63,171 nucleotides of DNA from a virus (taxonomy: Duplodnaviria > Caudoviricetes), in IMG/VR virus record IMGVR_UViG_3300028392_000001, positions 1-63,171 of that record. The stretch is one strand, 5' to 3'. Positions 1-63,171 of the stretch are shown here, one piece after another (the stretch's first letter is position 1; every line of letters begins with the position of its first letter). A model generated the notes under the pieces. That model was given only the letters and a program-made list of their open reading frames with translations. It ran no database searches and was not told where the DNA came from. A program made the position numbers and the translations under genes.

Positions 1-127
1 ATACAAACACTTCTTTACTTTACGGAGATTATTTTCCTCAAAAGAATTTTATTGTAAGACCTTTAAATTGGAAGTCAAACACAAAAGCTTCTGAACAAGG
101 ACAGCCCTTTTTTACCCAATACGATGA
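1..127. repeat. Terminal direct repeat copy 1 (assembly circularisation overlap)
   Basis: 1-127 is identical to 63045-63171; the reading frame of the 59921 ORF continues through it into the 195..1604 ORF. Confidence 0.95.
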
Positions 128-1604
128 AGACTATCAGGGCGAATACCAAAGATGGAGATACGGAGGGTTTAGATTTAAGCAGTTTCCTACCAACATGGAC
201 TACTCTAAAAACTTTAATGTATTTAGGTTTTTTAGAAAGCCAACTATTGGATTTAAAGAAAACCTAGATTTTCCAACAAGGGTTACCTCAAGTTTATCAA
301 GACCTATTTCTCAAAGACTTTCTCCAAACCTTAAGTCTTTTAGACCATTTAACTATTTTGACCTTTCCGATGAGAACGGAGCTATAAAATATCTTTTTGC
401 TTCTTTTGTTTCTGGTATGGGAGACAATCTTTATGCTTTTGCTGAAAACGACATTTGTCTTTTAATGACAGACAAAAGAACGCTTAGCGACCTTAGTGGA
501 AATGAAATAGCGCTAGTTGCTACTTCTGGACCACAGTTAATTCGTCAGCAGATATGGTTAAGAGAAAGTAAAATGAAAGGCATGCCTAGTGAATGCTGGC
601 GTTCTTTTGCTTCATTTGGAGGTATTGGTTTTTGGGCTAACAGAAATGGAGTTTTTGCTTTGTCAAACAATAAAGTTTCTGACATAACAGAAGGTTATGT
701 TCAAAAGTTGTTTCCTAATATACTCGATTTTATTGATGAAAACTGTAAACTTGTTGGTGGTTTTGACACGAGATTTGAAGAGTATTATTTACTTTTTAAA
801 GTAATTCCTTTCGTAATAGAATATAATGTTTTTGCTGGAGTAACAACTGTTAATCTTCAGCAAACAAGCTCAACTGTTTTTACAATAACAGAACCTGCTG
901 GCTCACACAGTGCGTATGGTGTTGTTCTGAAAAATATGGCAGGCTCGACAGATTATTATTTTATTGTAAATGCACATAATAGTATTATATTTGTGGATTA
1001 TGAAGCAAGTACGACAATAACTACTGTTTCTACAAATACAAACTTTAAAGTTTCAGTAAACAGGGAAACTGGAGCATATACCATAACTTCATTTGTTCCG
1101 TCTTCTGTTTTTAAAGAGTATTTGTATGTTTTTTCCGCAAGAGAAGACAGCAAGGGATGGATGGGAGAATACGACTTTACTTTTGATAAAATGGCTTCTG
1201 AAGATGCTTCTACCTTTATAAGTAGAAGTCTTAAATCTTTTCAGATACATAAAGGATTTAAAATAAATGGACAAAGCATAGTATTTAAATCTGTATCTCC
1301 GTTTGCACCCGAAGTTGATTTTCAAAAAGAAGCTAAGCGTGTTGCTATAAATTCAAATAGAAAACCTCTTAATGGTCAAAGTTCCGTAGTACAACTTCTT
1401 TATTACAATGGAACTTCTTTTGTTTTGTTTTCAAGTTTAACATCTGCTCAACTTAAAGATTATGGCTATTACGAGCAATGGATTCCGGTAGACGGAAGTA
1501 GCAAAAGACTTCAGGGGTTAGTTTTTGGAGTGGTGGTTCAAGATTCTGACGAATCAGACTTTTCTTTAATTGACATAATTCTTCAATATCAAAGAATAAA
1601 ATAA
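3..1604 (+). CDS. 3' part of the same large tail/stabilisation protein
   Basis: Frame 3 is open from position 3 into the 195..1604 ORF; beta-propeller-like motifs (FWANRNGVFAL, GGFDTRFEEYYL). Confidence 0.75.
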   Translation, partial: TNTSLLYGDYFPQKNFIVRPLNWKSNTKASEQGQPFFTQYDEDYQGEYQRWRYGGFRFKQFPTNMDYSKNFNVFRFFRKPTIGFKENLDFPTRVTSSLSRPISQRLSPNLKSFRPFNYFDLSDENGAIKYLFASFVSGMGDNLYAFAENDICLLMTDKRTLSDLSGNEIALVATSGPQLIRQQIWLRESKMKGMPSECWRSFASFGGIGFWANRNGVFALSNNKVSDITEGYVQKLFPNILDFIDENCKLVGGFDTRFEEYYLLFKVIPFVIEYNVFAGVTTVNLQQTSSTVFTITEPAGSHSAYGVVLKNMAGSTDYYFIVNAHNSIIFVDYEASTTITTVSTNTNFKVSVNRETGAYTITSFVPSSVFKEYLYVFSAREDSKGWMGEYDFTFDKMASEDASTFISRSLKSFQIHKGFKINGQSIVFKSVSPFAPEVDFQKEAKRVAINSNRKPLNGQSSVVQLLYYNGTSFVLFSSLTSAQLKDYGYYEQWIPVDGSSKRLQGLVFGVVVQDSDESDFSLIDIILQYQRIK

Positions 1605-2293
1605 TGAAAAATTTAAAGTTTTTTCCTATCTGCGATGGAGGAATCATTGGAGGAATATTTGGTGGAATTACAGGTATTGCTCAGATGATTGGAGGTGCAG
1701 TTAGAAATGCTAAAGCAAACAAAATAAAGCCACCGCTAGAAGACTCCGAGCAAAGAAGTAACTATATTGACATATTAAGAAAGTCTCGTGGATACGAAAC
1801 AGGTTCTGCTGTAAGCAGAATACTTGGAAATATTGGCATAGGAGAAGCTACTGCTGATGCAGGAATTGTTTCTGCCGGAGGAGGAGATGGAGGCGCAACT
1901 CTTCAAGCTTTAATAAGAACAAACAGAAATACTGGCTCTGCTTATAATGAAGCACTTTCTGTTGCAGAACAAAACTCAAAGTTTTATCAAGGAATGGCAA
2001 CTTCAGTACTTGACCAAATTGCACAAAGAAAACTTGAGCTTCAAATGTATGATTATGCAACTGAAAAAGCAGGAGCACAAGCAATGTTTGCTGCTGGAAG
2101 TGACAATCTTGCTGGAGCCTTTTCTGGAAACTCAGGTAAAAGCTCTTCTGTATCTAATGGAAATTCAGGCGCTGCTTACATATCAAGTAAAAACACAACC
2201 AGCAATGGAGGCTTTATTGATTCCGGAGCTGGCGGTTCTCAAGTTCCTAGCAACAACTCAATAAGCGATGTAAACTATGGCGGTTACGCTTAA
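1604..2293 (+). CDS. Putative internal virion/ejection protein with Gly-rich amphipathic N-terminus; carries leader LKFFPICD
   Basis: GGIIGGIFGGITGIAQMIGG N-terminus, Ala/Gly/Gln-rich, directly after the tail gene as for podovirus ejection proteins. Confidence 0.6.
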   Translation: MKNLKFFPICDGGIIGGIFGGITGIAQMIGGAVRNAKANKIKPPLEDSEQRSNYIDILRKSRGYETGSAVSRILGNIGIGEATADAGIVSAGGGDGGATLQALIRTNRNTGSAYNEALSVAEQNSKFYQGMATSVLDQIAQRKLELQMYDYATEKAGAQAMFAAGSDNLAGAFSGNSGKSSSVSNGNSGAAYISSKNTTSNGGFIDSGAGGSQVPSNNSISDVNYGGYA

Positions 2294-2341
2294 TAACTAA
2301 TAGCAAAGCAATATTTTTAGAAATTTCCCGTTTGAAGTACA

Positions 2342-4537
2342 ATGCAAAATATCCAAAATAAGCCCATTTATTTGCGTTTTTATGCCATTTCGGACGATGG
2401 TAATACAAATATACAAACGCCCATGACGGGCGATAATAACGCAAATAACGATAACGGGTTGTCTGCTGACAATTACGCAAGTAGTTTTGTCTCTGGCGTT
2501 AGTCCACAAGCTGACGGAAAAGATGAAACTTTTATAACTCCTACTGACATAGGGGCTGTTTCTTCTCCAAACGAGTATGACAACTTTTATTCTAATTACC
2601 TTTCTACTCCTCAATCAAATCTTCCTAGAGAATCAAATGCTGACTATTTTGTTAATCCTAATCGTTCAGTTAATTTAGGAACATATAGTGGAAAAGTAAT
2701 TGGCAGCGTTCCTATCTTTGGAGGAGGGATGGCTGTTAGAATACCTTTCGCAGCTTATGCCAATAAGCGTAATGAGCTTGAGGCGCAGGCAAGACTTCAA
2801 ATGCAAAGACTTGCCAAGCCACTTGACTACACTGTCCCAACGACAGATGCTAGGTATCAACAGAAATTTGCTAATACTTTTTTAAACAGCGTAAATTCTT
2901 TTATCGACAGAGCTCAAAAGGCTTATGGCAATAAAGCTTTTAGAATGCTCGAAAATCCTAGTACTCAAATAGGAAAAGAATACAAGCAAACACTTGAAAA
3001 CTTTAAAGCAGTAGGTGACGATATAAAGTCACTTGTTTCAACAGCTGCTGAAGTTGACAAGTCTGAAAAGTCAGGAGCGTATTTAACTCCCGAAGCATAC
3101 AAACTTAAAAATGAAATTTTAGGTGGAATTGCTGACTTGGATAAAAACGGCTATTCCTCTGTTAATATAGCTGAAAAGCAATCTAAGCTTAAAACTCACA
3201 TGAACCTGTCGCAAATACTTGACAAGGAATGGAACAACATAAAGCAAGATTTGCAGTCAACTTACAATGCTGGCAAAGTTGACGGAAGTATAAAGGGAAG
3301 CTATTATGACTTTCTTGTTCAGCAACAAAAAGAGTTTCTTTCAAGTGGAAGAGCTGAGGATATTGCTAAGTCATTAGCCACTCAGCATCCAAATACTATA
3401 TTTGACGAAGAAACAGGAAGACAACGTTCTGACCAGCCATTTACAACTAAAGAAGCTAAAGACTACATTTCTTCTATGTTTGGCGACAGGATTAAACTTG
3501 AAGGAACAGTTGCTTACAATCAAGCTAAAAACAAAACTAACATATACACAGGAAACCCTAAAGATGTTTCTGCTTCAGGTGACTTTGTTATAAGCACGTA
3601 CAACAATCTTGCTAATGGAGATGTTTTTGTTGTGGATAGTAAAAACAAAATAGTTCCAGGTAAAGGCGGAGTTATGGTATATAATGACGGAGTGGCAAAA
3701 ATGATTCCTTTTGGCGATAAGAGAGCTATTATGGAAGCCATTGTAAACATTTCTTCTAAGCAGCCTAGCTTGTGGGGAGCAGGAACAGAGTACACTGTTG
3801 CTGACGTAAATGCTCACATGAAGTCTAACTGGGATAATCTTTATAACAAGAATACCAAAAACAACACTCCAGACTATAAAAACCTTTTGCCTGCTGTCAA
3901 CAAAGATATTACAAGTAAAGTTAACAACGTAGCATATAATTATGGAATTGTTCCTATATCTCCAGGATTAGATTTGACAGGAGCTTCTGTTGATAACTCG
4001 GGAAGACTATCTTTTACAGCTAAGGTTGGAAACAACGAGGCGCTAAACGTAGGGGTTCCTATTCCAGCGTCTTCTCTTTCTGGGGAAGAAAAAGGAATAC
4101 TTGACAATACTTACAATGCAGCAACTGCTGGCAATTTTGTATTTGTTCCTGGAGCAAAGTACAAGCTTGACCCCGATGGAAATGATTATCAAGTTATTCT
4201 TTCTAATGGCAAAGTATTTCAAACTGGCGACCACACCTTTCTTATACCTAAAGAATCTATTGAATCTCCTATTAATGGAGTTTACAATAATGCAGTAAGG
4301 TCTTCTGTTTCAAAAACAAGTTCTTCTCAAGGAAGTCAAAGTACTCCAAATACAGCTGGGAAGCCAAAGCAAATTGTAACAATGGTAGACCCAGCAGTTG
4401 TTTGGTCTAAACCTACCTCGTCTATAAATATTTCAGGAGTTGTGTTAAAGTCTTCTGACGGAACAAACTATGTAACACAAGATGGTTCCGCTAGATACGT
4501 TAAAACAGCAACTGGAAGTTTCAAAAAAGTTCAATAA
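2342..4537 (+). CDS. Putative internal virion/ejection protein (731 aa; start uncertain)
   Basis: Long ORF between the small ejection-like gene and the giant protein; its 5' end overlaps an AG/CT-free element. Confidence 0.55.
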   Translation: MQNIQNKPIYLRFYAISDDGNTNIQTPMTGDNNANNDNGLSADNYASSFVSGVSPQADGKDETFITPTDIGAVSSPNEYDNFYSNYLSTPQSNLPRESNADYFVNPNRSVNLGTYSGKVIGSVPIFGGGMAVRIPFAAYANKRNELEAQARLQMQRLAKPLDYTVPTTDARYQQKFANTFLNSVNSFIDRAQKAYGNKAFRMLENPSTQIGKEYKQTLENFKAVGDDIKSLVSTAAEVDKSEKSGAYLTPEAYKLKNEILGGIADLDKNGYSSVNIAEKQSKLKTHMNLSQILDKEWNNIKQDLQSTYNAGKVDGSIKGSYYDFLVQQQKEFLSSGRAEDIAKSLATQHPNTIFDEETGRQRSDQPFTTKEAKDYISSMFGDRIKLEGTVAYNQAKNKTNIYTGNPKDVSASGDFVISTYNNLANGDVFVVDSKNKIVPGKGGVMVYNDGVAKMIPFGDKRAIMEAIVNISSKQPSLWGAGTEYTVADVNAHMKSNWDNLYNKNTKNNTPDYKNLLPAVNKDITSKVNNVAYNYGIVPISPGLDLTGASVDNSGRLSFTAKVGNNEALNVGVPIPASSLSGEEKGILDNTYNAATAGNFVFVPGAKYKLDPDGNDYQVILSNGKVFQTGDHTFLIPKESIESPINGVYNNAVRSSVSKTSSSQGSQSTPNTAGKPKQIVTMVDPAVVWSKPTSSINISGVVLKSSDGTNYVTQDGSARYVKTATGSFKKVQ
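2362..2463 (+). repeat. AG/CT-free dispersed element copy 1
   Basis: Core gcccatttatttgcgtttt; internal inverted repeat ttatttgcgtt/aacgcaaataa. Confidence 0.8.
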
Positions 4538-4557
4538 CAATATCAAAGTCACTAGTC

Positions 4558-7500
4558 ATGGCAGAAACAAAACTAGGAATTCCAGTAGGAACTCCTGATA
4601 AAATAGCTCCTAACGAAGGCGCTATTGAAAATATGCTCCACACAATAGAAAGAGCATCGTCTCCTCAAGGTTTGCCTCAGTCGCAACCTATTCAAAATAC
4701 TAGTCAAGTAAATGAGCTTCCTGACGAAGTTCACGGAGTTGTAGAGGAGGCAACTAATAATTCTCATGACAATCTTCCTGAAGAAGTTCATGGCGTTATA
4801 GAAGAAACAGTAACTCCTGACCTGCCAGAAGAAGTTCACGGAGTTGCGGAAGTATCTGAAACAAAGCCTCAGGCTTCTCCCGTTCAATCAATATTTGCAC
4901 AGCCACATCCTGACATTGCCTCTAAGAATACTTACGAGAATGGTTGGACTTTGGCTGGTCAAATGAATCAAGAGTTTAATAGACTTGTAGACCAATATGG
5001 AAGAGATAAGTTTACCTCTGAGTGGAACGCAGCAAAGACGGAAGAACAAAAAACTAAAACAAATCAACCAGCTCCTGTTTACATAAATGGAGTTGAGCAA
5101 TACGTAATAGAAAAAGAGCCTTCTCTTATGGAGAAGCATAACAACTTCTTTGGTCATATAAATGACGAAATAGGAAAAGAGGTTAAAAATGCTTGGGATT
5201 GGGTTAGTCAAAAAACATATAGAGAAAGTAACGAGGCAGAAAAAAGAAAAACAATGCTTCAAACTTCTGCTTATATGCACGGAGATTATTTGGATTGGAA
5301 AGAGTTGACTCCTGATGCAAAAAGAGTTATAACTCAAATGAACAATGAAAAAATAAAAGATAACAATTACGGAATAGTAATAAACAGCACTACTGGAAAA
5401 ACAGACCAGATGATTAAAGACCTATCAAAAACTGTAGGAGACTTTAATCTTGTTTTTTCTACAATGGGAACTCCGATTGAAAAAGATTCAATGAAGGAAG
5501 GAGAAATGTATTTTAAAGACCAAAAGACTGGCGGAGCATTAGTTCCAAATTCTTTCTTTTCAGGTCTTATGAAAAAGTATGGAGAATCAGCATTAGACCC
5601 ACAGGTTGTTGAAAGAGAATATATAAACAGCGTAAATAAAAACAAGTATGGAATCTATGAAAAATATGGATTTGTAGGTGAAGTTCCTAAAAACACTCCA
5701 GAGGTTGTTTCAGAATTGCTTCAAAGCAATACTTATTTAAATTCTTCAGCAGCTGAAAAAAGAGCAATGCTTGTTGATTTGCACAACAGAGTTCCTGATT
5801 TAAAAGCAACACCACTCGAAAGTTTTATATACAACTATCAAAACACATTTACTCCAGCTTTAGACCTTAGCGTAATGAAAGCTATGGCAAAAGAAAGATT
5901 AGATAAACTTCCAAAAGATTTAAGTTTAAAAGAAAATATATTAAAACTAGGAAGCGAGTTTCTTCATCCAAGAGCTTCAGGAGATATTCCTACTGACGAA
6001 ATGGAAGAAGATAGAAAACTAGACAATGCTAAAAACTTTTATGAAGATTTAATTGAGCATCCTTACGAAGGCGAGGGTTCTTGGCTTTCAAAAATGAATC
6101 CTTTTAACAAGTCTAATAATGGATATAAAGCTATTCCGTTTTTAGGTTCAGAAATGGATGCTTTTAAAAATCTTGATTTATACATAGCAGCAAAGACAAA
6201 ACAAAAAGACCTATCTCCTGGAGATGCAGAGCTTCTTGAAGCAGCCAAAATATATAATGCAGGAATATCTCTTTCAAAGAATGACTTTTATTATTCTTTA
6301 GGGAAAGACGTTCTTCCTAGAATGGTATCTTTTATTGGTGAGATGGGAGCTACAAAAGGCATTTCCGAAGGAACAGGTCTTGCTTTTGAAAAACTTGGTC
6401 AAAGAGCACTTGAGGCGCAAGGAATACAAAACGCCAGCAAATGGACACTTCAGTCTATAAACGGACTTGGCAAAACAGTTGATTTACTTACCCAAACGTC
6501 AACTTCTGGAGCTACTTTAATTCCTTCAGAAACATTAAGAAGAATGACTCCTCAAGATGGATTCTTCTTTTCTAATAATTCAAATGAAATAGTACATAAT
6601 TTTCAGTTAGCAGCAGGAGATGATTTTGCTACAGCATTAACAAAGTCTTATCTTAATCAACTTCAAGAAGTTGGAACAGAAAAAGTAGGTGATTTACTTC
6701 AAGGAAAGGTCATGGATGCTTTTCTTAAAGGAGCAAAACTTTCAGGCAAGGCGGTAGAGGGACTTGCTACAATAGCTGGAGTTTCAGAAGAAACAATAGA
6801 AAGGTTTTCAAAGTTAATGGCTAACGCTCAAACAAGAGCTTATGCCACAAGAGTCATGCTTTCTGATTTTGCCAAGAAAACAGGAGTAGACTTTTCTTTG
6901 AATCCGCAAAGCTGGACGCCAAGAGCAATAAAAGATTTAATGAAAGAATCTTCTATTAACTCTTACCCAATGGAGGTTTTTGAAGAGTTTCTTTCAAACA
7001 GAATACAGCCAAGAATTGAAGGAGAAGCCGACCCTGGACTTTATGACTTAGGTGCTTTAGGAAATGAAACTTATCAGAGTTCATTAGCTATGGCTCCTTT
7101 ATTTATGTTCGGTTTAGGTACCTCTGTTTTAAGTACTGGATATAATTCAGCATTTAGGCCAGAGTACACTAGGTTTGGACAGCTTCATGACGATATACTT
7201 AATATGAGTAATGAGGAGTTTATAGTTAGGAGAGACAAAACTATGGACGAAATTCAGTCTTTTTCTAATCCTTCATTGCGTTCGGCTCTTTCTGGAATAG
7301 TTTCAAAAAGACTTGACTACAATGGAGAAAAGCCATTTTCTGAGTTTTATAATGAATACACAGGACAGGCAAAAGAGCTTCAGTCACTTTACTCTAGGAT
7401 AAAAAGCGGTAAGTTTGATTCTGATGCTTCTGTTGTTGACGCTATTCAAAACGGAATGTCTTCAGCAGTTCATGCAGACATAAGAGATGAATACGAGTCA

Positions 7501-10500
7501 ATACTAAATAATCATGCTGCTTTTGAAGAGTCTAAAGCTAAAGGAACTTTTGATGGAACGTTCTCAAAGTATATTTCCACAGAGATTGACAAAGTAAACG
7601 AAGTAAGGTCTACTTTAGCAAACTATATATCTAATGGAATTGGCAACATAAATGGAATTTCAGAAGAAATAGAAACACTTAATACTTCAGAAAAGAATAA
7701 AGAATCTTTAAGAAGTGCTAATAAAATAGCTCAACAAATAAGAGTTAATACACTTGAAAACTTTTCTGTTGACAGGAACGGAGTAACAGCAAGACCTTCC
7801 GTTACTTTTTCTGATGGTATAAGGTTTGACTTAAACGAAGATGGCGAATATGTTTTTAAAGGAGGGGGCGATGTAAAAGAAACTTTGCCAACTATAGCTT
7901 CTGCTATTGACGGCATGGATTCTGCTCAACTTGTCGAAGCGTCAAATGTAATAGCAAACATGGCTGGTGTTGAAAGCGAAGACAAAGTTGCGCTTAATGG
8001 AAAAATAGCGCAAAGATTTGTAGACTCGCTTAAAACAGCTTCTAACATAGAAACACTTGGTGCTGGCAGTGTAATTGATATGTTCGAAGCACTTGATAAT
8101 ATTTATGCTCAGGAACACAAGCCACCTTCTAGTGTTAAAGCAGACGCTTTGGCTAATCTTAAAAGACTTATAGGAAACTCTATGTCTCAAGATTCGTCAG
8201 CAAACAACGCTTCGAACATGAGAAAGCTCGTGTTCAACGTAGCTCAGTTTAATAACGTAATGACTTTTAAAGACTGGAATAGTCTTCACGGCTCTATAAA
8301 AAATAAAGAAGGAGTTGTAAGGGAAATTGAAGAGCCTACTGATTCAGAGTTTTCTGTTGTGTCTGCTGAAGACAAAATACGTAAAGTTTTAAAAGGGCTT
8401 AAGTTCAGTAAACTACATACACTCAAGTCTTTAAAGGAACTAAATGCTAGTGTTAAAAAGTTTGACGAAGTTCTTGCTAAGCTTGCCGAAGACAAGGACA
8501 TAGACTTTACTAAAAATGGAGTAAACGTTCTTCGTTCAATCGTATTGCAGTTACCTAGTGAGTTATTAGACTTTAATACCAAAATAGAAAAGTCTGACTC
8601 AAAACAAGGTTCTTACTACGACCCTGTTACAAGGACTATACACATAAACGTTAACGGAGCTTCTGAATCTCAAATTGTATCTGAAACAGCAGAGGAGATT
8701 GCTCACTCTGTTCATCATGCTCTTGTTGGAAAGTCTGTCAATATGACTTTAGATTCCGACCAGCTGGAAGAAATACTTGGTAACGTTCCTAAATCTGTCA
8801 AGTCGTTTAATGAGTTTTTTAATTCAAAGAAGTTTGATTATGCTTTATTTCAGTCACTTACTGAAATGAATCCTTCTGAAATGTCGGACGAACAAAAAGC
8901 TTTACTTGCTGATATAAAAGCTATGCTGAAAGTAGCCGCAGGAAAGAGCAAGACATCTATTTATTTTATATCTGCTTTTGACATAGGTCACGACAAGAAG
9001 CTTAATACTAGAAACATCGTAGAGTCTTACAATAGATATAAGATGTTTAAAGAGGCTGGGTATTCAAATACTCAGTCACTTTATTATGCCACTAGCAGAG
9101 CTGAATTTACCGCAAGAGTATTTGCTGACTACTTGATTGACAAAACAGCTCAGTACAATATAAATGAAGCTACAGGTGTTTTCGCAACGTTTGATAAGCT
9201 TAGAGCTTGGACATACAAGAACGTTGCCAAGCCTATACTTCAAAGTGTATTTAAAAACTCCGAAATAACAGTTGACAACAACATAGTTTATTCTATACTT
9301 GGAGAGTATGGAGTAAAGACAATGGAGAAAGCTATTGACGACTTGGGTATGGAATCTCCGAGCACTGCTGTAGATGAGAATGGAAACAGAATCTTCTCAA
9401 TGAGAATGACTCCTGTTTTTGAGAGTAATCCTATTGTTGTAAACGAAAAAGATTTCGACAAGTTGTCAAGAAATCTTTACAACAAGAGTCCACTCGATTT
9501 TGACTTAGAGAACAAGTACTCTTCTCGCTCTGACAATGCCTTCTTAAAAGAATACGAAGCTGCCGGAATTTTTGACGTAGAAAAGCAATTAGAGCTCTCT
9601 GCCAAGATAAATGAAGACGAAGAAAAGATTGATGAAGTAAAGCAGTCTAGGCTTAATCAAATTGAGAAATTGCTGGTTAAAGAAAAAGATGAGGATAAAA
9701 TTAACTCTAAGCGTTCCGAAAAAGAAGCAAAAGCACTAGGATACTTATTTGCCACAACTAACAAAAAGGTTATAACTAAAAATGCTGAATCTCTTTTTGG
9801 AGTTAATGTATCTAATCTTCTCGATAATATCAAATACAATTACGGAGTAGACATAATCTCTTCCGCTCCTTTGATGAGTGCCGAAAATGGCAAGCAATAT
9901 TCAAAAAGCGAAATGGATAACGCTCAAATTTTGCCCGTTTTGGGCATTTATAAACGTTTTAACGATGTTTTACCCGTTACGGTATTGTTATATTCACCCG
10001 AAAATAAAATCGTTAAAAACGGTTTGGAATCGAGCAAACTATCCGATTCTCCTGAATACTTTGATACTGAAACCGGACTCTATGTTAAATTTATACCAAA
10101 AACATCTTCTCCTGGTGAAATTGTAATTAATGACAACGAAGAAAGTCAAAATACAGAACAAGAAGTTAAGGACTTAAACATCTCTATACAAAAAGGATTT
10201 AAAAGTCTTTCAAGTCTTTTGGGGATAGAACTTGGAGAGTCTCAAGATAGAAAAATATACAGCATACGAAATGAAGTTAATGGCTTTGACTTTATTAAAA
10301 AGAAACTTGGAGAAACAACAGCTAAGGCAATAAGAGAAAGCATTCCTTCGGCACTCGACCAGCCACAAGAATTTTACGACTTTATAACTGAAAAGATTCC
10401 TGTAAAAGAAGACATACCTTTTATTGTTAAAACAATCCCCTCTAGGATTGATGCTCTTTTTAGAGAAAGTAAAAAATATGTTGAGTCTGAAAATAAAAAT

Positions 10501-13500
10501 GAATTAAAGTCACCTGAAGAACTTTTGTCTGACGTAGGCTTTACTTTTCACAGACCAAAGACCCTTGAAGACCTTCTTGTTTTTAAACAAGACTTTAGAA
10601 ATGGAGAAGTGCTTTGTACATTCAATAGTCCTTCTTCTAGAATGGACAGAAACTTTATTTTCTGGATAAGAAGAAACGAATACTACTCTGTTCTTCCAGC
10701 CGATGAACTTACGCAGGAATATCTAAAGGAAGACAATCAAGGAGCTAAACTTTGGAGAAATTATCTCGATTCCAATGGAAAGAAAAATACTGACGGCACT
10801 TATGACATAAAAGGCATCGTTCCGTCAAGGCAAGACCCTTACGGAACTTCCTCAATGAGTGTTCAGGTTAATAAGTCAAACGGTCTTGTGTCTATTAAAA
10901 ACAGATATAATCATACAGTTAATAATCCAGATTCTACCTTTGGAAACGACTTAAACAGTATTGTTGACGGACTTGAAGATTCTGTTTTTAAACTCGAAAA
11001 CATAAAGAAATCTCAACAATCTTTTGATTTGCCTGAAAATATTGCGTCTGATTCTAAAGGAAGGCTAATGAGATTCGATTTTGAAGAAAATGGAGTTTAC
11101 TTTGGTAAAAATTCTTATTTAAAGAATGGACAAATAATTACTTTAGATAAGAACAGTCAAAGAATGTTTGATGTTTTTCTTGTTGATTCTAGCACAAAAA
11201 CAATTAAAGATTTAAGTATTTTAGAAAATGAACTTCTTCCTTCAATAACTAATTTTTTTGAAAATAAAATAGAAAAAATTGTTTTTGAAGGAAACAAAAT
11301 AATAGCAAAATCAGGTAGCGAGTATCTTGAAGTTGAGTTTGATAAAGATAAAAATTTAACTAGACTTTTTTCAACTACAAAAACCATAGGTGACTATTTT
11401 CTTTTCAATAACAAATCTCTTTTACAAATAAGTTTACCTAATATACAAAGCATAGGTGACTATTTTCTTTTCAATAACAAATATCTTTTAGAAATAAGCC
11501 TACCTGATATACAAAGCATAGGTACCGATTTTATTTTCAATAACAACTCTCTTTTAAAAACAAGCCTACCTAGCGTACAAAGCATAGGTAACTATTTTCT
11601 TTATAATAACAAATCTCTTTCAGAAATAAGCATACCTAATGTACAAAGCATAGGTAACGATTTTCTTTCATATAACAAATCTTTTTCAGAAATAAACATA
11701 CCTAATGTACAAAGCATAGGTAACAATTTTCTTTCACATAACAACTCTCTTTCAGAAATAAGCCTACCTAATGTACAAAGCATAGGTGACTATTTTCTTT
11801 ATAATAACAACTCTCTTTTAGAAATAAGCATACCTAATGTACAAAACATAGGTAACAATTTTCTTTCACATAACAACTCTTTTTCAGAAATAAGCATACC
11901 TAATGTACAAAGCATAGATGACGATTTTCTTTTTTATAACAAATCTCTTTCAAAAATAAGCCTACCTAATGTACAAAGCATAGGTAACTATTTTCTTTTA
12001 AATAACAACTCTCTTTCAGAAATAAGCCTACCTAATGTACAAAGCATAGGTGACGATTTTCTTTTTTATAACAAATCTCTTTCAGAAATAAGCCTACCTA
12101 ATGTACAAAGCATAGGTAACAATTTTCTTTTAAGTAATAATAAGTTTAGAAATAAAATAAATTCAAATAGAGAATCAAAAGAAAATACCAAACTGCTTCT
12201 CAATACAAACCCTATATCAATTTCCGACAAGTTCAACAAGTTTAATCACTTTAATAACGAAATAGACTTAGGTAAAGAAGATAGCAATCCTAAAGTAATA
12301 TTCTCAAAACGAAATTCAAAGTCAGACCCAAGTCAAGAAATTGCAATGCTTAAAAACAAAGCAACAGGTAAAACAATTTCTGGAGAAGACCTAAAGCAAC
12401 TTCTTTTTACTATTGATGCAAATGACTTTGTTTCAAAAAAAGATGCTTCTCTGTTTGCTAAGAAAATCGTTGGTACGTGGAGAGAAATGTTTATAAAGGA
12501 GAACATGAAAGGTTCAAGTCTTCTTAAGTCAAAAGAGATACTTAGACTCACTTACTTTACGACCAAACAAAAGATTGCTGACTATGCTAAAGATATTGAC
12601 TTTATTGAGAAAATGGCTAGTGACGCAGAGTACAGGTCTTTAGTTGCTCAGGCTAACATTAAGAGAAGACAGGCGTTTCAGAAGTATAAAAGACTGTTCG
12701 ACAAGGATGTAGAGTTTTACAGAGCATTACAAACCATATCTAAAATAAACCCAAAAGAGTTTACTGAAAACAATGTGCTTAAGCAGTTCATAGATATGCT
12801 TTCCAAAGACCCTCACAATGTAAATATAGAGGAGTTTAAGAAGTATGCTGAAGGTATTAACTTTCATCATATAGAATATAGGAAGCAAAATCTTGATATG
12901 GATGAAAGCGAGTCTTCAGAGCACGATGATGAGTTTGAGCGCCAGGAGCTTATAAACTACATTAAGTTTATGAAGATAAACGCCAACAACGCTATTGGCA
13001 CAAGGCACAACACAGATTTACTGAGTTCTAAAATACTTAGCATTGACCCTGAAGAACTTGACAATAAGTCAATTAGGCAGTTAGCTATTCATATTCAAAA
13101 AATTGTAAACAGCAAGTCAACAAACAGGGCTGGTGCTCAGTTCTGGTTTAGGTATAATGCGGCTATGATGGCTGACGAATTAGAAGATTCAATGAGCGAA
13201 GTTTGGAATAACATCCTCAACAAGAAGGTAGCTTCTGGTGCAATAAGAGATTTCTTCCCTTACGTTACTAACGGTAAGCTTCACTGGATGGGCAATGTTT
13301 CTGTTTTGTCAATGAAAGACCAGCTTAATGTACTTGATGGGCTTTCAAAGGATTACTCAGGTAGCTTTGTTAAAAAGATATTTGAACCAATAGATAAAGC
13401 TTATGACGATTTCAGAAGGACTTATGCACTTGCTGCTGCAACAATAGACAATAACGGCTACTCTGTTTCCGATATGCACGAGATTGGAGTTCACTGGCTT

Positions 13501-15783
13501 CTTAATCAAAAGCCTGATTTTAAAGTTAAAAAGTCTTGGCTTGAACCAGGCGGATTTCTCTATGAAAATGGATTTAAAAATGGAGAAATAAAAGTTGGAG
13601 AAATTCTTTCTCACAACAGTATTGGTCTTGATAAACAAGCTTATGACTTGGTTAATAAAGAAGCTAAAAAATATATAGGTGATTCCATAGTACTTTCTTT
13701 TGGAGAAAAACCAGAAGGCTTTACTGACAAACAAGTAGATGATGCAATGAAAGATATTGCAGTCATGTCAAACAGAAACAAAGCTGAAGTTGAAAAAGAA
13801 AGGCAACTACTATTTAAGAAAACAGGATATAGTTCTGTTAAAGATTTAGTTAATGCTGTTATTGACGGAGAGGAGCTTAAAGGTAAAAATAAAGACTATC
13901 TTGATAGGGCTAGAAAGCTTTTTGATGACTTGAAAAACGGAAAGTACACTAACGGAACTACATTAAAGTATATATCTGAAGTAATAAGCGGAGAGGAGTT
14001 TAGGGACGTAAAAGACTACGCCCCAATACTTCGTTACCGAGAGTATGTTCCTGACGAAGATATGCTTGAAGAAAAAGCAGGTTCTGCTCCAAATCAAAGA
14101 TTGTACTTTAATACATACTCTGACCTGAATGTAAATACAGCATTCTTGAATAAAAGAACAAGAGCTGTAATGGCTTTAAATACCAATGCTTTCGAGATGG
14201 GACTTAAGCGACTTGACCAGCAGTTGTTTTATATGAAAAACGAAGAACAAAGAGCTCAGTTGGTAAAAATGCTTGAAACTCCATTGTTTAAAGATGGAAA
14301 CATTATATCAAAAGAAGTTTCCAAAATGTTTAAAGACCAGATGAAGGTTTACTTTAATAGAGGAATGACTCAAAGTAAACTTGATTTAAGAAGAAGCGGT
14401 TTTTGGAGAGGACTTCAAACACTTCTTAGTGCGTCAAGGATACTTACTCTTTCGCCTATAACAAAGTCTATTGCGCAGCTATCGTCTTCAGCAATGGCTC
14501 TTCAGACAATGGACTTTGGCGGTCCAGTTCAAAAGTTTGCTGATTTAACTTGGGCTTACAACGAAGTTGTTGGAACATTGTTTACAGAAAAAGGAAAGGA
14601 GTTTGAAGACTTTTTAGACAGATATGCTTTTGAAATATCAAAAAGAGGTGTTTCTGATATAGACATAATAAACTTGTCTGCTCCAATGTCATTTGTTCAG
14701 TCTGGTAAAAACATAATAACAGGTGGTTATAAAAGAGAACAAAATATACCAAGTCAAGTATTGTCAGCGCTTTCAAACAGAGATAAGGCAATGCTTGTTT
14801 CTATGTTGCCATTGCTTTTCTTTGATAGAATTGCTGCAAGGGTAACCTTTATGGCAAACTACAAAAACCTACTTGAAGCCAATGGAGAAAAGGTTGACTA
14901 CGACAATCCTAACTTGTCAGCAATAGATATGGCTTTGCAAAAAACAAGAAGCACTCAGGCTACAGACAATCCACTTTACAGACCAGCTGCACTTGCCAAT
15001 ATACACGTAGGAAAAGAATCGTTAGTTACTAACCCTAAGTTATCAGGTGCTCTTGGTGAATTGCTTAATCAGTCAATATGGACATTTAAGTCTTTCAGTG
15101 CAGTAGAAACCGCAACACTAAGACTTGAAAGACAAAGAGCTCTTGATGCAATAGCTAATGGAGATGTAAAAGCTGCAGCGTCTTCTTTAGAATACTTGTC
15201 TTATAATATGCTTGGAAAACTTTCGTTTCAGTATTTAAAACTTCTTGGCTCTCTTCCTATTTTAATAGGAGCTGCAATGGCTTACGGAACGGGAACTACT
15301 GACGACAAAGACAGAATGTGGTATGCTGTTAAAAACAAGCTTAATCCTATAAATAATCTTTATAAAGCCGCACTGGACTACGAAGGAATTGTAGACCCAA
15401 TACAGTATCATCTTAATGATTTGATTCACAAGGCAGATATTCGTATTCATGGCGGAGAGCTTTCTAAAGACGAAGAATACAAGTATAAAATGGGAGATGA
15501 TAACTATCTTGGGTATATAGTAGATGCTGTTAATCAATTTGGAAGAGAAGGCAAGTCCTTGCTTGACCACATAGATGTTAATGAATCAGGACTTAAAGTA
15601 AAGGCAAGCAAAAATGATATACCAAAAGACTTTGAGTCGTTAGCATACTTTATGGCACTTACAGGTAAAACCTTTCCTGGATACGCAGACTTTTACGAAA
15701 TAGCCAAAGAATTTAAAAGACAACAAATGTTTAATCAAGGAAACACAGATTTAAAAACTTATAAAAAAGACATTCAAAAATGA
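4558..15783 (+). CDS. Giant polyvalent virion/ejection protein (3741 aa) with zincin-like motif and BspA-like leucine-rich repeat array
   Basis: Single ORF; AEEIAHSVHH metallopeptidase-like motif; 22-aa repeats (SLSEISLPNVQSIGNxFLxxN); helical C-terminal region typical of large podovirus ejection proteins. Confidence 0.7.
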   Translation: MAETKLGIPVGTPDKIAPNEGAIENMLHTIERASSPQGLPQSQPIQNTSQVNELPDEVHGVVEEATNNSHDNLPEEVHGVIEETVTPDLPEEVHGVAEVSETKPQASPVQSIFAQPHPDIASKNTYENGWTLAGQMNQEFNRLVDQYGRDKFTSEWNAAKTEEQKTKTNQPAPVYINGVEQYVIEKEPSLMEKHNNFFGHINDEIGKEVKNAWDWVSQKTYRESNEAEKRKTMLQTSAYMHGDYLDWKELTPDAKRVITQMNNEKIKDNNYGIVINSTTGKTDQMIKDLSKTVGDFNLVFSTMGTPIEKDSMKEGEMYFKDQKTGGALVPNSFFSGLMKKYGESALDPQVVEREYINSVNKNKYGIYEKYGFVGEVPKNTPEVVSELLQSNTYLNSSAAEKRAMLVDLHNRVPDLKATPLESFIYNYQNTFTPALDLSVMKAMAKERLDKLPKDLSLKENILKLGSEFLHPRASGDIPTDEMEEDRKLDNAKNFYEDLIEHPYEGEGSWLSKMNPFNKSNNGYKAIPFLGSEMDAFKNLDLYIAAKTKQKDLSPGDAELLEAAKIYNAGISLSKNDFYYSLGKDVLPRMVSFIGEMGATKGISEGTGLAFEKLGQRALEAQGIQNASKWTLQSINGLGKTVDLLTQTSTSGATLIPSETLRRMTPQDGFFFSNNSNEIVHNFQLAAGDDFATALTKSYLNQLQEVGTEKVGDLLQGKVMDAFLKGAKLSGKAVEGLATIAGVSEETIERFSKLMANAQTRAYATRVMLSDFAKKTGVDFSLNPQSWTPRAIKDLMKESSINSYPMEVFEEFLSNRIQPRIEGEADPGLYDLGALGNETYQSSLAMAPLFMFGLGTSVLSTGYNSAFRPEYTRFGQLHDDILNMSNEEFIVRRDKTMDEIQSFSNPSLRSALSGIVSKRLDYNGEKPFSEFYNEYTGQAKELQSLYSRIKSGKFDSDASVVDAIQNGMSSAVHADIRDEYESILNNHAAFEESKAKGTFDGTFSKYISTEIDKVNEVRSTLANYISNGIGNINGISEEIETLNTSEKNKESLRSANKIAQQIRVNTLENFSVDRNGVTARPSVTFSDGIRFDLNEDGEYVFKGGGDVKETLPTIASAIDGMDSAQLVEASNVIANMAGVESEDKVALNGKIAQRFVDSLKTASNIETLGAGSVIDMFEALDNIYAQEHKPPSSVKADALANLKRLIGNSMSQDSSANNASNMRKLVFNVAQFNNVMTFKDWNSLHGSIKNKEGVVREIEEPTDSEFSVVSAEDKIRKVLKGLKFSKLHTLKSLKELNASVKKFDEVLAKLAEDKDIDFTKNGVNVLRSIVLQLPSELLDFNTKIEKSDSKQGSYYDPVTRTIHINVNGASESQIVSETAEEIAHSVHHALVGKSVNMTLDSDQLEEILGNVPKSVKSFNEFFNSKKFDYALFQSLTEMNPSEMSDEQKALLADIKAMLKVAAGKSKTSIYFISAFDIGHDKKLNTRNIVESYNRYKMFKEAGYSNTQSLYYATSRAEFTARVFADYLIDKTAQYNINEATGVFATFDKLRAWTYKNVAKPILQSVFKNSEITVDNNIVYSILGEYGVKTMEKAIDDLGMESPSTAVDENGNRIFSMRMTPVFESNPIVVNEKDFDKLSRNLYNKSPLDFDLENKYSSRSDNAFLKEYEAAGIFDVEKQLELSAKINEDEEKIDEVKQSRLNQIEKLLVKEKDEDKINSKRSEKEAKALGYLFATTNKKVITKNAESLFGVNVSNLLDNIKYNYGVDIISSAPLMSAENGKQYSKSEMDNAQILPVLGIYKRFNDVLPVTVLLYSPENKIVKNGLESSKLSDSPEYFDTETGLYVKFIPKTSSPGEIVINDNEESQNTEQEVKDLNISIQKGFKSLSSLLGIELGESQDRKIYSIRNEVNGFDFIKKKLGETTAKAIRESIPSALDQPQEFYDFITEKIPVKEDIPFIVKTIPSRIDALFRESKKYVESENKNELKSPEELLSDVGFTFHRPKTLEDLLVFKQDFRNGEVLCTFNSPSSRMDRNFIFWIRRNEYYSVLPADELTQEYLKEDNQGAKLWRNYLDSNGKKNTDGTYDIKGIVPSRQDPYGTSSMSVQVNKSNGLVSIKNRYNHTVNNPDSTFGNDLNSIVDGLEDSVFKLENIKKSQQSFDLPENIASDSKGRLMRFDFEENGVYFGKNSYLKNGQIITLDKNSQRMFDVFLVDSSTKTIKDLSILENELLPSITNFFENKIEKIVFEGNKIIAKSGSEYLEVEFDKDKNLTRLFSTTKTIGDYFLFNNKSLLQISLPNIQSIGDYFLFNNKYLLEISLPDIQSIGTDFIFNNNSLLKTSLPSVQSIGNYFLYNNKSLSEISIPNVQSIGNDFLSYNKSFSEINIPNVQSIGNNFLSHNNSLSEISLPNVQSIGDYFLYNNNSLLEISIPNVQNIGNNFLSHNNSFSEISIPNVQSIDDDFLFYNKSLSKISLPNVQSIGNYFLLNNNSLSEISLPNVQSIGDDFLFYNKSLSEISLPNVQSIGNNFLLSNNKFRNKINSNRESKENTKLLLNTNPISISDKFNKFNHFNNEIDLGKEDSNPKVIFSKRNSKSDPSQEIAMLKNKATGKTISGEDLKQLLFTIDANDFVSKKDASLFAKKIVGTWREMFIKENMKGSSLLKSKEILRLTYFTTKQKIADYAKDIDFIEKMASDAEYRSLVAQANIKRRQAFQKYKRLFDKDVEFYRALQTISKINPKEFTENNVLKQFIDMLSKDPHNVNIEEFKKYAEGINFHHIEYRKQNLDMDESESSEHDDEFERQELINYIKFMKINANNAIGTRHNTDLLSSKILSIDPEELDNKSIRQLAIHIQKIVNSKSTNRAGAQFWFRYNAAMMADELEDSMSEVWNNILNKKVASGAIRDFFPYVTNGKLHWMGNVSVLSMKDQLNVLDGLSKDYSGSFVKKIFEPIDKAYDDFRRTYALAAATIDNNGYSVSDMHEIGVHWLLNQKPDFKVKKSWLEPGGFLYENGFKNGEIKVGEILSHNSIGLDKQAYDLVNKEAKKYIGDSIVLSFGEKPEGFTDKQVDDAMKDIAVMSNRNKAEVEKERQLLFKKTGYSSVKDLVNAVIDGEELKGKNKDYLDRARKLFDDLKNGKYTNGTTLKYISEVISGEEFRDVKDYAPILRYREYVPDEDMLEEKAGSAPNQRLYFNTYSDLNVNTAFLNKRTRAVMALNTNAFEMGLKRLDQQLFYMKNEEQRAQLVKMLETPLFKDGNIISKEVSKMFKDQMKVYFNRGMTQSKLDLRRSGFWRGLQTLLSASRILTLSPITKSIAQLSSSAMALQTMDFGGPVQKFADLTWAYNEVVGTLFTEKGKEFEDFLDRYAFEISKRGVSDIDIINLSAPMSFVQSGKNIITGGYKREQNIPSQVLSALSNRDKAMLVSMLPLLFFDRIAARVTFMANYKNLLEANGEKVDYDNPNLSAIDMALQKTRSTQATDNPLYRPAALANIHVGKESLVTNPKLSGALGELLNQSIWTFKSFSAVETATLRLERQRALDAIANGDVKAAASSLEYLSYNMLGKLSFQYLKLLGSLPILIGAAMAYGTGTTDDKDRMWYAVKNKLNPINNLYKAALDYEGIVDPIQYHLNDLIHKADIRIHGGELSKDEEYKYKMGDDNYLGYIVDAVNQFGREGKSLLDHIDVNESGLKVKASKNDIPKDFESLAYFMALTGKTFPGYADFYEIAKEFKRQQMFNQGNTDLKTYKKDIQK
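4717..4845 (+). repeat. Three copies of peptide repeat LP[DE]EVHGV at the N-terminus of the giant protein
   Basis: cttcctgacgaagttcacggagtt / cttcctgaagaagttcatggcgtt / ctgccagaagaagttcacggagtt. Confidence 0.85.
9924..10033 (+). repeat. AG/CT-free dispersed element copy 2 (inside the giant ORF)
   Basis: aaattttgcccgtttt...aaacgttttaacg...cgttaaaaacggtt. Confidence 0.75.
11381..12140 (+). repeat. 66-bp tandem repeat, 11 full units plus a partial unit, encoding 22-aa LRR
   Basis: Unit approx. aaagcataggtRacNattttctttNNNataacaaMtctctttcagaaataagcctacctaatgtac. Confidence 0.95.
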
Positions 15784-16562
15784 ACCCAAGAATAGTTTTA
15801 GATTACGAGCCAGGACTTGACTCGTTTACTGTTTGCGATATTACTCTTCTTTATGGAGTTTACACTTACTCTAAGTGTGAATACTCTAAAATGAAGCTTG
15901 TTCAGCCAAACGGAATAACTAAGGAATTTTATCCTAGTGATGTAGATTTCTTTTGGACTCCTCAGGGTTACTATGTTTATGGAAATACTTTTCAAGTTCC
16001 AACTCCAATGTCTGGACTTTATGAAGTTCAAATTGCATATGCGCCAAGAGCCGAAATAGGAAGTGCTTATGTTACTGACGATGTTCTTGTTTACGATGCA
16101 GGAAGTGGAGTAAATAAATTTTACAAAGCATTATCTAGTTTTACTCTTTCGGTATCTCCACCGTCAGCTTCTCAACTTCAGGAAATAACCGAAGACGAGA
16201 TGTTTAATCTTACATACGGAAGCGTTCAGTTTTTTAACTCTTTAAAAATAGAAAAGTGTCTTTGTGAAATGAATCAGGAGCTTGTTTGCGAAATAACAGA
16301 ATCTCCTGACAGTCACATATCTTCTTTTGCTGGGTATAAAAACTGGATTGAGATACTTTCAATGTACTACTCTGTTTACACAGCAATCGTTCCAAAGCTT
16401 GAAGTAAGTTGGACTTCTTTTTATGTATTTTCAGGAAGAACGTACCTTATAACTTATTTTAATAGTACCAAGTCAAGAGTTGAAATAATTAGTAGATACG
16501 CAGAGGCTTTGGCAAGTATAGGTAACTTTGTAAACTCTGTTTGTGGTTGTTGTGGCTGTTAA
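15780..16562 (+). CDS. Virion structural protein (tail-associated), Cys-rich C-terminus CGCCGC
   Basis: ORF overlapping the giant gene stop (ATGA); structural module context. Confidence 0.55.
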   Translation: MNPRIVLDYEPGLDSFTVCDITLLYGVYTYSKCEYSKMKLVQPNGITKEFYPSDVDFFWTPQGYYVYGNTFQVPTPMSGLYEVQIAYAPRAEIGSAYVTDDVLVYDAGSGVNKFYKALSSFTLSVSPPSASQLQEITEDEMFNLTYGSVQFFNSLKIEKCLCEMNQELVCEITESPDSHISSFAGYKNWIEILSMYYSVYTAIVPKLEVSWTSFYVFSGRTYLITYFNSTKSRVEIISRYAEALASIGNFVNSVCGCCGC

Positions 16563-16579
16563 GAATAGTTATAAAAACA

Positions 16580-16611
16580 TTTGCATTACTCGTTTTAAAA
16601 TTAAATATTTG
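16580..16611 (+). promoter_or_regulatory. Possible Bacteroidota-type promoter
   Basis: TTTG-N20-AATATTTG upstream of 16625. Confidence 0.4.
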
Positions 16612-16624
16612 CAATATTTAACTC

Positions 16625-17851
16625 ATGATTGGAAGACTTAAAATATCAGTAGAGCAGTATTCTTCTCAAAGAAGCGTACTTGTAAAGGATGCGACTAATT
16701 ATAATCGTATTCCTTCTCCTGAGTTTTCTCTTGCTTACTATGCTGCCGGAGTTAGGATGATTGTGGTAAAAGACCCTTCCGGAGCTTACACGTACTATTG
16801 TAACAGAAATAACATACTTCAGATTCCTACAATATATCCGCTTCCTATTTACTATGATGGAATAACAACTGACAATAACATTAACTTTTTTCTTCCTTTC
16901 GCAACATTTATAGAGGGAGTTTACGAAGTTTACGTTGTTTCAGTTCCTAATGCCAACATGACTTATCCTAACAATTACCTTGCTGGCGACATAGCTATTG
17001 TTAATATACTTGGAAGTAGATATTTTATAATTGCTAACGTAGACAGTCCTGAGCCTACATTTGACCCTATAACAGGATGGTCACTACTTGTTGACCCAAT
17101 ATCAAGTTATTTGAATGACGACTTGTCAAACTTTCCTTTGGGATACAGGGAAAAAGTAAAGTTTTCTGTTTCAAATTCAGGTTACCTAACTTTGTTTTAC
17201 GACAACCTTTGTCCTGATACAAAAGTAGAGTTTACTGGTTTAGAGTTTCCTTGGCTTCAAGATTTAACTTCTTCAACTTCACATTACTATAATTATAACA
17301 TTAAAGTAACTGACGGATATGGAGTTGTTACGTTCTTTGAAAACGTAGCTATAAATGACTTTCAAACTATAACAGGAACAGGCACTAATGTTTACTTTGG
17401 AGAACTTCAAATAATACCTGTTATTGTAGCTAACGATGCGCTTTCTAATCAAAACACAATCTACTGGAAAGAAGATGGAATCTACATATACGCCCCAGCA
17501 TATTCTCCTGATTTAAGACCTTACGCTTCTTGCACCACTAACCAAAGAGTTCTTGCCGATAGGTTTACTCAAAGAGGAGTTAAGTACTTTACAGTAGATG
17601 GAAACAATATAGCTGTTTGTGATTCAGCTGAATGCTTACAAGGAATCTTTAACGAACTCATATTAAACGACTGTACTAATCTCGATAAAAACATTGATAT
17701 TAGCAATCAGCAAAAACTTATATCCCTATATCTATCTCTTCAATGCAAAATGAACAATGGTGAAACAGACCTTGCTTCGACATTAGATGAGTACAAAAGG
17801 TTGGCACAAGTAATATGTAAGAAATGTCTACCGCCAGCGCAAGCACATTAG
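16625..17851 (+). CDS. Virion structural protein (tail-associated), Cys-rich C-terminus
   Basis: 408-aa beta-rich ORF with architecture similar to the 15780 gene. Confidence 0.55.
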   Translation: MIGRLKISVEQYSSQRSVLVKDATNYNRIPSPEFSLAYYAAGVRMIVVKDPSGAYTYYCNRNNILQIPTIYPLPIYYDGITTDNNINFFLPFATFIEGVYEVYVVSVPNANMTYPNNYLAGDIAIVNILGSRYFIIANVDSPEPTFDPITGWSLLVDPISSYLNDDLSNFPLGYREKVKFSVSNSGYLTLFYDNLCPDTKVEFTGLEFPWLQDLTSSTSHYYNYNIKVTDGYGVVTFFENVAINDFQTITGTGTNVYFGELQIIPVIVANDALSNQNTIYWKEDGIYIYAPAYSPDLRPYASCTTNQRVLADRFTQRGVKYFTVDGNNIAVCDSAECLQGIFNELILNDCTNLDKNIDISNQQKLISLYLSLQCKMNNGETDLASTLDEYKRLAQVICKKCLPPAQAH

Positions 17852-18051
17852 AGTTCCTTGTTTCAAAAGGAATTTTTCAACTTCAAAGTTTTTCTGACAA
17901 AGCACTTTTTAATTCAAAGAAGTGCTGTAACTGCTTTATGAAGATGGATGCTTTCTTAGTTTCTTCCGATTATCTTATTAATAATGGAGTTTATACTTCA
18001 GACCAAGAATACTTAATAAATATAAAGTTAAACGATAATGGCTGTTGTTAA
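17824..18051 (+). CDS. Small Cys-containing hypothetical protein
   Basis: 75-aa ORF coupled to its neighbours. Confidence 0.5.
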   Translation: MSTASASTLEFLVSKGIFQLQSFSDKALFNSKKCCNCFMKMDAFLVSSDYLINNGVYTSDQEYLINIKLNDNGCC

Positions 18052-18400
18052 ATTACCAAATGGAGCTATGTGGAACGAAGACATAGTTAGCGTCAAGGAG
18101 CAACTTCCTTTGGCGTTTAGCTATTTCTGCTCTTTTTTCAAGAACGGTGTCACTGTAACAAAAGACCAAAACATGGATACCATTATAAAGCCAGGTTGGT
18201 TTGAAGACATGATAAAAGGAGTTCATACTATTGTATTTTTTCAGAACGTAAACATAAATCAGTATCAAGCTCAAAACACTAGTAAGTCTTATGACTTTAA
18301 CTATTCTACAAAAATAACTTCAACAAAAGGAAGTGAGTCGTTTACTTTTATATATTCAGCTGGCTCTTTAACTCAAATAAAATATACAGGGGATGAATAA
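18038..18400 (+). CDS. Hypothetical virion protein
   Basis: 120-aa ORF in operon. Confidence 0.55.
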   Translation: MAVVKLPNGAMWNEDIVSVKEQLPLAFSYFCSFFKNGVTVTKDQNMDTIIKPGWFEDMIKGVHTIVFFQNVNINQYQAQNTSKSYDFNYSTKITSTKGSESFTFIYSAGSLTQIKYTGDE

Positions 18401-19124
18401 CTTAATTTTAATTAATGATGTTAAAAAAATAGGAACAGAAATTGTTAATAACGAGTCTATAGTTTTAAGCCTTTCAAGATGTAAATATTTTCTTGATGAA
18501 GAATCGGGTTCTGAGTCAAAAATAGTTTACGAAGCAAGCGAACTTGTTCCTAGTTCAAATGAACTTGAAATAATAGGAACAAGAAATCTTTCTCAGTATA
18601 TTACAAATTCTTCAAATATTCTTTTTATAGAATATGTAAAAAGAATTGACACTGTTTTTTTTGACGAAGGAAAAGCTGTTGGCTTTCCTTCTGACAATGT
18701 GATAATGATAAGAAATAAAATAGGAGAAGGTTCAATTATACTTATTAAAAGCATATCTTCTTCTGGATTAAATTGCATTGAAGTCGAATCTCAATCTAGT
18801 GTTGAAGATATTTGGTCGCGAAACAATTTTTTTAAGATAGATACTGATTCTGAAGATTATCAATTAAGTCTTAGTGTAGAGGAAGATGCAATGAATTTTA
18901 CTGCTTCTAGGAAAGACCCGTCAGGAAATGTAAGGATAGAGCAAAGCTATTTAAACGGATTAGTTCTTTGGAAAAACGGAGAGGTTATTTTTCAAGTAAG
19001 CAAAGATGGAATTGTGTATACTAATCAAATTGATGCAGGAGCTCCAGCTGGAACTATAACAAACAAGATTCCTATTTACGACAATTACGGATATCCTAGA
19101 GGTTTTATTCCTGTCTATAATTAA
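18393..19124 (+). CDS. Tail fibre/appendage-like protein, paralog 1
   Basis: Shares about 140-aa N-domain with 19136 and 20059, and the C-terminal TNQIxxGAPAG...G[FY]IP motif with 19136. Confidence 0.55.
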   Translation: MNNLILINDVKKIGTEIVNNESIVLSLSRCKYFLDEESGSESKIVYEASELVPSSNELEIIGTRNLSQYITNSSNILFIEYVKRIDTVFFDEGKAVGFPSDNVIMIRNKIGEGSIILIKSISSSGLNCIEVESQSSVEDIWSRNNFFKIDTDSEDYQLSLSVEEDAMNFTASRKDPSGNVRIEQSYLNGLVLWKNGEVIFQVSKDGIVYTNQIDAGAPAGTITNKIPIYDNYGYPRGFIPVYN

Positions 19125-19135
19125 AAATTTTTAAA

Positions 19136-20032
19136 ATGAATAACTTAGTAAAAGTTTCTAATGCCACGAAAATAGGAAACGAAACAGTTAGTGGAGAATC
19201 ATTGATTGTTAGTCTTTCAAGAACAAAGTATTCTCTTGTTGACGGAAGTAATGTTTCTATAGTTTATGACGCTAATGAAATGAACCCTAGTTCCAACGAG
19301 ATAGAAATATCTGGAACCTGGGAATATAACCCTACTACATACATAGGCCCAATTCTTATTCAAATACAAGAAGTAACAGAAATTGATACAATAAGGTTTT
19401 CAAGTCCATCAACTTGCGGGTTTAGCTCTGACAACATAATACTCATAAGAGACAATCATCTTGGAGGAAGCGTTATAACTATTGCAGCCGTTTCTTCATC
19501 TGGACTTCAAAGCATTCAGGTTTATAGTAATAAAACTGTTGACGATATATGGAGCAGGTATCAAGACCAGTCAATTTCTTTTTCAGAAGGAGCTCCAAAA
19601 GTTTGGAACTACTCGTCAGAAGCAGCAACTCTCGATCGAGCATCTGTTGATGGCTCGCTTAGTAAAATAGAAATGCAAGCGTCAGATTCTGGTTTTGATT
19701 CTAAGTTTTTGCTTCAATTTTACTCAGACTACATAAACATGAAAAAAAGTAACTTTTTAGATTCACAAAGGTCAAGAATTAGATTAAGTAGCTCTGATTT
19801 TGTTATTTTTGTTGAAGATGATTTGCCTGGAACATTTACGTATATTAGCTTAGATTCCAGTTTAGGATTTGTTTTTCAAACAGAAACAGGTAAAAAGTTT
19901 TCTATTAAACTTGATGGAAGCATAGAAACAAATCAAATTCAGTCTGGAGCTCCAGCAGGTTCTGCTACAAAAAAGCTTCCGTTGTATAACGAGCTTGGTG
20001 TTCTTCAAGGTTATATTCCGCTCTTCAATTAA
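19136..20032 (+). CDS. Tail fibre/appendage-like protein, paralog 2
   Basis: Clear similarity to 18393 at both ends, different middle. Confidence 0.55.
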   Translation: MNNLVKVSNATKIGNETVSGESLIVSLSRTKYSLVDGSNVSIVYDANEMNPSSNEIEISGTWEYNPTTYIGPILIQIQEVTEIDTIRFSSPSTCGFSSDNIILIRDNHLGGSVITIAAVSSSGLQSIQVYSNKTVDDIWSRYQDQSISFSEGAPKVWNYSSEAATLDRASVDGSLSKIEMQASDSGFDSKFLLQFYSDYINMKKSNFLDSQRSRIRLSSSDFVIFVEDDLPGTFTYISLDSSLGFVFQTETGKKFSIKLDGSIETNQIQSGAPAGSATKKLPLYNELGVLQGYIPLFN

Positions 20033-20058
20033 TTATAAAAACTCAAAAACAAAAAAAA

Positions 20059-20730
20059 ATGGATAGACTAATTTTAGGCCAAAACGTTTCTAGAATAAAC
20101 GCAATGGCTTTCGCAAACGAGCATCTTATTATTAACGAGAACAGAATTCAAAATCCTGGAAACGGAAGTCCTTGGACTATCTGGTATGACGCATCAATCT
20201 TGTTCCCTGAAGCAACTCATACTGAAATAACTGGAGAGGCAACTACTCCTTACCCTACCCAGTACATCGCTCCGTACTTGATTCAGATTTTAGCTACTAG
20301 TATTTCTGGTAATGTTTTAGGTACTCCAGAAGTGAGATACTGGCCTACTGGCAAGATTATAATGATTATGGAAGATGGAACTGGCTCTAAAATGTATGTT
20401 GACGCTATTGATTCTCATGGACGCCCAACGACAGAGATTAAATCTTCTGAGTCAATCATGACTATTTGGAACAGGTACATTGCAACTGCCTCTTCAGCAT
20501 TGAAAATTACTGAGGTTGTTGAAGACTGGACTACTTCAGGCTCTACGATAACACACGCAATAGCACATACCCCTGCTAACAATCCAACGATTCAGAGCAA
20601 AGTTAAAGTTTACGATAACGGTATCCTACTCAATACTACCAAGTATTCTGTTTCTGGAACAACCGTAACCTTTACTCCGGCAATAGCGACTGCTCACGTT
20701 GTGACGTTTGTTTATTCTTATATGTCTTAA
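20059..20730 (+). CDS. Tail appendage-like protein, paralog 3, with a small Ig-like C-terminal domain
   Basis: Diverged shared N-domain; C-terminal VKVYDNGILL...YSVSGTTVTF. Confidence 0.5.
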   Translation: MDRLILGQNVSRINAMAFANEHLIINENRIQNPGNGSPWTIWYDASILFPEATHTEITGEATTPYPTQYIAPYLIQILATSISGNVLGTPEVRYWPTGKIIMIMEDGTGSKMYVDAIDSHGRPTTEIKSSESIMTIWNRYIATASSALKITEVVEDWTTSGSTITHAIAHTPANNPTIQSKVKVYDNGILLNTTKYSVSGTTVTFTPAIATAHVVTFVYSYMS

Positions 20731-20742
20731 CATTAAACTTTT

Positions 20743-21066
20743 ATGAACATTGAAGACTTAAAGAAAATTATTCCTACTTTTCAAAGCAACCCTCTAGGTT
20801 CTGTTTTAGCTATAAACCTAGTGTTGTTCTTTGGAATTTACAAGTATGTTTCAATAGCTCAGGAGAATTTTCAATCCCAATTAATAGAGTGTCGAACCTC
20901 TCAAGAGCAATGCGAAAAAGACAAAGATGAACTGAATCAAAAACTTATCTTCTATATTTCAAATCAAGAAGAAAGAATGAAAAATCAGTACGAGTACATA
21001 CAAAAAGAAGGTAATGACGATTCTTTAACTCTTATAAAACTTAAAAGAAAATTAAAAGTTAAATAA
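20743..21066 (+). CDS. Membrane protein with TM plus coiled coil (holin/spanin candidate)
   Basis: Hydrophobic LGSVLAINLVLFFGIY followed by coiled coil. Confidence 0.45.
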   Translation: MNIEDLKKIIPTFQSNPLGSVLAINLVLFFGIYKYVSIAQENFQSQLIECRTSQEQCEKDKDELNQKLIFYISNQEERMKNQYEYIQKEGNDDSLTLIKLKRKLKVK

Positions 21067-21440
21067 TGAAAAACAGACAAATAGCAACCGCAGCGATTCT
21101 TGTTCCAATAGCTTTAGCTGCCATTCTTTTTTCAGTAACATCTATTGATGTTAAAAAAGAAACAATAAAGCAACCAAAGGTAAAAAGCATTGTAATTAAC
21201 GACTCCCTAATCGTTAAGTACAAAACTTCTTTGGTAAAAAAGGACTCGAGTTTCAACGACTTTAAAGTAAAGAAAACTGTTTTTAAAAAGGAACTTTATT
21301 ATATTTGCTGTAAAGTCGAAAAACAAAATGTAGACAAATGCGTCTGCATATCGCCAAAAGAAGATTCACTTTTATTAAATTACAAACCAAAAAACAATGA
21401 GCAATCAGAAACTTTTAGCAACTACTGGAGGAACTATTAG
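21066..21440 (+). CDS. Membrane-anchored protein (lysis/spanin candidate)
   Basis: N-terminal TM IATAAILVPIALAAILFSV; Cys cluster. Confidence 0.45.
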   Translation: MKNRQIATAAILVPIALAAILFSVTSIDVKKETIKQPKVKSIVINDSLIVKYKTSLVKKDSSFNDFKVKKTVFKKELYYICCKVEKQNVDKCVCISPKEDSLLLNYKPKNNEQSETFSNYWRNY

Positions 21441-21927
21441 TTCGCTAGTAAATCATGACAAGATTAACGCATCTGAAGAAATCAAAGCTAGCTTTAATGC
21501 TTTAAAAGAAACATTTGCAGAATCTAAAAATCCTAAAGACTTTGTTGCTCTTATTGAACCTTACTGGCCAGCAGTTACCGAAGTTCTTAAGGCTGTTAAA
21601 ATTTTTACGAACAACAAAGTTGACGCAGTTATTGACGATATCGTAGCAACAGGAAATAAATTGTTTCACGCCAGCGAAGGAACCATAGCTCCTGACGAAA
21701 AAGAAATTGAAGCTTTCATGACTAATATTTACTCTATTTACAATAAGGTAAAGAAAGTTCTTGCTATTATTGAAATCTTCTTGCCGGCAAGAATCAAAGC
21801 TGTTATGGACGAAATCATCTCGATTTTTGACTTAGCTGAATCACTTATTCCGGCAGCTACCGCAACTTCGGCTACTGTTACACCAGCAGCAACGGTTGTA
21901 AAGGTGCCTCATGAAGGTGAAGAATAA
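21397..21927 (+). CDS. Helical hypothetical protein with internal duplication
   Basis: VLKAVKIFTNNKVDAVIDDIV resembles VLAIIEIFLPARIKAVMDEII. Confidence 0.6.
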   Translation: MSNQKLLATTGGTISSLVNHDKINASEEIKASFNALKETFAESKNPKDFVALIEPYWPAVTEVLKAVKIFTNNKVDAVIDDIVATGNKLFHASEGTIAPDEKEIEAFMTNIYSIYNKVKKVLAIIEIFLPARIKAVMDEIISIFDLAESLIPAATATSATVTPAATVVKVPHEGEE

Positions 21928-21937
21928 CCCAAAATAA

Positions 21938-22031
21938 GCCCATTTATTTGCGTTTTAAACGGGTTAAATTGTTTGGATGGGTTACACATTAACCAATTTT
22001 AAAAACGGTTAAAATGCCACAAAACGACAAA
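21938..22031 (+). repeat. AG/CT-free dispersed element copy 3
   Basis: gcccatttatttgcgttttaaacggg...aaaaacggttaaaatg. Confidence 0.8.
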
Positions 22032-22181
22032 GCTCAAACTAAGGTTCTTTGTAACACTTGTGACTCTTTGGTAATCTTTTTAGAAGGTGAAACAGTAAAG
22101 ACTTGCCAGCGTTGCAAAGAACAACTTGAAAGACTTCCTCAAGGAAAGGATTGGAAGTTAAAAAATTGTATTCTTTTCTAA
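22014..22181 (+). CDS. 55-aa zinc-ribbon protein (CxxC...CxxC), below the ORF-track cutoff
   Basis: MPQNDKAQTKVLCNTCDSLVIFLEGETVKTCQRCKEQLERLPQGKDWKLKNCILF*. Confidence 0.6.
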   Translation: MPQNDKAQTKVLCNTCDSLVIFLEGETVKTCQRCKEQLERLPQGKDWKLKNCILF

Positions 22182-22202
22182 CCAATCAAACACTTTTAAA
22201 AA

Positions 22203-22532
22203 ATGAAAAAGTTTTTAGCTTTCGCAGCCATCTGCGCTGCAACGTTTACAACGCCTCCAGGCGTAGCAACTGAGATTCCAGGAATCATCAAATGCACTGG
22301 AACAAATTCAGCAAGAACAGATGATTTGACTGTAACCATTGTTCAGAACTCTGTTCCTAATCAGGGTTTTGGTGACTACAGTGGATGGAACTATTTGATA
22401 GTAACTTCTGACCCTGCCGTTATTCTTTCAATGAAGCAGAATCCTGCGTTTCCAAGTGACGACACAAAGAAGATTCCTGCCAACTTTGTTAGTGCTCAGG
22501 GCGCTTTGGATGCCTACAATGCTTTGACGTAA
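22203..22532 (+). CDS. Small putative virion (decoration-like) protein; carries leader LAFAAICA
   Basis: 109 aa, A-rich translation initiation region, followed by a terminator. Confidence 0.6.
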   Translation: MKKFLAFAAICAATFTTPPGVATEIPGIIKCTGTNSARTDDLTVTIVQNSVPNQGFGDYSGWNYLIVTSDPAVILSMKQNPAFPSDDTKKIPANFVSAQGALDAYNALT

Positions 22533-22560
22533 GTCGTGTGCTTTTTAGTTGTTAAACAAT

Positions 22561-22596
22561 TAGAGTCTGGTTTTGACCCAGACTCTAAATTTTTTT
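22561..22596 (+). terminator. Rho-independent terminator
   Basis: tagagtctgg-ttttgac-ccagactcta hairpin followed by a T-run. Confidence 0.8.
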
Positions 22597-22616
22597 ACCT
22601 AATAAAACTTTAAAAA

Positions 22617-22928
22617 ATGTCTTATATAAAAAATACAACACTAAGCAACGTTGGCTCTTCTATAAAAGTTGCCGTTACTGGTGCAGTAGATTCTTACATT
22701 GTAAAAGCTAATATTGTTTCTCTTGACGGAGTTTTCTCTGATAATTTAGGAGTAGTTCCTGGAGGTACAAACTATTTGCCTTCTCCTGTTGCAACAAAGA
22801 TAATCTTTACTATGAATAATGGTACAGCAATTACTTTTGAAGCACAGACAATGACAAATGTTGGATGGAGCTTAGGCACGCTAGGTTCTTTAAACGTTGC
22901 TCTTGCTGCAATAAATGCTTGGCTATAA
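22617..22928 (+). CDS. Hypothetical virion-like protein
   Basis: 103-aa Gly/Thr/Asn-rich ORF. Confidence 0.6.
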   Translation: MSYIKNTTLSNVGSSIKVAVTGAVDSYIVKANIVSLDGVFSDNLGVVPGGTNYLPSPVATKIIFTMNNGTAITFEAQTMTNVGWSLGTLGSLNVALAAINAWL

Positions 22929-22951
22929 TAAATCTTTTAAATAAAATAAAA

Positions 22952-23272
22952 ATGGCTGTTAATACCTCAAAGTCACCACTAGGAAAAATAGCCGTACCTC
23001 ATGAGAAGTACGGCTCAGTATATATCAAAGGAGTAGAGCTTACTCCAGTTATTAACGGATTTCAGCTTAGCATAAGAATGGAGATAATCGTACCTCCTAA
23101 TCCTATGGCAAAGAAAGACCCTTATGACTGTTACGAAAGTACCCGCTGGTGCGACCCTGACGTTTTTGTCTATTCGGTTGACGAGTGGGAAGAGTGCGAA
23201 GAGAAATTCTTGGAGATGGCAGCAAAAGCTGGCTACATTCAAGGATACGAAGACGACATGGACGAAGACTAA
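22952..23272 (+). CDS. Hypothetical protein with acidic C-terminus (start reassigned to MAVNT)
   Basis: A-rich leader before ATG 22952; last plus-strand gene before convergence. Confidence 0.6.
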   Translation: MAVNTSKSPLGKIAVPHEKYGSVYIKGVELTPVINGFQLSIRMEIIVPPNPMAKKDPYDCYESTRWCDPDVFVYSVDEWEECEEKFLEMAAKAGYIQGYEDDMDED

Positions 23273-23745
23273 GCTATTCCTATATTATTGTCAAGTAACA
23301 ATATTCCGCTAGGGGTTTCTTTGCTATAATCTTTATTGATATCGCAAGGAAGCCCTTTTATTACTCTATATGTCCACATACCTATTATGTCTTTCTTGTC
23401 CTTGCCCAAGTCTAAATAGCTACTACCGAAGTTCTCTTTGTCAAACTCGTCTTTGATTATCGCAACACAATCGTCAAGAGTATATACGCTTTTTAAAAGA
23501 ACTTCGTTTTGGTAGTAACTCTGATTAATGTTTATAACTCCGTTAATAACAGTTTCCATATTTACAATGTTCTCTTTTATAGACAATCCATTGTTAAGAT
23601 GATGCTGAACTAATTGCAAAAAGCTGTGCATTACATTAGCCGTAACTGATTCTTTCCAAAATTGAAGTTGAAATTCAGTATGGTGAGCATTGTCAGACCT
23701 TCCAACTATTTGGATAGCTTGATTAAGTTTTACTTCTTTTTTCAT
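23269..23745 (-). CDS. Hypothetical protein
   Basis: 158-aa ORF, last gene of the minus-strand arm. Confidence 0.6.
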   Translation of the reverse strand: MKKEVKLNQAIQIVGRSDNAHHTEFQLQFWKESVTANVMHSFLQLVQHHLNNGLSIKENIVNMETVINGVININQSYYQNEVLLKSVYTLDDCVAIIKDEFDKENFGSSYLDLGKDKKDIIGMWTYRVIKGLPCDINKDYSKETPSGILLLDNNIGIA

Positions 23746-23753
23746 TGTTTTAA

Positions 23754-23876
23754 GTTTGGTTAATGATGTAAAAATGGCAAATTTGCCCGTTTATTTGCGT
23801 TTTAACGTTGTTTTATACCGTTCAATGCGTTTGTATTTCCCGGAAAAACAAACGTTTTAAAACGGTTACGATTCGA
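23754..23876 (+). repeat. AG/CT-free dispersed element copy 4
   Basis: aaatttgcccgtttatttgcgttttaacgttg...aaacgttttaaaacggtt. Confidence 0.8.
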
Positions 23877-24486
23877 GCTTTTCTTGAATTTTTTCTTTAA
23901 AAATGTGAGAAAATTCAACTTCACTTGAAAAGCATAACGGCATAGTTATTGTTTCTGGTTTCTGAGGACCATCAGCAACACCTGCCGCAACAGCATCTAG
24001 TCCGTGAAACCCCTTATAGATTTTCTTAAGTTCAGTCAAAGAATCAAGTTGATAAAAGTCTTTAAACCTACAGTCGACTAAAACAAACCTGTCTAATTGA
24101 ACAATGACAGTTATTCTGTGAAGCTCTTTCCTTTCCGTCATTACCGTAAGAAACAAAGGATAGGACACTCCATGTATGTTTTTTTCTGTGTCTATTCTAA
24201 TTTCTTCCTGAAGATTAGAAAGAATAAACTTTATGTCATTCCAAGAGCTCGACCCCAAAATAGGATGATTTCTTATAATTGGAACTACGTAAAGCGCGAA
24301 TGTGTAGTTTTTTGACTTTCTTAAATGAGCAAGACAAACTGCATCTGCCTGAATATCGTAGTTGTAATTATTACTATTTATTGCATTAAGCACCTGCTCG
24401 CAGTTAAACAGATTAGCTATGTTTTTAGCTATGCAGTAGTTATTTTTTTCCGAAGGAGGGAAAGGTATTTTTGCTAATTCTTTCAT
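23866..24486 (-). CDS. Hypothetical protein
   Basis: 206-aa ORF. Confidence 0.6.
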   Translation of the reverse strand: MKELAKIPFPPSEKNNYCIAKNIANLFNCEQVLNAINSNNYNYDIQADAVCLAHLRKSKNYTFALYVVPIIRNHPILGSSSWNDIKFILSNLQEEIRIDTEKNIHGVSYPLFLTVMTERKELHRITVIVQLDRFVLVDCRFKDFYQLDSLTELKKIYKGFHGLDAVAAGVADGPQKPETITMPLCFSSEVEFSHIFKEKIQEKLES

Positions 24487-24492
24487 TGTTTT

Positions 24493-25143
24493 TTAGAATT
24501 TTTTACCGTGCTTGTAGGGTCTTGTCTTGTTGTAAGCCATCTTAATTTCCATACACTCTTTGAGAGGGAATTTATATTCTTCAGAATATTTAATAACAGC
24601 AGAAAGAAGTTTGGACAAAAACATTTTACTTTCTTTTGGTTCATGCCAAATGCAATTAAAAAGTGATTCTTCTGTCTTGTTTATTTCATTCCTAAGAACT
24701 AAATACTTTAACTGTTTTCCATCAAGAAGATTTATGAAATTATAATTAACTACATCTAGTTTAAGCGCAGCAAACAAGTCAAGAATTCTAATTACCAAAT
24801 CAGCAAACTCAAACTCTTCACAGTCAAAAAGACCTTCGTTTTTTATTAAAGAAAAAAAACCTGTCAGTGCAATTTCTGTTTCACTTTCTTCTTCTACGAG
24901 TTCGCAAAACCTTTTATAAACGTTTTCAAAATCGTCATAAAAACCAGTAAAAGTTTTAACCGACTTTCCTTCTCTAAAAGCAGAATACGCTTCCATTAGT
25001 TCTTCCATAAACAAGTTAAACCTCTTAGCGATTTCTTGTTCTGTTACTTCAAAATCTTCGTAGAATCCTTTGTTAACTGCATTTTGATGAATCTCTATAG
25101 AAAGCTTTTGAAGCTCCTCTGTTGTAAATATATCTGTTCTCAT
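24493..25143 (-). CDS. MazG-like NTP pyrophosphohydrolase
   Basis: HQNAVNKGFY, EELMEA, EFADLVIRILDL and KMAYNKTRPYKHGK motifs. Confidence 0.8.
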   Translation of the reverse strand: MRTDIFTTEELQKLSIEIHQNAVNKGFYEDFEVTEQEIAKRFNLFMEELMEAYSAFREGKSVKTFTGFYDDFENVYKRFCELVEEESETEIALTGFFSLIKNEGLFDCEEFEFADLVIRILDLFAALKLDVVNYNFINLLDGKQLKYLVLRNEINKTEESLFNCIWHEPKESKMFLSKLLSAVIKYSEEYKFPLKECMEIKMAYNKTRPYKHGKKF

Positions 25144-25400
25144 TACGCACCAATTTTTAAAGGGTTAGCTAATATTAAGTCTGACTTTGCTACTTTAAGA
25201 ATAATTTCTTCTACGCTTTTAGGCAAAGAGTCTAGCCATTCTTTCATGTCTTCGTCGTCGTCGTCAGAAGGGGTTTCAGTTCTTCTTTCTTCGTTAAGAA
25301 CGATAGCTTTTTTAACACCTTCGACTTCATCTGAACAGTTTATACAGTAAAGGTTGTTTGTTCCGTCTATTTTATCATAGATTGCTACAAATATTAACAT
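25143..25400 (-). CDS. Small acidic hypothetical protein
   Basis: 85 aa with an SDDDDED stretch. Confidence 0.55.
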   Translation of the reverse strand: MLIFVAIYDKIDGTNNLYCINCSDEVEGVKKAIVLNEERRTETPSDDDDEDMKEWLDSLPKSVEEIILKVAKSDLILANPLKIGA

Positions 25401-26203
25401 TATTCTGCTTTTTTATAAAGTTGATTAATTGTAAAGTACAAGCCGTTGCAGTTCTTGTTAACAGAACTTTTTATATCTTCTACAAGAGAAGTCCATAGGA
25501 TTTCAAGTGCTTCAACATTTTCAATATCAATAGAGCCTATTACTATATTAATATTAAACTCGTCGTCACTAGTGTTAGCGATTATCATTACCTCGTCAGA
25601 GAGATTAACTCCTTCTTGAGAAGGATTAACAAGAGATACGAAGCGATGCTTTTGATGATGAGTATCTTCGTTTGCAATAAACTCACAGAGATTTTGAAAC
25701 TGGTCAACACCAGGAGTATAAGCTTTTGCCACCCAACTTCCATCTGGAGCTTCAGGAAGAATTATTTTTGCAGACATAGGAACATCATGCTCTTTACTTC
25801 CGCTTATGTATTTGTACGTTGCTCCATAATTACGAAGCATTGTTTGAAGGCAAATACCCATGTCATCTATGGTTGAAACAAGTTGACTAAACTCTAACGG
25901 AGTTTTGTTTTCGTCTACCATGCCGTAAAGTTCTTCTACGTCACATTGAGAAAGCATTCTGTTCATAAAAAACCTTTCGCAATCTTTAAGAGACTTAGGA
26001 ATACTTTCATCTTTTATTAAGCAGGCTTTAAGCATCTCTTTCTTGGAAGTCTTTCCGTCAATAATAAACTTGTAAAGTTTTGAAAGCTTTCCGCTGCCTC
26101 TGTCTTCAGCTTGTATTACTATAGGTCCTTCATGAAGTCTAACAACGTCACCTTTAACTACAGACATTTTCCATTTGCTTGGGTCTAAATTTCTTACTTT
26201 CAT
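25400..26203 (-). CDS. Hypothetical protein
   Basis: 267-aa ORF. Confidence 0.65.
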   Translation of the reverse strand: MKVRNLDPSKWKMSVVKGDVVRLHEGPIVIQAEDRGSGKLSKLYKFIIDGKTSKKEMLKACLIKDESIPKSLKDCERFFMNRMLSQCDVEELYGMVDENKTPLEFSQLVSTIDDMGICLQTMLRNYGATYKYISGSKEHDVPMSAKIILPEAPDGSWVAKAYTPGVDQFQNLCEFIANEDTHHQKHRFVSLVNPSQEGVNLSDEVMIIANTSDDEFNINIVIGSIDIENVEALEILWTSLVEDIKSSVNKNCNGLYFTINQLYKKAE

Positions 26204-26230
26204 TTAGTTGTTATTTTTTTATTAGTAAAA

Positions 26231-26271
26231 TTGACCAGCAGTGACTGCCGAAACAGTCACCTGCTAGTCAA
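26231..26271 (-). terminator. Stem-loop downstream of the SSB-like gene (terminator or processing hairpin)
   Basis: ttgaccagcagtgactg-ccgaaa-cagtcacctgctagtcaa inverted repeat. Confidence 0.6.
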
Positions 26272-26297
26272 TCAATCAAAACTCAAAACTCGTTAAA

Positions 26298-26957
26298 TTA
26301 AAACGGCAAGTCGTCTTCTACGGCTCCAGGAACTGAAGGAGGTGCGGTAAAAGACGGAGCGCTTCCCGGAATTGGAGGAGCTGATGGTGCCGAAGGAGCA
26401 GCAGGAGCTGCTGGCGCTGACGGAGCTGCTGGAGCACCAGCAGGTGCTGAAGGAGTTGCTATCTGATTAGGAGAATAAACAGGCTTCGTAGCAGGAGGCG
26501 CAGCAGCTTGCTCTGCTTGAGCGTTTTTCATTGCTATAATTTGAGCTACTTCCCATTCAGGATTACAAGAGCCTACTTTCTTAGACTTAGCAACGTCGTA
26601 CATGAAGTACGTCTTTCCTGGAGGTTTTCCAAGAAACTGAATTCTCAAATAGTCACCTGGATTAAACACAGATAACTTCTCATCAAGAACCTTGCTTGCA
26701 AAAACAGTAAGCATCTTTCCTTCGTTAGTAAATATGTAGTACCTTACGTACTTGCCATCAGTTCCTGGAAGTGGTCGAGGATTTGTTCCCTCGAATCTTT
26801 TCCCAATAAATCCGAACAGCTCAGGACAAGCCTGCTGATTCCATTTATCTACTTTAACTCCACCGGAAGATGGAGCTTGTTCCCAATCATCGTCTGAGCA
26901 GGTTGGGATAAAGGCAAGTACTGCCATTGCTAATAAGCTAAACTTTCTTTGTTTCAT
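26298..26957 (-). CDS. Single-stranded DNA-binding-like protein; carries leader LAFIPTCS
   Basis: OB-fold-sized core, Pro/Ala-rich linker, acidic C-terminal tip EDDLPF. Confidence 0.7.
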   Translation of the reverse strand: MKQRKFSLLAMAVLAFIPTCSDDDWEQAPSSGGVKVDKWNQQACPELFGFIGKRFEGTNPRPLPGTDGKYVRYYIFTNEGKMLTVFASKVLDEKLSVFNPGDYLRIQFLGKPPGKTYFMYDVAKSKKVGSCNPEWEVAQIIAMKNAQAEQAAAPPATKPVYSPNQIATPSAPAGAPAAPSAPAAPAAPSAPSAPPIPGSAPSFTAPPSVPGAVEDDLPF

Positions 26958-26968
26958 CTTTTTTTTGT

Positions 26969-27199
26969 TTAAGGTTGATTAATGTATAGCGTTTTTATTT
27001 TATCGTAGAAGTTATCCAAGTTTACTTGAATTTCTTTTATTTTTTTCAGAACTCTTCCTTGTGCTGCAAGGTTTTTTACTCGCTGAAGTTCTGCAACGTC
27101 TTCATCGGTAGATACAAGATTGTTTGTTGCTTTTACTAAATCAGACAAGTCTTCTAGTAATTTCTCCTTGCCTTGAGGAGGCGTTGTTAAGTTGCTCAT
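26969..27199 (-). CDS. Small coiled-coil hypothetical protein
   Basis: 76-aa ORF. Confidence 0.55.
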   Translation of the reverse strand: MSNLTTPPQGKEKLLEDLSDLVKATNNLVSTDEDVAELQRVKNLAAQGRVLKKIKEIQVNLDNFYDKIKTLYINQP

Positions 27200-28022
27200 A
27201 TGAGAATAAAGAGTTTGTTGGTTTATAATTAGTTACAATGACTTCTTGAAGCACTTTCTTTTTGCCATCTTCGGTCTTTCGTCCGTGAGACTTTTTATCT
27301 TTTTCTACAATATAAAAATACTGTCCGTACATCTCTCTTAGCAATTCATCGTCCTCGTAGCTAAGAATAAAGTACCCTTTAAAGTCATAAAGCATATCAC
27401 GAAGATGATAGTGATGAGCTTCTGTAAATCCTCCCGCAAGAAGCTTGTAGTAGCTTTCTGTGCCTATGTAAGGAGGGTCTAAGTAAACAAGAACACCTTC
27501 TCTATTGAATCCACTTATAATATCTTCAAAAGACTTATTTAAAATCTGAACATTTTTAAATCTATTGAATATTGCAGAAACAATCTCACGTTTCTTCTCA
27601 AATATATTTCCGCCATAGGCTCTGATGTCAAAGTTCATTCCACCATTAAATTTAGCTTTAAAGCACAAGCTCATTATGTAAAAATATCTTACTGCATTTT
27701 CCATTTCCATTTCAGGAGAACTGTTATATTCCTTAGTTATGTACTCGTAAAACTTATCGTACCAATGTTCAGATATAACAAGTTCCTGAAGCTGTTGGTC
27801 AAATTCTTCATAACGAGTTCTAACTACATTAAACAGGTTTGACAACATAGGGTTGAAGTCGTTATATACCTCAAACTTTGAAGGAGTCTTGTTCCTGTGA
27901 ATAGAGCCTGTTCCGCCAAAGCACTCTACAAAAACCTCGTGAGGAGGAAAGTGGCTTATTATCCACGGAGCAATAGTATCTTTATTACCCATGTATGAAA
28001 AGAAAGGACTTATCTCTGGCAT
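27141..28022 (-). CDS. Dam/D12-family DNA N6-adenine methyltransferase
   Basis: YMGNK, ECFGGTGS (motif I), YNDFN, YLDPPY (motif IV), FILSY. Confidence 0.9.
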   Translation of the reverse strand: MPEISPFFSYMGNKDTIAPWIISHFPPHEVFVECFGGTGSIHRNKTPSKFEVYNDFNPMLSNLFNVVRTRYEEFDQQLQELVISEHWYDKFYEYITKEYNSSPEMEMENAVRYFYIMSLCFKAKFNGGMNFDIRAYGGNIFEKKREIVSAIFNRFKNVQILNKSFEDIISGFNREGVLVYLDPPYIGTESYYKLLAGGFTEAHHYHLRDMLYDFKGYFILSYEDDELLREMYGQYFYIVEKDKKSHGRKTEDGKKKVLQEVIVTNYKPTNSLFSYEQLNNASSRQGEITRRLV

Positions 28023-28041
28023 TAGTAATTTTTAATAGTGA

Positions 28042-28194
28042 GCAAATATACGAAAATTACGGGATATTGACAAATGAAAATTATCAAAATTTTGCCCGTT
28101 TATTTGCGTTTTAACGTTGTTTAAACGTTCAAATGAACAACAATATAAACGCAAATAAAAACGTTTAAAACGGGTTAAAATGCAAACAAACAAA
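28042..28194 (+). repeat. AG/CT-free dispersed element copy 5 (longest; upstream of the methyltransferase)
   Basis: aaattttgcccgtttatttgcgttttaacgttg...aaacgcaaataaaaacgtttaaaacggg. Confidence 0.85.
28043..28074 (-). promoter_or_regulatory. Bacteroidota-type promoter for the methyltransferase
   Basis: Minus strand TTTG-N20-TATATTTG; contains a degenerate AATTACnGTAATT-like site. Confidence 0.7.
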
Positions 28195-28325
28195 GAGTAA
28201 AAGTCAATACCCAAACACAAGAATCTTTACAGTCAAAGAAGAAGTAGTCAATGATTTTATCTTCTTTCTGTTTTACTAGATTTATTCCAATTTCTTTTTC
28301 CTTTTCCATGTTTCTTCTTTTTTAT

Positions 28326-30221
28326 TCAGTTGTTACGAGTACTTGTTACAATTTCTACTGCTGCGGGATTAATTTTAGATTCTAATATTACAGAACCTGC
28401 AATCTCAAGAACCTTGTTAAACGTTTTGCCAGAGCCTCTTTTGTTTACAAACCTGAAGTAGAATTTGTCTTCGTAGTAAACAAAGTCATTACGTTCTATA
28501 TTTGACAGTTCAGGGTTGATTATCTTTGACATTGAGAAATAGCTATCGCAGTTGTCAATCATCTTGGTTCCTCCGCGAACAAAAGGAGAACAGTCTCTTT
28601 GGTGATACGAGCACATCGAGTTTGCGTGACTTATTATTACAATAGCAATGTTAAGTTCCTTAGCAATCTCTTTAAGCTTTTTACTGTGAGCAATGGATGA
28701 GCTCAGTTCGTCCTTTTCCATTTTAAGAGAAGCAAAAGAATCTATAACAACAAGTTGAATCTTTCTTCTTGTTTCTGTTTCTCTTCGCCTAACAAGACCC
28801 TTTATATCTTCAGGAGTTAAATCTGATTCTGAAACAAGAGAAAACCTAGAATTAAACATAGACTGAGTTATCTCATAAATACTCTCGATTGACTCTTGAC
28901 TTAAGTTCTTGTCTTTTATTTCCTTTTTAATATCCTCACCTGTTATGTTGCTAATCATCCTCGCAACAAATTCTTTTTCAGTCATCTCGCCATTTATATA
29001 CATACAGTCGTCGCCTTTCCTCGAAGCCTTCATGCAGACAATTTGCGTAAGAAAAGACTTCAATGTTCCGCCACGACCTATAGCGCAGTAGGTGTTGCCA
29101 AGTTCAAAGCCACCATTAAGGTCTTCGTCTACGTCTTCAAAAGTAGTAGAAACGTGTTTTGACTCCATCATTGACTTTATTGATTCCTTTATTCTGTCTT
29201 CAACAGAAGAAACTTGAACAACTTTTGCTGAATTTAAACGTGTGTAACTATATGCCGAATTAATAGAAGTCATAAACTCAACGTCAGAAATAGGGTCTTT
29301 CTGAATATCAACACTAGCAACATCGCAAGCGTACTTTATAAACAGCATTATGTCTTTTACTTCCTGAGTCTTAAGGCTCATGCAAAACAGTCTGAACGCT
29401 TGCTTAAAAAGCATTTCGTTTCTGTTACCATATTGAGGAACCTTAAATAAGCTGGAGTTCTCTTTGAAAGCCTGAAGTCCGTGAATCTTTCCATCAAAAA
29501 GGTCTACGCTTGCTTGGGCTTGAGAAACAGCATATTCAAATAGCTTTGTTAATGGTTCAGAAACAGACGGGTCATACCTGTAATTAACATCAGATTCGCA
29601 GTTGTTTCCAAGTGTCATTATCTTTTCAACTTTACCATCAAGAAGTGTCTGATAGTGAATGTTAACTTTGTAACGACCTGACTTCTCGTGCTTACTTAAA
29701 GGAAACCTAAATATCCTAGTTGTATCGTAAACCTTAGTGTCTATAGCAATTTCGCCTGCAATATTAAGCGCCATTGTCTTGGCAATCTTATTAGTAAGGT
29801 CACTCATGTAAGAAGCAGCACCAAACTTTATAGACGGTATTCCTATGTGAAACCCTTTCTTGCCGGAATAATAGATAACAAACGACTCAAAAGAAAGACC
29901 AAACCTTGTTACAGCATTTCTTATAATTGTAGAAGCCATGCTTGCTGAAACCTTCATGTTGTCAACTTCGCTTGCTCCTTTGTCGTAGTCAATGTCTAGC
30001 CAAAGATACCTCATTCCGTGCTGTCCAACAAAGCCACGAACTGAAGGATTGCCGTTCTCTGTTCTGTTTTCCATTGCGTAGTCAACAATAGACTTGTCAA
30101 AGTAGAATACAGAAGTATATAGCGCACTGTCTCTTTTCTTTGTGGTTAATTCAGAAACAGAAACAAAGTTTCCTCTGTTGTGGACCGAGTTTTCTATAAT
30201 TTCAACGTAGTGTTCCATCAA
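28326..30221 (-). CDS. Primase-helicase (AEP primase N-terminal domain plus DnaB-like helicase)
   Basis: WLDID, YYSGKKGFH, DTKVYDTTRIFR (AEP motifs); GRGGTLKS Walker A, INGEM, LVVIDS Walker B. Confidence 0.85.
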   Translation of the reverse strand: MMEHYVEIIENSVHNRGNFVSVSELTTKKRDSALYTSVFYFDKSIVDYAMENRTENGNPSVRGFVGQHGMRYLWLDIDYDKGASEVDNMKVSASMASTIIRNAVTRFGLSFESFVIYYSGKKGFHIGIPSIKFGAASYMSDLTNKIAKTMALNIAGEIAIDTKVYDTTRIFRFPLSKHEKSGRYKVNIHYQTLLDGKVEKIMTLGNNCESDVNYRYDPSVSEPLTKLFEYAVSQAQASVDLFDGKIHGLQAFKENSSLFKVPQYGNRNEMLFKQAFRLFCMSLKTQEVKDIMLFIKYACDVASVDIQKDPISDVEFMTSINSAYSYTRLNSAKVVQVSSVEDRIKESIKSMMESKHVSTTFEDVDEDLNGGFELGNTYCAIGRGGTLKSFLTQIVCMKASRKGDDCMYINGEMTEKEFVARMISNITGEDIKKEIKDKNLSQESIESIYEITQSMFNSRFSLVSESDLTPEDIKGLVRRRETETRRKIQLVVIDSFASLKMEKDELSSSIAHSKKLKEIAKELNIAIVIISHANSMCSYHQRDCSPFVRGGTKMIDNCDSYFSMSKIINPELSNIERNDFVYYEDKFYFRFVNKRGSGKTFNKVLEIAGSVILESKINPAAVEIVTSTRNN

Positions 30222-30769
30222 AGATTCAGTGTTTGAGAGTTTACAATAATCATGCTTATAATTTTATCAACTTCAGATTTCTTTATTACAGTAAAGTATT
30301 CGTACCTTTCCCTGTATCTGAATTTTAGCATCTTAAACTTAAGATTGAACTCTTCTGTTATAGAACCTTTTGCATCAACTATATATTTATCGTTTATTAA
30401 AAAGTCAACAGTAAGCTGTATGTCTTGTATCTTGGCTCCACGAAGAGAAAAACCTTCCTGCAAAAGAAAAGGAACTTGCCTTTGATAAGATATAATTCCT
30501 TTGTCTGCATAAACGTCGAGCATTTCTGCGCACTTAGCCTCCCAAGTAGAATCGTAGATTGCTCCTCGGTATTCTATCTTTTGAGCATTATACTTGTTAG
30601 GATTAAGTTTTCCTTTAAGCTCAGCTTCTTTATTAAAAAGACTTTGAGGTATTTCAACTTCTCTAGCCTTCAGTGCTGATATGCTCGATTGGATGTTCTC
30701 CAGCTCCTTCGTCAACAACTTCTTCTTTTCCTCCGTCAGGGAACTCTGGGCTTTGAATCTTTTTTGCAT
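30218..30769 (-). CDS. DUF1064-like PD-(D/E)XK endonuclease
   Basis: NKYNAQKIEYRG..YDSTWEA, RQVPFLLQE, DFL..IVDAKG. Confidence 0.75.
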   Translation of the reverse strand: MQKRFKAQSSLTEEKKKLLTKELENIQSSISALKAREVEIPQSLFNKEAELKGKLNPNKYNAQKIEYRGAIYDSTWEAKCAEMLDVYADKGIISYQRQVPFLLQEGFSLRGAKIQDIQLTVDFLINDKYIVDAKGSITEEFNLKFKMLKFRYRERYEYFTVIKKSEVDKIISMIIVNSQTLNL

Positions 30770-31193
30770 CTTCTAATTGTTTTTTGTAAGCATAAACTTT
30801 ATCACAGTATTTTTTCACAGCCACTAGTCCTCCATTAGCAAAAACATCTTTTAGCTTTTTGAAGTGATTTTCCTGAATAACAGTTTCGATTTTGTATGAT
30901 GAAGTAAGAGAGAACTTGTCAATACTAGCTTTGTTTTTCTCATTAAAAAACTCCATAACATTTCTAACCCAAGCTGCTTCTGCCTGACTGAGGTAGGATT
31001 CTATGTAAATATCTCCTCCTACTTTTAAGATAATGTCTTTGTTAAACCTATGCAAAGGAATACCTGTTCTTTCGGCAACAAGTTCATATCCGTACTTTTT
31101 TTCAAAAGTTCTGATAGCTTTGCCATTTCTATCAAATCTAGGATACTTTGGCAACTTCTCCGCCAACTTCCTCAGCTCTCTGTTCTTGCTCAT
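30663..31193 (-). CDS. Hypothetical protein
   Basis: 176-aa ORF overlapping both neighbours. Confidence 0.55.
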   Translation of the reverse strand: MSKNRELRKLAEKLPKYPRFDRNGKAIRTFEKKYGYELVAERTGIPLHRFNKDIILKVGGDIYIESYLSQAEAAWVRNVMEFFNEKNKASIDKFSLTSSYKIETVIQENHFKKLKDVFANGGLVAVKKYCDKVYAYKKQLEDAKKIQSPEFPDGGKEEVVDEGAGEHPIEHISTEG

Positions 31194-32898
31194 TTTCTTC
31201 TTGATTGTTGTTTATGTTAAGTAATAATTCTTTAATAGTGGTTTCGTCAAAGTCAAACTCCGGAAGTTTCCTGTCTACAAGCATAGAAACATCTTTGTAT
31301 TTCTTATCAACCATTCCTAGTAGCTTCTCGTCAATAGAACCCTTGCACATTGTATAGTAAATATTTATAGTTGTCTTTCTTCCTATTCGGTGAAGCCTAT
31401 CAATAGCTTGGTCTAGCTCTGCTTGTGTAAAAGGAAAGTTAACAAAGATAACATCAGATATGTTATCATTGGTTATGTTAGTTCCTATTCCTGCGGCACG
31501 AATATTTCCAAGTAAAACCTTTTTATCTGGATTGCTTTTAAACTCATTAAGAATAGTCATTCTGTCACTTATTGGAGTTTTTCCTACAATAACAGAAGAA
31601 GACTCTTTAAAATGAGCGTAAAGCATTTCTATTGGCTCTTTAAAAGAAGTAAATATAACGCACTTTCTAGGTTTCTCAACTCCATCAACCATTACAGTTT
31701 GCTCGCATATTCCTTCAACAAGCTCAATGATGTTCTTTATTTTTGCCTTAGACGTTATTATGTTAAGACGCTGAAGAGCAACCTGAGAGTCTTCTTTCTT
31801 TCTAGACTTGAGCGTTTTCTTGAATTCAAGTAGCTCGAGTTCATACTGTTCTTTGTAGTCTTCAAGTTCGTACCAAAGCTTTATGTATGTTTTGTCGGGA
31901 AGGTCTAGGCATTTTTCTTTTGTTTTTCTTATAAAGAAGTTTGATATACAACGAGAAAGTATTTCTGTGTTTTTACTTCCTGTAACTCTTGAACCCCATC
32001 CCGTATCTTCCTGAGTTGTAAACCTTTTAAGAAACCTATTTCTGTTTTCGCCAAGAACATGACCAGTCATGTTTAAATAGGCAAACATATCTTCGGTTCT
32101 GTTTGGAGCGGCAGTACCTGAAAGTAATGTTAACTTGCAGTCAACCTCGCGAACAAACTGCTTCACAGACTTGCTTGTTTGACTGTCAACATTTTTAACC
32201 TTGTGGCACTCGTCGAGTATTACGTGTCTTATACCTTTGTTCTTGAAGAACTCTACGTTCTTTTTAAACAACTCGTAATTAACTATTATAAACTTTTCTT
32301 TACGAAAAGCAGTCTTTGTTTTTTTACTATCAATGATTGTAATGTTAGCCTCGTTAAAACCCCATTCTACAACAAGGTCTTCAAGCCAATTAAACTTGTT
32401 AGCGCCAGGAGCAACAACCAATGTAGGATATGCTTGCATAACTTCGCTTATCATTGCTGACGTAATTGTTTTGCCCAAGCCTTGTTCAAACGATAGCAGG
32501 TTGTGCTTTCTGTTACAACCCCAATAAAGTCCATCAATCTGATGCTGATAGAATCTTTGTGTTTGAACAAAGTTTTCCTTACAAAACTTTTCAAAGTTAC
32601 CAAGTTCAGTGTCGTATGCTGTTTTTATTTTTGAGAACAACCTGTCGCGCTGTTGTTTAAAGTTTTCTTCAGAACAAAACTTTGGAAAAGAAAGAAGCAT
32701 AAAGTCGTATAAACTTAGTTTGCTTTGAATCCTTATATCGCAATAGTAAAGACCTTCAAAGAAAGAAAGACCTATGGACTTTGCTGTTTCGTGTTCGTCA
32801 GCAGTCCAAGCGTTTTTTCTAAAGAAAACATTATAACCACTCAGTGTTATTCCGTTTGCTATAGACCTAAGGTATGCTATTTGATTTTCGTCAAGCAT
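31138..32898 (-). CDS. SNF2-family SF2 helicase
   Basis: QGLGKT, ILDECH, LSGT, AAGIGTN, QAIDRLHRIG. Confidence 0.9.
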   Translation of the reverse strand: MLDENQIAYLRSIANGITLSGYNVFFRKNAWTADEHETAKSIGLSFFEGLYYCDIRIQSKLSLYDFMLLSFPKFCSEENFKQQRDRLFSKIKTAYDTELGNFEKFCKENFVQTQRFYQHQIDGLYWGCNRKHNLLSFEQGLGKTITSAMISEVMQAYPTLVVAPGANKFNWLEDLVVEWGFNEANITIIDSKKTKTAFRKEKFIIVNYELFKKNVEFFKNKGIRHVILDECHKVKNVDSQTSKSVKQFVREVDCKLTLLSGTAAPNRTEDMFAYLNMTGHVLGENRNRFLKRFTTQEDTGWGSRVTGSKNTEILSRCISNFFIRKTKEKCLDLPDKTYIKLWYELEDYKEQYELELLEFKKTLKSRKKEDSQVALQRLNIITSKAKIKNIIELVEGICEQTVMVDGVEKPRKCVIFTSFKEPIEMLYAHFKESSSVIVGKTPISDRMTILNEFKSNPDKKVLLGNIRAAGIGTNITNDNISDVIFVNFPFTQAELDQAIDRLHRIGRKTTINIYYTMCKGSIDEKLLGMVDKKYKDVSMLVDRKLPEFDFDETTIKELLLNINNNQEENEQEQRAEEVGGEVAKVS

Positions 32899-32899
32899 T

Positions 32900-33277
32900 T
32901 TATACTATTTTCTTCTTTTTTAATTTAGCCTCAAGAGTTTGTATCTGAATTTTCAAATTGTTAACTTCGCCTTTTAACGAAAGGTATTCTTTGTCGTGCT
33001 CAACTTCTCCCTCTATTTTAAGGACACTTCGTATCTTGTCAATAAGACTTTGATACTTGCCTATAAACGCTCCAAGTGTCATAACTGAAATATCAGAAGC
33101 CATCTTTTGCCTTGCTATAATTGCAACGCATCCTCCAAGAGTATTAGAGCTCCCAACAAACTTTTCGTTGTTCATCTCTGTTATTCTTATTACTTCGTAA
33201 CACTCAGGTCTCATCCTGATTTCGTAAGGAGCTATTATTTCGTCCTTTAAAAGTGTTGTTGCTTTGATTCTTGCCAT
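32900..33277 (-). CDS. Hypothetical protein
   Basis: 125-aa ORF with C-terminal coiled coil. Confidence 0.6.
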   Translation of the reverse strand: MARIKATTLLKDEIIAPYEIRMRPECYEVIRITEMNNEKFVGSSNTLGGCVAIIARQKMASDISVMTLGAFIGKYQSLIDKIRSVLKIEGEVEHDKEYLSLKGEVNNLKIQIQTLEAKLKKKKIV

Positions 33278-33279
33278 TG

Positions 33280-33849
33280 TTATTCTTCGTATATTGTTAT
33301 TTGGTCTGGTTCTGAATTGTCTTCTGTTTTTTCTATTGGAACATAAATTTTATTAAGATTCATGTACTCAATGTATCGAGAAAGCTGTTGTGCGCTTAAG
33401 TCTATTCTGTGTAAAGGAACATCAAATATCTGATAAAGCTTAACTTCCATTCCATTTTCTTTTACCTTTACAAGTGGTTGCTTAATATTCACATTAAGTG
33501 GAACGCTTTTTTCATAGCCTATCATAAATATTTCTGATATTTCATCACAGAAATCCCTCGACATAAAACGAGTAGTGTTCCTGTAGGCTCTTACCTTAAT
33601 AGATGCACTTGGGTCGTTCTCCACAAAGCCAACAAATACTTTTCTAGGGTCAGTTGGGTCTGTAAATATCGAAACAGACATGCCGTCTTTAATGTCAAGT
33701 TGCTTTGTAAGAAACGTAGAGAGATTTACTACTCCTGATTTTCTTATAATCGTAACAGAAGCTCGTTTACTTACAAACTTTTTTACTATTGGTCTTTGTG
33801 TGTTTTTTTCTACAAGACCGTCAACAAATTTCTTTATGTTCTCATCCAT
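33280..33849 (-). CDS. Hypothetical protein (possible AbrB-like swapped-hairpin DNA-binding fold)
   Basis: VTIIRKSGVVNLS...QLDIKDGMSVSI pattern. Confidence 0.45.
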   Translation of the reverse strand: MDENIKKFVDGLVEKNTQRPIVKKFVSKRASVTIIRKSGVVNLSTFLTKQLDIKDGMSVSIFTDPTDPRKVFVGFVENDPSASIKVRAYRNTTRFMSRDFCDEISEIFMIGYEKSVPLNVNIKQPLVKVKENGMEVKLYQIFDVPLHRIDLSAQQLSRYIEYMNLNKIYVPIEKTEDNSEPDQITIYEE

Positions 33850-33852
33850 AGT

Positions 33853-36800
33853 TTAGTTAAAAAGTTTTCCCTGATTAGACTCTTGAGTGTAATGCTCATT
33901 ATCGTTAGGGTCGTTTTGCTCAATTCTTTGATAGCCCAACATAGTGTTGGTTTCGCTAAGTGTTATAGAGATATGTGAGCGGTCTGTTATCTGACATGCT
34001 CTTGCTACTGTTCCGTTCTTTGAATCAAAGTCAAGAACTATATCGCCAACAGAAGAAAGTTCTTTTATCCAAAGTATTAATGGCCTCAAGAACAATCCAG
34101 TATGTGCTGTTTTGTAATCCGAGTCGTATATAACACTCAAACCATTACTTGTAAGAAGCTCGTGTCCTGCAGGTATTCCCTTTGCCATCCATAGCGCAGT
34201 AAAAGGTTTCATTACATTTGAGCCATCATCAAGTTTCTTTTTCTGAATATATGTCAACTTGTATATTAACTTGAATCCATCAACTTGACCTTCCGCATTT
34301 TTTCTACAGTTCTTCAACGATGCTTCTGAAGTTGAGATATTTGTAGCATCTGCTGCGTCTATTAAAATTACCAATGACTTGCTTGGCTTAATAATTCTAT
34401 AAAGTTCAGATGCTATTTTTGGAGAAACAAAGTAGTCAGATACAGTCAAAACCATGTCTATTGAACTGTCTTCTAAAACAGAAAGTGTTTCATATTCAAA
34501 CGAGTTAGTAGTAAACTTGTTAACATACGTTTCAGTTCCGCTAAACACAATAAGTTTTTCGTCAGTAGCTTCAAGCGCACTAACTTCGTCGGGAACAATG
34601 AAGTCTTCTTTCTTTTCAAACACTCCAGGCTCAAGTACGGACATCGGTTCTTCTTTTGTTTCAACAGACTCAAACTCTCCTGCATGAGAGATAACCTGAA
34701 GTGTAGGTCTTTGAGGTTCTTCAAATACAGCTTTTATATCATCTTCTTCTTCGAGAAACTGATTAACCATTTCTGAAATTGGAACGTATGCAGCCTCGAC
34801 GATAGTCTTAATTTCTTTTTGCGCTGAATCAGGAAGACCTTGAATGACTTCAGAAACAGGAACATAATCAACTTCTTCTTCGTAAGTTTCAGGTTCATCT
34901 GTTTTTACGTCAGGCAATGTGCTTTTTTTCTTAAGAAGATTTATGTGCTGATAATTCATTATTTTATCTTCAAGTAATGTGTCACAAAAGAAAGTCATTT
35001 CTTTTTCCAACCTTTCTATTTCTACAGTCTCTCTAACTGAAAGCAGCCAAGCTACATAAACATTGTCAACTACTTCCGATTCGTATTTAATAAAGCCGAA
35101 GTCAAGTTTAGAAACTATTTCTACATACTTGTCTATTAAAGAATAATCAGTAACTTTGTTTGACTGCGAATTGTCAGATGATATGCTTGAAAACGGTATG
35201 TTAATAAGATTAGCATTATTGTCGGCATAGTTTACAAGGTAATACATTTTGTGTACAGCTGAAACGATTTCAGAACTACTTAACTCGGAGGCGTTCCAAA
35301 TCGTAAAAGTTCTACAAAACTTCGAAGGAAACACAACACTTACAGTATCGTTAATTTTGTAGTAACTAGAAACAACAATACCTTGCGCCGATTGCTCTTC
35401 TACGGAAGTCAAACCAATGTACTCCCACTCTACGGCTTCGAGCGCTTCAAAAAGCAATCTACACTTTTTTGCAGATACGGTAGTTTTTTTATCGTCTGCA
35501 AATATATTTAAAAGTTCTTCGCTTACGATTCCTTTTATAAATCTATGCTGATATTGAACAGCGTTTAAGAATCTTCTTACGACAAGAAACTTTTCCCTAG
35601 ACTTTAAAGGAACCCACACCTTTTTAATAAGCGGAGTACCAACAAAACCTTTTGCTTGATGAGCAGGAACTCTGAAAATCATAAGTTTTGTGAGGTAAAA
35701 GTCTCCACTAACTTGCTCGTCCGCTTCGTTCTCTATATTGAGAAGGTCTACTTTCCAAAGAAGGTCACTGTCTAATGAGCCGCTAATAAACTTTTTACCT
35801 ACACCAACTTTAGTATCGGCTTTAGAGGTGTTAGCTTTTAAATCAGAATCATTTTTTATCTTCGCAGAAACCATAGCTTGATAGTCACCGCTTGCTTTTA
35901 TTGTTTCAACTAGGTCTTTAAAAACCTCCATATCAAAAACAGTAGTTCCGTTTTTTGTTGTAAACAAAACTTCCCAGTTTTTTGGTCTGCGTCTAATCCA
36001 CTGCTCAAGAACATAGACATCCGTATTTAAAGATTCGTCATAAGAAACTTGCTTCTCTACAAACTTGGAATTTTCATTGATATAAGAAAAGTTACGTGCC
36101 ATTAGTTTTACTTTATCGTTATGTAAGTTAATTTCTGAATGAGGTTCGCTGTCAATCATCGCTCCGGAGTAAAGCATTTTGCCGCGAGGCTGAATTATAA
36201 ATCTTCCATTTTCAACTGCCTTTACTCGAATTTCATCCATTATCTTTTTAATGATAGGATAAATTTTATTGTAGTCCTCGTTGTTACATTTTACTTCAGA
36301 CAACGAATGAATAACAAACTCAGGAAACTCCTGCTTAAGAAACGCAGCTGAACGAAGTATCTTGCCGTCGTCAGTTGGCTTCATGATATTCTTATGGTGA
36401 TTCTTTTCGCAGTAATAGCTAACAGTTTTGTCAACCTGCTTTACATACCAAGACCAACCTACTTTTGTTCCCCAGCCAAAACGCCAAAGAACCCTACAAA
36501 CCAACTCCGGAAGAAAGTCAGACTTTGTGTACTCGAAGTCAGGTGATATTTCTACTTTTCTAAAATAACCAAGAGCTTCTTCGTCTTGTTCTTTTTCTTC
36601 ACGTATCTCCTCAAGCAAAGATTTCTGAGAAGTCTTGACCTGAGGAGATGTGGCTATCTGTTTTGTCTTTTTATCCACATACCACCGCTTCTTGTAATGA
36701 TTTTTAAACCAGAAAGGAAGCTCGATTGTAGAATCAAAGAACGTGTAACTTTCAGGAACACTATGAGGATTAACCATGTTATCGCCAAAAGGTTTCTCTT

Positions 36801-37032
36801 CTAGTGATGGACTTTCCTTAAATGCATAGCAAACAAATTCTTCAGGTATATTACGAGAAGGCGACTTACCTTCCTGATGAAGTTCTATCTCGTTGTCAAT
36901 TTCGCACACACGAAGCTCTCCTAAAACTTTATACCAACCATACTCGGATACAAAGCCTAGTGCACTAAATTGTAGTGAGTCGCCTGATGAGAGAAACTCT
37001 TCAACAGGAAAGTAATTACCTTTCTTAGCCAT
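33853..37032 (-). CDS. 1059-aa protein with a C-terminal degenerate beta-class N4/N6 DNA methyltransferase-like domain
   Basis: LEDSSIDMVLT, ELYRIIKP, GDIVLDF..NGTVARAC order matches beta-class MTases, but DPPY and DPFxGSG are absent. Confidence 0.6.
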   Translation of the reverse strand: MAKKGNYFPVEEFLSSGDSLQFSALGFVSEYGWYKVLGELRVCEIDNEIELHQEGKSPSRNIPEEFVCYAFKESPSLEEKPFGDNMVNPHSVPESYTFFDSTIELPFWFKNHYKKRWYVDKKTKQIATSPQVKTSQKSLLEEIREEKEQDEEALGYFRKVEISPDFEYTKSDFLPELVCRVLWRFGWGTKVGWSWYVKQVDKTVSYYCEKNHHKNIMKPTDDGKILRSAAFLKQEFPEFVIHSLSEVKCNNEDYNKIYPIIKKIMDEIRVKAVENGRFIIQPRGKMLYSGAMIDSEPHSEINLHNDKVKLMARNFSYINENSKFVEKQVSYDESLNTDVYVLEQWIRRRPKNWEVLFTTKNGTTVFDMEVFKDLVETIKASGDYQAMVSAKIKNDSDLKANTSKADTKVGVGKKFISGSLDSDLLWKVDLLNIENEADEQVSGDFYLTKLMIFRVPAHQAKGFVGTPLIKKVWVPLKSREKFLVVRRFLNAVQYQHRFIKGIVSEELLNIFADDKKTTVSAKKCRLLFEALEAVEWEYIGLTSVEEQSAQGIVVSSYYKINDTVSVVFPSKFCRTFTIWNASELSSSEIVSAVHKMYYLVNYADNNANLINIPFSSISSDNSQSNKVTDYSLIDKYVEIVSKLDFGFIKYESEVVDNVYVAWLLSVRETVEIERLEKEMTFFCDTLLEDKIMNYQHINLLKKKSTLPDVKTDEPETYEEEVDYVPVSEVIQGLPDSAQKEIKTIVEAAYVPISEMVNQFLEEEDDIKAVFEEPQRPTLQVISHAGEFESVETKEEPMSVLEPGVFEKKEDFIVPDEVSALEATDEKLIVFSGTETYVNKFTTNSFEYETLSVLEDSSIDMVLTVSDYFVSPKIASELYRIIKPSKSLVILIDAADATNISTSEASLKNCRKNAEGQVDGFKLIYKLTYIQKKKLDDGSNVMKPFTALWMAKGIPAGHELLTSNGLSVIYDSDYKTAHTGLFLRPLILWIKELSSVGDIVLDFDSKNGTVARACQITDRSHISITLSETNTMLGYQRIEQNDPNDNEHYTQESNQGKLFN

Positions 37033-37036
37033 ACTT

Positions 37037-38179
37037 TTACTTTTTTAAAGTTGAGATATAAAAGTTACACTTCGTGTTCATAGGACAGTATCCGTCACAG
37101 CGAGTATTAAGTCCCGGTCTTTCTTCCATCCATGCAGTAGGACTTGCTTTTAACGCTTCCATAAGAAACATTGCAGCATCGTCTTTATCTTTCGGTTGGT
37201 TTATCTTGAATACCTTAGTTGCTTTTGATGCATCTTTTTTACTATAAACAGCTATTGATTCCGGAGTTGCCCATCTCTCGTGACGAGCACAAATGTCGGT
37301 CGACTGAGGGTCAACGTTAAACTTAGCTTCGTTTTCCTGATGAAGCTGAACTCTCCAATGGCAATAGTCAATAATATCTTTAGAACCCATAAGTCTAATT
37401 TCAATAGGCTCAGATTGAGATGTAGGAAAGTCAAGGTTTCTTGCGGCTTCGTTTTTACTCCAGTCTTTCAAAATAGGAATAATTTTTATCTTAGAAACTT
37501 TATATCCATTGTTACGTAAAATCTGAGCATATATGTTTGTCTGTAGTCTCCAGTCCCAAACACCTTTATAAAACTGAGCAGACTTGTAATCAGACAGGTC
37601 AACTTGGCCTTCTTCCTTTTGCTTTATCCACTTCCAAACAGACGTGGTCTTGTAGTCATACAAGGTTTCTTCTTCCTTGTCATACAAGTCCGGAGTTGCT
37701 GAAAGTTTCCATCCATTAATTTCTACGAAATGCCTTATCTCCGAAACGTAGCGTGATGGGAAGTTTTTTATCTCAGATTCAAATGCAGCATACCTGTTGT
37801 ATATCAGCTGAACTACAGGATTCTGCCAAGCATCATTCCAAACTCCAGAATACATCTCGTTAGTAATAACGTTAATCAAGTCGAGGTATATTTTTCTCGA
37901 TAAAACAAGTTGATTGAGTCTATCAAGTTCAGTAGCTCGTTCAATTATAAAGTGAACAGCTGAACCAAACAAAGCCCAAATGTTTTCTGTAGCATCAACA
38001 GTATGCTCGAAATGTCTTTTGAACAACCTAACTCTTGGTGGACCAATCAGTGTTGTAACTGAAATGTCGCCCTCAGAAACGTAAGAAGGGTTAGTTAATG
38101 CTTTAAACATAGGTGCTGGCAGGTTATACTTGTTTGTATAAGTAACATTGCCTACTTGAATTAGCTGAGTGTTATCCAT
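37037..38179 (-). CDS. PD-(D/E)XK exonuclease (Cas4-like/recombination nuclease)
   Basis: SVTTLI, FGSAVH, SEIR, PDLYD, YDYKT, QTNIY, C-terminal RCDGYCPMNTKC. Confidence 0.8.
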   Translation of the reverse strand: MDNTQLIQVGNVTYTNKYNLPAPMFKALTNPSYVSEGDISVTTLIGPPRVRLFKRHFEHTVDATENIWALFGSAVHFIIERATELDRLNQLVLSRKIYLDLINVITNEMYSGVWNDAWQNPVVQLIYNRYAAFESEIKNFPSRYVSEIRHFVEINGWKLSATPDLYDKEEETLYDYKTTSVWKWIKQKEEGQVDLSDYKSAQFYKGVWDWRLQTNIYAQILRNNGYKVSKIKIIPILKDWSKNEAARNLDFPTSQSEPIEIRLMGSKDIIDYCHWRVQLHQENEAKFNVDPQSTDICARHERWATPESIAVYSKKDASKATKVFKINQPKDKDDAAMFLMEALKASPTAWMEERPGLNTRCDGYCPMNTKCNFYISTLKK

Positions 38180-38188
38180 TGCTATTTA

Positions 38189-38668
38189 TTATTTGTTAGT
38201 TGAAATCATTTTACCAATCTTAGACAAGGCGTTTACTGCCATGTCAACAAGAGAAGGGTCGTCTATTTTTGCAGACATATTTCTTATAGTCCTGTCAACA
38301 AAAAGCAACGCACTGTCGTCTTGAGACGAAACAACCTGAGCTATAGAGCGAACAACCATAACTCCGTTACTAGAGTCACGTTCAGGTTCGTCAATAGTGA
38401 ACAGGTCTGTTCTCGAATTTTTAAGTGCATTGTATGTCAAAGCAGGAACTATATAGTAAACACCTTCTTGAAATTCAGGTAATCCTGAAACCTTAAGACC
38501 GACAGTGTTGATATTGGTTCTTATAGTTTCTCCATTAATTTCTATTTTAACAGAACTAGGATTTCGCACTGTTTGTACTTTGGCTACACCTTCAGAAGGA
38601 AGGTCTATGTACTTGCCACTTTTGGTAGCAATTTTTATTTTGGACGCAGTTAAATTGATTAGCTTCAT
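38189..38668 (-). CDS. Conserved phage hypothetical protein
   Basis: INLT..., GLPEFQEGVYYIVP, RTDL pattern familiar from phage hypotheticals. Confidence 0.55.
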   Translation of the reverse strand: MKLINLTASKIKIATKSGKYIDLPSEGVAKVQTVRNPSSVKIEINGETIRTNINTVGLKVSGLPEFQEGVYYIVPALTYNALKNSRTDLFTIDEPERDSSNGVMVVRSIAQVVSSQDDSALLFVDRTIRNMSAKIDDPSLVDMAVNALSKIGKMISTNK

Positions 38669-38675
38669 AATGATA

Positions 38676-38707
38676 CAATATTACAAAATTACCGTAATTT
38701 TGACAAA
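38676..38707 (-). promoter_or_regulatory. Promoter with palindromic operator AATTACnGTAATT (38687-38699)
   Basis: Minus strand TTTG-N20-TAATATTG; palindrome in the spacer. Confidence 0.65.
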
Positions 38708-38722
38708 TAAAATTTGACTTTG

Positions 38723-39136
38723 CTAAATTGTTATTCCAAATATAGTTCGAGCATTTGTTATCAAATACTTTATTAACTCTCTTTGCTCTTCTAGTTCTAA
38801 CTCTACAAATCTTTTTCCTACTCTTACTGTTCCCTTTCCAAAAATATTAGGAACATTTTTATAGTAAAATTCTGAGCAAATTAAAGCATCGAGGTCGTTT
38901 ATACTCTTAATGTCTTTTCTTTCTTTTACTGTCTGAGAAACAATAAGTTTTTTTAAAACAGTTTCATAGTAATACTTTTCAAGAGTTTGGTTTTCCTCTG
39001 AGTTAGCAACAACAAGAGTTAGTTTTTTATCTGCGTTTGCGTAAGCGACAAGCAGAAACCTGTTTCTTCCTTCGGGGTCTGGAAACGTCATCTTTCCGCT
39101 TGTTAGAATTATATCTTCTTTGTATAGTATCGCCAT
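38723..39136 (-). CDS. Hypothetical protein
   Basis: 137-aa ORF. Confidence 0.6.
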   Translation of the reverse strand: MAILYKEDIILTSGKMTFPDPEGRNRFLLVAYANADKKLTLVVANSEENQTLEKYYYETVLKKLIVSQTVKERKDIKSINDLDALICSEFYYKNVPNIFGKGTVRVGKRFVELELEEQRELIKYLITNARTIFGITI

Positions 39137-39220
39137 AGTTAAAATCGTTATTGTATTTATTATTAAGAACTATCAATGTAGCAGCAAGTGCCCACAGTGC
39201 TATAAATATTAAAGCTCCCA

Positions 39221-39508
39221 TTACGCTTCTTCTTTTTCTACTCGCTGGTTAATTTCGAGATGATTAAGATTACAGATTCTTCCATCAGAAAGCTCTACGT
39301 TTACATACTCGTTTATTTGCTTTCCGAGCCACATACAGCATTTGACATATGTTTCTATACTCAATCCGTATCCTTGCTCTACTCGAGCAAGGTCGGTATG
39401 TCCTATTCCAATCTGACTTGCAGCTTCTCGCAGAGAGAGTTCTTTTACAACAACTCTCCTAACTTGAAGTTCTTTTCTAAACGCATTACTTATTGTTACG
39501 GAAATCAT
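39221..39508 (-). CDS. XRE-family helix-turn-helix regulator
   Basis: LSLREAASQIGIGHTDLARVEQG. Confidence 0.8.
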   Translation of the reverse strand: MISVTISNAFRKELQVRRVVVKELSLREAASQIGIGHTDLARVEQGYGLSIETYVKCCMWLGKQINEYVNVELSDGRICNLNHLEINQRVEKEEA

Positions 39509-39988
39509 CTACTTATGTTTTATTGTTAAGTTATCAAATTTTCCTCCTTGTTGTCCTTTTGAAAAGCAGAAATCTATTCGCTTAGTAAATCTCTTGTTCA
39601 TTACATCTCTTACAATCCAGACGCTATCAACGTCAGTAGGCATCCTATTGCCTGACACTATAACTGTATCTCCGAAACGAAAGTACTGCTTTAGGTCGCG
39701 ACTTATTGCCAAGCACCTCGAATTGTAAGGACAGTCGTGGTCTATTTCAAAGCCACTTGCTGTCACGTATGGACTGTTGTCGCACTGTTCTTTAGTACAA
39801 TAGTACGTCGTAGCCACAACTGAAGGCAAGGATACTCTCCTTGTGTCAACAGTTTTACTTCTGAAGTAAACTATTTTAGCTTTTGGCAGATTGCTTTCTT
39901 TCGACGTCAATACTAGTACTTGACAAGCAAGAGCCGTAGCGTAAAACAGTCCAACTATAATTATAACAAGTTCTTGTTTGCTTTTCAT
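39509..39988 (-). CDS. 3D-domain (MltA-like) cell-wall protein with N-terminal TM/signal
   Basis: ATTYY, TASG, AISRD, GDTVIV, VRDVMNKRFTKRIDF motifs. Confidence 0.8.
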   Translation of the reverse strand: MKSKQELVIIIVGLFYATALACQVLVLTSKESNLPKAKIVYFRSKTVDTRRVSLPSVVATTYYCTKEQCDNSPYVTASGFEIDHDCPYNSRCLAISRDLKQYFRFGDTVIVSGNRMPTDVDSVWIVRDVMNKRFTKRIDFCFSKGQQGGKFDNLTIKHK

Positions 39989-39993
39989 ACTAT

Positions 39994-40209
39994 TTAGTTT
40001 TTAATTTTAGAATAAGTTATATACTGAATAAAAGTTCTTAGCGCTATAGACCTTTCAAGTCTTTTGACTCCTTCGATTCCTTCTTTTCTCAACGAAAACA
40101 TTCTGCTTTTAATAAGAATCTTTTCACATTCAAGAAGCTTTCTTTCTACTTTAGTCAATTCCATTCCTTCGAGAACAGAAACTACTTCTTTTATTTTGAG
40201 CCTAGCCAT
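39994..40209 (-). CDS. Small basic hypothetical protein (start reassigned to MARLK)
   Basis: The upstream in-frame extension lies in the AG/CT-free element. Confidence 0.5.
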   Translation of the reverse strand: MARLKIKEVVSVLEGMELTKVERKLLECEKILIKSRMFSLRKEGIEGVKRLERSIALRTFIQYITYSKIKN

Positions 40210-40262
40210 AGTTTTATAGGGTTGTTTTGTCGCCCGTTGTTGTTGCAAATTATCAAAAATAA

Positions 40263-40352
40263 GCCCGTTTATTTGCGTTTTAAACGTGTTAAAACGTTTG
40301 AACGTGTTATGTATTACCGAAAATTAAAAACGTTTATAACGATTAAAATGGC
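40263..40352 (+). repeat. AG/CT-free dispersed element copy 6
   Basis: gcccgtttatttgcgttttaaacg...aaaaacgtttataacgatt. Confidence 0.8.
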
Positions 40353-40588
40353 TTAAGTTTAATCTTGTATTTCTTTGCAAGTTCTTTTACATCTTTCTTG
40401 TCAACTCCTACAAGGAATCCTGTGTTTGAAATAAAAACCTCTTCACCTGTTTTTTCATCAGCGTAATACAGTTGAAAGAAATATCCTGCTTTAAATCCAG
40501 GAACTTGGTCGAAACCGTAAGCTACAGTTACTTCTTTTTGAGTACCGTCTAGCATTGTTGCTGTTACTTGGTGTTGTATTCTGCTCAT
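40343..40588 (-). CDS. Hypothetical protein
   Basis: 81 aa; VAYGFD..GYFFQ. Confidence 0.6.
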   Translation of the reverse strand: MSRIQHQVTATMLDGTQKEVTVAYGFDQVPGFKAGYFFQLYYADEKTGEEVFISNTGFLVGVDKKDVKELAKKYKIKLKPF

Positions 40589-40591
40589 GAT

Positions 40592-40795
40592 TTATGATAG
40601 TTTAGGTAGTTTTTTGTATTTTAAATTTTCAAACTTCGAGTCGTTACAGTTAAGATTGTATTCTTGCCTTAACTTTCTTAAGTCCGTTGGAGGAATTTCG
40701 AGAATTGCTTCAACAACATTAAGTCTTTCTTCAAGAAAGAATTGCTCTCTTCCGGCAGAAGAAATATCTAAAGGAAACCTATATGTAATATACAA
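40592..40795 (-). CDS. Hypothetical protein
   Basis: 67-aa ORF. Confidence 0.45.
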   Translation of the reverse strand: MYITYRFPLDISSAGREQFFLEERLNVVEAILEIPPTDLRKLRQEYNLNCNDSKFENLKYKKLPKLS

Positions 40796-40855
40796 TTACC
40801 TATTACTAAGAATGTCTTCTCTTATTTGCAAAAAGTCTTTGCTCGCTTAACATGA

Positions 40856-41476
40856 TTAAAGTAGTTTTCCAAGTGAAGTAATAAGAATAGAGAACCTTTC
40901 GCGGAAATCGAGTTCGTCTTTTCTGAAGTCAAAATTGTCAAATGCCCCGTCCGTTAACTCTTCAGGCTTTTCGTAGCCATGAAAGTTTTTAACCCACTCT
41001 TTATGCAGTTGAGCCAAGTCTGCATCTTTTATTTTCGGAGTGTTTCCAACCAAGTGAGGTATGTTTGCAAAGTCATAAATAGCTTTGTCAATTCGCAGCT
41101 CTATCTTTTTGATTTCTTCTTTAAAGACGGGAGAAAGGTTTTTGATAGGAGAAGATATGTCGCCAATGTATGCTTCGTGAGCATCGTGAAGTAGCGCAGC
41201 AAGAGCTTCTTGAACTTCAGGATACCATCTCCTTTTTACAATTTCTCCTATATATTTTTCAGGAACAATAGAAAGAGAAGTGTTAATGCTATGCCTTGCA
41301 ACAGTTATCGGTATGTGAGTGTGAGCATTCCACCTAAAAGTCCTAGCCAAACTCCATGAAATGTCAACAATAGAAACCATCTCTTTGGTCGGATTAAGAA
41401 GGTCAAATTCTACTCCTGAAAACGTAGCCATGCATCCTTCGCGGTAGTCACTCAAATTTCTTTTAATTATATTCAT
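40856..41476 (-). CDS. HD-domain phosphohydrolase (5'-deoxynucleotidase-like)
   Basis: TFSG..FDLLNP, DIS.SLA..RW..H, TVARHS, ALLHDAHEAYIGDISSPIK, IKDAD. Confidence 0.85.
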   Translation of the reverse strand: MNIIKRNLSDYREGCMATFSGVEFDLLNPTKEMVSIVDISWSLARTFRWNAHTHIPITVARHSINTSLSIVPEKYIGEIVKRRWYPEVQEALAALLHDAHEAYIGDISSPIKNLSPVFKEEIKKIELRIDKAIYDFANIPHLVGNTPKIKDADLAQLHKEWVKNFHGYEKPEELTDGAFDNFDFRKDELDFRERFSILITSLGKLL

Positions 41477-41503
41477 TGCTATTTACTTTGTTATTAAAGT
41501 TAG

Positions 41504-41577
41504 TGCTCCGTAAAGGACTCGAACCTTTGACCGTTACATTATGAGTGTACTGCTCTAACCAACTGAGCTAACGGAGC
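41504..41577 (-). tRNA. tRNA with CAT anticodon, probably tRNA-Ile2 (lysidine-modified, reads AUA)
   Basis: GCTCCGT acceptor stem, TAGCTCAGTTGGTTAGAGC D-arm, CTCATAA loop, GGTTCGAGTCC T-arm; C4/C5 acceptor pairs as in TilS substrates; no encoded CCA. Confidence 0.85.
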
Positions 41578-41585
41578 TGAAGAAA

Positions 41586-42026
41586 CTACTTAAGTTTCTT
41601 AAATTCTTTTTCCAATGAATCAAGTTTTGTCTGAGCATCTTCGATACAGAAGTCTAAAAGACTGCTGGCAAAAGAGTCTTCGTGCTTGTCCCTTTCAATG
41701 TACTCAGGAAGCTCAATTCCTTCTTTGCCGTTAGTGTGTTTAGCTTTTTTTTCTTTAAGACTGTTTACGTATCCTATTTGATAGTAAATAGTGTTCGCAA
41801 GTCTGTTTGCTTGTTCTAAAGTTTCTTTTTCCATGTTGTTTTTAGTTTTGTTTATAAATGATGAATAAGTCTCTTTTACTTTGTGCTCGTTAAAAACTCC
41901 ATCAACAGCTCCTTCCTTACATTGTTGCAGTAAATTTGCTTGTATTCTTTGAAGACAATTAGTTTTTTCTTCTTTCGTAAGAAGCGATTCATCTACTCCA
42001 CCCTGTACTTGTTTAGCGTTTTTCAT
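41586..42026 (-). CDS. Hypothetical protein (an internal start at MEKET is possible)
   Basis: 146-aa ORF. Confidence 0.5.
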   Translation of the reverse strand: MKNAKQVQGGVDESLLTKEEKTNCLQRIQANLLQQCKEGAVDGVFNEHKVKETYSSFINKTKNNMEKETLEQANRLANTIYYQIGYVNSLKEKKAKHTNGKEGIELPEYIERDKHEDSFASSLLDFCIEDAQTKLDSLEKEFKKLK

Positions 42027-42498
42027 TTGCTCTTTCGTTTATGAATTTAGGAATAGGTCTATCGGTCCATGACAGCAAATCGTTCTCGTACATTTCTGCA
42101 TACTCGTTGCGATAGCTTTCTATGGTGTTTATTTTGCCATTCTCAATACGATAGTTGTCGGTAGACACTACGCATGGAAAGGCTTCAAGTTCTCCTTCGT
42201 CAAGGTCGGGAAACTCTAATGAAAGCAACTCAACCTCGTGTTTAAGATAGTGAGACACTCCGTTTCTAAACTTGTATTCGTCAATGGCGCACTCAGCTAT
42301 CTTAACAACGATTTCGTAGTTAGAAGCATTGCGCTTACAGAACTCAACAAAGGGGTTTTTACTTGAGTGTTCAAGTCCAAATCGAGCTGGGCTTGTTACG
42401 TGAATAACAGATTCAATGGTTTCCGACAGATGTTCGTCTGCAAGATACCTAACAAGTTTTTCAGGGTTAAGGTCGAGGATGTAAAGATTATCTTCCAT
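42013..42498 (-). CDS. Pyrimidine-dimer DNA glycosylase-like protein, divergent and acidic
   Basis: NLYILD.NP...ADEH, NPFVEF.KRN..NY, EYKFR.G..H, SYRNEY, SWTDRPIP pattern of that family. Confidence 0.55.
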   Translation of the reverse strand: MEDNLYILDLNPEKLVRYLADEHLSETIESVIHVTSPARFGLEHSSKNPFVEFCKRNASNYEIVVKIAECAIDEYKFRNGVSHYLKHEVELLSLEFPDLDEGELEAFPCVVSTDNYRIENGKINTIESYRNEYAEMYENDLLSWTDRPIPKFINERANEKR

Positions 42499-42682
42499 TT
42501 TTTTTTGAAGTTATTTTGAGGTAAACGATTGTGCAAGAAATAGTCACTAAGGAAATCATTATCAAACTACATACAAACGAAGTAACAAATGGCGACAAAG
42601 GTAACACTCCAAGAGTAGGTAGGCAAACAGCCAAGCATATCCAAAGGTATTCTTTGCTACAGTGTTTTCTTATCTTTGCCAT
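42488..42682 (-). CDS. Small two-TM membrane protein
   Basis: Two hydrophobic segments in 64 aa. Confidence 0.55.
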   Translation of the reverse strand: MAKIRKHCSKEYLWICLAVCLPTLGVLPLSPFVTSFVCSLIMISLVTISCTIVYLKITSKKNGR

Positions 42683-43014
42683 TATCTTACTTTTTTGTTA
42701 TGTTGCTCAATCATTAATATAACTACATCAACTATGTTATCACTGTTTACAAACTCCGTAGCTTTAACTAGAATGTCATGGTTTGCTCGATAAGTTTCCC
42801 AAACAACTATGTCGGTATCTTTCTTAATGCAAACCTCTTCAAGCTGACCGTTAATGTCTACCATTATTCTTCCGCCTTCAGTGGTATGTTTCCTTATAAA
42901 ACGAAGCAGTCTTTGCTGCATTGAGTAGTCGGAACATATCTGAGGATTGTTGTTTATTCCCGTCCGAGTTCCTATTGAATAATAAGTACTGCCGTTGTGT
43001 TTGTGAGTAGCCAT
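42682..43014 (-). CDS. Hypothetical protein (start reassigned to MATHK)
   Basis: The longer ORF overlaps the tRNA-like element; ATG 43014 has the ATAACCTTTTAAA upstream motif. Confidence 0.6.
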   Translation of the reverse strand: MATHKHNGSTYYSIGTRTGINNNPQICSDYSMQQRLLRFIRKHTTEGGRIMVDINGQLEEVCIKKDTDIVVWETYRANHDILVKATEFVNSDNIVDVVILMIEQHNKKVR

Positions 43015-43062
43015 TTTGATTAAATTTTTTAAAAGGTTATTGTTAAGATTAAGAAAAAATTG

Positions 43063-43158
43063 TGACAAGGACAGGAGTCGAACCTGCACGAAGGCGAGCC
43101 ATTCCTCTCTATCTCCTTCTGTCTGTTAACTTAGCGTCTACCATTCCGCCACCTTGTC
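43063..43158 (-). ncRNA. tRNA-like RNA (Leu-type D and T arms, no canonical anticodon arm)
   Basis: GACAAGG/CCTTGTC-A acceptor, TGGCGGAATGGTAGACGC D-arm, GCAGGTTCGACTCCTGT T-arm; the middle 46 nt do not form a 5-bp/7-nt anticodon arm. Confidence 0.7.
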
Positions 43159-43165
43159 TTTGATA

Positions 43166-43405
43166 CTAGAGTCCTATGTCTGCATCGCTATATTGCTCGT
43201 AAGAAATGTCAGGGTTGTTTTCGTTAGAAAGACACCAGTTGCATTTGTTGTCGTCTTCGGTTGAAACGTAGCTGTACTCCATCTGGTTATCAACAATTAT
43301 CTCAAACTCCTCACCACAACTTTTACAGGTTTTAACTACTGTAACTTTACGCCTGTTGTTAATAACGTGGCGCTTTCTTTTTTTTGGTTCACTACTTTGA
43401 CTCAT
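43166..43405 (-). CDS. Small zinc-ribbon protein
   Basis: CKSC...CNWC. Confidence 0.65.
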   Translation of the reverse strand: MSQSSEPKKRKRHVINNRRKVTVVKTCKSCGEEFEIIVDNQMEYSYVSTEDDNKCNWCLSNENNPDISYEQYSDADIGL

Positions 43406-43408
43406 AGT

Positions 43409-43786
43409 CTATCTTTTTACCAAAGGTACATAGTCAAAATAGCATTTGCCATCAAGCTTTTCAGATGGCTTGCTTAATTCTTTGATTGACTCTTCAGACC
43501 AGTAGTCTATGTTGTGGTCTTCAATCATGAAAGCGGCAGTAAGTTCGGAATCATTAAGCTCTTCGTAAACAATCTCAATATCGTAGTAGTCTCCGAAGTC
43601 GTGCTCGTTCTTGTTAAACTTAAGCATACCAATAGGAATGTTAGGAATGTTCTCGGCAATCTCCTTAATCATACAGTTATACTCCATTCTCATTAAAGCC
43701 AACTGTATTTTTGGAGGAGTTTTTTTGTCAATGTTCCAAGTGTTCTCCAGACTAGGAGTACTGTCTATAAATATTGAGTTTTTCAT
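43409..43786 (-). CDS. Acidic hypothetical protein
   Basis: 125 aa; HDFGDYYDIEI. Confidence 0.6.
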   Translation of the reverse strand: MKNSIFIDSTPSLENTWNIDKKTPPKIQLALMRMEYNCMIKEIAENIPNIPIGMLKFNKNEHDFGDYYDIEIVYEELNDSELTAAFMIEDHNIDYWSEESIKELSKPSEKLDGKCYFDYVPLVKR

Positions 43787-44499
43787 TACGCTGCTTTTTT
43801 AGTTTTAGACTTGAATTTATTTGTTAAATTAAGATATTCATCAACAGAAATTACTTTGCTGGACTCTTTAAAGTAATAACCAATAAGGCTGATAGGTCTA
43901 TTGAAGGTCCAGTCATATACCTCTACGACAGGTTTCTTTTCGTCATAGAACCTTTCGTTTGCAGAAAGGTGGTATTCTATTTTAGAAAGAATCTCGTCGT
44001 TGTCAAAGATACTACCGGTTTCGTTAAACTTTTCCAAGTCCTCATCGTTAATCTCTCTGTCGTCAACAAAGGAAGAACTATTTTTGAAGATTCGGTATCC
44101 GCAAGTTGTATTGTAGAAAGGTCTTTCAATGCTGTCTTGAATCGCATCCATAATAACTACCTGACCTTTTCGGCAGGTAAATACTGCTGCAAGAAAGGTT
44201 GGCTTGTTGTCGTAAGCGAATTGCTCGTTTCTGATGTCGTTCATAAGAACTGTGTAACTTTTGCCCGTACATTCGAGGTCAACAACAGCGTGCCACATAG
44301 TTTTGTCTTCCTTGTTTTTCAAGGAGAAGAACTGACTTATGGTAGCATATCCTCGTATGTGGTGGCGCAGCTTTCCTCGCTCGTCTTCTCGAACTGTAGC
44401 AACTACACGTTGTCCGACGTGGAATCTGTTATCAAAGAATACTAGGGTTTTCTTATCTGCCGTTAGCAGAGGAGGCATGAAGTGTTTTTTACTTTCCAT
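43786..44499 (-). CDS. Hypothetical protein
   Basis: 237-aa ORF. Confidence 0.6.
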   Translation of the reverse strand: MESKKHFMPPLLTADKKTLVFFDNRFHVGQRVVATVREDERGKLRHHIRGYATISQFFSLKNKEDKTMWHAVVDLECTGKSYTVLMNDIRNEQFAYDNKPTFLAAVFTCRKGQVVIMDAIQDSIERPFYNTTCGYRIFKNSSSFVDDREINDEDLEKFNETGSIFDNDEILSKIEYHLSANERFYDEKKPVVEVYDWTFNRPISLIGYYFKESSKVISVDEYLNLTNKFKSKTKKAA

Positions 44500-44527
44500 T
44501 AGTTATTATTTTTAAAAAGGTTATGAA

Positions 44528-44830
44528 TTATACAGGTCTGTTGCAAGCAGTACAGTACCAACTGCCGTTTTTCCACTCGCCTTCGACTTCAATATCGCTT
44601 TCGCTTTCGCATCCATAAGAACATCCTTCGAAGTCCCAACAAGGCTCGTTCTGTTCTTCGAGAACCATAAAGCGACCATTCTCGTTTTCGTAGAATATTT
44701 TCTTATCAAAGTCCATTCCGTTCTCGAATGAAAGGATGTCTTCGATTGTGTCGCCAATCTTATCAAAGGTGGCTTCAGTTAGGTTTCGAGCTTTAGTTAC
44801 AGTCTTGTTCTTATATACTATGAGGTGCAT
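44528..44830 (-). CDS. Acidic Cys-containing hypothetical protein
   Basis: 100 aa; CSYGC...CTAC; directly downstream of promoter 44857-44888. Confidence 0.6.
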   Translation of the reverse strand: MHLIVYKNKTVTKARNLTEATFDKIGDTIEDILSFENGMDFDKKIFYENENGRFMVLEEQNEPCWDFEGCSYGCESESDIEVEGEWKNGSWYCTACNRPV

Positions 44831-44856
44831 ATCTTTGATGCTTTAAAATTGTTATA

Positions 44857-44888
44857 CAAATGTAATAAATTACGGTAATTTTTGCAAA
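44857..44888 (-). promoter_or_regulatory. Promoter with palindromic operator AATTACnGTAATT (44868-44880)
   Basis: Minus strand TTTG-N20-TACATTTG, a perfect Bacteroidota consensus. Confidence 0.75.
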
Positions 44889-44889
44889 T

Positions 44890-45114
44890 TTATTTTGACT
44901 GATTGCTTGGCAAATGTTTCTCGTAAATAAACCAGTTGGTGTCGAATGTAGGGTTGATATAGTTTTGCCACCACTCGTTCCAACTGTAACAAAAGGTAGA
45001 TTCATTTTCAACCATATCTTCTTTATTCATAAACAAGTACTCGCCATCATCAAAGTGACGGTGAGCAATTTTATTGCCAGCAATCATTGCATCTTGAGCT
45101 TCTATTTTAGTCAT
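44890..45114 (-). CDS. Hypothetical protein
   Basis: 74 aa; EAQDAM..GNKIAHRHF..GEYL. Confidence 0.6.
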   Translation of the reverse strand: MTKIEAQDAMIAGNKIAHRHFDDGEYLFMNKEDMVENESTFCYSWNEWWQNYINPTFDTNWFIYEKHLPSNQSK

Positions 45115-45509
45115 TGCTTCTGTTTTTTAATTAATAGTTCCTTAAGTTCGGTTAAATCTACTTTTGCGGTTTTTTCTAGATCATCTACTTTAAGGTTAAT
45201 TAAAGTTACTGTTCCATCAAGATTATCATGAACATTTTGAATAGCTCTCCATTCGTCAAGAGAAAGGTCAATTTTTCTTGCTTCTTTAATAAAAGATTCT
45301 TTTATAATCTCATAGCAATTTGTTATTCCATTTCCTTCTATTTCTGTTGTGTATTTTCTTTCGTCTATCCATCTTCCAACAGCACATCTTCTTCCATCAG
45401 AAGTAAGGTAGCGACAGTTTCCATCCTGAATAGCTACAGTAAAAGGGTCTTCAAAGTATGGCTTGAGGGTTTTAAGAATGAACTTTTGTTTTTTAAGATT
45501 TGTGCTCAT
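45111..45509 (-). CDS. Hypothetical protein
   Basis: CRYLTSDGRRCAVG...QNVHD motif. Confidence 0.6.
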   Translation of the reverse strand: MSTNLKKQKFILKTLKPYFEDPFTVAIQDGNCRYLTSDGRRCAVGRWIDERKYTTEIEGNGITNCYEIIKESFIKEARKIDLSLDEWRAIQNVHDNLDGTVTLINLKVDDLEKTAKVDLTELKELLIKKQKQ

Positions 45510-45527
45510 GATTAATTTTTTAAAAGG

Positions 45528-45866
45528 TTAAGAGTATATTTTTTGCAATAAAATAGTTTTTACTTTACTCGTGGCATCAATGTATTCCTTATCTGTTTCA
45601 AAAGCACTGTAAAAGGGAACATGGTAGATGTAAGCTTGGTCGCATTTTTCAGGCAGAACTATGTAGTTTTTTTCTTCAATATTTACAAGCGTGTAACTAT
45701 ACTTTTTGGCTTTGTCTGCTTCAGATATTCCGTCGTTAAGACTTTTGACGTCTTGTTGACTAAAGTTATCGCTAACAACTTTTGCTCTACGAGCTTCGTT
45801 AAAAAAGAAAACATCTTTCTGATTGCTTTTTTCAAAAGAAAGTATGCCGTAAATTAATAGTTTCAT
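45528..45866 (-). CDS. Hypothetical protein
   Basis: 112-aa ORF. Confidence 0.55.
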   Translation of the reverse strand: MKLLIYGILSFEKSNQKDVFFFNEARRAKVVSDNFSQQDVKSLNDGISEADKAKKYSYTLVNIEEKNYIVLPEKCDQAYIYHVPFYSAFETDKEYIDATSKVKTILLQKIYS

Positions 45867-45897
45867 TGGAGATTAAAGATTTAAAAAGGTTATAGGA

Positions 45898-46302
45898 TTA
45901 AAATTGCTCAGGTATTGCGCACACTTTGGTACTCCAGCTGTCAGTGTCAAGGCACTTGGTAAAGAAGTCTAGTCTTTTAAATATAATCTCAGGAATTATA
46001 AGCTGAGATGTTTCTAGCACTTCGATGGCTTTGGTTATTTTATGGTGCTCGTCTTTAAGTTCAAACATCATGTGCTGATAGTGCAAGAAAGGAACGGGAG
46101 TTAAAAGGAGGGTATACTTTTTAGAAACAGACATCTTGTAATCTCGGTGGTCGTATCCTTCAGAGTGAAGTTCGCTTACCTCAGTTAGGGAAAACTCGAT
46201 GTTGTCAGGTTGGGAGGTAAAAAGAAAGGTGAGAATATTGTCGTCGTAGTTGTCGAAGTCAGTCGAGATAGGTAAACCGAGGATAGATAAAAGGATTTTC
46301 AT
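45898..46302 (-). CDS. Hypothetical protein
   Basis: 134-aa ORF. Confidence 0.55.
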   Translation of the reverse strand: MKILLSILGLPISTDFDNYDDNILTFLFTSQPDNIEFSLTEVSELHSEGYDHRDYKMSVSKKYTLLLTPVPFLHYQHMMFELKDEHHKITKAIEVLETSQLIIPEIIFKRLDFFTKCLDTDSWSTKVCAIPEQF

Positions 46303-46379
46303 AAGATAAAAGATTTAAAGATTAAGAATGGAGAAATAGAAAACAAAAGAATAAAAGAAAAAACTGAGTCCCGCCCGCA

Positions 46380-46830
46380 ATGTTATAACTTAACTATATT
46401 AGCATATCTTATAATGTTCTATATTTTTATTAACTATAAAAGCTATAAAAGCTATTACAATAAAACAATTAAACAATTAAACAGGACAACAGTAAAACAT
46501 TTAAACATAGCAATCAACCTATCAAGGTAGTTAACAATATTTAAGTAGTAACAATAGTAAAACAGTAACAACTAAACAATATTACAATGACACAGTTTTA
46601 CAACTGAACATTAGAACCGTTAGAACAATAGTTACAACAGTAATAACTGTTATATATGTTTTAACCTTTTATATATTCTAAAACTATTTAATAATATACT
46701 GTAATTAAAACTATTATGAAACTGTAACTTTTAGAAACAATATAAAATAGTATTAACAGTATAAATTTAATAGTGAAAGAACATTTTTTATTTGTTATTG
46801 TATTAATTATTAGTATTTTAACTATTATAA
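46380..46830. other. Long AT-rich non-coding region with AACAAT/AACAGT micro-repeats (candidate origin or terminal region)
   Basis: No convincing ORF; very low GC; strongly A-skewed top strand. Confidence 0.5.
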
Positions 46831-47076
46831 TATTATAACAATGTTCTTAATGTTTAGGACTATAAGCCAGCGCACAACTTTTAAGTAAAAGTTTTTTTTT
46901 TCGAGACCAGATTTTTGCGAGTGAAAGTTAGACAGGAATTGGAGGGAGGAAATAGCTAATTTACAGTATAGTAAACTGATTCTTATTCCCAGTTTCAGAC
47001 ATTTTAACTGCGTTTTCACCTCAAAAATTCATTTTTAAGCCCACCTAAACGTGCCAAGTTCCTGCAATTTTCACAA

Positions 47077-47110
47077 AAAGAAACGCCCCACAATATTTTG
47101 TGAGGCGTTT
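47077..47110 (-). terminator. Rho-independent terminator after the 47135..47779 gene
   Basis: aaacgcc-cacaa-tattt-tgtg-a-ggcgttt hairpin with an A-run on the plus strand (T-run on minus). Confidence 0.65.
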
Positions 47111-47134
47111 CGGTTAGCATAGTAAGCCGGTTTT

Positions 47135-47779
47135 TTATTCTTCTTCGTCAGCATCTGCTGTCGCAGCAGGAGCTGCCGGTGCAGATGGTTCAGCTGCTGT
47201 TTTGTCAGCTGCTGTTTTGTCAGCTTTTTCAACTTCCCTTACGGTGTATGTTCCAGGTATTTTTTCATTTTTGGTTAATGAAAGAATCTCCCTACGGCTA
47301 TTGAGCCCCGTCCAAGTTTTAGGTTCAGGGGTTACGCCGTCAGCAATTAATTGCTTAAGCATTGCTGCGTAAGATGGAAAAACTTGCGTACTTCCGTCCT
47401 TTTTGACGTAGGTAATTTCCACATTAGAAGAACGTTCTCCACCGGCAGCCGTACCTTCGGCGCGTTTTTTGGTTGATGTTACTTCGAAGGTAAGCTCACC
47501 ATTTTCACTTTTAACTGCAGCAATGCCAATAATAACACGTTCACCGTTTGCCAATTCATTACCTACAGCAGTAGCAATTTGCTCAGCAGATGCCGTTAAA
47601 AACGAAATAAGTTTCGTTCCAATAACAGCAGACTTTTGTGAAGCAAGCTGCGCCTCAATCGACGTAATTGCTTCAGCAATGTTTGAGGGACAGTCCACCC
47701 CTGCTGCTTCCAATGCTGCTTTTGCTGCGTAGTTTTTCTTAAGCTCAAGTTGTAGCTCATTAAATTTAATCATATCCAT
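47135..47779 (-). CDS. Stand-alone early gene, Ala/Lys-rich (possible nucleoid-associated DNA-binding protein)
   Basis: 214 aa; N-terminal coiled coil, basic linker TSTKKRAEGTAAGG, ADKTA repeats; has its own terminator. Confidence 0.55.
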   Translation of the reverse strand: MDMIKFNELQLELKKNYAAKAALEAAGVDCPSNIAEAITSIEAQLASQKSAVIGTKLISFLTASAEQIATAVGNELANGERVIIGIAAVKSENGELTFEVTSTKKRAEGTAAGGERSSNVEITYVKKDGSTQVFPSYAAMLKQLIADGVTPEPKTWTGLNSRREILSLTKNEKIPGTYTVREVEKADKTAADKTAAEPSAPAAPAATADADEEE

Positions 47780-48101
47780 AGTTCGTTAAAATTGTGCCAA
47801 CAGGCAAAAGTTTTGCGCCTGTTAGCGGGTTAAAAATTGAGATATGCCAATATGCCAAAGAACTACGATTTCCACCTACCTTACGGGGCAGTGTTGTTCA
47901 GTATTTCGGGTGCGTTTTACCGTTCCCCGTTATCATGTTCCAAAAATAAGGTAAATAATTCAAAACGCCTAGTTCCGTTCATTTATTTTGCGTTTAAAAT
48001 TGTTAAAAAATGTTAAAGGATTACGGTAAAATTTACATAAAAAATTTTGCGACAATTCAAAATAAAATTTACACAAATTTATCTCATGCCAATCTTTTAC
48101 T

Positions 48102-48243
48102 TGTTAAAACATATATGTTATAACAAGTAAAAGTGAATGTGTGTTACAACAAATAAATACCTGTTACAACAGGTAAAATGAATATGTGTTACAACAGATA
48201 AAATATATGTTACAACAGATAAAAATGAATATGTGTTACAACA
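48102..48243. repeat. Iteron-like array: seven TGTTnnAACA copies (mostly TGTTACAACA)
   Basis: Copies at 48102, 48116, 48142, 48162, 48187, 48208 and 48234. Confidence 0.85.
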
Positions 48244-48536
48244 AGTAAAAATGCCTCGTAAAATATTTATATATGTAGATAACTCGATATTGATGTGGGC
48301 GTGAGGGAAAGTCATATAAGAAAAAACTCGATGCGTTATAGCGATTTCCCCATTTCGCAGTGGTAGGGGTATGATAATAGGTGGTTATACCCTTTCGCCT
48401 ACTAAAAATAACTCAAAATAAAAAAACTATCAATTTTTTCCTGTTGTTACAATTCAACTTGTCAAATTACAGACCTTGTTGCAATACGCCCATCCTATTT
48501 ACTTGTTTATAAACGCCCAAGTTTTAGCAGAATAAC

Positions 48537-48660
48537 TATATTCAAAATACCATTTATTAACGTTTTAACCGTTTTAAACGGGTTAATATTGGGTTAAACG
48601 GTTTATATGTTTTGATATTTTAAATTGCGTGGTGCGCCCGTAACGGGGCAAATTTTCGAA
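48537..48660. repeat. AG/CT-free dispersed element copy 7 (diverged; upstream of terminase)
   Basis: catttattaacgttttaaccgttttaaacgggtt...cggggcaaattttcg. Confidence 0.65.
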
Positions 48661-48682
48661 GTATTTGAATGTTGTCTTTCAA

Positions 48683-48714
48683 TTTGCAAATGTAAAAAAT
48701 GCTGCTTATTATTG
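48683..48714 (+). promoter_or_regulatory. Putative promoter upstream of terminase
   Basis: TTTGCAAA...TTATTGCGT with 20-nt spacing, same form as 53939-53970. Confidence 0.55.
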
Positions 48715-48734
48715 CGTATGAGAAATAGACCTCT

Positions 48735-51077
48735 ATGTTGCAACTAGGTATAAACAATACTGGACAGCTAGTACGTCACGAGCTTCGGGCGTTTAGGCTA
48801 GACATATACCTTGCCGGTGTAGACATAGGGTTTGCTAGGGAAATAGACCTTGAGGAATCTGGCTTTATTAATGATTCCAATAGAAGACGGAAGGCTTCTT
48901 CTATTAAAAAGGATTTGATTTCTAGTGCTTATATTATTGGTGAAAGGGGAGAAAAGATTAATCTTCAGACCGGTCTTGTTGAAGAGGTAGACGAAACGCC
49001 CCTTCTCGATAAAATTGTTACCTTACAGCACGAGGAAGTACTTAGGATAAATGAAAAACTTAAGTATTACAACAAAGACTTTGATGCCATTGGTACTCGA
49101 CCTATACTTAAAGATGACTGGCTTGTAAGGTATCATGAGATATCTGACGATAAGGACTTTCAGCGATGGATTAAGAGTATTAACTCTGGATGGCAAAACA
49201 GAACTCCTTACATTAAGTATGAGATGTATAAAGCTCAGGCTTATAATTGGCTTAACAAGGAAGTAATGAACTTTCCTTATGACGGTGAAGAGGAAGAACA
49301 AATTGACTGGCTTGAAATTGAGCTGGACCGCTGTAATACCAACACACTGTATGCCTTAGATAAGTACCTTTGGTTAAAAGACGAAGGCGGTAGTGGTCGG
49401 TTAAAGTATCATGCTTGGGAGCCACAGAAAGTTCTTCTATTCTTGTTTGATTGTATGCTTTCGTTTTTGGTTGGTAAAGGTCGTCAAATAGGTTTTACTT
49501 CTACAATAGCTGGCGCGATGGTTATGAAAGCTATGTATAATAAGTCTATTCATGTTAAGTATGCCGCTCAGAAAGGTAAGAAGTCTCAAGAGGTGCTTGA
49601 TGATAAACTTAAGTTTCCTATCCAGGAAATTGAGTGGTATATGAAAGTATCTAACTCAAACTGGAACGGCAACGAGGTTATATTTGGCAAGTCTCTAGGG
49701 AAAGGCGGTAAAAACTCATCAGGAAGTAAGTTGGAAGTAAGTGCTCCTACCGCAGATATGGTTAATGCTGGAACGCCAAGTATTCTTGCCCTTGATGAGG
49801 GTGGTCTAATGGAAGAGTTTGGTGTTATCAGGCAGCAAAACAGAGCTACTATGTATCGTTATAACAAGAAGACTGAGCGTATGGAAATTCATCGTCAGAT
49901 GCTTGGCTGGGGTACTGGTGGTAATATGAAAGAAGGTGCCTCGGCTTTTAAAACGGAAATAGAAGTAGCCGAAGAAGCTTTTAATGATGGCGATATGACC
50001 AACTTAACTATACCACTGTTCTTTGACGCATTTGCTCGTCCTGGTATGACTTGGGAAATTTATAACAAGGAAAAGGAAACGGCTTACTCTACCAAGCAAG
50101 TTCGTGGAAAGGAAGACCCCAAGATTGTCTTTCATTACACGTTCCCGCTTACTCGCGAGGATATGTTCTTGAGTTCTTCCGCTACCATAATACCTATGGT
50201 AGAAATTGACTCTCACATAAGGAAGTGTAACAACCCACCTGAAGGATGTCGTAGGGTCTATGGAATGTTTCAGCCAATTTATGACACGAGTCACAAGTAC
50301 GATGAGTACTCTGACGTGCCTTATAAAATAATAGGAGCAGAGTTTATACCTGCCAGTTCCGATGATGTTCAGTCTGGTTCTTCTATCGCCTGTGCCTACA
50401 TACTTGTAGATAGAGAAGAAGGGTGGCGTAATAGGTACTACAAAGGAACTGACCCTATTGACTCTGAATCAGGTCACTCTAATTTTGCTTCTTGTGTTTG
50501 GGATGCCAAGTTAAAAGCTCCCGTTGCCTATATAGATTTTCGTGTTGCCGATTATAGGTTTTGCTATCTTCAATCGCTGTTGCTAAACTTATATTACGGC
50601 TTTGGTAATCCGATAAGGGAAATGCTTGAGTACAATATCGGTAAAGGTTATCTCGATTATTGCGAGGCTAAGGGTTTTCGAAGAATGTTTATTCAGTCAA
50701 GTATGCTTCCTGACAATCTTAAAATAGAAGGAGCGCAAGTAGGTGTATCAAAGAAAGGGCACAATGCTAAGTTTATTTTACAAAGATTTCAAACTCTTTT
50801 ATATGTTCACGCAGACTCTATTTACTTTGAAAGATTTTGGCGACAATGTAAGACATACGTTAAAAAAGAAACTCCTAGTGGAGCAGAGCGATATGCTCCT
50901 TTTGCTAAAAACTTTGATAGAGATGATTTGCTAGATTCCGTCAATTATTCCGAACTGGCTGCCAGTTGTTACGAGCATATGCCTATAGAAAATAAAGCAG
51001 ACGTTGATAAATCTAAGGTTGCAAGAAGATTAAAAATGGTTAACGGAAGAATGTCTTTGGTTACAGTAAAAGTTTAA
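48735..51077 (+). CDS. terL: Terminase large subunit
   Basis: WEPQ, KGRQIGFT Walker A, LALDEGG Walker B, GTGG, nuclease GTDP...DDLLD. Confidence 0.9.
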   Translation: MLQLGINNTGQLVRHELRAFRLDIYLAGVDIGFAREIDLEESGFINDSNRRRKASSIKKDLISSAYIIGERGEKINLQTGLVEEVDETPLLDKIVTLQHEEVLRINEKLKYYNKDFDAIGTRPILKDDWLVRYHEISDDKDFQRWIKSINSGWQNRTPYIKYEMYKAQAYNWLNKEVMNFPYDGEEEEQIDWLEIELDRCNTNTLYALDKYLWLKDEGGSGRLKYHAWEPQKVLLFLFDCMLSFLVGKGRQIGFTSTIAGAMVMKAMYNKSIHVKYAAQKGKKSQEVLDDKLKFPIQEIEWYMKVSNSNWNGNEVIFGKSLGKGGKNSSGSKLEVSAPTADMVNAGTPSILALDEGGLMEEFGVIRQQNRATMYRYNKKTERMEIHRQMLGWGTGGNMKEGASAFKTEIEVAEEAFNDGDMTNLTIPLFFDAFARPGMTWEIYNKEKETAYSTKQVRGKEDPKIVFHYTFPLTREDMFLSSSATIIPMVEIDSHIRKCNNPPEGCRRVYGMFQPIYDTSHKYDEYSDVPYKIIGAEFIPASSDDVQSGSSIACAYILVDREEGWRNRYYKGTDPIDSESGHSNFASCVWDAKLKAPVAYIDFRVADYRFCYLQSLLLNLYYGFGNPIREMLEYNIGKGYLDYCEAKGFRRMFIQSSMLPDNLKIEGAQVGVSKKGHNAKFILQRFQTLLYVHADSIYFERFWRQCKTYVKKETPSGAERYAPFAKNFDRDDLLDSVNYSELAASCYEHMPIENKADVDKSKVARRLKMVNGRMSLVTVKV

Positions 51078-51080
51078 AGC

Positions 51081-51683
51081 ATGGAAAACAAAAAAACTGA
51101 ATACCATTATACTATCTTTGAACCCGGAGATGAAAAAGATTACAGAAGTAAATTTCCGGAGTTTCAAAAGATTCCCGAGTTTATGTCTTTGCCTTTGAGT
51201 GCTGATTTAAAGTTTGCTTGGTATTACGCCAATCCCACTTCTCTTATAGCTAAAATTCAAGAGCCTGAAATTAGAGCTATGAAAGCTATTGAAGCTGCTT
51301 ATGATGGAAAAATAAAAGACTCTAAATATAAAGACCTTGTTGACGGAAAGTTTACTCCCGAATTAGATGCCGCAATAAAAAGGATGAAGTCTTTTGTTCC
51401 TTCAGCAAGAATAAGAGCTAAAATAATTCAAGATACTATGTTTCAAAACCTCGAAGCTATGGTTAATATACGCCCAGAGGATTTAATCTCTATATCAACA
51501 GACGAAAAGAAAAAGTATGCCGATTTTGCCAAATCAGTTTCTAGTCAGTTACAGGAACTAATTTCATCGGTAGAAAGTTCTTATGGAGTCGAAATAAAGG
51601 AAAAACGCGAGTCAGTACTTACAAAAGAAGGATGGACGCTCGTTGACCAAGTTCTATTAAGAAGAGAAACTAAAGAAGAATAA
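51081..51683 (+). CDS. Hypothetical packaging-module protein
   Basis: 200 aa between terminase and portal. Confidence 0.55.
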   Translation: MENKKTEYHYTIFEPGDEKDYRSKFPEFQKIPEFMSLPLSADLKFAWYYANPTSLIAKIQEPEIRAMKAIEAAYDGKIKDSKYKDLVDGKFTPELDAAIKRMKSFVPSARIRAKIIQDTMFQNLEAMVNIRPEDLISISTDEKKKYADFAKSVSSQLQELISSVESSYGVEIKEKRESVLTKEGWTLVDQVLLRRETKEE

Positions 51684-51685
51684 TC

Positions 51686-53926
51686 ATGTTCTTTCAACCA
51701 AGACCAAACAGACTTACAGACACAAAAGACGAAGCATATCATGTCAACTGCGCAAGATGGGCTTTGACAAGCACTTCGTATCAAGACTATATTAATTTTG
51801 CCTATCGTGGTCTAATTAATTGGCAGTTTTATAGAGGTAATCAATGGATACTAGACGAGGACCTTGACCCGTTTTTACTTGACGAATCAGGAGAAGTTCG
51901 CAACAGGATTAAGTTCGTTCAGAACATAATCTTAAACTATGTTCAGTATTTCAGAGGAACTGCTATAAGGATGGATGTAAATGGAAAAGTAATATCTACC
52001 TCAAGACATTCCACTAATAGAAAGATACAGTACATGGAAAAAATGCGACACTTAGCAAGAGTTGCTTCTACAAGTAATTTTGCAAGTGCTGCTATAAACA
52101 AGGCTTATGGAATTGACGAGGATGAGCAGGAGGCAATGCAGAGTGCTCAAAATCTTTGGGTTGACGAACACCTCGAAAGAATAAATGCCTTTTCAAGAGC
52201 TATGTCTGACCGTAATGACTTTGAAACACTTAAGCTTCAAGCTGCAGAGCACATGGCTTTAGATGGCTTATGTGTTTCTTTTGAGGATACGTCTAGAGGT
52301 ATGCAGACGTTTACAAACATAGACCCTAAAAGGTTTATTTGGGATAGAAGCGCCCGTAGACTTGATTTGCTTGACGCTCAGTTTATGGGTGACTTTTGGT
52401 TTGCCGCTCCTACCGAGTTGTATGAAAAGTATCCCAAGCTTACAGAAGCTGATAAACAAAACATTGAAAAAGCAACAGCAATAAACTTAGCTCCAACAGG
52501 TTTTCACTCTTATATGTTTGGTCTTAATAAAAACATTATAAACAGAGCTCCTGTCTATAGGATTTACTGGCAAGACATTGACAGGTCTGAGTGGGGATGC
52601 TGTTCAGATGATTATGGCTATCCTGTTTTGGTTAAGATTGAAAAAAACGGAAGATATACAAAAAAAGACCTTATTACTCCTCCTGATGGGTTTTTTGAAG
52701 CAGAACTTGAAAATGTAGGTGTCGAACCTAAATACAGAAATAAAAGTATTACTATTGATAAACAGCAAACAAGATTCTGTGAATATATAGAACCAATGTT
52801 TATAGCTGGAAGCACTGGAGACCCTATTGTTTTGGACTTCGGAACTGTTCCATTCCAAGAAACTCATTCTTACGTTAAGAACTTTACTCCGTATCCATAC
52901 AAGGTTTGGTGTTGGTCTTTGGTTGACGGAGAGCCTATGGCGCCTGTTGATAATATAATAGACCCTCAGAGATTAATTAACAGATATAATTCAATGGGAG
53001 AAGCTCAGGTTAACAACTCTCGTGGGAAGGGAACTATTTACGACAAGGACATGGTTGACTCTCAAGGTGGAGAAGAGGAGTTTTTAAGAAAGATAAACAT
53101 GAGTCAGCCTATTGGCGTAAATGCCGCTGGAAGACTAAATAACTCTGTTATGTCTTACGATTCCAATATAAGTAATTCTACTTTTGGAATAATGAAGCTT
53201 GCTCAGGACATGAAAGGAATAGCTGATAACCTTTTTGGAGGAGGTGAAGCTTTGCTTGGTCAAGGTGGAGGATATAGAGTTTCTGTTGGAGCTGTGAAGC
53301 AAAACCTTGACCAAGCAACTACAACACAAGAACCATTCTTTTATGGACTTCTTAAGTATTTGCAGCAAATGCATCATTCTATCGTAAACAGAGGTATTAA
53401 AATAGCATTAGCAAATCCTGGACAGCTGGCAGCTATTGTTGGCGATGATGGAGTTGCAGATTTTAATCTTTCTCCAGAGATGATATTTGAAGAGTTTGGT
53501 TATGAACTTAAAGCTTCAACAAACAGGCAAGAAGAAGTTGAGCTTGCAAACCAAATGATACTTCAGTTATCTTCTCCTAATGTTGGCTTGATAATTCCTA
53601 CAATAGCAGCTAACGCATATGGAAACTGCGACCTTGCCGATGTTGGTATGCTTATAAGAAAGTCTATGGCTGCAAAAGAAGAAGCCGCAAAACAACAAGA
53701 AAAAGCTGATAAGGTAAAAACTGATGCAGCTCAAAATCTTGCAGCAATAAGTACCGAACAGCAAAACAATGCTCAAGATTTTGCATTCTCTCAACAGCAA
53801 CATGAAGCAGAGAAAAACAGACAAACACAGCTTGACGCTAAAGCTTTACAGGTTGCTGGAGATATGGCAAAAACAGAAGCTCAAACAAATGTACAAAAAA
53901 TGCAGCAACCTACTCCAGAACAATAA
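51686..53926 (+). CDS. Portal protein
   Basis: 746 aa; FYRGNQW, NIILNYV, IIDPQRLIN, Gln-rich C-terminal barrel; position after terminase. Confidence 0.85.
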   Translation: MFFQPRPNRLTDTKDEAYHVNCARWALTSTSYQDYINFAYRGLINWQFYRGNQWILDEDLDPFLLDESGEVRNRIKFVQNIILNYVQYFRGTAIRMDVNGKVISTSRHSTNRKIQYMEKMRHLARVASTSNFASAAINKAYGIDEDEQEAMQSAQNLWVDEHLERINAFSRAMSDRNDFETLKLQAAEHMALDGLCVSFEDTSRGMQTFTNIDPKRFIWDRSARRLDLLDAQFMGDFWFAAPTELYEKYPKLTEADKQNIEKATAINLAPTGFHSYMFGLNKNIINRAPVYRIYWQDIDRSEWGCCSDDYGYPVLVKIEKNGRYTKKDLITPPDGFFEAELENVGVEPKYRNKSITIDKQQTRFCEYIEPMFIAGSTGDPIVLDFGTVPFQETHSYVKNFTPYPYKVWCWSLVDGEPMAPVDNIIDPQRLINRYNSMGEAQVNNSRGKGTIYDKDMVDSQGGEEEFLRKINMSQPIGVNAAGRLNNSVMSYDSNISNSTFGIMKLAQDMKGIADNLFGGGEALLGQGGGYRVSVGAVKQNLDQATTTQEPFFYGLLKYLQQMHHSIVNRGIKIALANPGQLAAIVGDDGVADFNLSPEMIFEEFGYELKASTNRQEEVELANQMILQLSSPNVGLIIPTIAANAYGNCDLADVGMLIRKSMAAKEEAAKQQEKADKVKTDAAQNLAAISTEQQNNAQDFAFSQQQHEAEKNRQTQLDAKALQVAGDMAKTEAQTNVQKMQQPTPEQ

Positions 53927-53938
53927 GTTAAAAAATAA

Positions 53939-53970
53939 TTTGCAAAACAATTTTTTATAAGTCATTATTG
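53939..53970 (+). promoter_or_regulatory. Putative late promoter upstream of scaffold/capsid
   Basis: TTTGCAAA...CATTATTGCGT with 20-nt spacing. Confidence 0.55.
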
Positions 53971-53989
53971 CGTTCATAACATTATACCT

Positions 53990-55306
53990 ATGAAACTTCA
54001 AAACAATAGCATACTTCGTTTTAGACCAGTATGCGAAGAAACAGTAGTTGAATCTACACAGCAAGAAATTGATGCACTAAATAAAACAAATGTAGGCGTT
54101 ACAATAAACGTAGAAGATACACCGCCAGCAGCTGCAGCAACAACAATAGAAGCGCCTGCAAGTGTTTCTCAAGAAATCGTGAAGAATATTGGAGTTGCAA
54201 TGCAAAATCCAGTTGGAGATAATATTGCTTATGTTTTTGATATGGTTGAGCTTCACCCTGAAATTTACCATTCAGACGCATCGGTAAAAGCATTAGTTGA
54301 CTTAGCAATTAGCAATGGTATAAATGTAGATATATCAGGTGCTGCCCAAAAGAAATCTGCTGATTCAAGCGGCACTACGCAAGACGGCAAGAAAACTCCA
54401 TTTGGAAAAGGAACTAAAACAACATCTCCTGCTGAAATAAAAGTTGAACAGATTCCAACAACTTTAAAAACAATGTATAACATTGAAGCTAAGACTCCAG
54501 AAGAAGGTATTAGCAAGTTGATTGAGTTTGCCGACAAACAAAGAGCAAATGCACAAAAAGCCGGAGAGTACAAAAAGAAAGCAGAAGACTTTGAGACGCT
54601 GTTTGACAATATGCCAGCCGAGTTGCTTATTCCACTTCAAACCTGGATTAACAACGGTGACTATAAATCTGAACTTAAGAATGTTGCGGATGGTGTAGTA
54701 GATGTTACAAAAGACTTTGACAGTCTTTCTGGCGAAACGTTAAGAACTACCGTAAACAGGCTTGTGCCAGCAATGTCGTTTTCAAAAGAAGAATTTGAAG
54801 ACAAAACTGATCCTCGAGTTTCTTCTGCAATAGCTTTAGCAAAGTCTGCCTTTGAAATTAAAAAACAGGCACTCGGTTCTCAAAGAAAAGCTATTGAAGA
54901 GAGAACTAAAGAAAAAATTAAACAAGAAAAAGCCTCAGTTGCAACAGCACTTGATAAGCTAAAAGAAGAATACGAAGAATTCACAGGCGACCCCCGCTAC
55001 GTAAAAATAGCCGAGTTGCTCGAATCACCTTCAAAACTCTTTTCCGCATTTTACGAAAATGACGGAAGAGCAAAACCAGATAGCGCCAAGCGACTAATGT
55101 TTGCGTTATTTGGAGAAGAGGAACTTAGTTCTGTTACACAAACCGTTGAAAAGAAAGCAAATAACATTGCAGCAGCTACGGTTATAAAAGCAGAAAAAAG
55201 ACGGTCTCCACAAGCGGTGACTCCTCAGCAGCCAATACATAGCAATGGGACTAGTAGTCCAGTCGTGGCAGAACTTATGCCAAAGAAATCACCGTTTGAT
55301 GAATAG
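53990..55306 (+). CDS. Capsid scaffolding protein; carries leader LRFRPVCE
   Basis: Charged helical protein between portal and major capsid. Confidence 0.65.
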   Translation: MKLQNNSILRFRPVCEETVVESTQQEIDALNKTNVGVTINVEDTPPAAAATTIEAPASVSQEIVKNIGVAMQNPVGDNIAYVFDMVELHPEIYHSDASVKALVDLAISNGINVDISGAAQKKSADSSGTTQDGKKTPFGKGTKTTSPAEIKVEQIPTTLKTMYNIEAKTPEEGISKLIEFADKQRANAQKAGEYKKKAEDFETLFDNMPAELLIPLQTWINNGDYKSELKNVADGVVDVTKDFDSLSGETLRTTVNRLVPAMSFSKEEFEDKTDPRVSSAIALAKSAFEIKKQALGSQRKAIEERTKEKIKQEKASVATALDKLKEEYEEFTGDPRYVKIAELLESPSKLFSAFYENDGRAKPDSAKRLMFALFGEEELSSVTQTVEKKANNIAAATVIKAEKRRSPQAVTPQQPIHSNGTSSPVVAELMPKKSPFDE

Positions 55307-55322
55307 TAATTACAACCAAAAA

Positions 55323-56651
55323 ATGAAAAACTTTAAAAAAATTATAGGCATCTCTTTAGCGTTCGTGGCAGTATGCGAAGGCGGAGCTAGCCTTTACTCC
55401 CCTGGAGCAAATCCTTCAGGCAAGTATCAGAACGCAAACCTAAACGCACTCGGCAGTCAATATGCCGCAACCTACGGGCACGGCTCGACATCTTTGATGG
55501 GTCGTGAACTTCAGCAACTAATTTTTGATGCTGCACCTCAACAGTATTTTGACTTGAAAATTTTGGCTTTAACACCTCCGGAGCAAGTTAACTCTGATGA
55601 GCATTTTTATCACGAGATGGGGTACGGTAGAGATGCAATAACCTTAGGAACTCTTGGAACAATCGGTGCGGCAGTAACTCAAACAATTCCAGTTGTTTCA
55701 ACTGACGTTGTTACGCCTGACACAATAATTGCTCACTTTGACGATGTTACCAAAGCAACTGTAATTGATGTTGATTCCGGAGCAAGCACCATTACCATTA
55801 AGGCAATGAGTGGACAGATTCTTCCTGCATTGAGTGTTGCCGATTCCGGAAAGTATTTCAGTAACGTTTCTCCTGTTGAAGCTGACGGCTTGGACTACAT
55901 TTCTCAATACTATCGTATTGACACAATTGAGCGTAGCAATTACGTTCAGATGCTTGTTAAAGCTCAGCGTTGGGGTAAAATGGAACTTACAAAGTATCAA
56001 AGAGCCGGTAGCTTAAACAGCTATTTGACAATGCAAAAAAGACGTATGATGGACCAGTTTAGAGCTGATTTATCAAACATTTACTGGAACGGTGAGCAAG
56101 GTGAGGTTACTTTGAAATCTGGAGTTGTTGCAAAAACTGCAGGTGGATTGTATCCTATCATGCAATCAGCCGGCTCTCCTTTCAGCAACACCACTGTTGT
56201 AAATTCTCCAGCAGCTTTGGAAGAACTTGCGTTGTCAACTGAATTTGAACAGTACGGAGCAACAAGATTCCTTTATGGAACGCCTCGCGCTTTGCTTGCT
56301 TTGAGTAATCAATACAAGCGTCCACTTACGCGCTATACTCCGGACAATATGCTTGCTAACCTTCGATTGAACTCAATCGACATAGGAAGTAGCAAAATTG
56401 TATTTGTTCCTATTAAACGTTTTGAAGACCCAGCATCCTTTCCTAAGGCTTGGAGAAGCAGGTTGTTCTTGATTGACCAAAAGAACATTCAGCCTGTTTA
56501 TTTCCTTCCAGAGGAAATGGGAGACACCCTTCCAAGAGTTAACAACGGTACGTTGAAAAACTATACCGACTCTTGGGTAAGTGCTACGTGGTCAATGAGA
56601 TTTCACAATCCTTTGGCTTGCGGTTATCTTAACGTAACTAACTTGGGATAG
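55323..56651 (+). CDS. Major capsid protein (start reassigned to MKNFKK); carries leader LAFVAVCE
   Basis: HK97-like features (ERSNYVQ, IYWNGE, KTAGGL, C-terminal MRFHNPLACG); followed by a strong terminator. Confidence 0.85.
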   Translation: MKNFKKIIGISLAFVAVCEGGASLYSPGANPSGKYQNANLNALGSQYAATYGHGSTSLMGRELQQLIFDAAPQQYFDLKILALTPPEQVNSDEHFYHEMGYGRDAITLGTLGTIGAAVTQTIPVVSTDVVTPDTIIAHFDDVTKATVIDVDSGASTITIKAMSGQILPALSVADSGKYFSNVSPVEADGLDYISQYYRIDTIERSNYVQMLVKAQRWGKMELTKYQRAGSLNSYLTMQKRRMMDQFRADLSNIYWNGEQGEVTLKSGVVAKTAGGLYPIMQSAGSPFSNTTVVNSPAALEELALSTEFEQYGATRFLYGTPRALLALSNQYKRPLTRYTPDNMLANLRLNSIDIGSSKIVFVPIKRFEDPASFPKAWRSRLFLIDQKNIQPVYFLPEEMGDTLPRVNNGTLKNYTDSWVSATWSMRFHNPLACGYLNVTNLG

Positions 56652-56682
56652 TCCAAAACTAACTACAATCTGCTCCTTGTTT

Positions 56683-56713
56683 GGGAACCGAGAAAAACTC
56701 GGTTCCCATTTTT
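56683..56713 (+). terminator. Rho-independent terminator after the major capsid gene
   Basis: gggaaccgag-aaaaa-ctcggttccc followed by atttt. Confidence 0.85.
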
Positions 56714-56753
56714 GCTTTAAGTATAACAACATTTCATCTTAACAAACTATCTT

Positions 56754-63171: not shown

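What the first reader, a model, noticed from the sequence alone, without database searches (positions are those of the whole stretch)
2362..48660. Seven dispersed 90-150 bp elements with a common core and total absence of AG/CT dinucleotides
Seen in sequence: 2362-2463, 9924-10033, 21938-22031, 23754-23876, 28042-28194, 40263-40352 and 48537-48660 contain no AG or CT dinucleotide, although both are frequent elsewhere. Five share the core GCCC(G/A)TTTATTTGCGTTTT and copy 2 has a looser version. These six lie in the same plus orientation regardless of transcription direction; copy 7 is more diverged. CG steps alternate with A/T-tracts at roughly helical spacing, in two arms around a central spacer; copies 1 and 5 have inverted arms (TTATTTGCGTT/AACGCAAATAA). 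Inference: these are cis-acting DNA-shape sites, such as strong-gyrase-like wrapping sites, packaging/ejection pause sites or phage-protein loading sites. Alternatively they must stay free of a modification placed at AG (see the methyltransferase finding).
Basis: partly seen in the sequence, partly recalled or inferred. Interest (0 to 1): 0.85.

Follow-up and report, generated by a model that had tools for sequence, protein, structure and literature searches.

The report
AG/CT-free islands in evenly AG-marked phage
A freshwater phage and its relatives place the two-letter step AG/CT at least about every 30 bases throughout their DNA, except in a handful of 90-150-base regulatory islands that lack it completely; this looks like a two-letter marking code, probably read through DNA methylation.

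Summary
The window is a whole 63,171-bp circularly assembled phage genome. All seven carry a conserved 20-26-nt arm on the + strand, an AT-rich spacer and a weaker inverted arm. The same two-armed, AG/CT-free intergenic elements occur in every member of a deep phage clade (portal 34-39% identical) and in none of 10 complete outgroup genomes.

New here: outside the islands the clade places AG/CT so that gaps above about 22-31 bp almost vanish. Synonymous-codon shuffles give 3-4 times more long gaps (z -7 to -10), and controls show little or nothing. Among 545 genome-by-motif tests only AG/CT in the three clade genomes behaves this way.

Best reading (about 0.5): AG is the target of the clade-specific Dam-family adenine methyltransferase (27141-28022). 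The genome is then densely marked, and the islands are mark-free landing pads for host RNA polymerase and an arm-binding factor. The methyltransferase's specificity is untested. Strand co-orientation of the arms is unexplained.

The parts
2362..2463 (+). Class I island 1: strong arm GCCCATTTATTTGCGTTTT at its left end, inverted arm AACGCAAATAA at 2438. Lies between ORF 1604-2293 and the probable start (ATG near 2430) of the 2342-4537 ORF.
9924..10033 (+). Class I island 2: variant arm at 9945-9964. Lies in frame inside the 3741-aa ORF (aa 1789-1826), in that protein's non-conserved middle.
21938..22031 (+). Class I island 3: begins 11 nt after the stop of ORF 21397-21927. The ATG of a 55-aa zinc-ribbon-like ORF (22014-22181) lies at its right end.
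23754..23876 (+). Class I island 4: lies between two minus-strand genes, 9 nt from the start of ORF 23269-23745.
28042..28194 (+). Composite island 5: class II promoter-like TTTG-N20-TATATTTG on the minus strand (28043-28074) directly upstream of the methyltransferase gene, followed by a class I element (arm 28094-28119, inverted arm 28148).
40219..40352 (+). Island 6: class I element 40263-40352, plus a 44-nt AG/CT-free left flank that carries TATTTTTG on the minus strand upstream of ORF 39994-40248.
48537..48660 (+). Class I island 7 (diverged): arm variant at 48551 on +. Lies 75 nt upstream of the 780-aa terminase-like gene 48735-51077.
38664..38718 (-). Class II island (55 nt): palindrome AAAATTACCGTAATTTT with TAATTTTG on both strands, upstream of ORF 38189-38668.
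44842..44899 (-). Class II island (58 nt): TTTG-N20-TACATTTG on the minus strand (44857-44888), upstream of ORF 44528-44830.
47901..48083 (.). Cluster of AG/CT-free runs (49, 46 and 66 nt) in the divergent intergenic region 47780-48734, which holds 60 AG/CT against 104 expected.
27141..28022 (-). D12-class (Dam-family) N6-adenine DNA methyltransferase, member of a subfamily private to this phage clade. Candidate writer of an AG mark.
1..63171 (.). Genome-wide AG/CT spacing rule: no gaps of 36-43 bp, and all 14 gaps of 44 bp or more lie in the listed islands or at 47520-47563. Geometric expectation for gaps of 36 or more is 52.

Best explanation
The seven elements are the most visible half of a two-letter DNA code used by a deep clade of roughly 63-69-kb phages. 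These come from freshwater-labelled and other metagenomes, and the host is probably a Bacteroidota.

Shown: everywhere except in a few islands, AG/CT steps are positioned so that no stretch longer than about 22-31 bp lacks one. This holds even in coding DNA, through the placement of synonymous codons. In the islands the step is absent for 45-155 bp.

Inferred: AG is the target of the clade's private Dam-family N6-adenine methyltransferase (27141-28022). Phage DNA is then methylated on one strand or the other at least every two to three helical turns. The islands are the only mark-free DNA long enough for proteins that cannot bind marked DNA.

Two kinds of island exist. Class II islands (55-66 bp, about the span of a polymerase on a promoter) carry host-type TTTG/TAnnTTTG promoter boxes upstream of the minus-strand replication genes. 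Each arm holds two CGTTT words 10 bp apart.

Inferred: an unidentified sequence-specific protein binds the two arms as a symmetric complex on duplex DNA. It most likely controls transcription of the gene that each element abuts.
For: The islands are real and conserved.
- Seven runs of 90-153 nt in the window.
- The G001 relative has seven elements with a strong arm on +, an inverted arm at an offset of exactly 68 bp in 7 of 7, and only 3 AG/CT in 7 x 88 bp.
- G002 has five arms. Partial genomes G004, G005, G010 and loci L114, L115, L119 also have islands.
- Runs beyond a 0.01-expectation threshold: G000 6, G001 3, G002 3, and 0 in each of 10 complete or nearly complete outgroup relatives.
- The six island-bearing genomes form one group in the portal tree (support 99/99) with long internal branches.

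The spacing rule.
- G000 gaps of 31-36 bp: 9 against 63 expected. Gaps of 37-45 bp: 2 against 33. Outgroups run at about 0.6 of expectation.
- Upper-tail ratio is 0.17/0.17/0.23 in the clade against 0.46-0.69 in the 10 outgroups, and the other nine dinucleotide steps do not differ.
- Pooled controls: 58 loci with generic Dam-like genes 885/1531; 39 outgroup portal loci 906/1499; 6 loci with the subfamily methyltransferase 11/84.
- Synonymous-codon shuffles, gaps of 26 or more: G000 29 against 95+-9, G001 42 against 156+-10, G002 64 against 147+-10. AG/CT density is unchanged by the shuffle in G001 and G002.
- The union AG|CT is constrained (z -9.9, -10.5, -7.4) more than sense-strand AG or CT alone. 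This points to duplex DNA.
- No trinucleotide subset does better than plain AG.
- Of 545 genome x motif tests the three lowest ratios are AG/CT in G000-G002, and the next is 0.42.

The methyltransferase link.
- Pfam D12 class scores 106.9 bits (cut-off 22), and the FGGTGS and DPPY motifs are present.
- Orthologues at 42-48% identity are in G001 and G002. None is in G003, and none in 29 further relatives except a 30%-identical gene in G018.
- The subfamily is about 47 protein clusters, with longest contigs of 61-72 kb among several of them. Scores then drop from 283 to 202 bits.
- GATC is nearly absent from these genomes (3, 0 and 0 against about 210 expected).
- The EcoDam residues that read GATC (K9, L122, R124, P134; roles from passages of PMC4417163) are not conserved in the HMMER alignment. 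GATC is therefore unlikely to be its target.
- Precedents: M.CviQII of a chlorovirus is reported to modify the dinucleotide AG, and prophage Dam-related enzymes (Hia5 family) are nearly non-specific (passages of PMC3299994).

Islands as regulatory DNA.
- All 7 G001 elements are intergenic, 8-78 nt from flanking ORFs. Five of the 7 window elements lie outside ORFs.
- TAnnTTTG, the flavobacterial sigma-A -7 box (passage of PMC9723704), occurs 9 times in G000 islands against 1.7+-1.2 in shuffles. The figures are 7 against 2.5 in G002 and 5 against 2.3 in G001.
- Two class II islands hold the full TTTG-N20-TAnnTTTG pattern upstream of minus-strand genes.

Arms as protein sites rather than an RNA stem.
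- The variable arm positions differ between left and right arms of one element without compensation (sequences).
- Only 2 of 7 window elements and 2 of 3 tested G001 elements fold better than shuffles.
- Rfam finds only tRNAs.
Against: - The methyltransferase's specificity is not known. No methylome, no characterised close homologue (best cultured-phage hits are 34% identical or less) and no structural inference ties it to AG.
- AG is not a sub-site of GATC, so the shift from a Dam ancestor would be a real change of target.
- The link between methyltransferase and AG/CT code rests on one clade, that is one evolutionary event. An SNF2 helicase (31138-32898), a DUF1064/resolvase-like nuclease (30218-30769) and ORF 1604-2293 have the same phyletic pattern among G000-G003.
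- L117, a 10.9-kb locus with the subfamily methyltransferase, obeys the spacing rule but holds no island.
- A single N6-methyl group in a promoter spacer is not known to block RNA polymerase, so the reader of the mark and the reason for a 22-31-bp ruler remain unidentified.
- For class I elements no host-type promoter box is found on the + strand of any window island, apart from the palindromic partner at 38695.
- The full bipartite promoter pattern is not enriched genome-wide (4 matches against 2.15+-1.4).
- Arm polarity is uniform within each genome but flipped between sub-lineages, and this model does not explain it.
- Two outgroups show a weak shuffle effect: G016 117 against 142 (z -2.7), and G003 106 against 143, which becomes 117 after density correction.
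Confidence: 0.5

Rival explanations
1. AG/CT is read directly, without any modification. A phage or host protein recognises AG/CT steps or their absence: for example a nicking or restriction-like nuclease in the style of the chlorovirus enzyme Nt.CviQII, which is recalled (not seen in any call) to nick at R^AG; the clade-specific SNF2 plus DUF1064 pair; or a DNA-coating protein. The islands would be the stretches it must not touch, or the only ones it can bind.
For: The constraint is on the duplex step and is specific to AG/CT. Any duplex-reading factor with dinucleotide specificity would explain that. The SNF2 and DUF1064 genes share the methyltransferase's phyletic pattern among G000-G003. 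The phage library labels DUF1064 as Holliday-junction-resolvase-like.
Against: A requirement for AG/CT at least every 30 bp is hard to explain if AG/CT were a cleavage site. Reading the absence of one dinucleotide step over 30 bp or more by shape alone has no precedent I know of. A covalent mark gives a simple steric mechanism, and a candidate writer is encoded.
Confidence: 0.17
2. The seven class I elements are polar DNA-level machines: strong gyrase sites, packaging or ejection pause sites, or replication or architecture anchors. On this view AG/CT-freeness is a shape requirement of that machine.
For: Arms are co-oriented within each genome (G000 7/7, G001 7/7, G002 5/5). There are about seven copies spread at 2-17 kb intervals in both complete genomes examined in detail. 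The two-armed symmetric layout has a spacer fixed at 48 bp in G001.
Against: Polarity relative to a collinear gene order is opposite in the G002/G004/G010 lineage. Positions are not syntenic between G000 and G001. AG/CT-freeness also holds for arm-less promoter-like islands, and the genome-wide spacing rule is left unexplained. A separate iteron cluster at 48130-48250 is the more likely origin.
Confidence: 0.12
3. RNA-level function. The elements would be transcribed leaders, processing hairpins (like T7 RNase III sites) or small RNAs, and AG and CU would be avoided to escape a ribonuclease.
For: The inverted arms can pair: copies 1 and 5 fold with z -3.0 and -4.0, and two of three G001 elements tested with z -3.0 and -4.4. 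The elements lie between co-directional genes and so are probably transcribed.
Against: Five of 7 window elements fold no better than shuffles, z -0.02 to -1.3. Arm differences are not compensated. There is no Rfam match. The avoidance is strand-symmetric, and the spacing rule is strongest for the union of AG and CT, not for either in the sense strand.
Confidence: 0.05
4. MITE- or REP-like mobile elements with terminal inverted repeats that spread within the genomes.
For: Inverted 20-nt arms, a fixed 88-bp unit in G001, intergenic copies and non-syntenic positions.
Against: Spacers of copies within one genome are unrelated in sequence while arms and spacer length are kept, which is not the pattern of recent transposition. 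No transposase was found among the ORFs scanned (not all ORFs were scanned). AG/CT-freeness of diverged spacers needs selection in any case.
Confidence: 0.04

Closest known systems
CpG islands of vertebrate genomes (recalled general knowledge)
   Same: Short regulatory DNA segments set apart from the bulk genome by their content of a methylatable dinucleotide.
   Different: The logic is inverted here. The dinucleotide is absent from the islands and positively maintained, with a maximum spacing, in the bulk. The difference is kept by selection, including at synonymous sites, not by mutational decay. The genome is a phage, and the mark would be N6-methyladenine.
M.CviQII / Nt.CviQII of chlorovirus NY-2A. 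M.CviQII is described as modifying the dinucleotide AG in passages of PMC3299994. The original paper, Chan et al. 2006, was seen only as a reference entry.
   Same: A virus-encoded adenine methyltransferase with a two-letter target, AG. It is the precedent that such an enzyme can exist.
   Different: No AG-free islands or spacing rule are reported for it in the passages and listings I saw. The host is a eukaryotic alga.
Hia5/Hin1523/Nma1821 non-specific adenine methyltransferases of Mu-like prophages (passages of PMC3299994)
   Same: Phage-borne, Dam-related fold with a DPPY motif and very relaxed target specificity. They protect phage DNA broadly.
   Different: They methylate almost any adenine outside poly(A), not one dinucleotide. 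No genome-wide counter-adaptation of the phage sequence is described in those passages.
Restriction-site avoidance in phage genomes (recalled general knowledge)
   Same: Selection on the occurrence of short words in a phage genome. The same genomes do avoid GATC, GGCC, CAATTG, GTAC or CTAG.
   Different: Avoidance removes a 4-6-bp word everywhere. Here a 2-bp step is required everywhere at a maximum spacing and excluded only locally.
Repeated phage regulatory elements: T7-type phage promoters, T4 MotA boxes, crAss-like middle promoters (passages of bioRxiv 10.1101/2020.03.07.982082; T7 and T4 recalled)
   Same: A conserved 20-26-bp word repeated 5-7 times upstream of genes and co-varying between related phages.
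   Different: The layout is two inverted arms at fixed distance. All copies lie on one strand regardless of gene direction. No phage RNA polymerase motif (DFDxD) was found in any ORF of G000-G002. The elements are embedded in AG/CT-free islands.
REP/BIME elements of enterobacteria and strong gyrase sites (recalled)
   Same: Dispersed intergenic inverted-repeat elements of about 100 bp that bind architectural proteins or gyrase.
   Different: There is no sequence relation. Spacers here are unrelated between copies. No binding data exist.

Membership tests
D12-class (Dam family) N6-adenine DNA methyltransferase (gene 27141-28022) | Pfam PF02086 above gathering score; AdoMet motif FxGxG and catalytic DPPY | tested here: met
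   106.9 bits against a cut-off of 22. FGGTGS and LDPPYIG are aligned to DpnM and EcoDam and are invariant in 26 subfamily members.
GATC-specific Dam/DpnM orthologue | Conservation of the GATC-reading residues (EcoDam K9, L122, R124, P134), and GATC sites to act on | tested here: not met
   The HMMER alignment gives K9->S, R124->K, P134->D and a gap at L122. Residue roles come from passages of PMC4417163. The alignment is at low identity, so it is tentative. GATC occurs 3 times against about 209 expected.
AG-specific adenine methyltransferase (M.CviQII-like) | Demonstrated methylation of A in 5'-AG-3' | not testable with these tools
   No methylome data are available. There is only indirect genomic evidence.
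Methylation-motif-free island (CpG-island-like logic) | Motif absent in the island, frequent and maintained elsewhere | tested here: met
   0 of 789 steps in the islands. Genome-wide the share is 13.6% with enforced spacing.
Methylation-motif-free island (CpG-island-like logic) | Bulk DNA actually modified at the motif, islands unmodified | not testable with these tools
   This needs SMRT or Nanopore modification calls on native DNA.
Host sigma-A promoter of Bacteroidota (TTTG ... TAnnTTTG) | -33 TTTG and -7 TAnnTTTG at 19-21 nt, upstream of a gene on the same strand | tested here: inconclusive
   Met for class II islands at 28043-28074(-) and 44857-44888(-). TAnnTTTG is enriched in islands. 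Not met for class I elements on the + strand. The whole-genome count of the bipartite pattern is not above chance.
Structured RNA / RNase III-type processing site | Conserved stem supported by stability and compensatory changes | tested here: not met
   Five of 7 window elements have z between -0.02 and -1.3. Arm differences are uncompensated. Rfam finds only tRNA.
MITE/REP-like mobile element | Copies alike over their whole length, terminal inverted repeats, target-site duplication | tested here: not met
   Inverted arms are present, but spacers are unrelated between copies. Target-site duplications were not looked for systematically.
Strong gyrase site / packaging or ejection signal | Gyrase cleavage or wrapping, or a fixed polarity relative to the packaging direction | tested here: inconclusive
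   Binding is not testable. Polarity relative to the collinear gene map differs between G000/G001 and G002/G004/G010, which argues against a role linked to packaging direction.
Replication-origin iterons | Clustered direct repeats at about helical multiples in one intergenic region | tested here: not met
   The class I elements are dispersed single units. A separate cluster of five 29-nt repeats at 48130-48250 fits an origin better.

The most novel reading that the evidence does not exclude
A lineage of phages runs a genome-wide two-letter epigenetic code. A private Dam-derived enzyme methylates every AG. The genome sequence has been sculpted, down to the placement of synonymous codons, so that no window of about 30 bp escapes the mark. 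The only unmarked DNA consists of a dozen islands, which thereby become the sole places where polymerase and regulators (or another mark-sensitive machine) can engage. This would be a viral, inverted counterpart of CpG islands with a built-in molecular ruler. The mark would act as a 'closed / self' signal, shielding or silencing the bulk genome.
Probability: 0.4. Interest if true: 0.93.

Novelty: categorically new. Interest (0 to 1): 0.88.

Why it matters
If the reading holds, this is a new way for a virus to organise its genome. A dinucleotide mark is enforced at a maximum spacing by selection on synonymous sites, and mark-free islands define where proteins may act.

It would show that phage methyltransferases can shape whole-genome sequence, not only protect restriction sites. 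It would reveal an unknown reader with a footprint of two to three helical turns, which could be a host defence, a phage nuclease or the transcription machinery. It would also give a simple sequence signature, a truncated gap distribution plus motif-free islands, that can be searched for with any short motif in the millions of uncultured viral genomes. That could predict methyltransferase specificities and regulatory regions without experiments.

Even if methylation is not the mechanism, the statistical pattern is strong: z about -10, conserved across genomes whose portal proteins are only about 35% identical, and unique among 545 tests. It demands an explanation.

Tried and rejected
- Exact-core search of IMG/VR: 9 loci, each with a single match inside ordinary AG/CT-containing, apparently coding sequence. 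These are chance matches, not relatives.
- Single-protein locus searches with the portal and the primase-helicase found nothing. An alignment was needed.
- Cultured-phage collection: no DNA match, no portal match, and methyltransferase hits at 34% identity or less. No cultured relative could be tested.
- crAss-like virion RNA polymerase idea: the 3741-aa protein has no PDB sequence match and no DFDxD-type motif. Dropped.
- Sigma-70 scan of 21800-41000: 57 sites against 51+-7 expected. Uninformative apart from two class II hits.
- CtrA-box-like TTAA-N7-TTAA in G001 arms: not kept in G000 or G002 arms (by eye). Dropped.
- Sigma-54 and IHF consensus by eye: no consistent match.
- Long runs free of other steps in relatives (AC/GT in G003, AT in G001) are purine-rich or collagen-like coding repeats and a terminal tandem repeat, not analogues.
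- GATC avoidance as the cause: L022 and L044 are GATC-free with normal AG/CT gaps in the 20-22 kb fetched. No methyltransferase was found in their records, which are 52% and 83% complete. The two traits are therefore separable.
- The second methyltransferase idea, for the 1059-aa protein 33853-37032: only a sub-threshold C-terminal AdoMet-motif match (PHROG E 9e-5; Pfam 19.5 bits against 26.7; Atlas 0.90 with 165 shared features). No DPPY or FxGxG motif. Left as a note.
- Expression: no RNA holder is listed among the public runs, so transcription starts could not be examined.
- Microdiversity: laying three runs of Logan contigs on 21500-41000 gave no substitutions to analyse. The single joint 23781->28091 runs through the 32-nt identity of elements 4 and 5 and may be a k-mer assembly artefact.
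- Literature: searches (listings and abstract starts only) showed no paper describing dinucleotide-free islands or a dinucleotide spacing rule in a phage. This is a limited search of an open-access library, not proof of absence.
- Structure prediction, complex prediction, fold search, the search of protein representatives and the genome-contig scan were not used. None would have given the methyltransferase's target.

Full report
**What the window is**

The window is the whole record: one contig of 63,171 bp. Its first 127 nt are repeated at the end, so it is a circular assembly of a phage genome at 35.8% G+C.

Its recognisable genes are these:
- a P22-type portal (51686-53926);
- a terminase-like 780-aa gene;
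- a 3741-aa protein with BspA-type leucine-rich repeats;
- a primase-helicase and an SNF2 helicase;
- a PDDEXK exonuclease and a DUF1064/resolvase-like protein;
- a D12-class adenine methyltransferase (27141-28022);
- a tRNA-Met.

Structural genes run on the + strand (48735 through the origin of numbering to about 23272). Replication genes run on the - strand (47779 down to 23269).

Two public runs labelled freshwater metagenome hold about half of the sampled words. When laid, their contigs were mostly at least 99% identical. One of them may be the source sample. There is no cultured relative.

**Checking the observation**

The next longest are 66, 58 and 55 nt.

AG and CT together are 13.6% of steps in the genome and 0 of 789 steps in the seven runs. 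In the runs CG is enriched 3.1-fold and GA/TC is depleted to 0.3-0.5. Order-1 and order-3 Markov genomes have a mean longest run of 56 and 54.

Only the intergenic regions that hold the elements are AG/CT-poor. For example 23746-23865 has 1 against 12.7 expected, while the 832-nt spacer 46303-47134 has 87 against 80.5.

The 19-nt core occurs five times, all on +. Copies 2 and 7 carry a variant arm, also on +.

**Anatomy of the elements**

Each element has three parts: a strong left arm (window consensus TCAAAA..GCCCRTTTATTTGCGTTTTAAMCG), an AT-rich spacer, and a weaker right arm that is the inverted copy. The inverted copy is clear in copies 1 and 5.

Relatives made this plain. Portal homologues (63 proteins, nearest 50% identical) led to 44 IMG/VR loci. 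Five of these (L011-L014, L019) showed the same kind of AG/CT-free runs.

In the complete relative G001 (66,393 bp) there are seven elements. In 7 of 7 the arm CGTTTAAATGCGTTTTAACG lies on +, with its inverted copy at an offset of exactly 68 bp. That makes a 20 + 48 + 20 bp unit with only 3 AG/CT in all 7 x 88 bp.

Spacers of different copies are unrelated in sequence, but keep their length, an AT-rich TATA-like centre and AG/CT-freeness. Each arm holds two CGTTT words 10 bp apart.

The variable arm positions differ between the left and right arm of one element without compensation. Only 2 of 7 window elements and 2 of 3 G001 elements fold better than shuffles. Rfam finds only tRNAs.

The arms therefore look like duplex protein-binding sites, not an RNA or cruciform stem.

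**Where the elements sit**

All seven G001 elements are intergenic, wedged 8-78 nt from neighbouring ORFs. Two flank the 3529-aa giant gene.

In the window, five of seven lie outside ORFs. Copy 1 overlaps only the doubtful 5' extension of ORF 2342-4537. Copy 2 lies in frame inside the 3741-aa ORF (aa 1789-1826), in the part that does not align with the G001 or G002 homologues.

Positions are not syntenic between genomes.

Within each genome the strong arms share one strand: G000 7/7, G001 7/7, G002 5/5. In G002, G004 and G010 that strand is the opposite one relative to a gene order that is otherwise collinear with G000. I cannot explain the co-orientation. The flip argues against a role tied to the direction of transcription, packaging or ejection.

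**The genome-wide rule (new)**

While checking controls I saw that clade sequences have almost no AG/CT gaps of intermediate length.
- In G000, gaps of 31-36 bp number 9 (63 expected from a geometric model) and gaps of 37-45 bp number 2 (33 expected). Outgroup genomes run at about 0.6 of expectation.
- There are no gaps of 36-43 bp at all. All 14 gaps of 44 bp or more are in the islands, except one in coding DNA at 47520-47563.
- The observed/expected ratio drops in a step after 22 bp (0.64 to 0.25 in G000). It is near zero beyond 31 bp in all four clade data sets, while ten pooled outgroups decline smoothly.
- The upper-tail ratio is 0.17, 0.17 and 0.23 in G000-G002 against 0.46-0.69 in ten outgroups. 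The other nine dinucleotide steps do not differ between the groups.
- Wider controls agree. 58 loci carrying generic Dam-like genes (695 kb) give 885/1531. 39 outgroup portal loci give 906/1499. Six loci carrying the subfamily methyltransferase give 11/84.

Shuffling synonymous codons within each gene keeps protein sequence and codon usage unchanged. Counts of gaps of 26 bp or more, observed against shuffled:

| Genome | Observed | Shuffled |
|---|---|---|
| G000 | 29 | 95+-9 |
| G001 | 42 | 156+-10 |
| G002 | 64 | 147+-10 |
| G013 (outgroup) | 183 | 173 |
| G015 (outgroup) | 165 | 161 |
| G016 (outgroup) | 117 | 142 (z -2.7) |
| G003 (outgroup) | 106 | 143 (117 after density correction) |

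In G001 and G002 the shuffle leaves AG/CT density unchanged (6745 against 6744; 7346 against 7372). The effect is therefore purely one of placement.

The union AG|CT is far more constrained (z -9.9, -10.5, -7.4) than sense-strand AG (-6.4, -1.4, -0.8) or sense-strand CT (-4.5, -5.0, -4.0). GA|TC and AC|GT are unconstrained. No trinucleotide subset (RAG, AGY and so on) does better than plain AG.

Across 545 tests (13 genomes, all strand-symmetric di- and trinucleotides) the three lowest ratios are AG/CT in the three clade genomes, and the next is 0.42. Only those three combine a low ratio with at least three super-long gaps.

The unit being read is therefore the duplex step AG/CT. It is required at least every two to three helical turns and is forbidden in the islands.

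**Phylogeny**

The six island-bearing genomes form one group in a portal tree (99/99 support). It has three deep lineages with branches of 0.8-1.3 changes per site. The code is old and maintained, but its association with any gene is a single evolutionary event.

**The candidate writer**

Among window genes, four have tblastn matches in G001 and G002 but not in the outgroup G003: the D12 methyltransferase, the SNF2 helicase, the DUF1064 protein and ORF 1604-2293. The methyltransferase is absent from 28 of 29 further relatives. The exception, G018, has a 30%-identical gene and no AG/CT signal.

Its subfamily comprises about 47 protein clusters, several on 61-72-kb contigs. It is followed by a drop from 283 to 202 bits to ordinary Dam-like proteins.

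Of seven metagenome loci with subfamily members:
- L114, L115 and L119 hold islands of 107, 131 and 155 nt with the same arm type;
- L117 (10.9 kb) holds none but obeys the spacing rule;
- the other three loci are 2.7 kb or shorter.

Only 1 of 73 loci with generic Dam-like genes has a run over threshold: L168, 86 nt at a contig end.

The enzyme has the FxGxG and DPPY motifs. In the HMMER alignment it lacks the EcoDam residues that read GATC (roles from passages of PMC4417163). GATC is almost absent from these genomes (3, 0 and 0 against about 210 expected).

GATC avoidance also occurs in two relatives that show no AG/CT code in the 20-22 kb fetched and in whose incomplete records no methyltransferase was found. 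The two traits are therefore separable.

Two precedents come from passages of PMC3299994. M.CviQII is described there as modifying the dinucleotide AG. Dam-related prophage enzymes of the Hia5 family methylate nearly any adenine.

I could not determine this enzyme's target.

**What the islands do**

The shorter class II islands lie upstream of minus-strand genes. They carry the flavobacterial sigma-A -7 box TAnnTTTG (passage of PMC9723704). Two have the full TTTG-N20-TAnnTTTG, including one that ends 21 nt before the methyltransferase start codon.

TAnnTTTG is enriched in islands: 9 against 1.7+-1.2 in G000, 7 against 2.5 in G002 and 5 against 2.3 in G001. Start codons lack Shine-Dalgarno sequences. 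The abstract of PMC6847099 (listing) says this is typical of Bacteroidetes. The host assignment is an inference.

Class I elements also abut a gene start, but they show no host-type box on the + strand. No phage RNA polymerase motif was found.

I therefore favour control of host polymerase by an arm-binding factor. This step is inferred from position and architecture only.

A separate cluster of five 29-nt repeats at 48130-48250 is the better origin candidate, and it contains AG/CT.

**Synthesis**

The reading that covers both halves of the pattern with the fewest assumptions has three parts:
- AG is covalently marked on either strand by the private methyltransferase.
- The bulk genome is kept marked at a spacing shorter than the footprint of some mark-sensitive reader. 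A Bacteroidota core promoter spans about 32 bp, which equals the hard limit, but this match may be coincidence.
- The islands are the only unmarked DNA.

I put this at about 0.5. Direct, modification-free reading of AG/CT gets about 0.17. RNA-level and mobile-element readings get about 0.05 each.

The statistical pattern itself I regard as established.

**Novelty**

Three literature searches (listings only) returned nothing resembling a dinucleotide spacing rule with dinucleotide-free islands in a virus.

The nearest concepts are CpG islands (inverted logic), restriction-site avoidance (removal, not enforced presence) and hypermethylating viral methyltransferases (no reported sequence counter-adaptation).

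Noticed in passing
window, whole genome; also G001, G002: GATC is almost absent (3 sites against about 209 expected; 0 in G001 and G002) although the phages carry a Dam-family methyltransferase. GGCC and CAATTG are also avoided, as are GTAC in G001 and CTAG in G002.
   Followed up: partly
window 48130-48250: Five 29-nt direct repeats (core TGTTACAACA) spaced 20-26 nt in the divergent intergenic region between the replication and structural modules. This is a likely replication origin, and it contains AG/CT.
   Followed up: no
window 11249-12274: Twelve tandem 66-nt repeats inside the 3741-aa ORF, matching BspA-type leucine-rich repeats (Pfam LRR_5).
   Followed up: no
window 33853-37032 (-): A 1059-aa protein with only a sub-threshold C-terminal match to the AdoMet-binding part of N6/N4 DNA methylases, and no DPPY or FxGxG motif. 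It may be a degenerate or unusual second methyltransferase-like domain.
   Followed up: partly
window 43063-43158 (-): A second tRNA-like Rfam match (36.6 bits, 96 nt long) that ARAGORN did not call. It could be a tRNA with an insertion, or a false hit.
   Followed up: no
window 23781 / 28091: One Logan contig of run X1 joins elements 4 and 5 through their 32-nt identity, skipping 4309 bp. This is either a deletion variant by recombination between elements or a k-mer assembly artefact.
   Followed up: no
window 38664-38718, 28042-28090, 44842-44899, 48018-48083: The class II islands share a palindrome, ATTACCGTAAT, within the promoter-like region. It looks like an operator for a dimeric repressor controlling the minus-strand genes.
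   Followed up: partly
G001 (L062) 66205-66393: A 15-nt tandem repeat array (CTGCGCCCTGTAAGT-like) at the end of the related genome G001, next to its terminal repeat.
   Followed up: no
islands of G000, G001, G002: Besides AG/CT (0.02-0.06 of expectation), GA/TC is consistently halved (0.44-0.46) and CG tripled (2.7-3.3) in the islands of all three genomes.
   Followed up: partly
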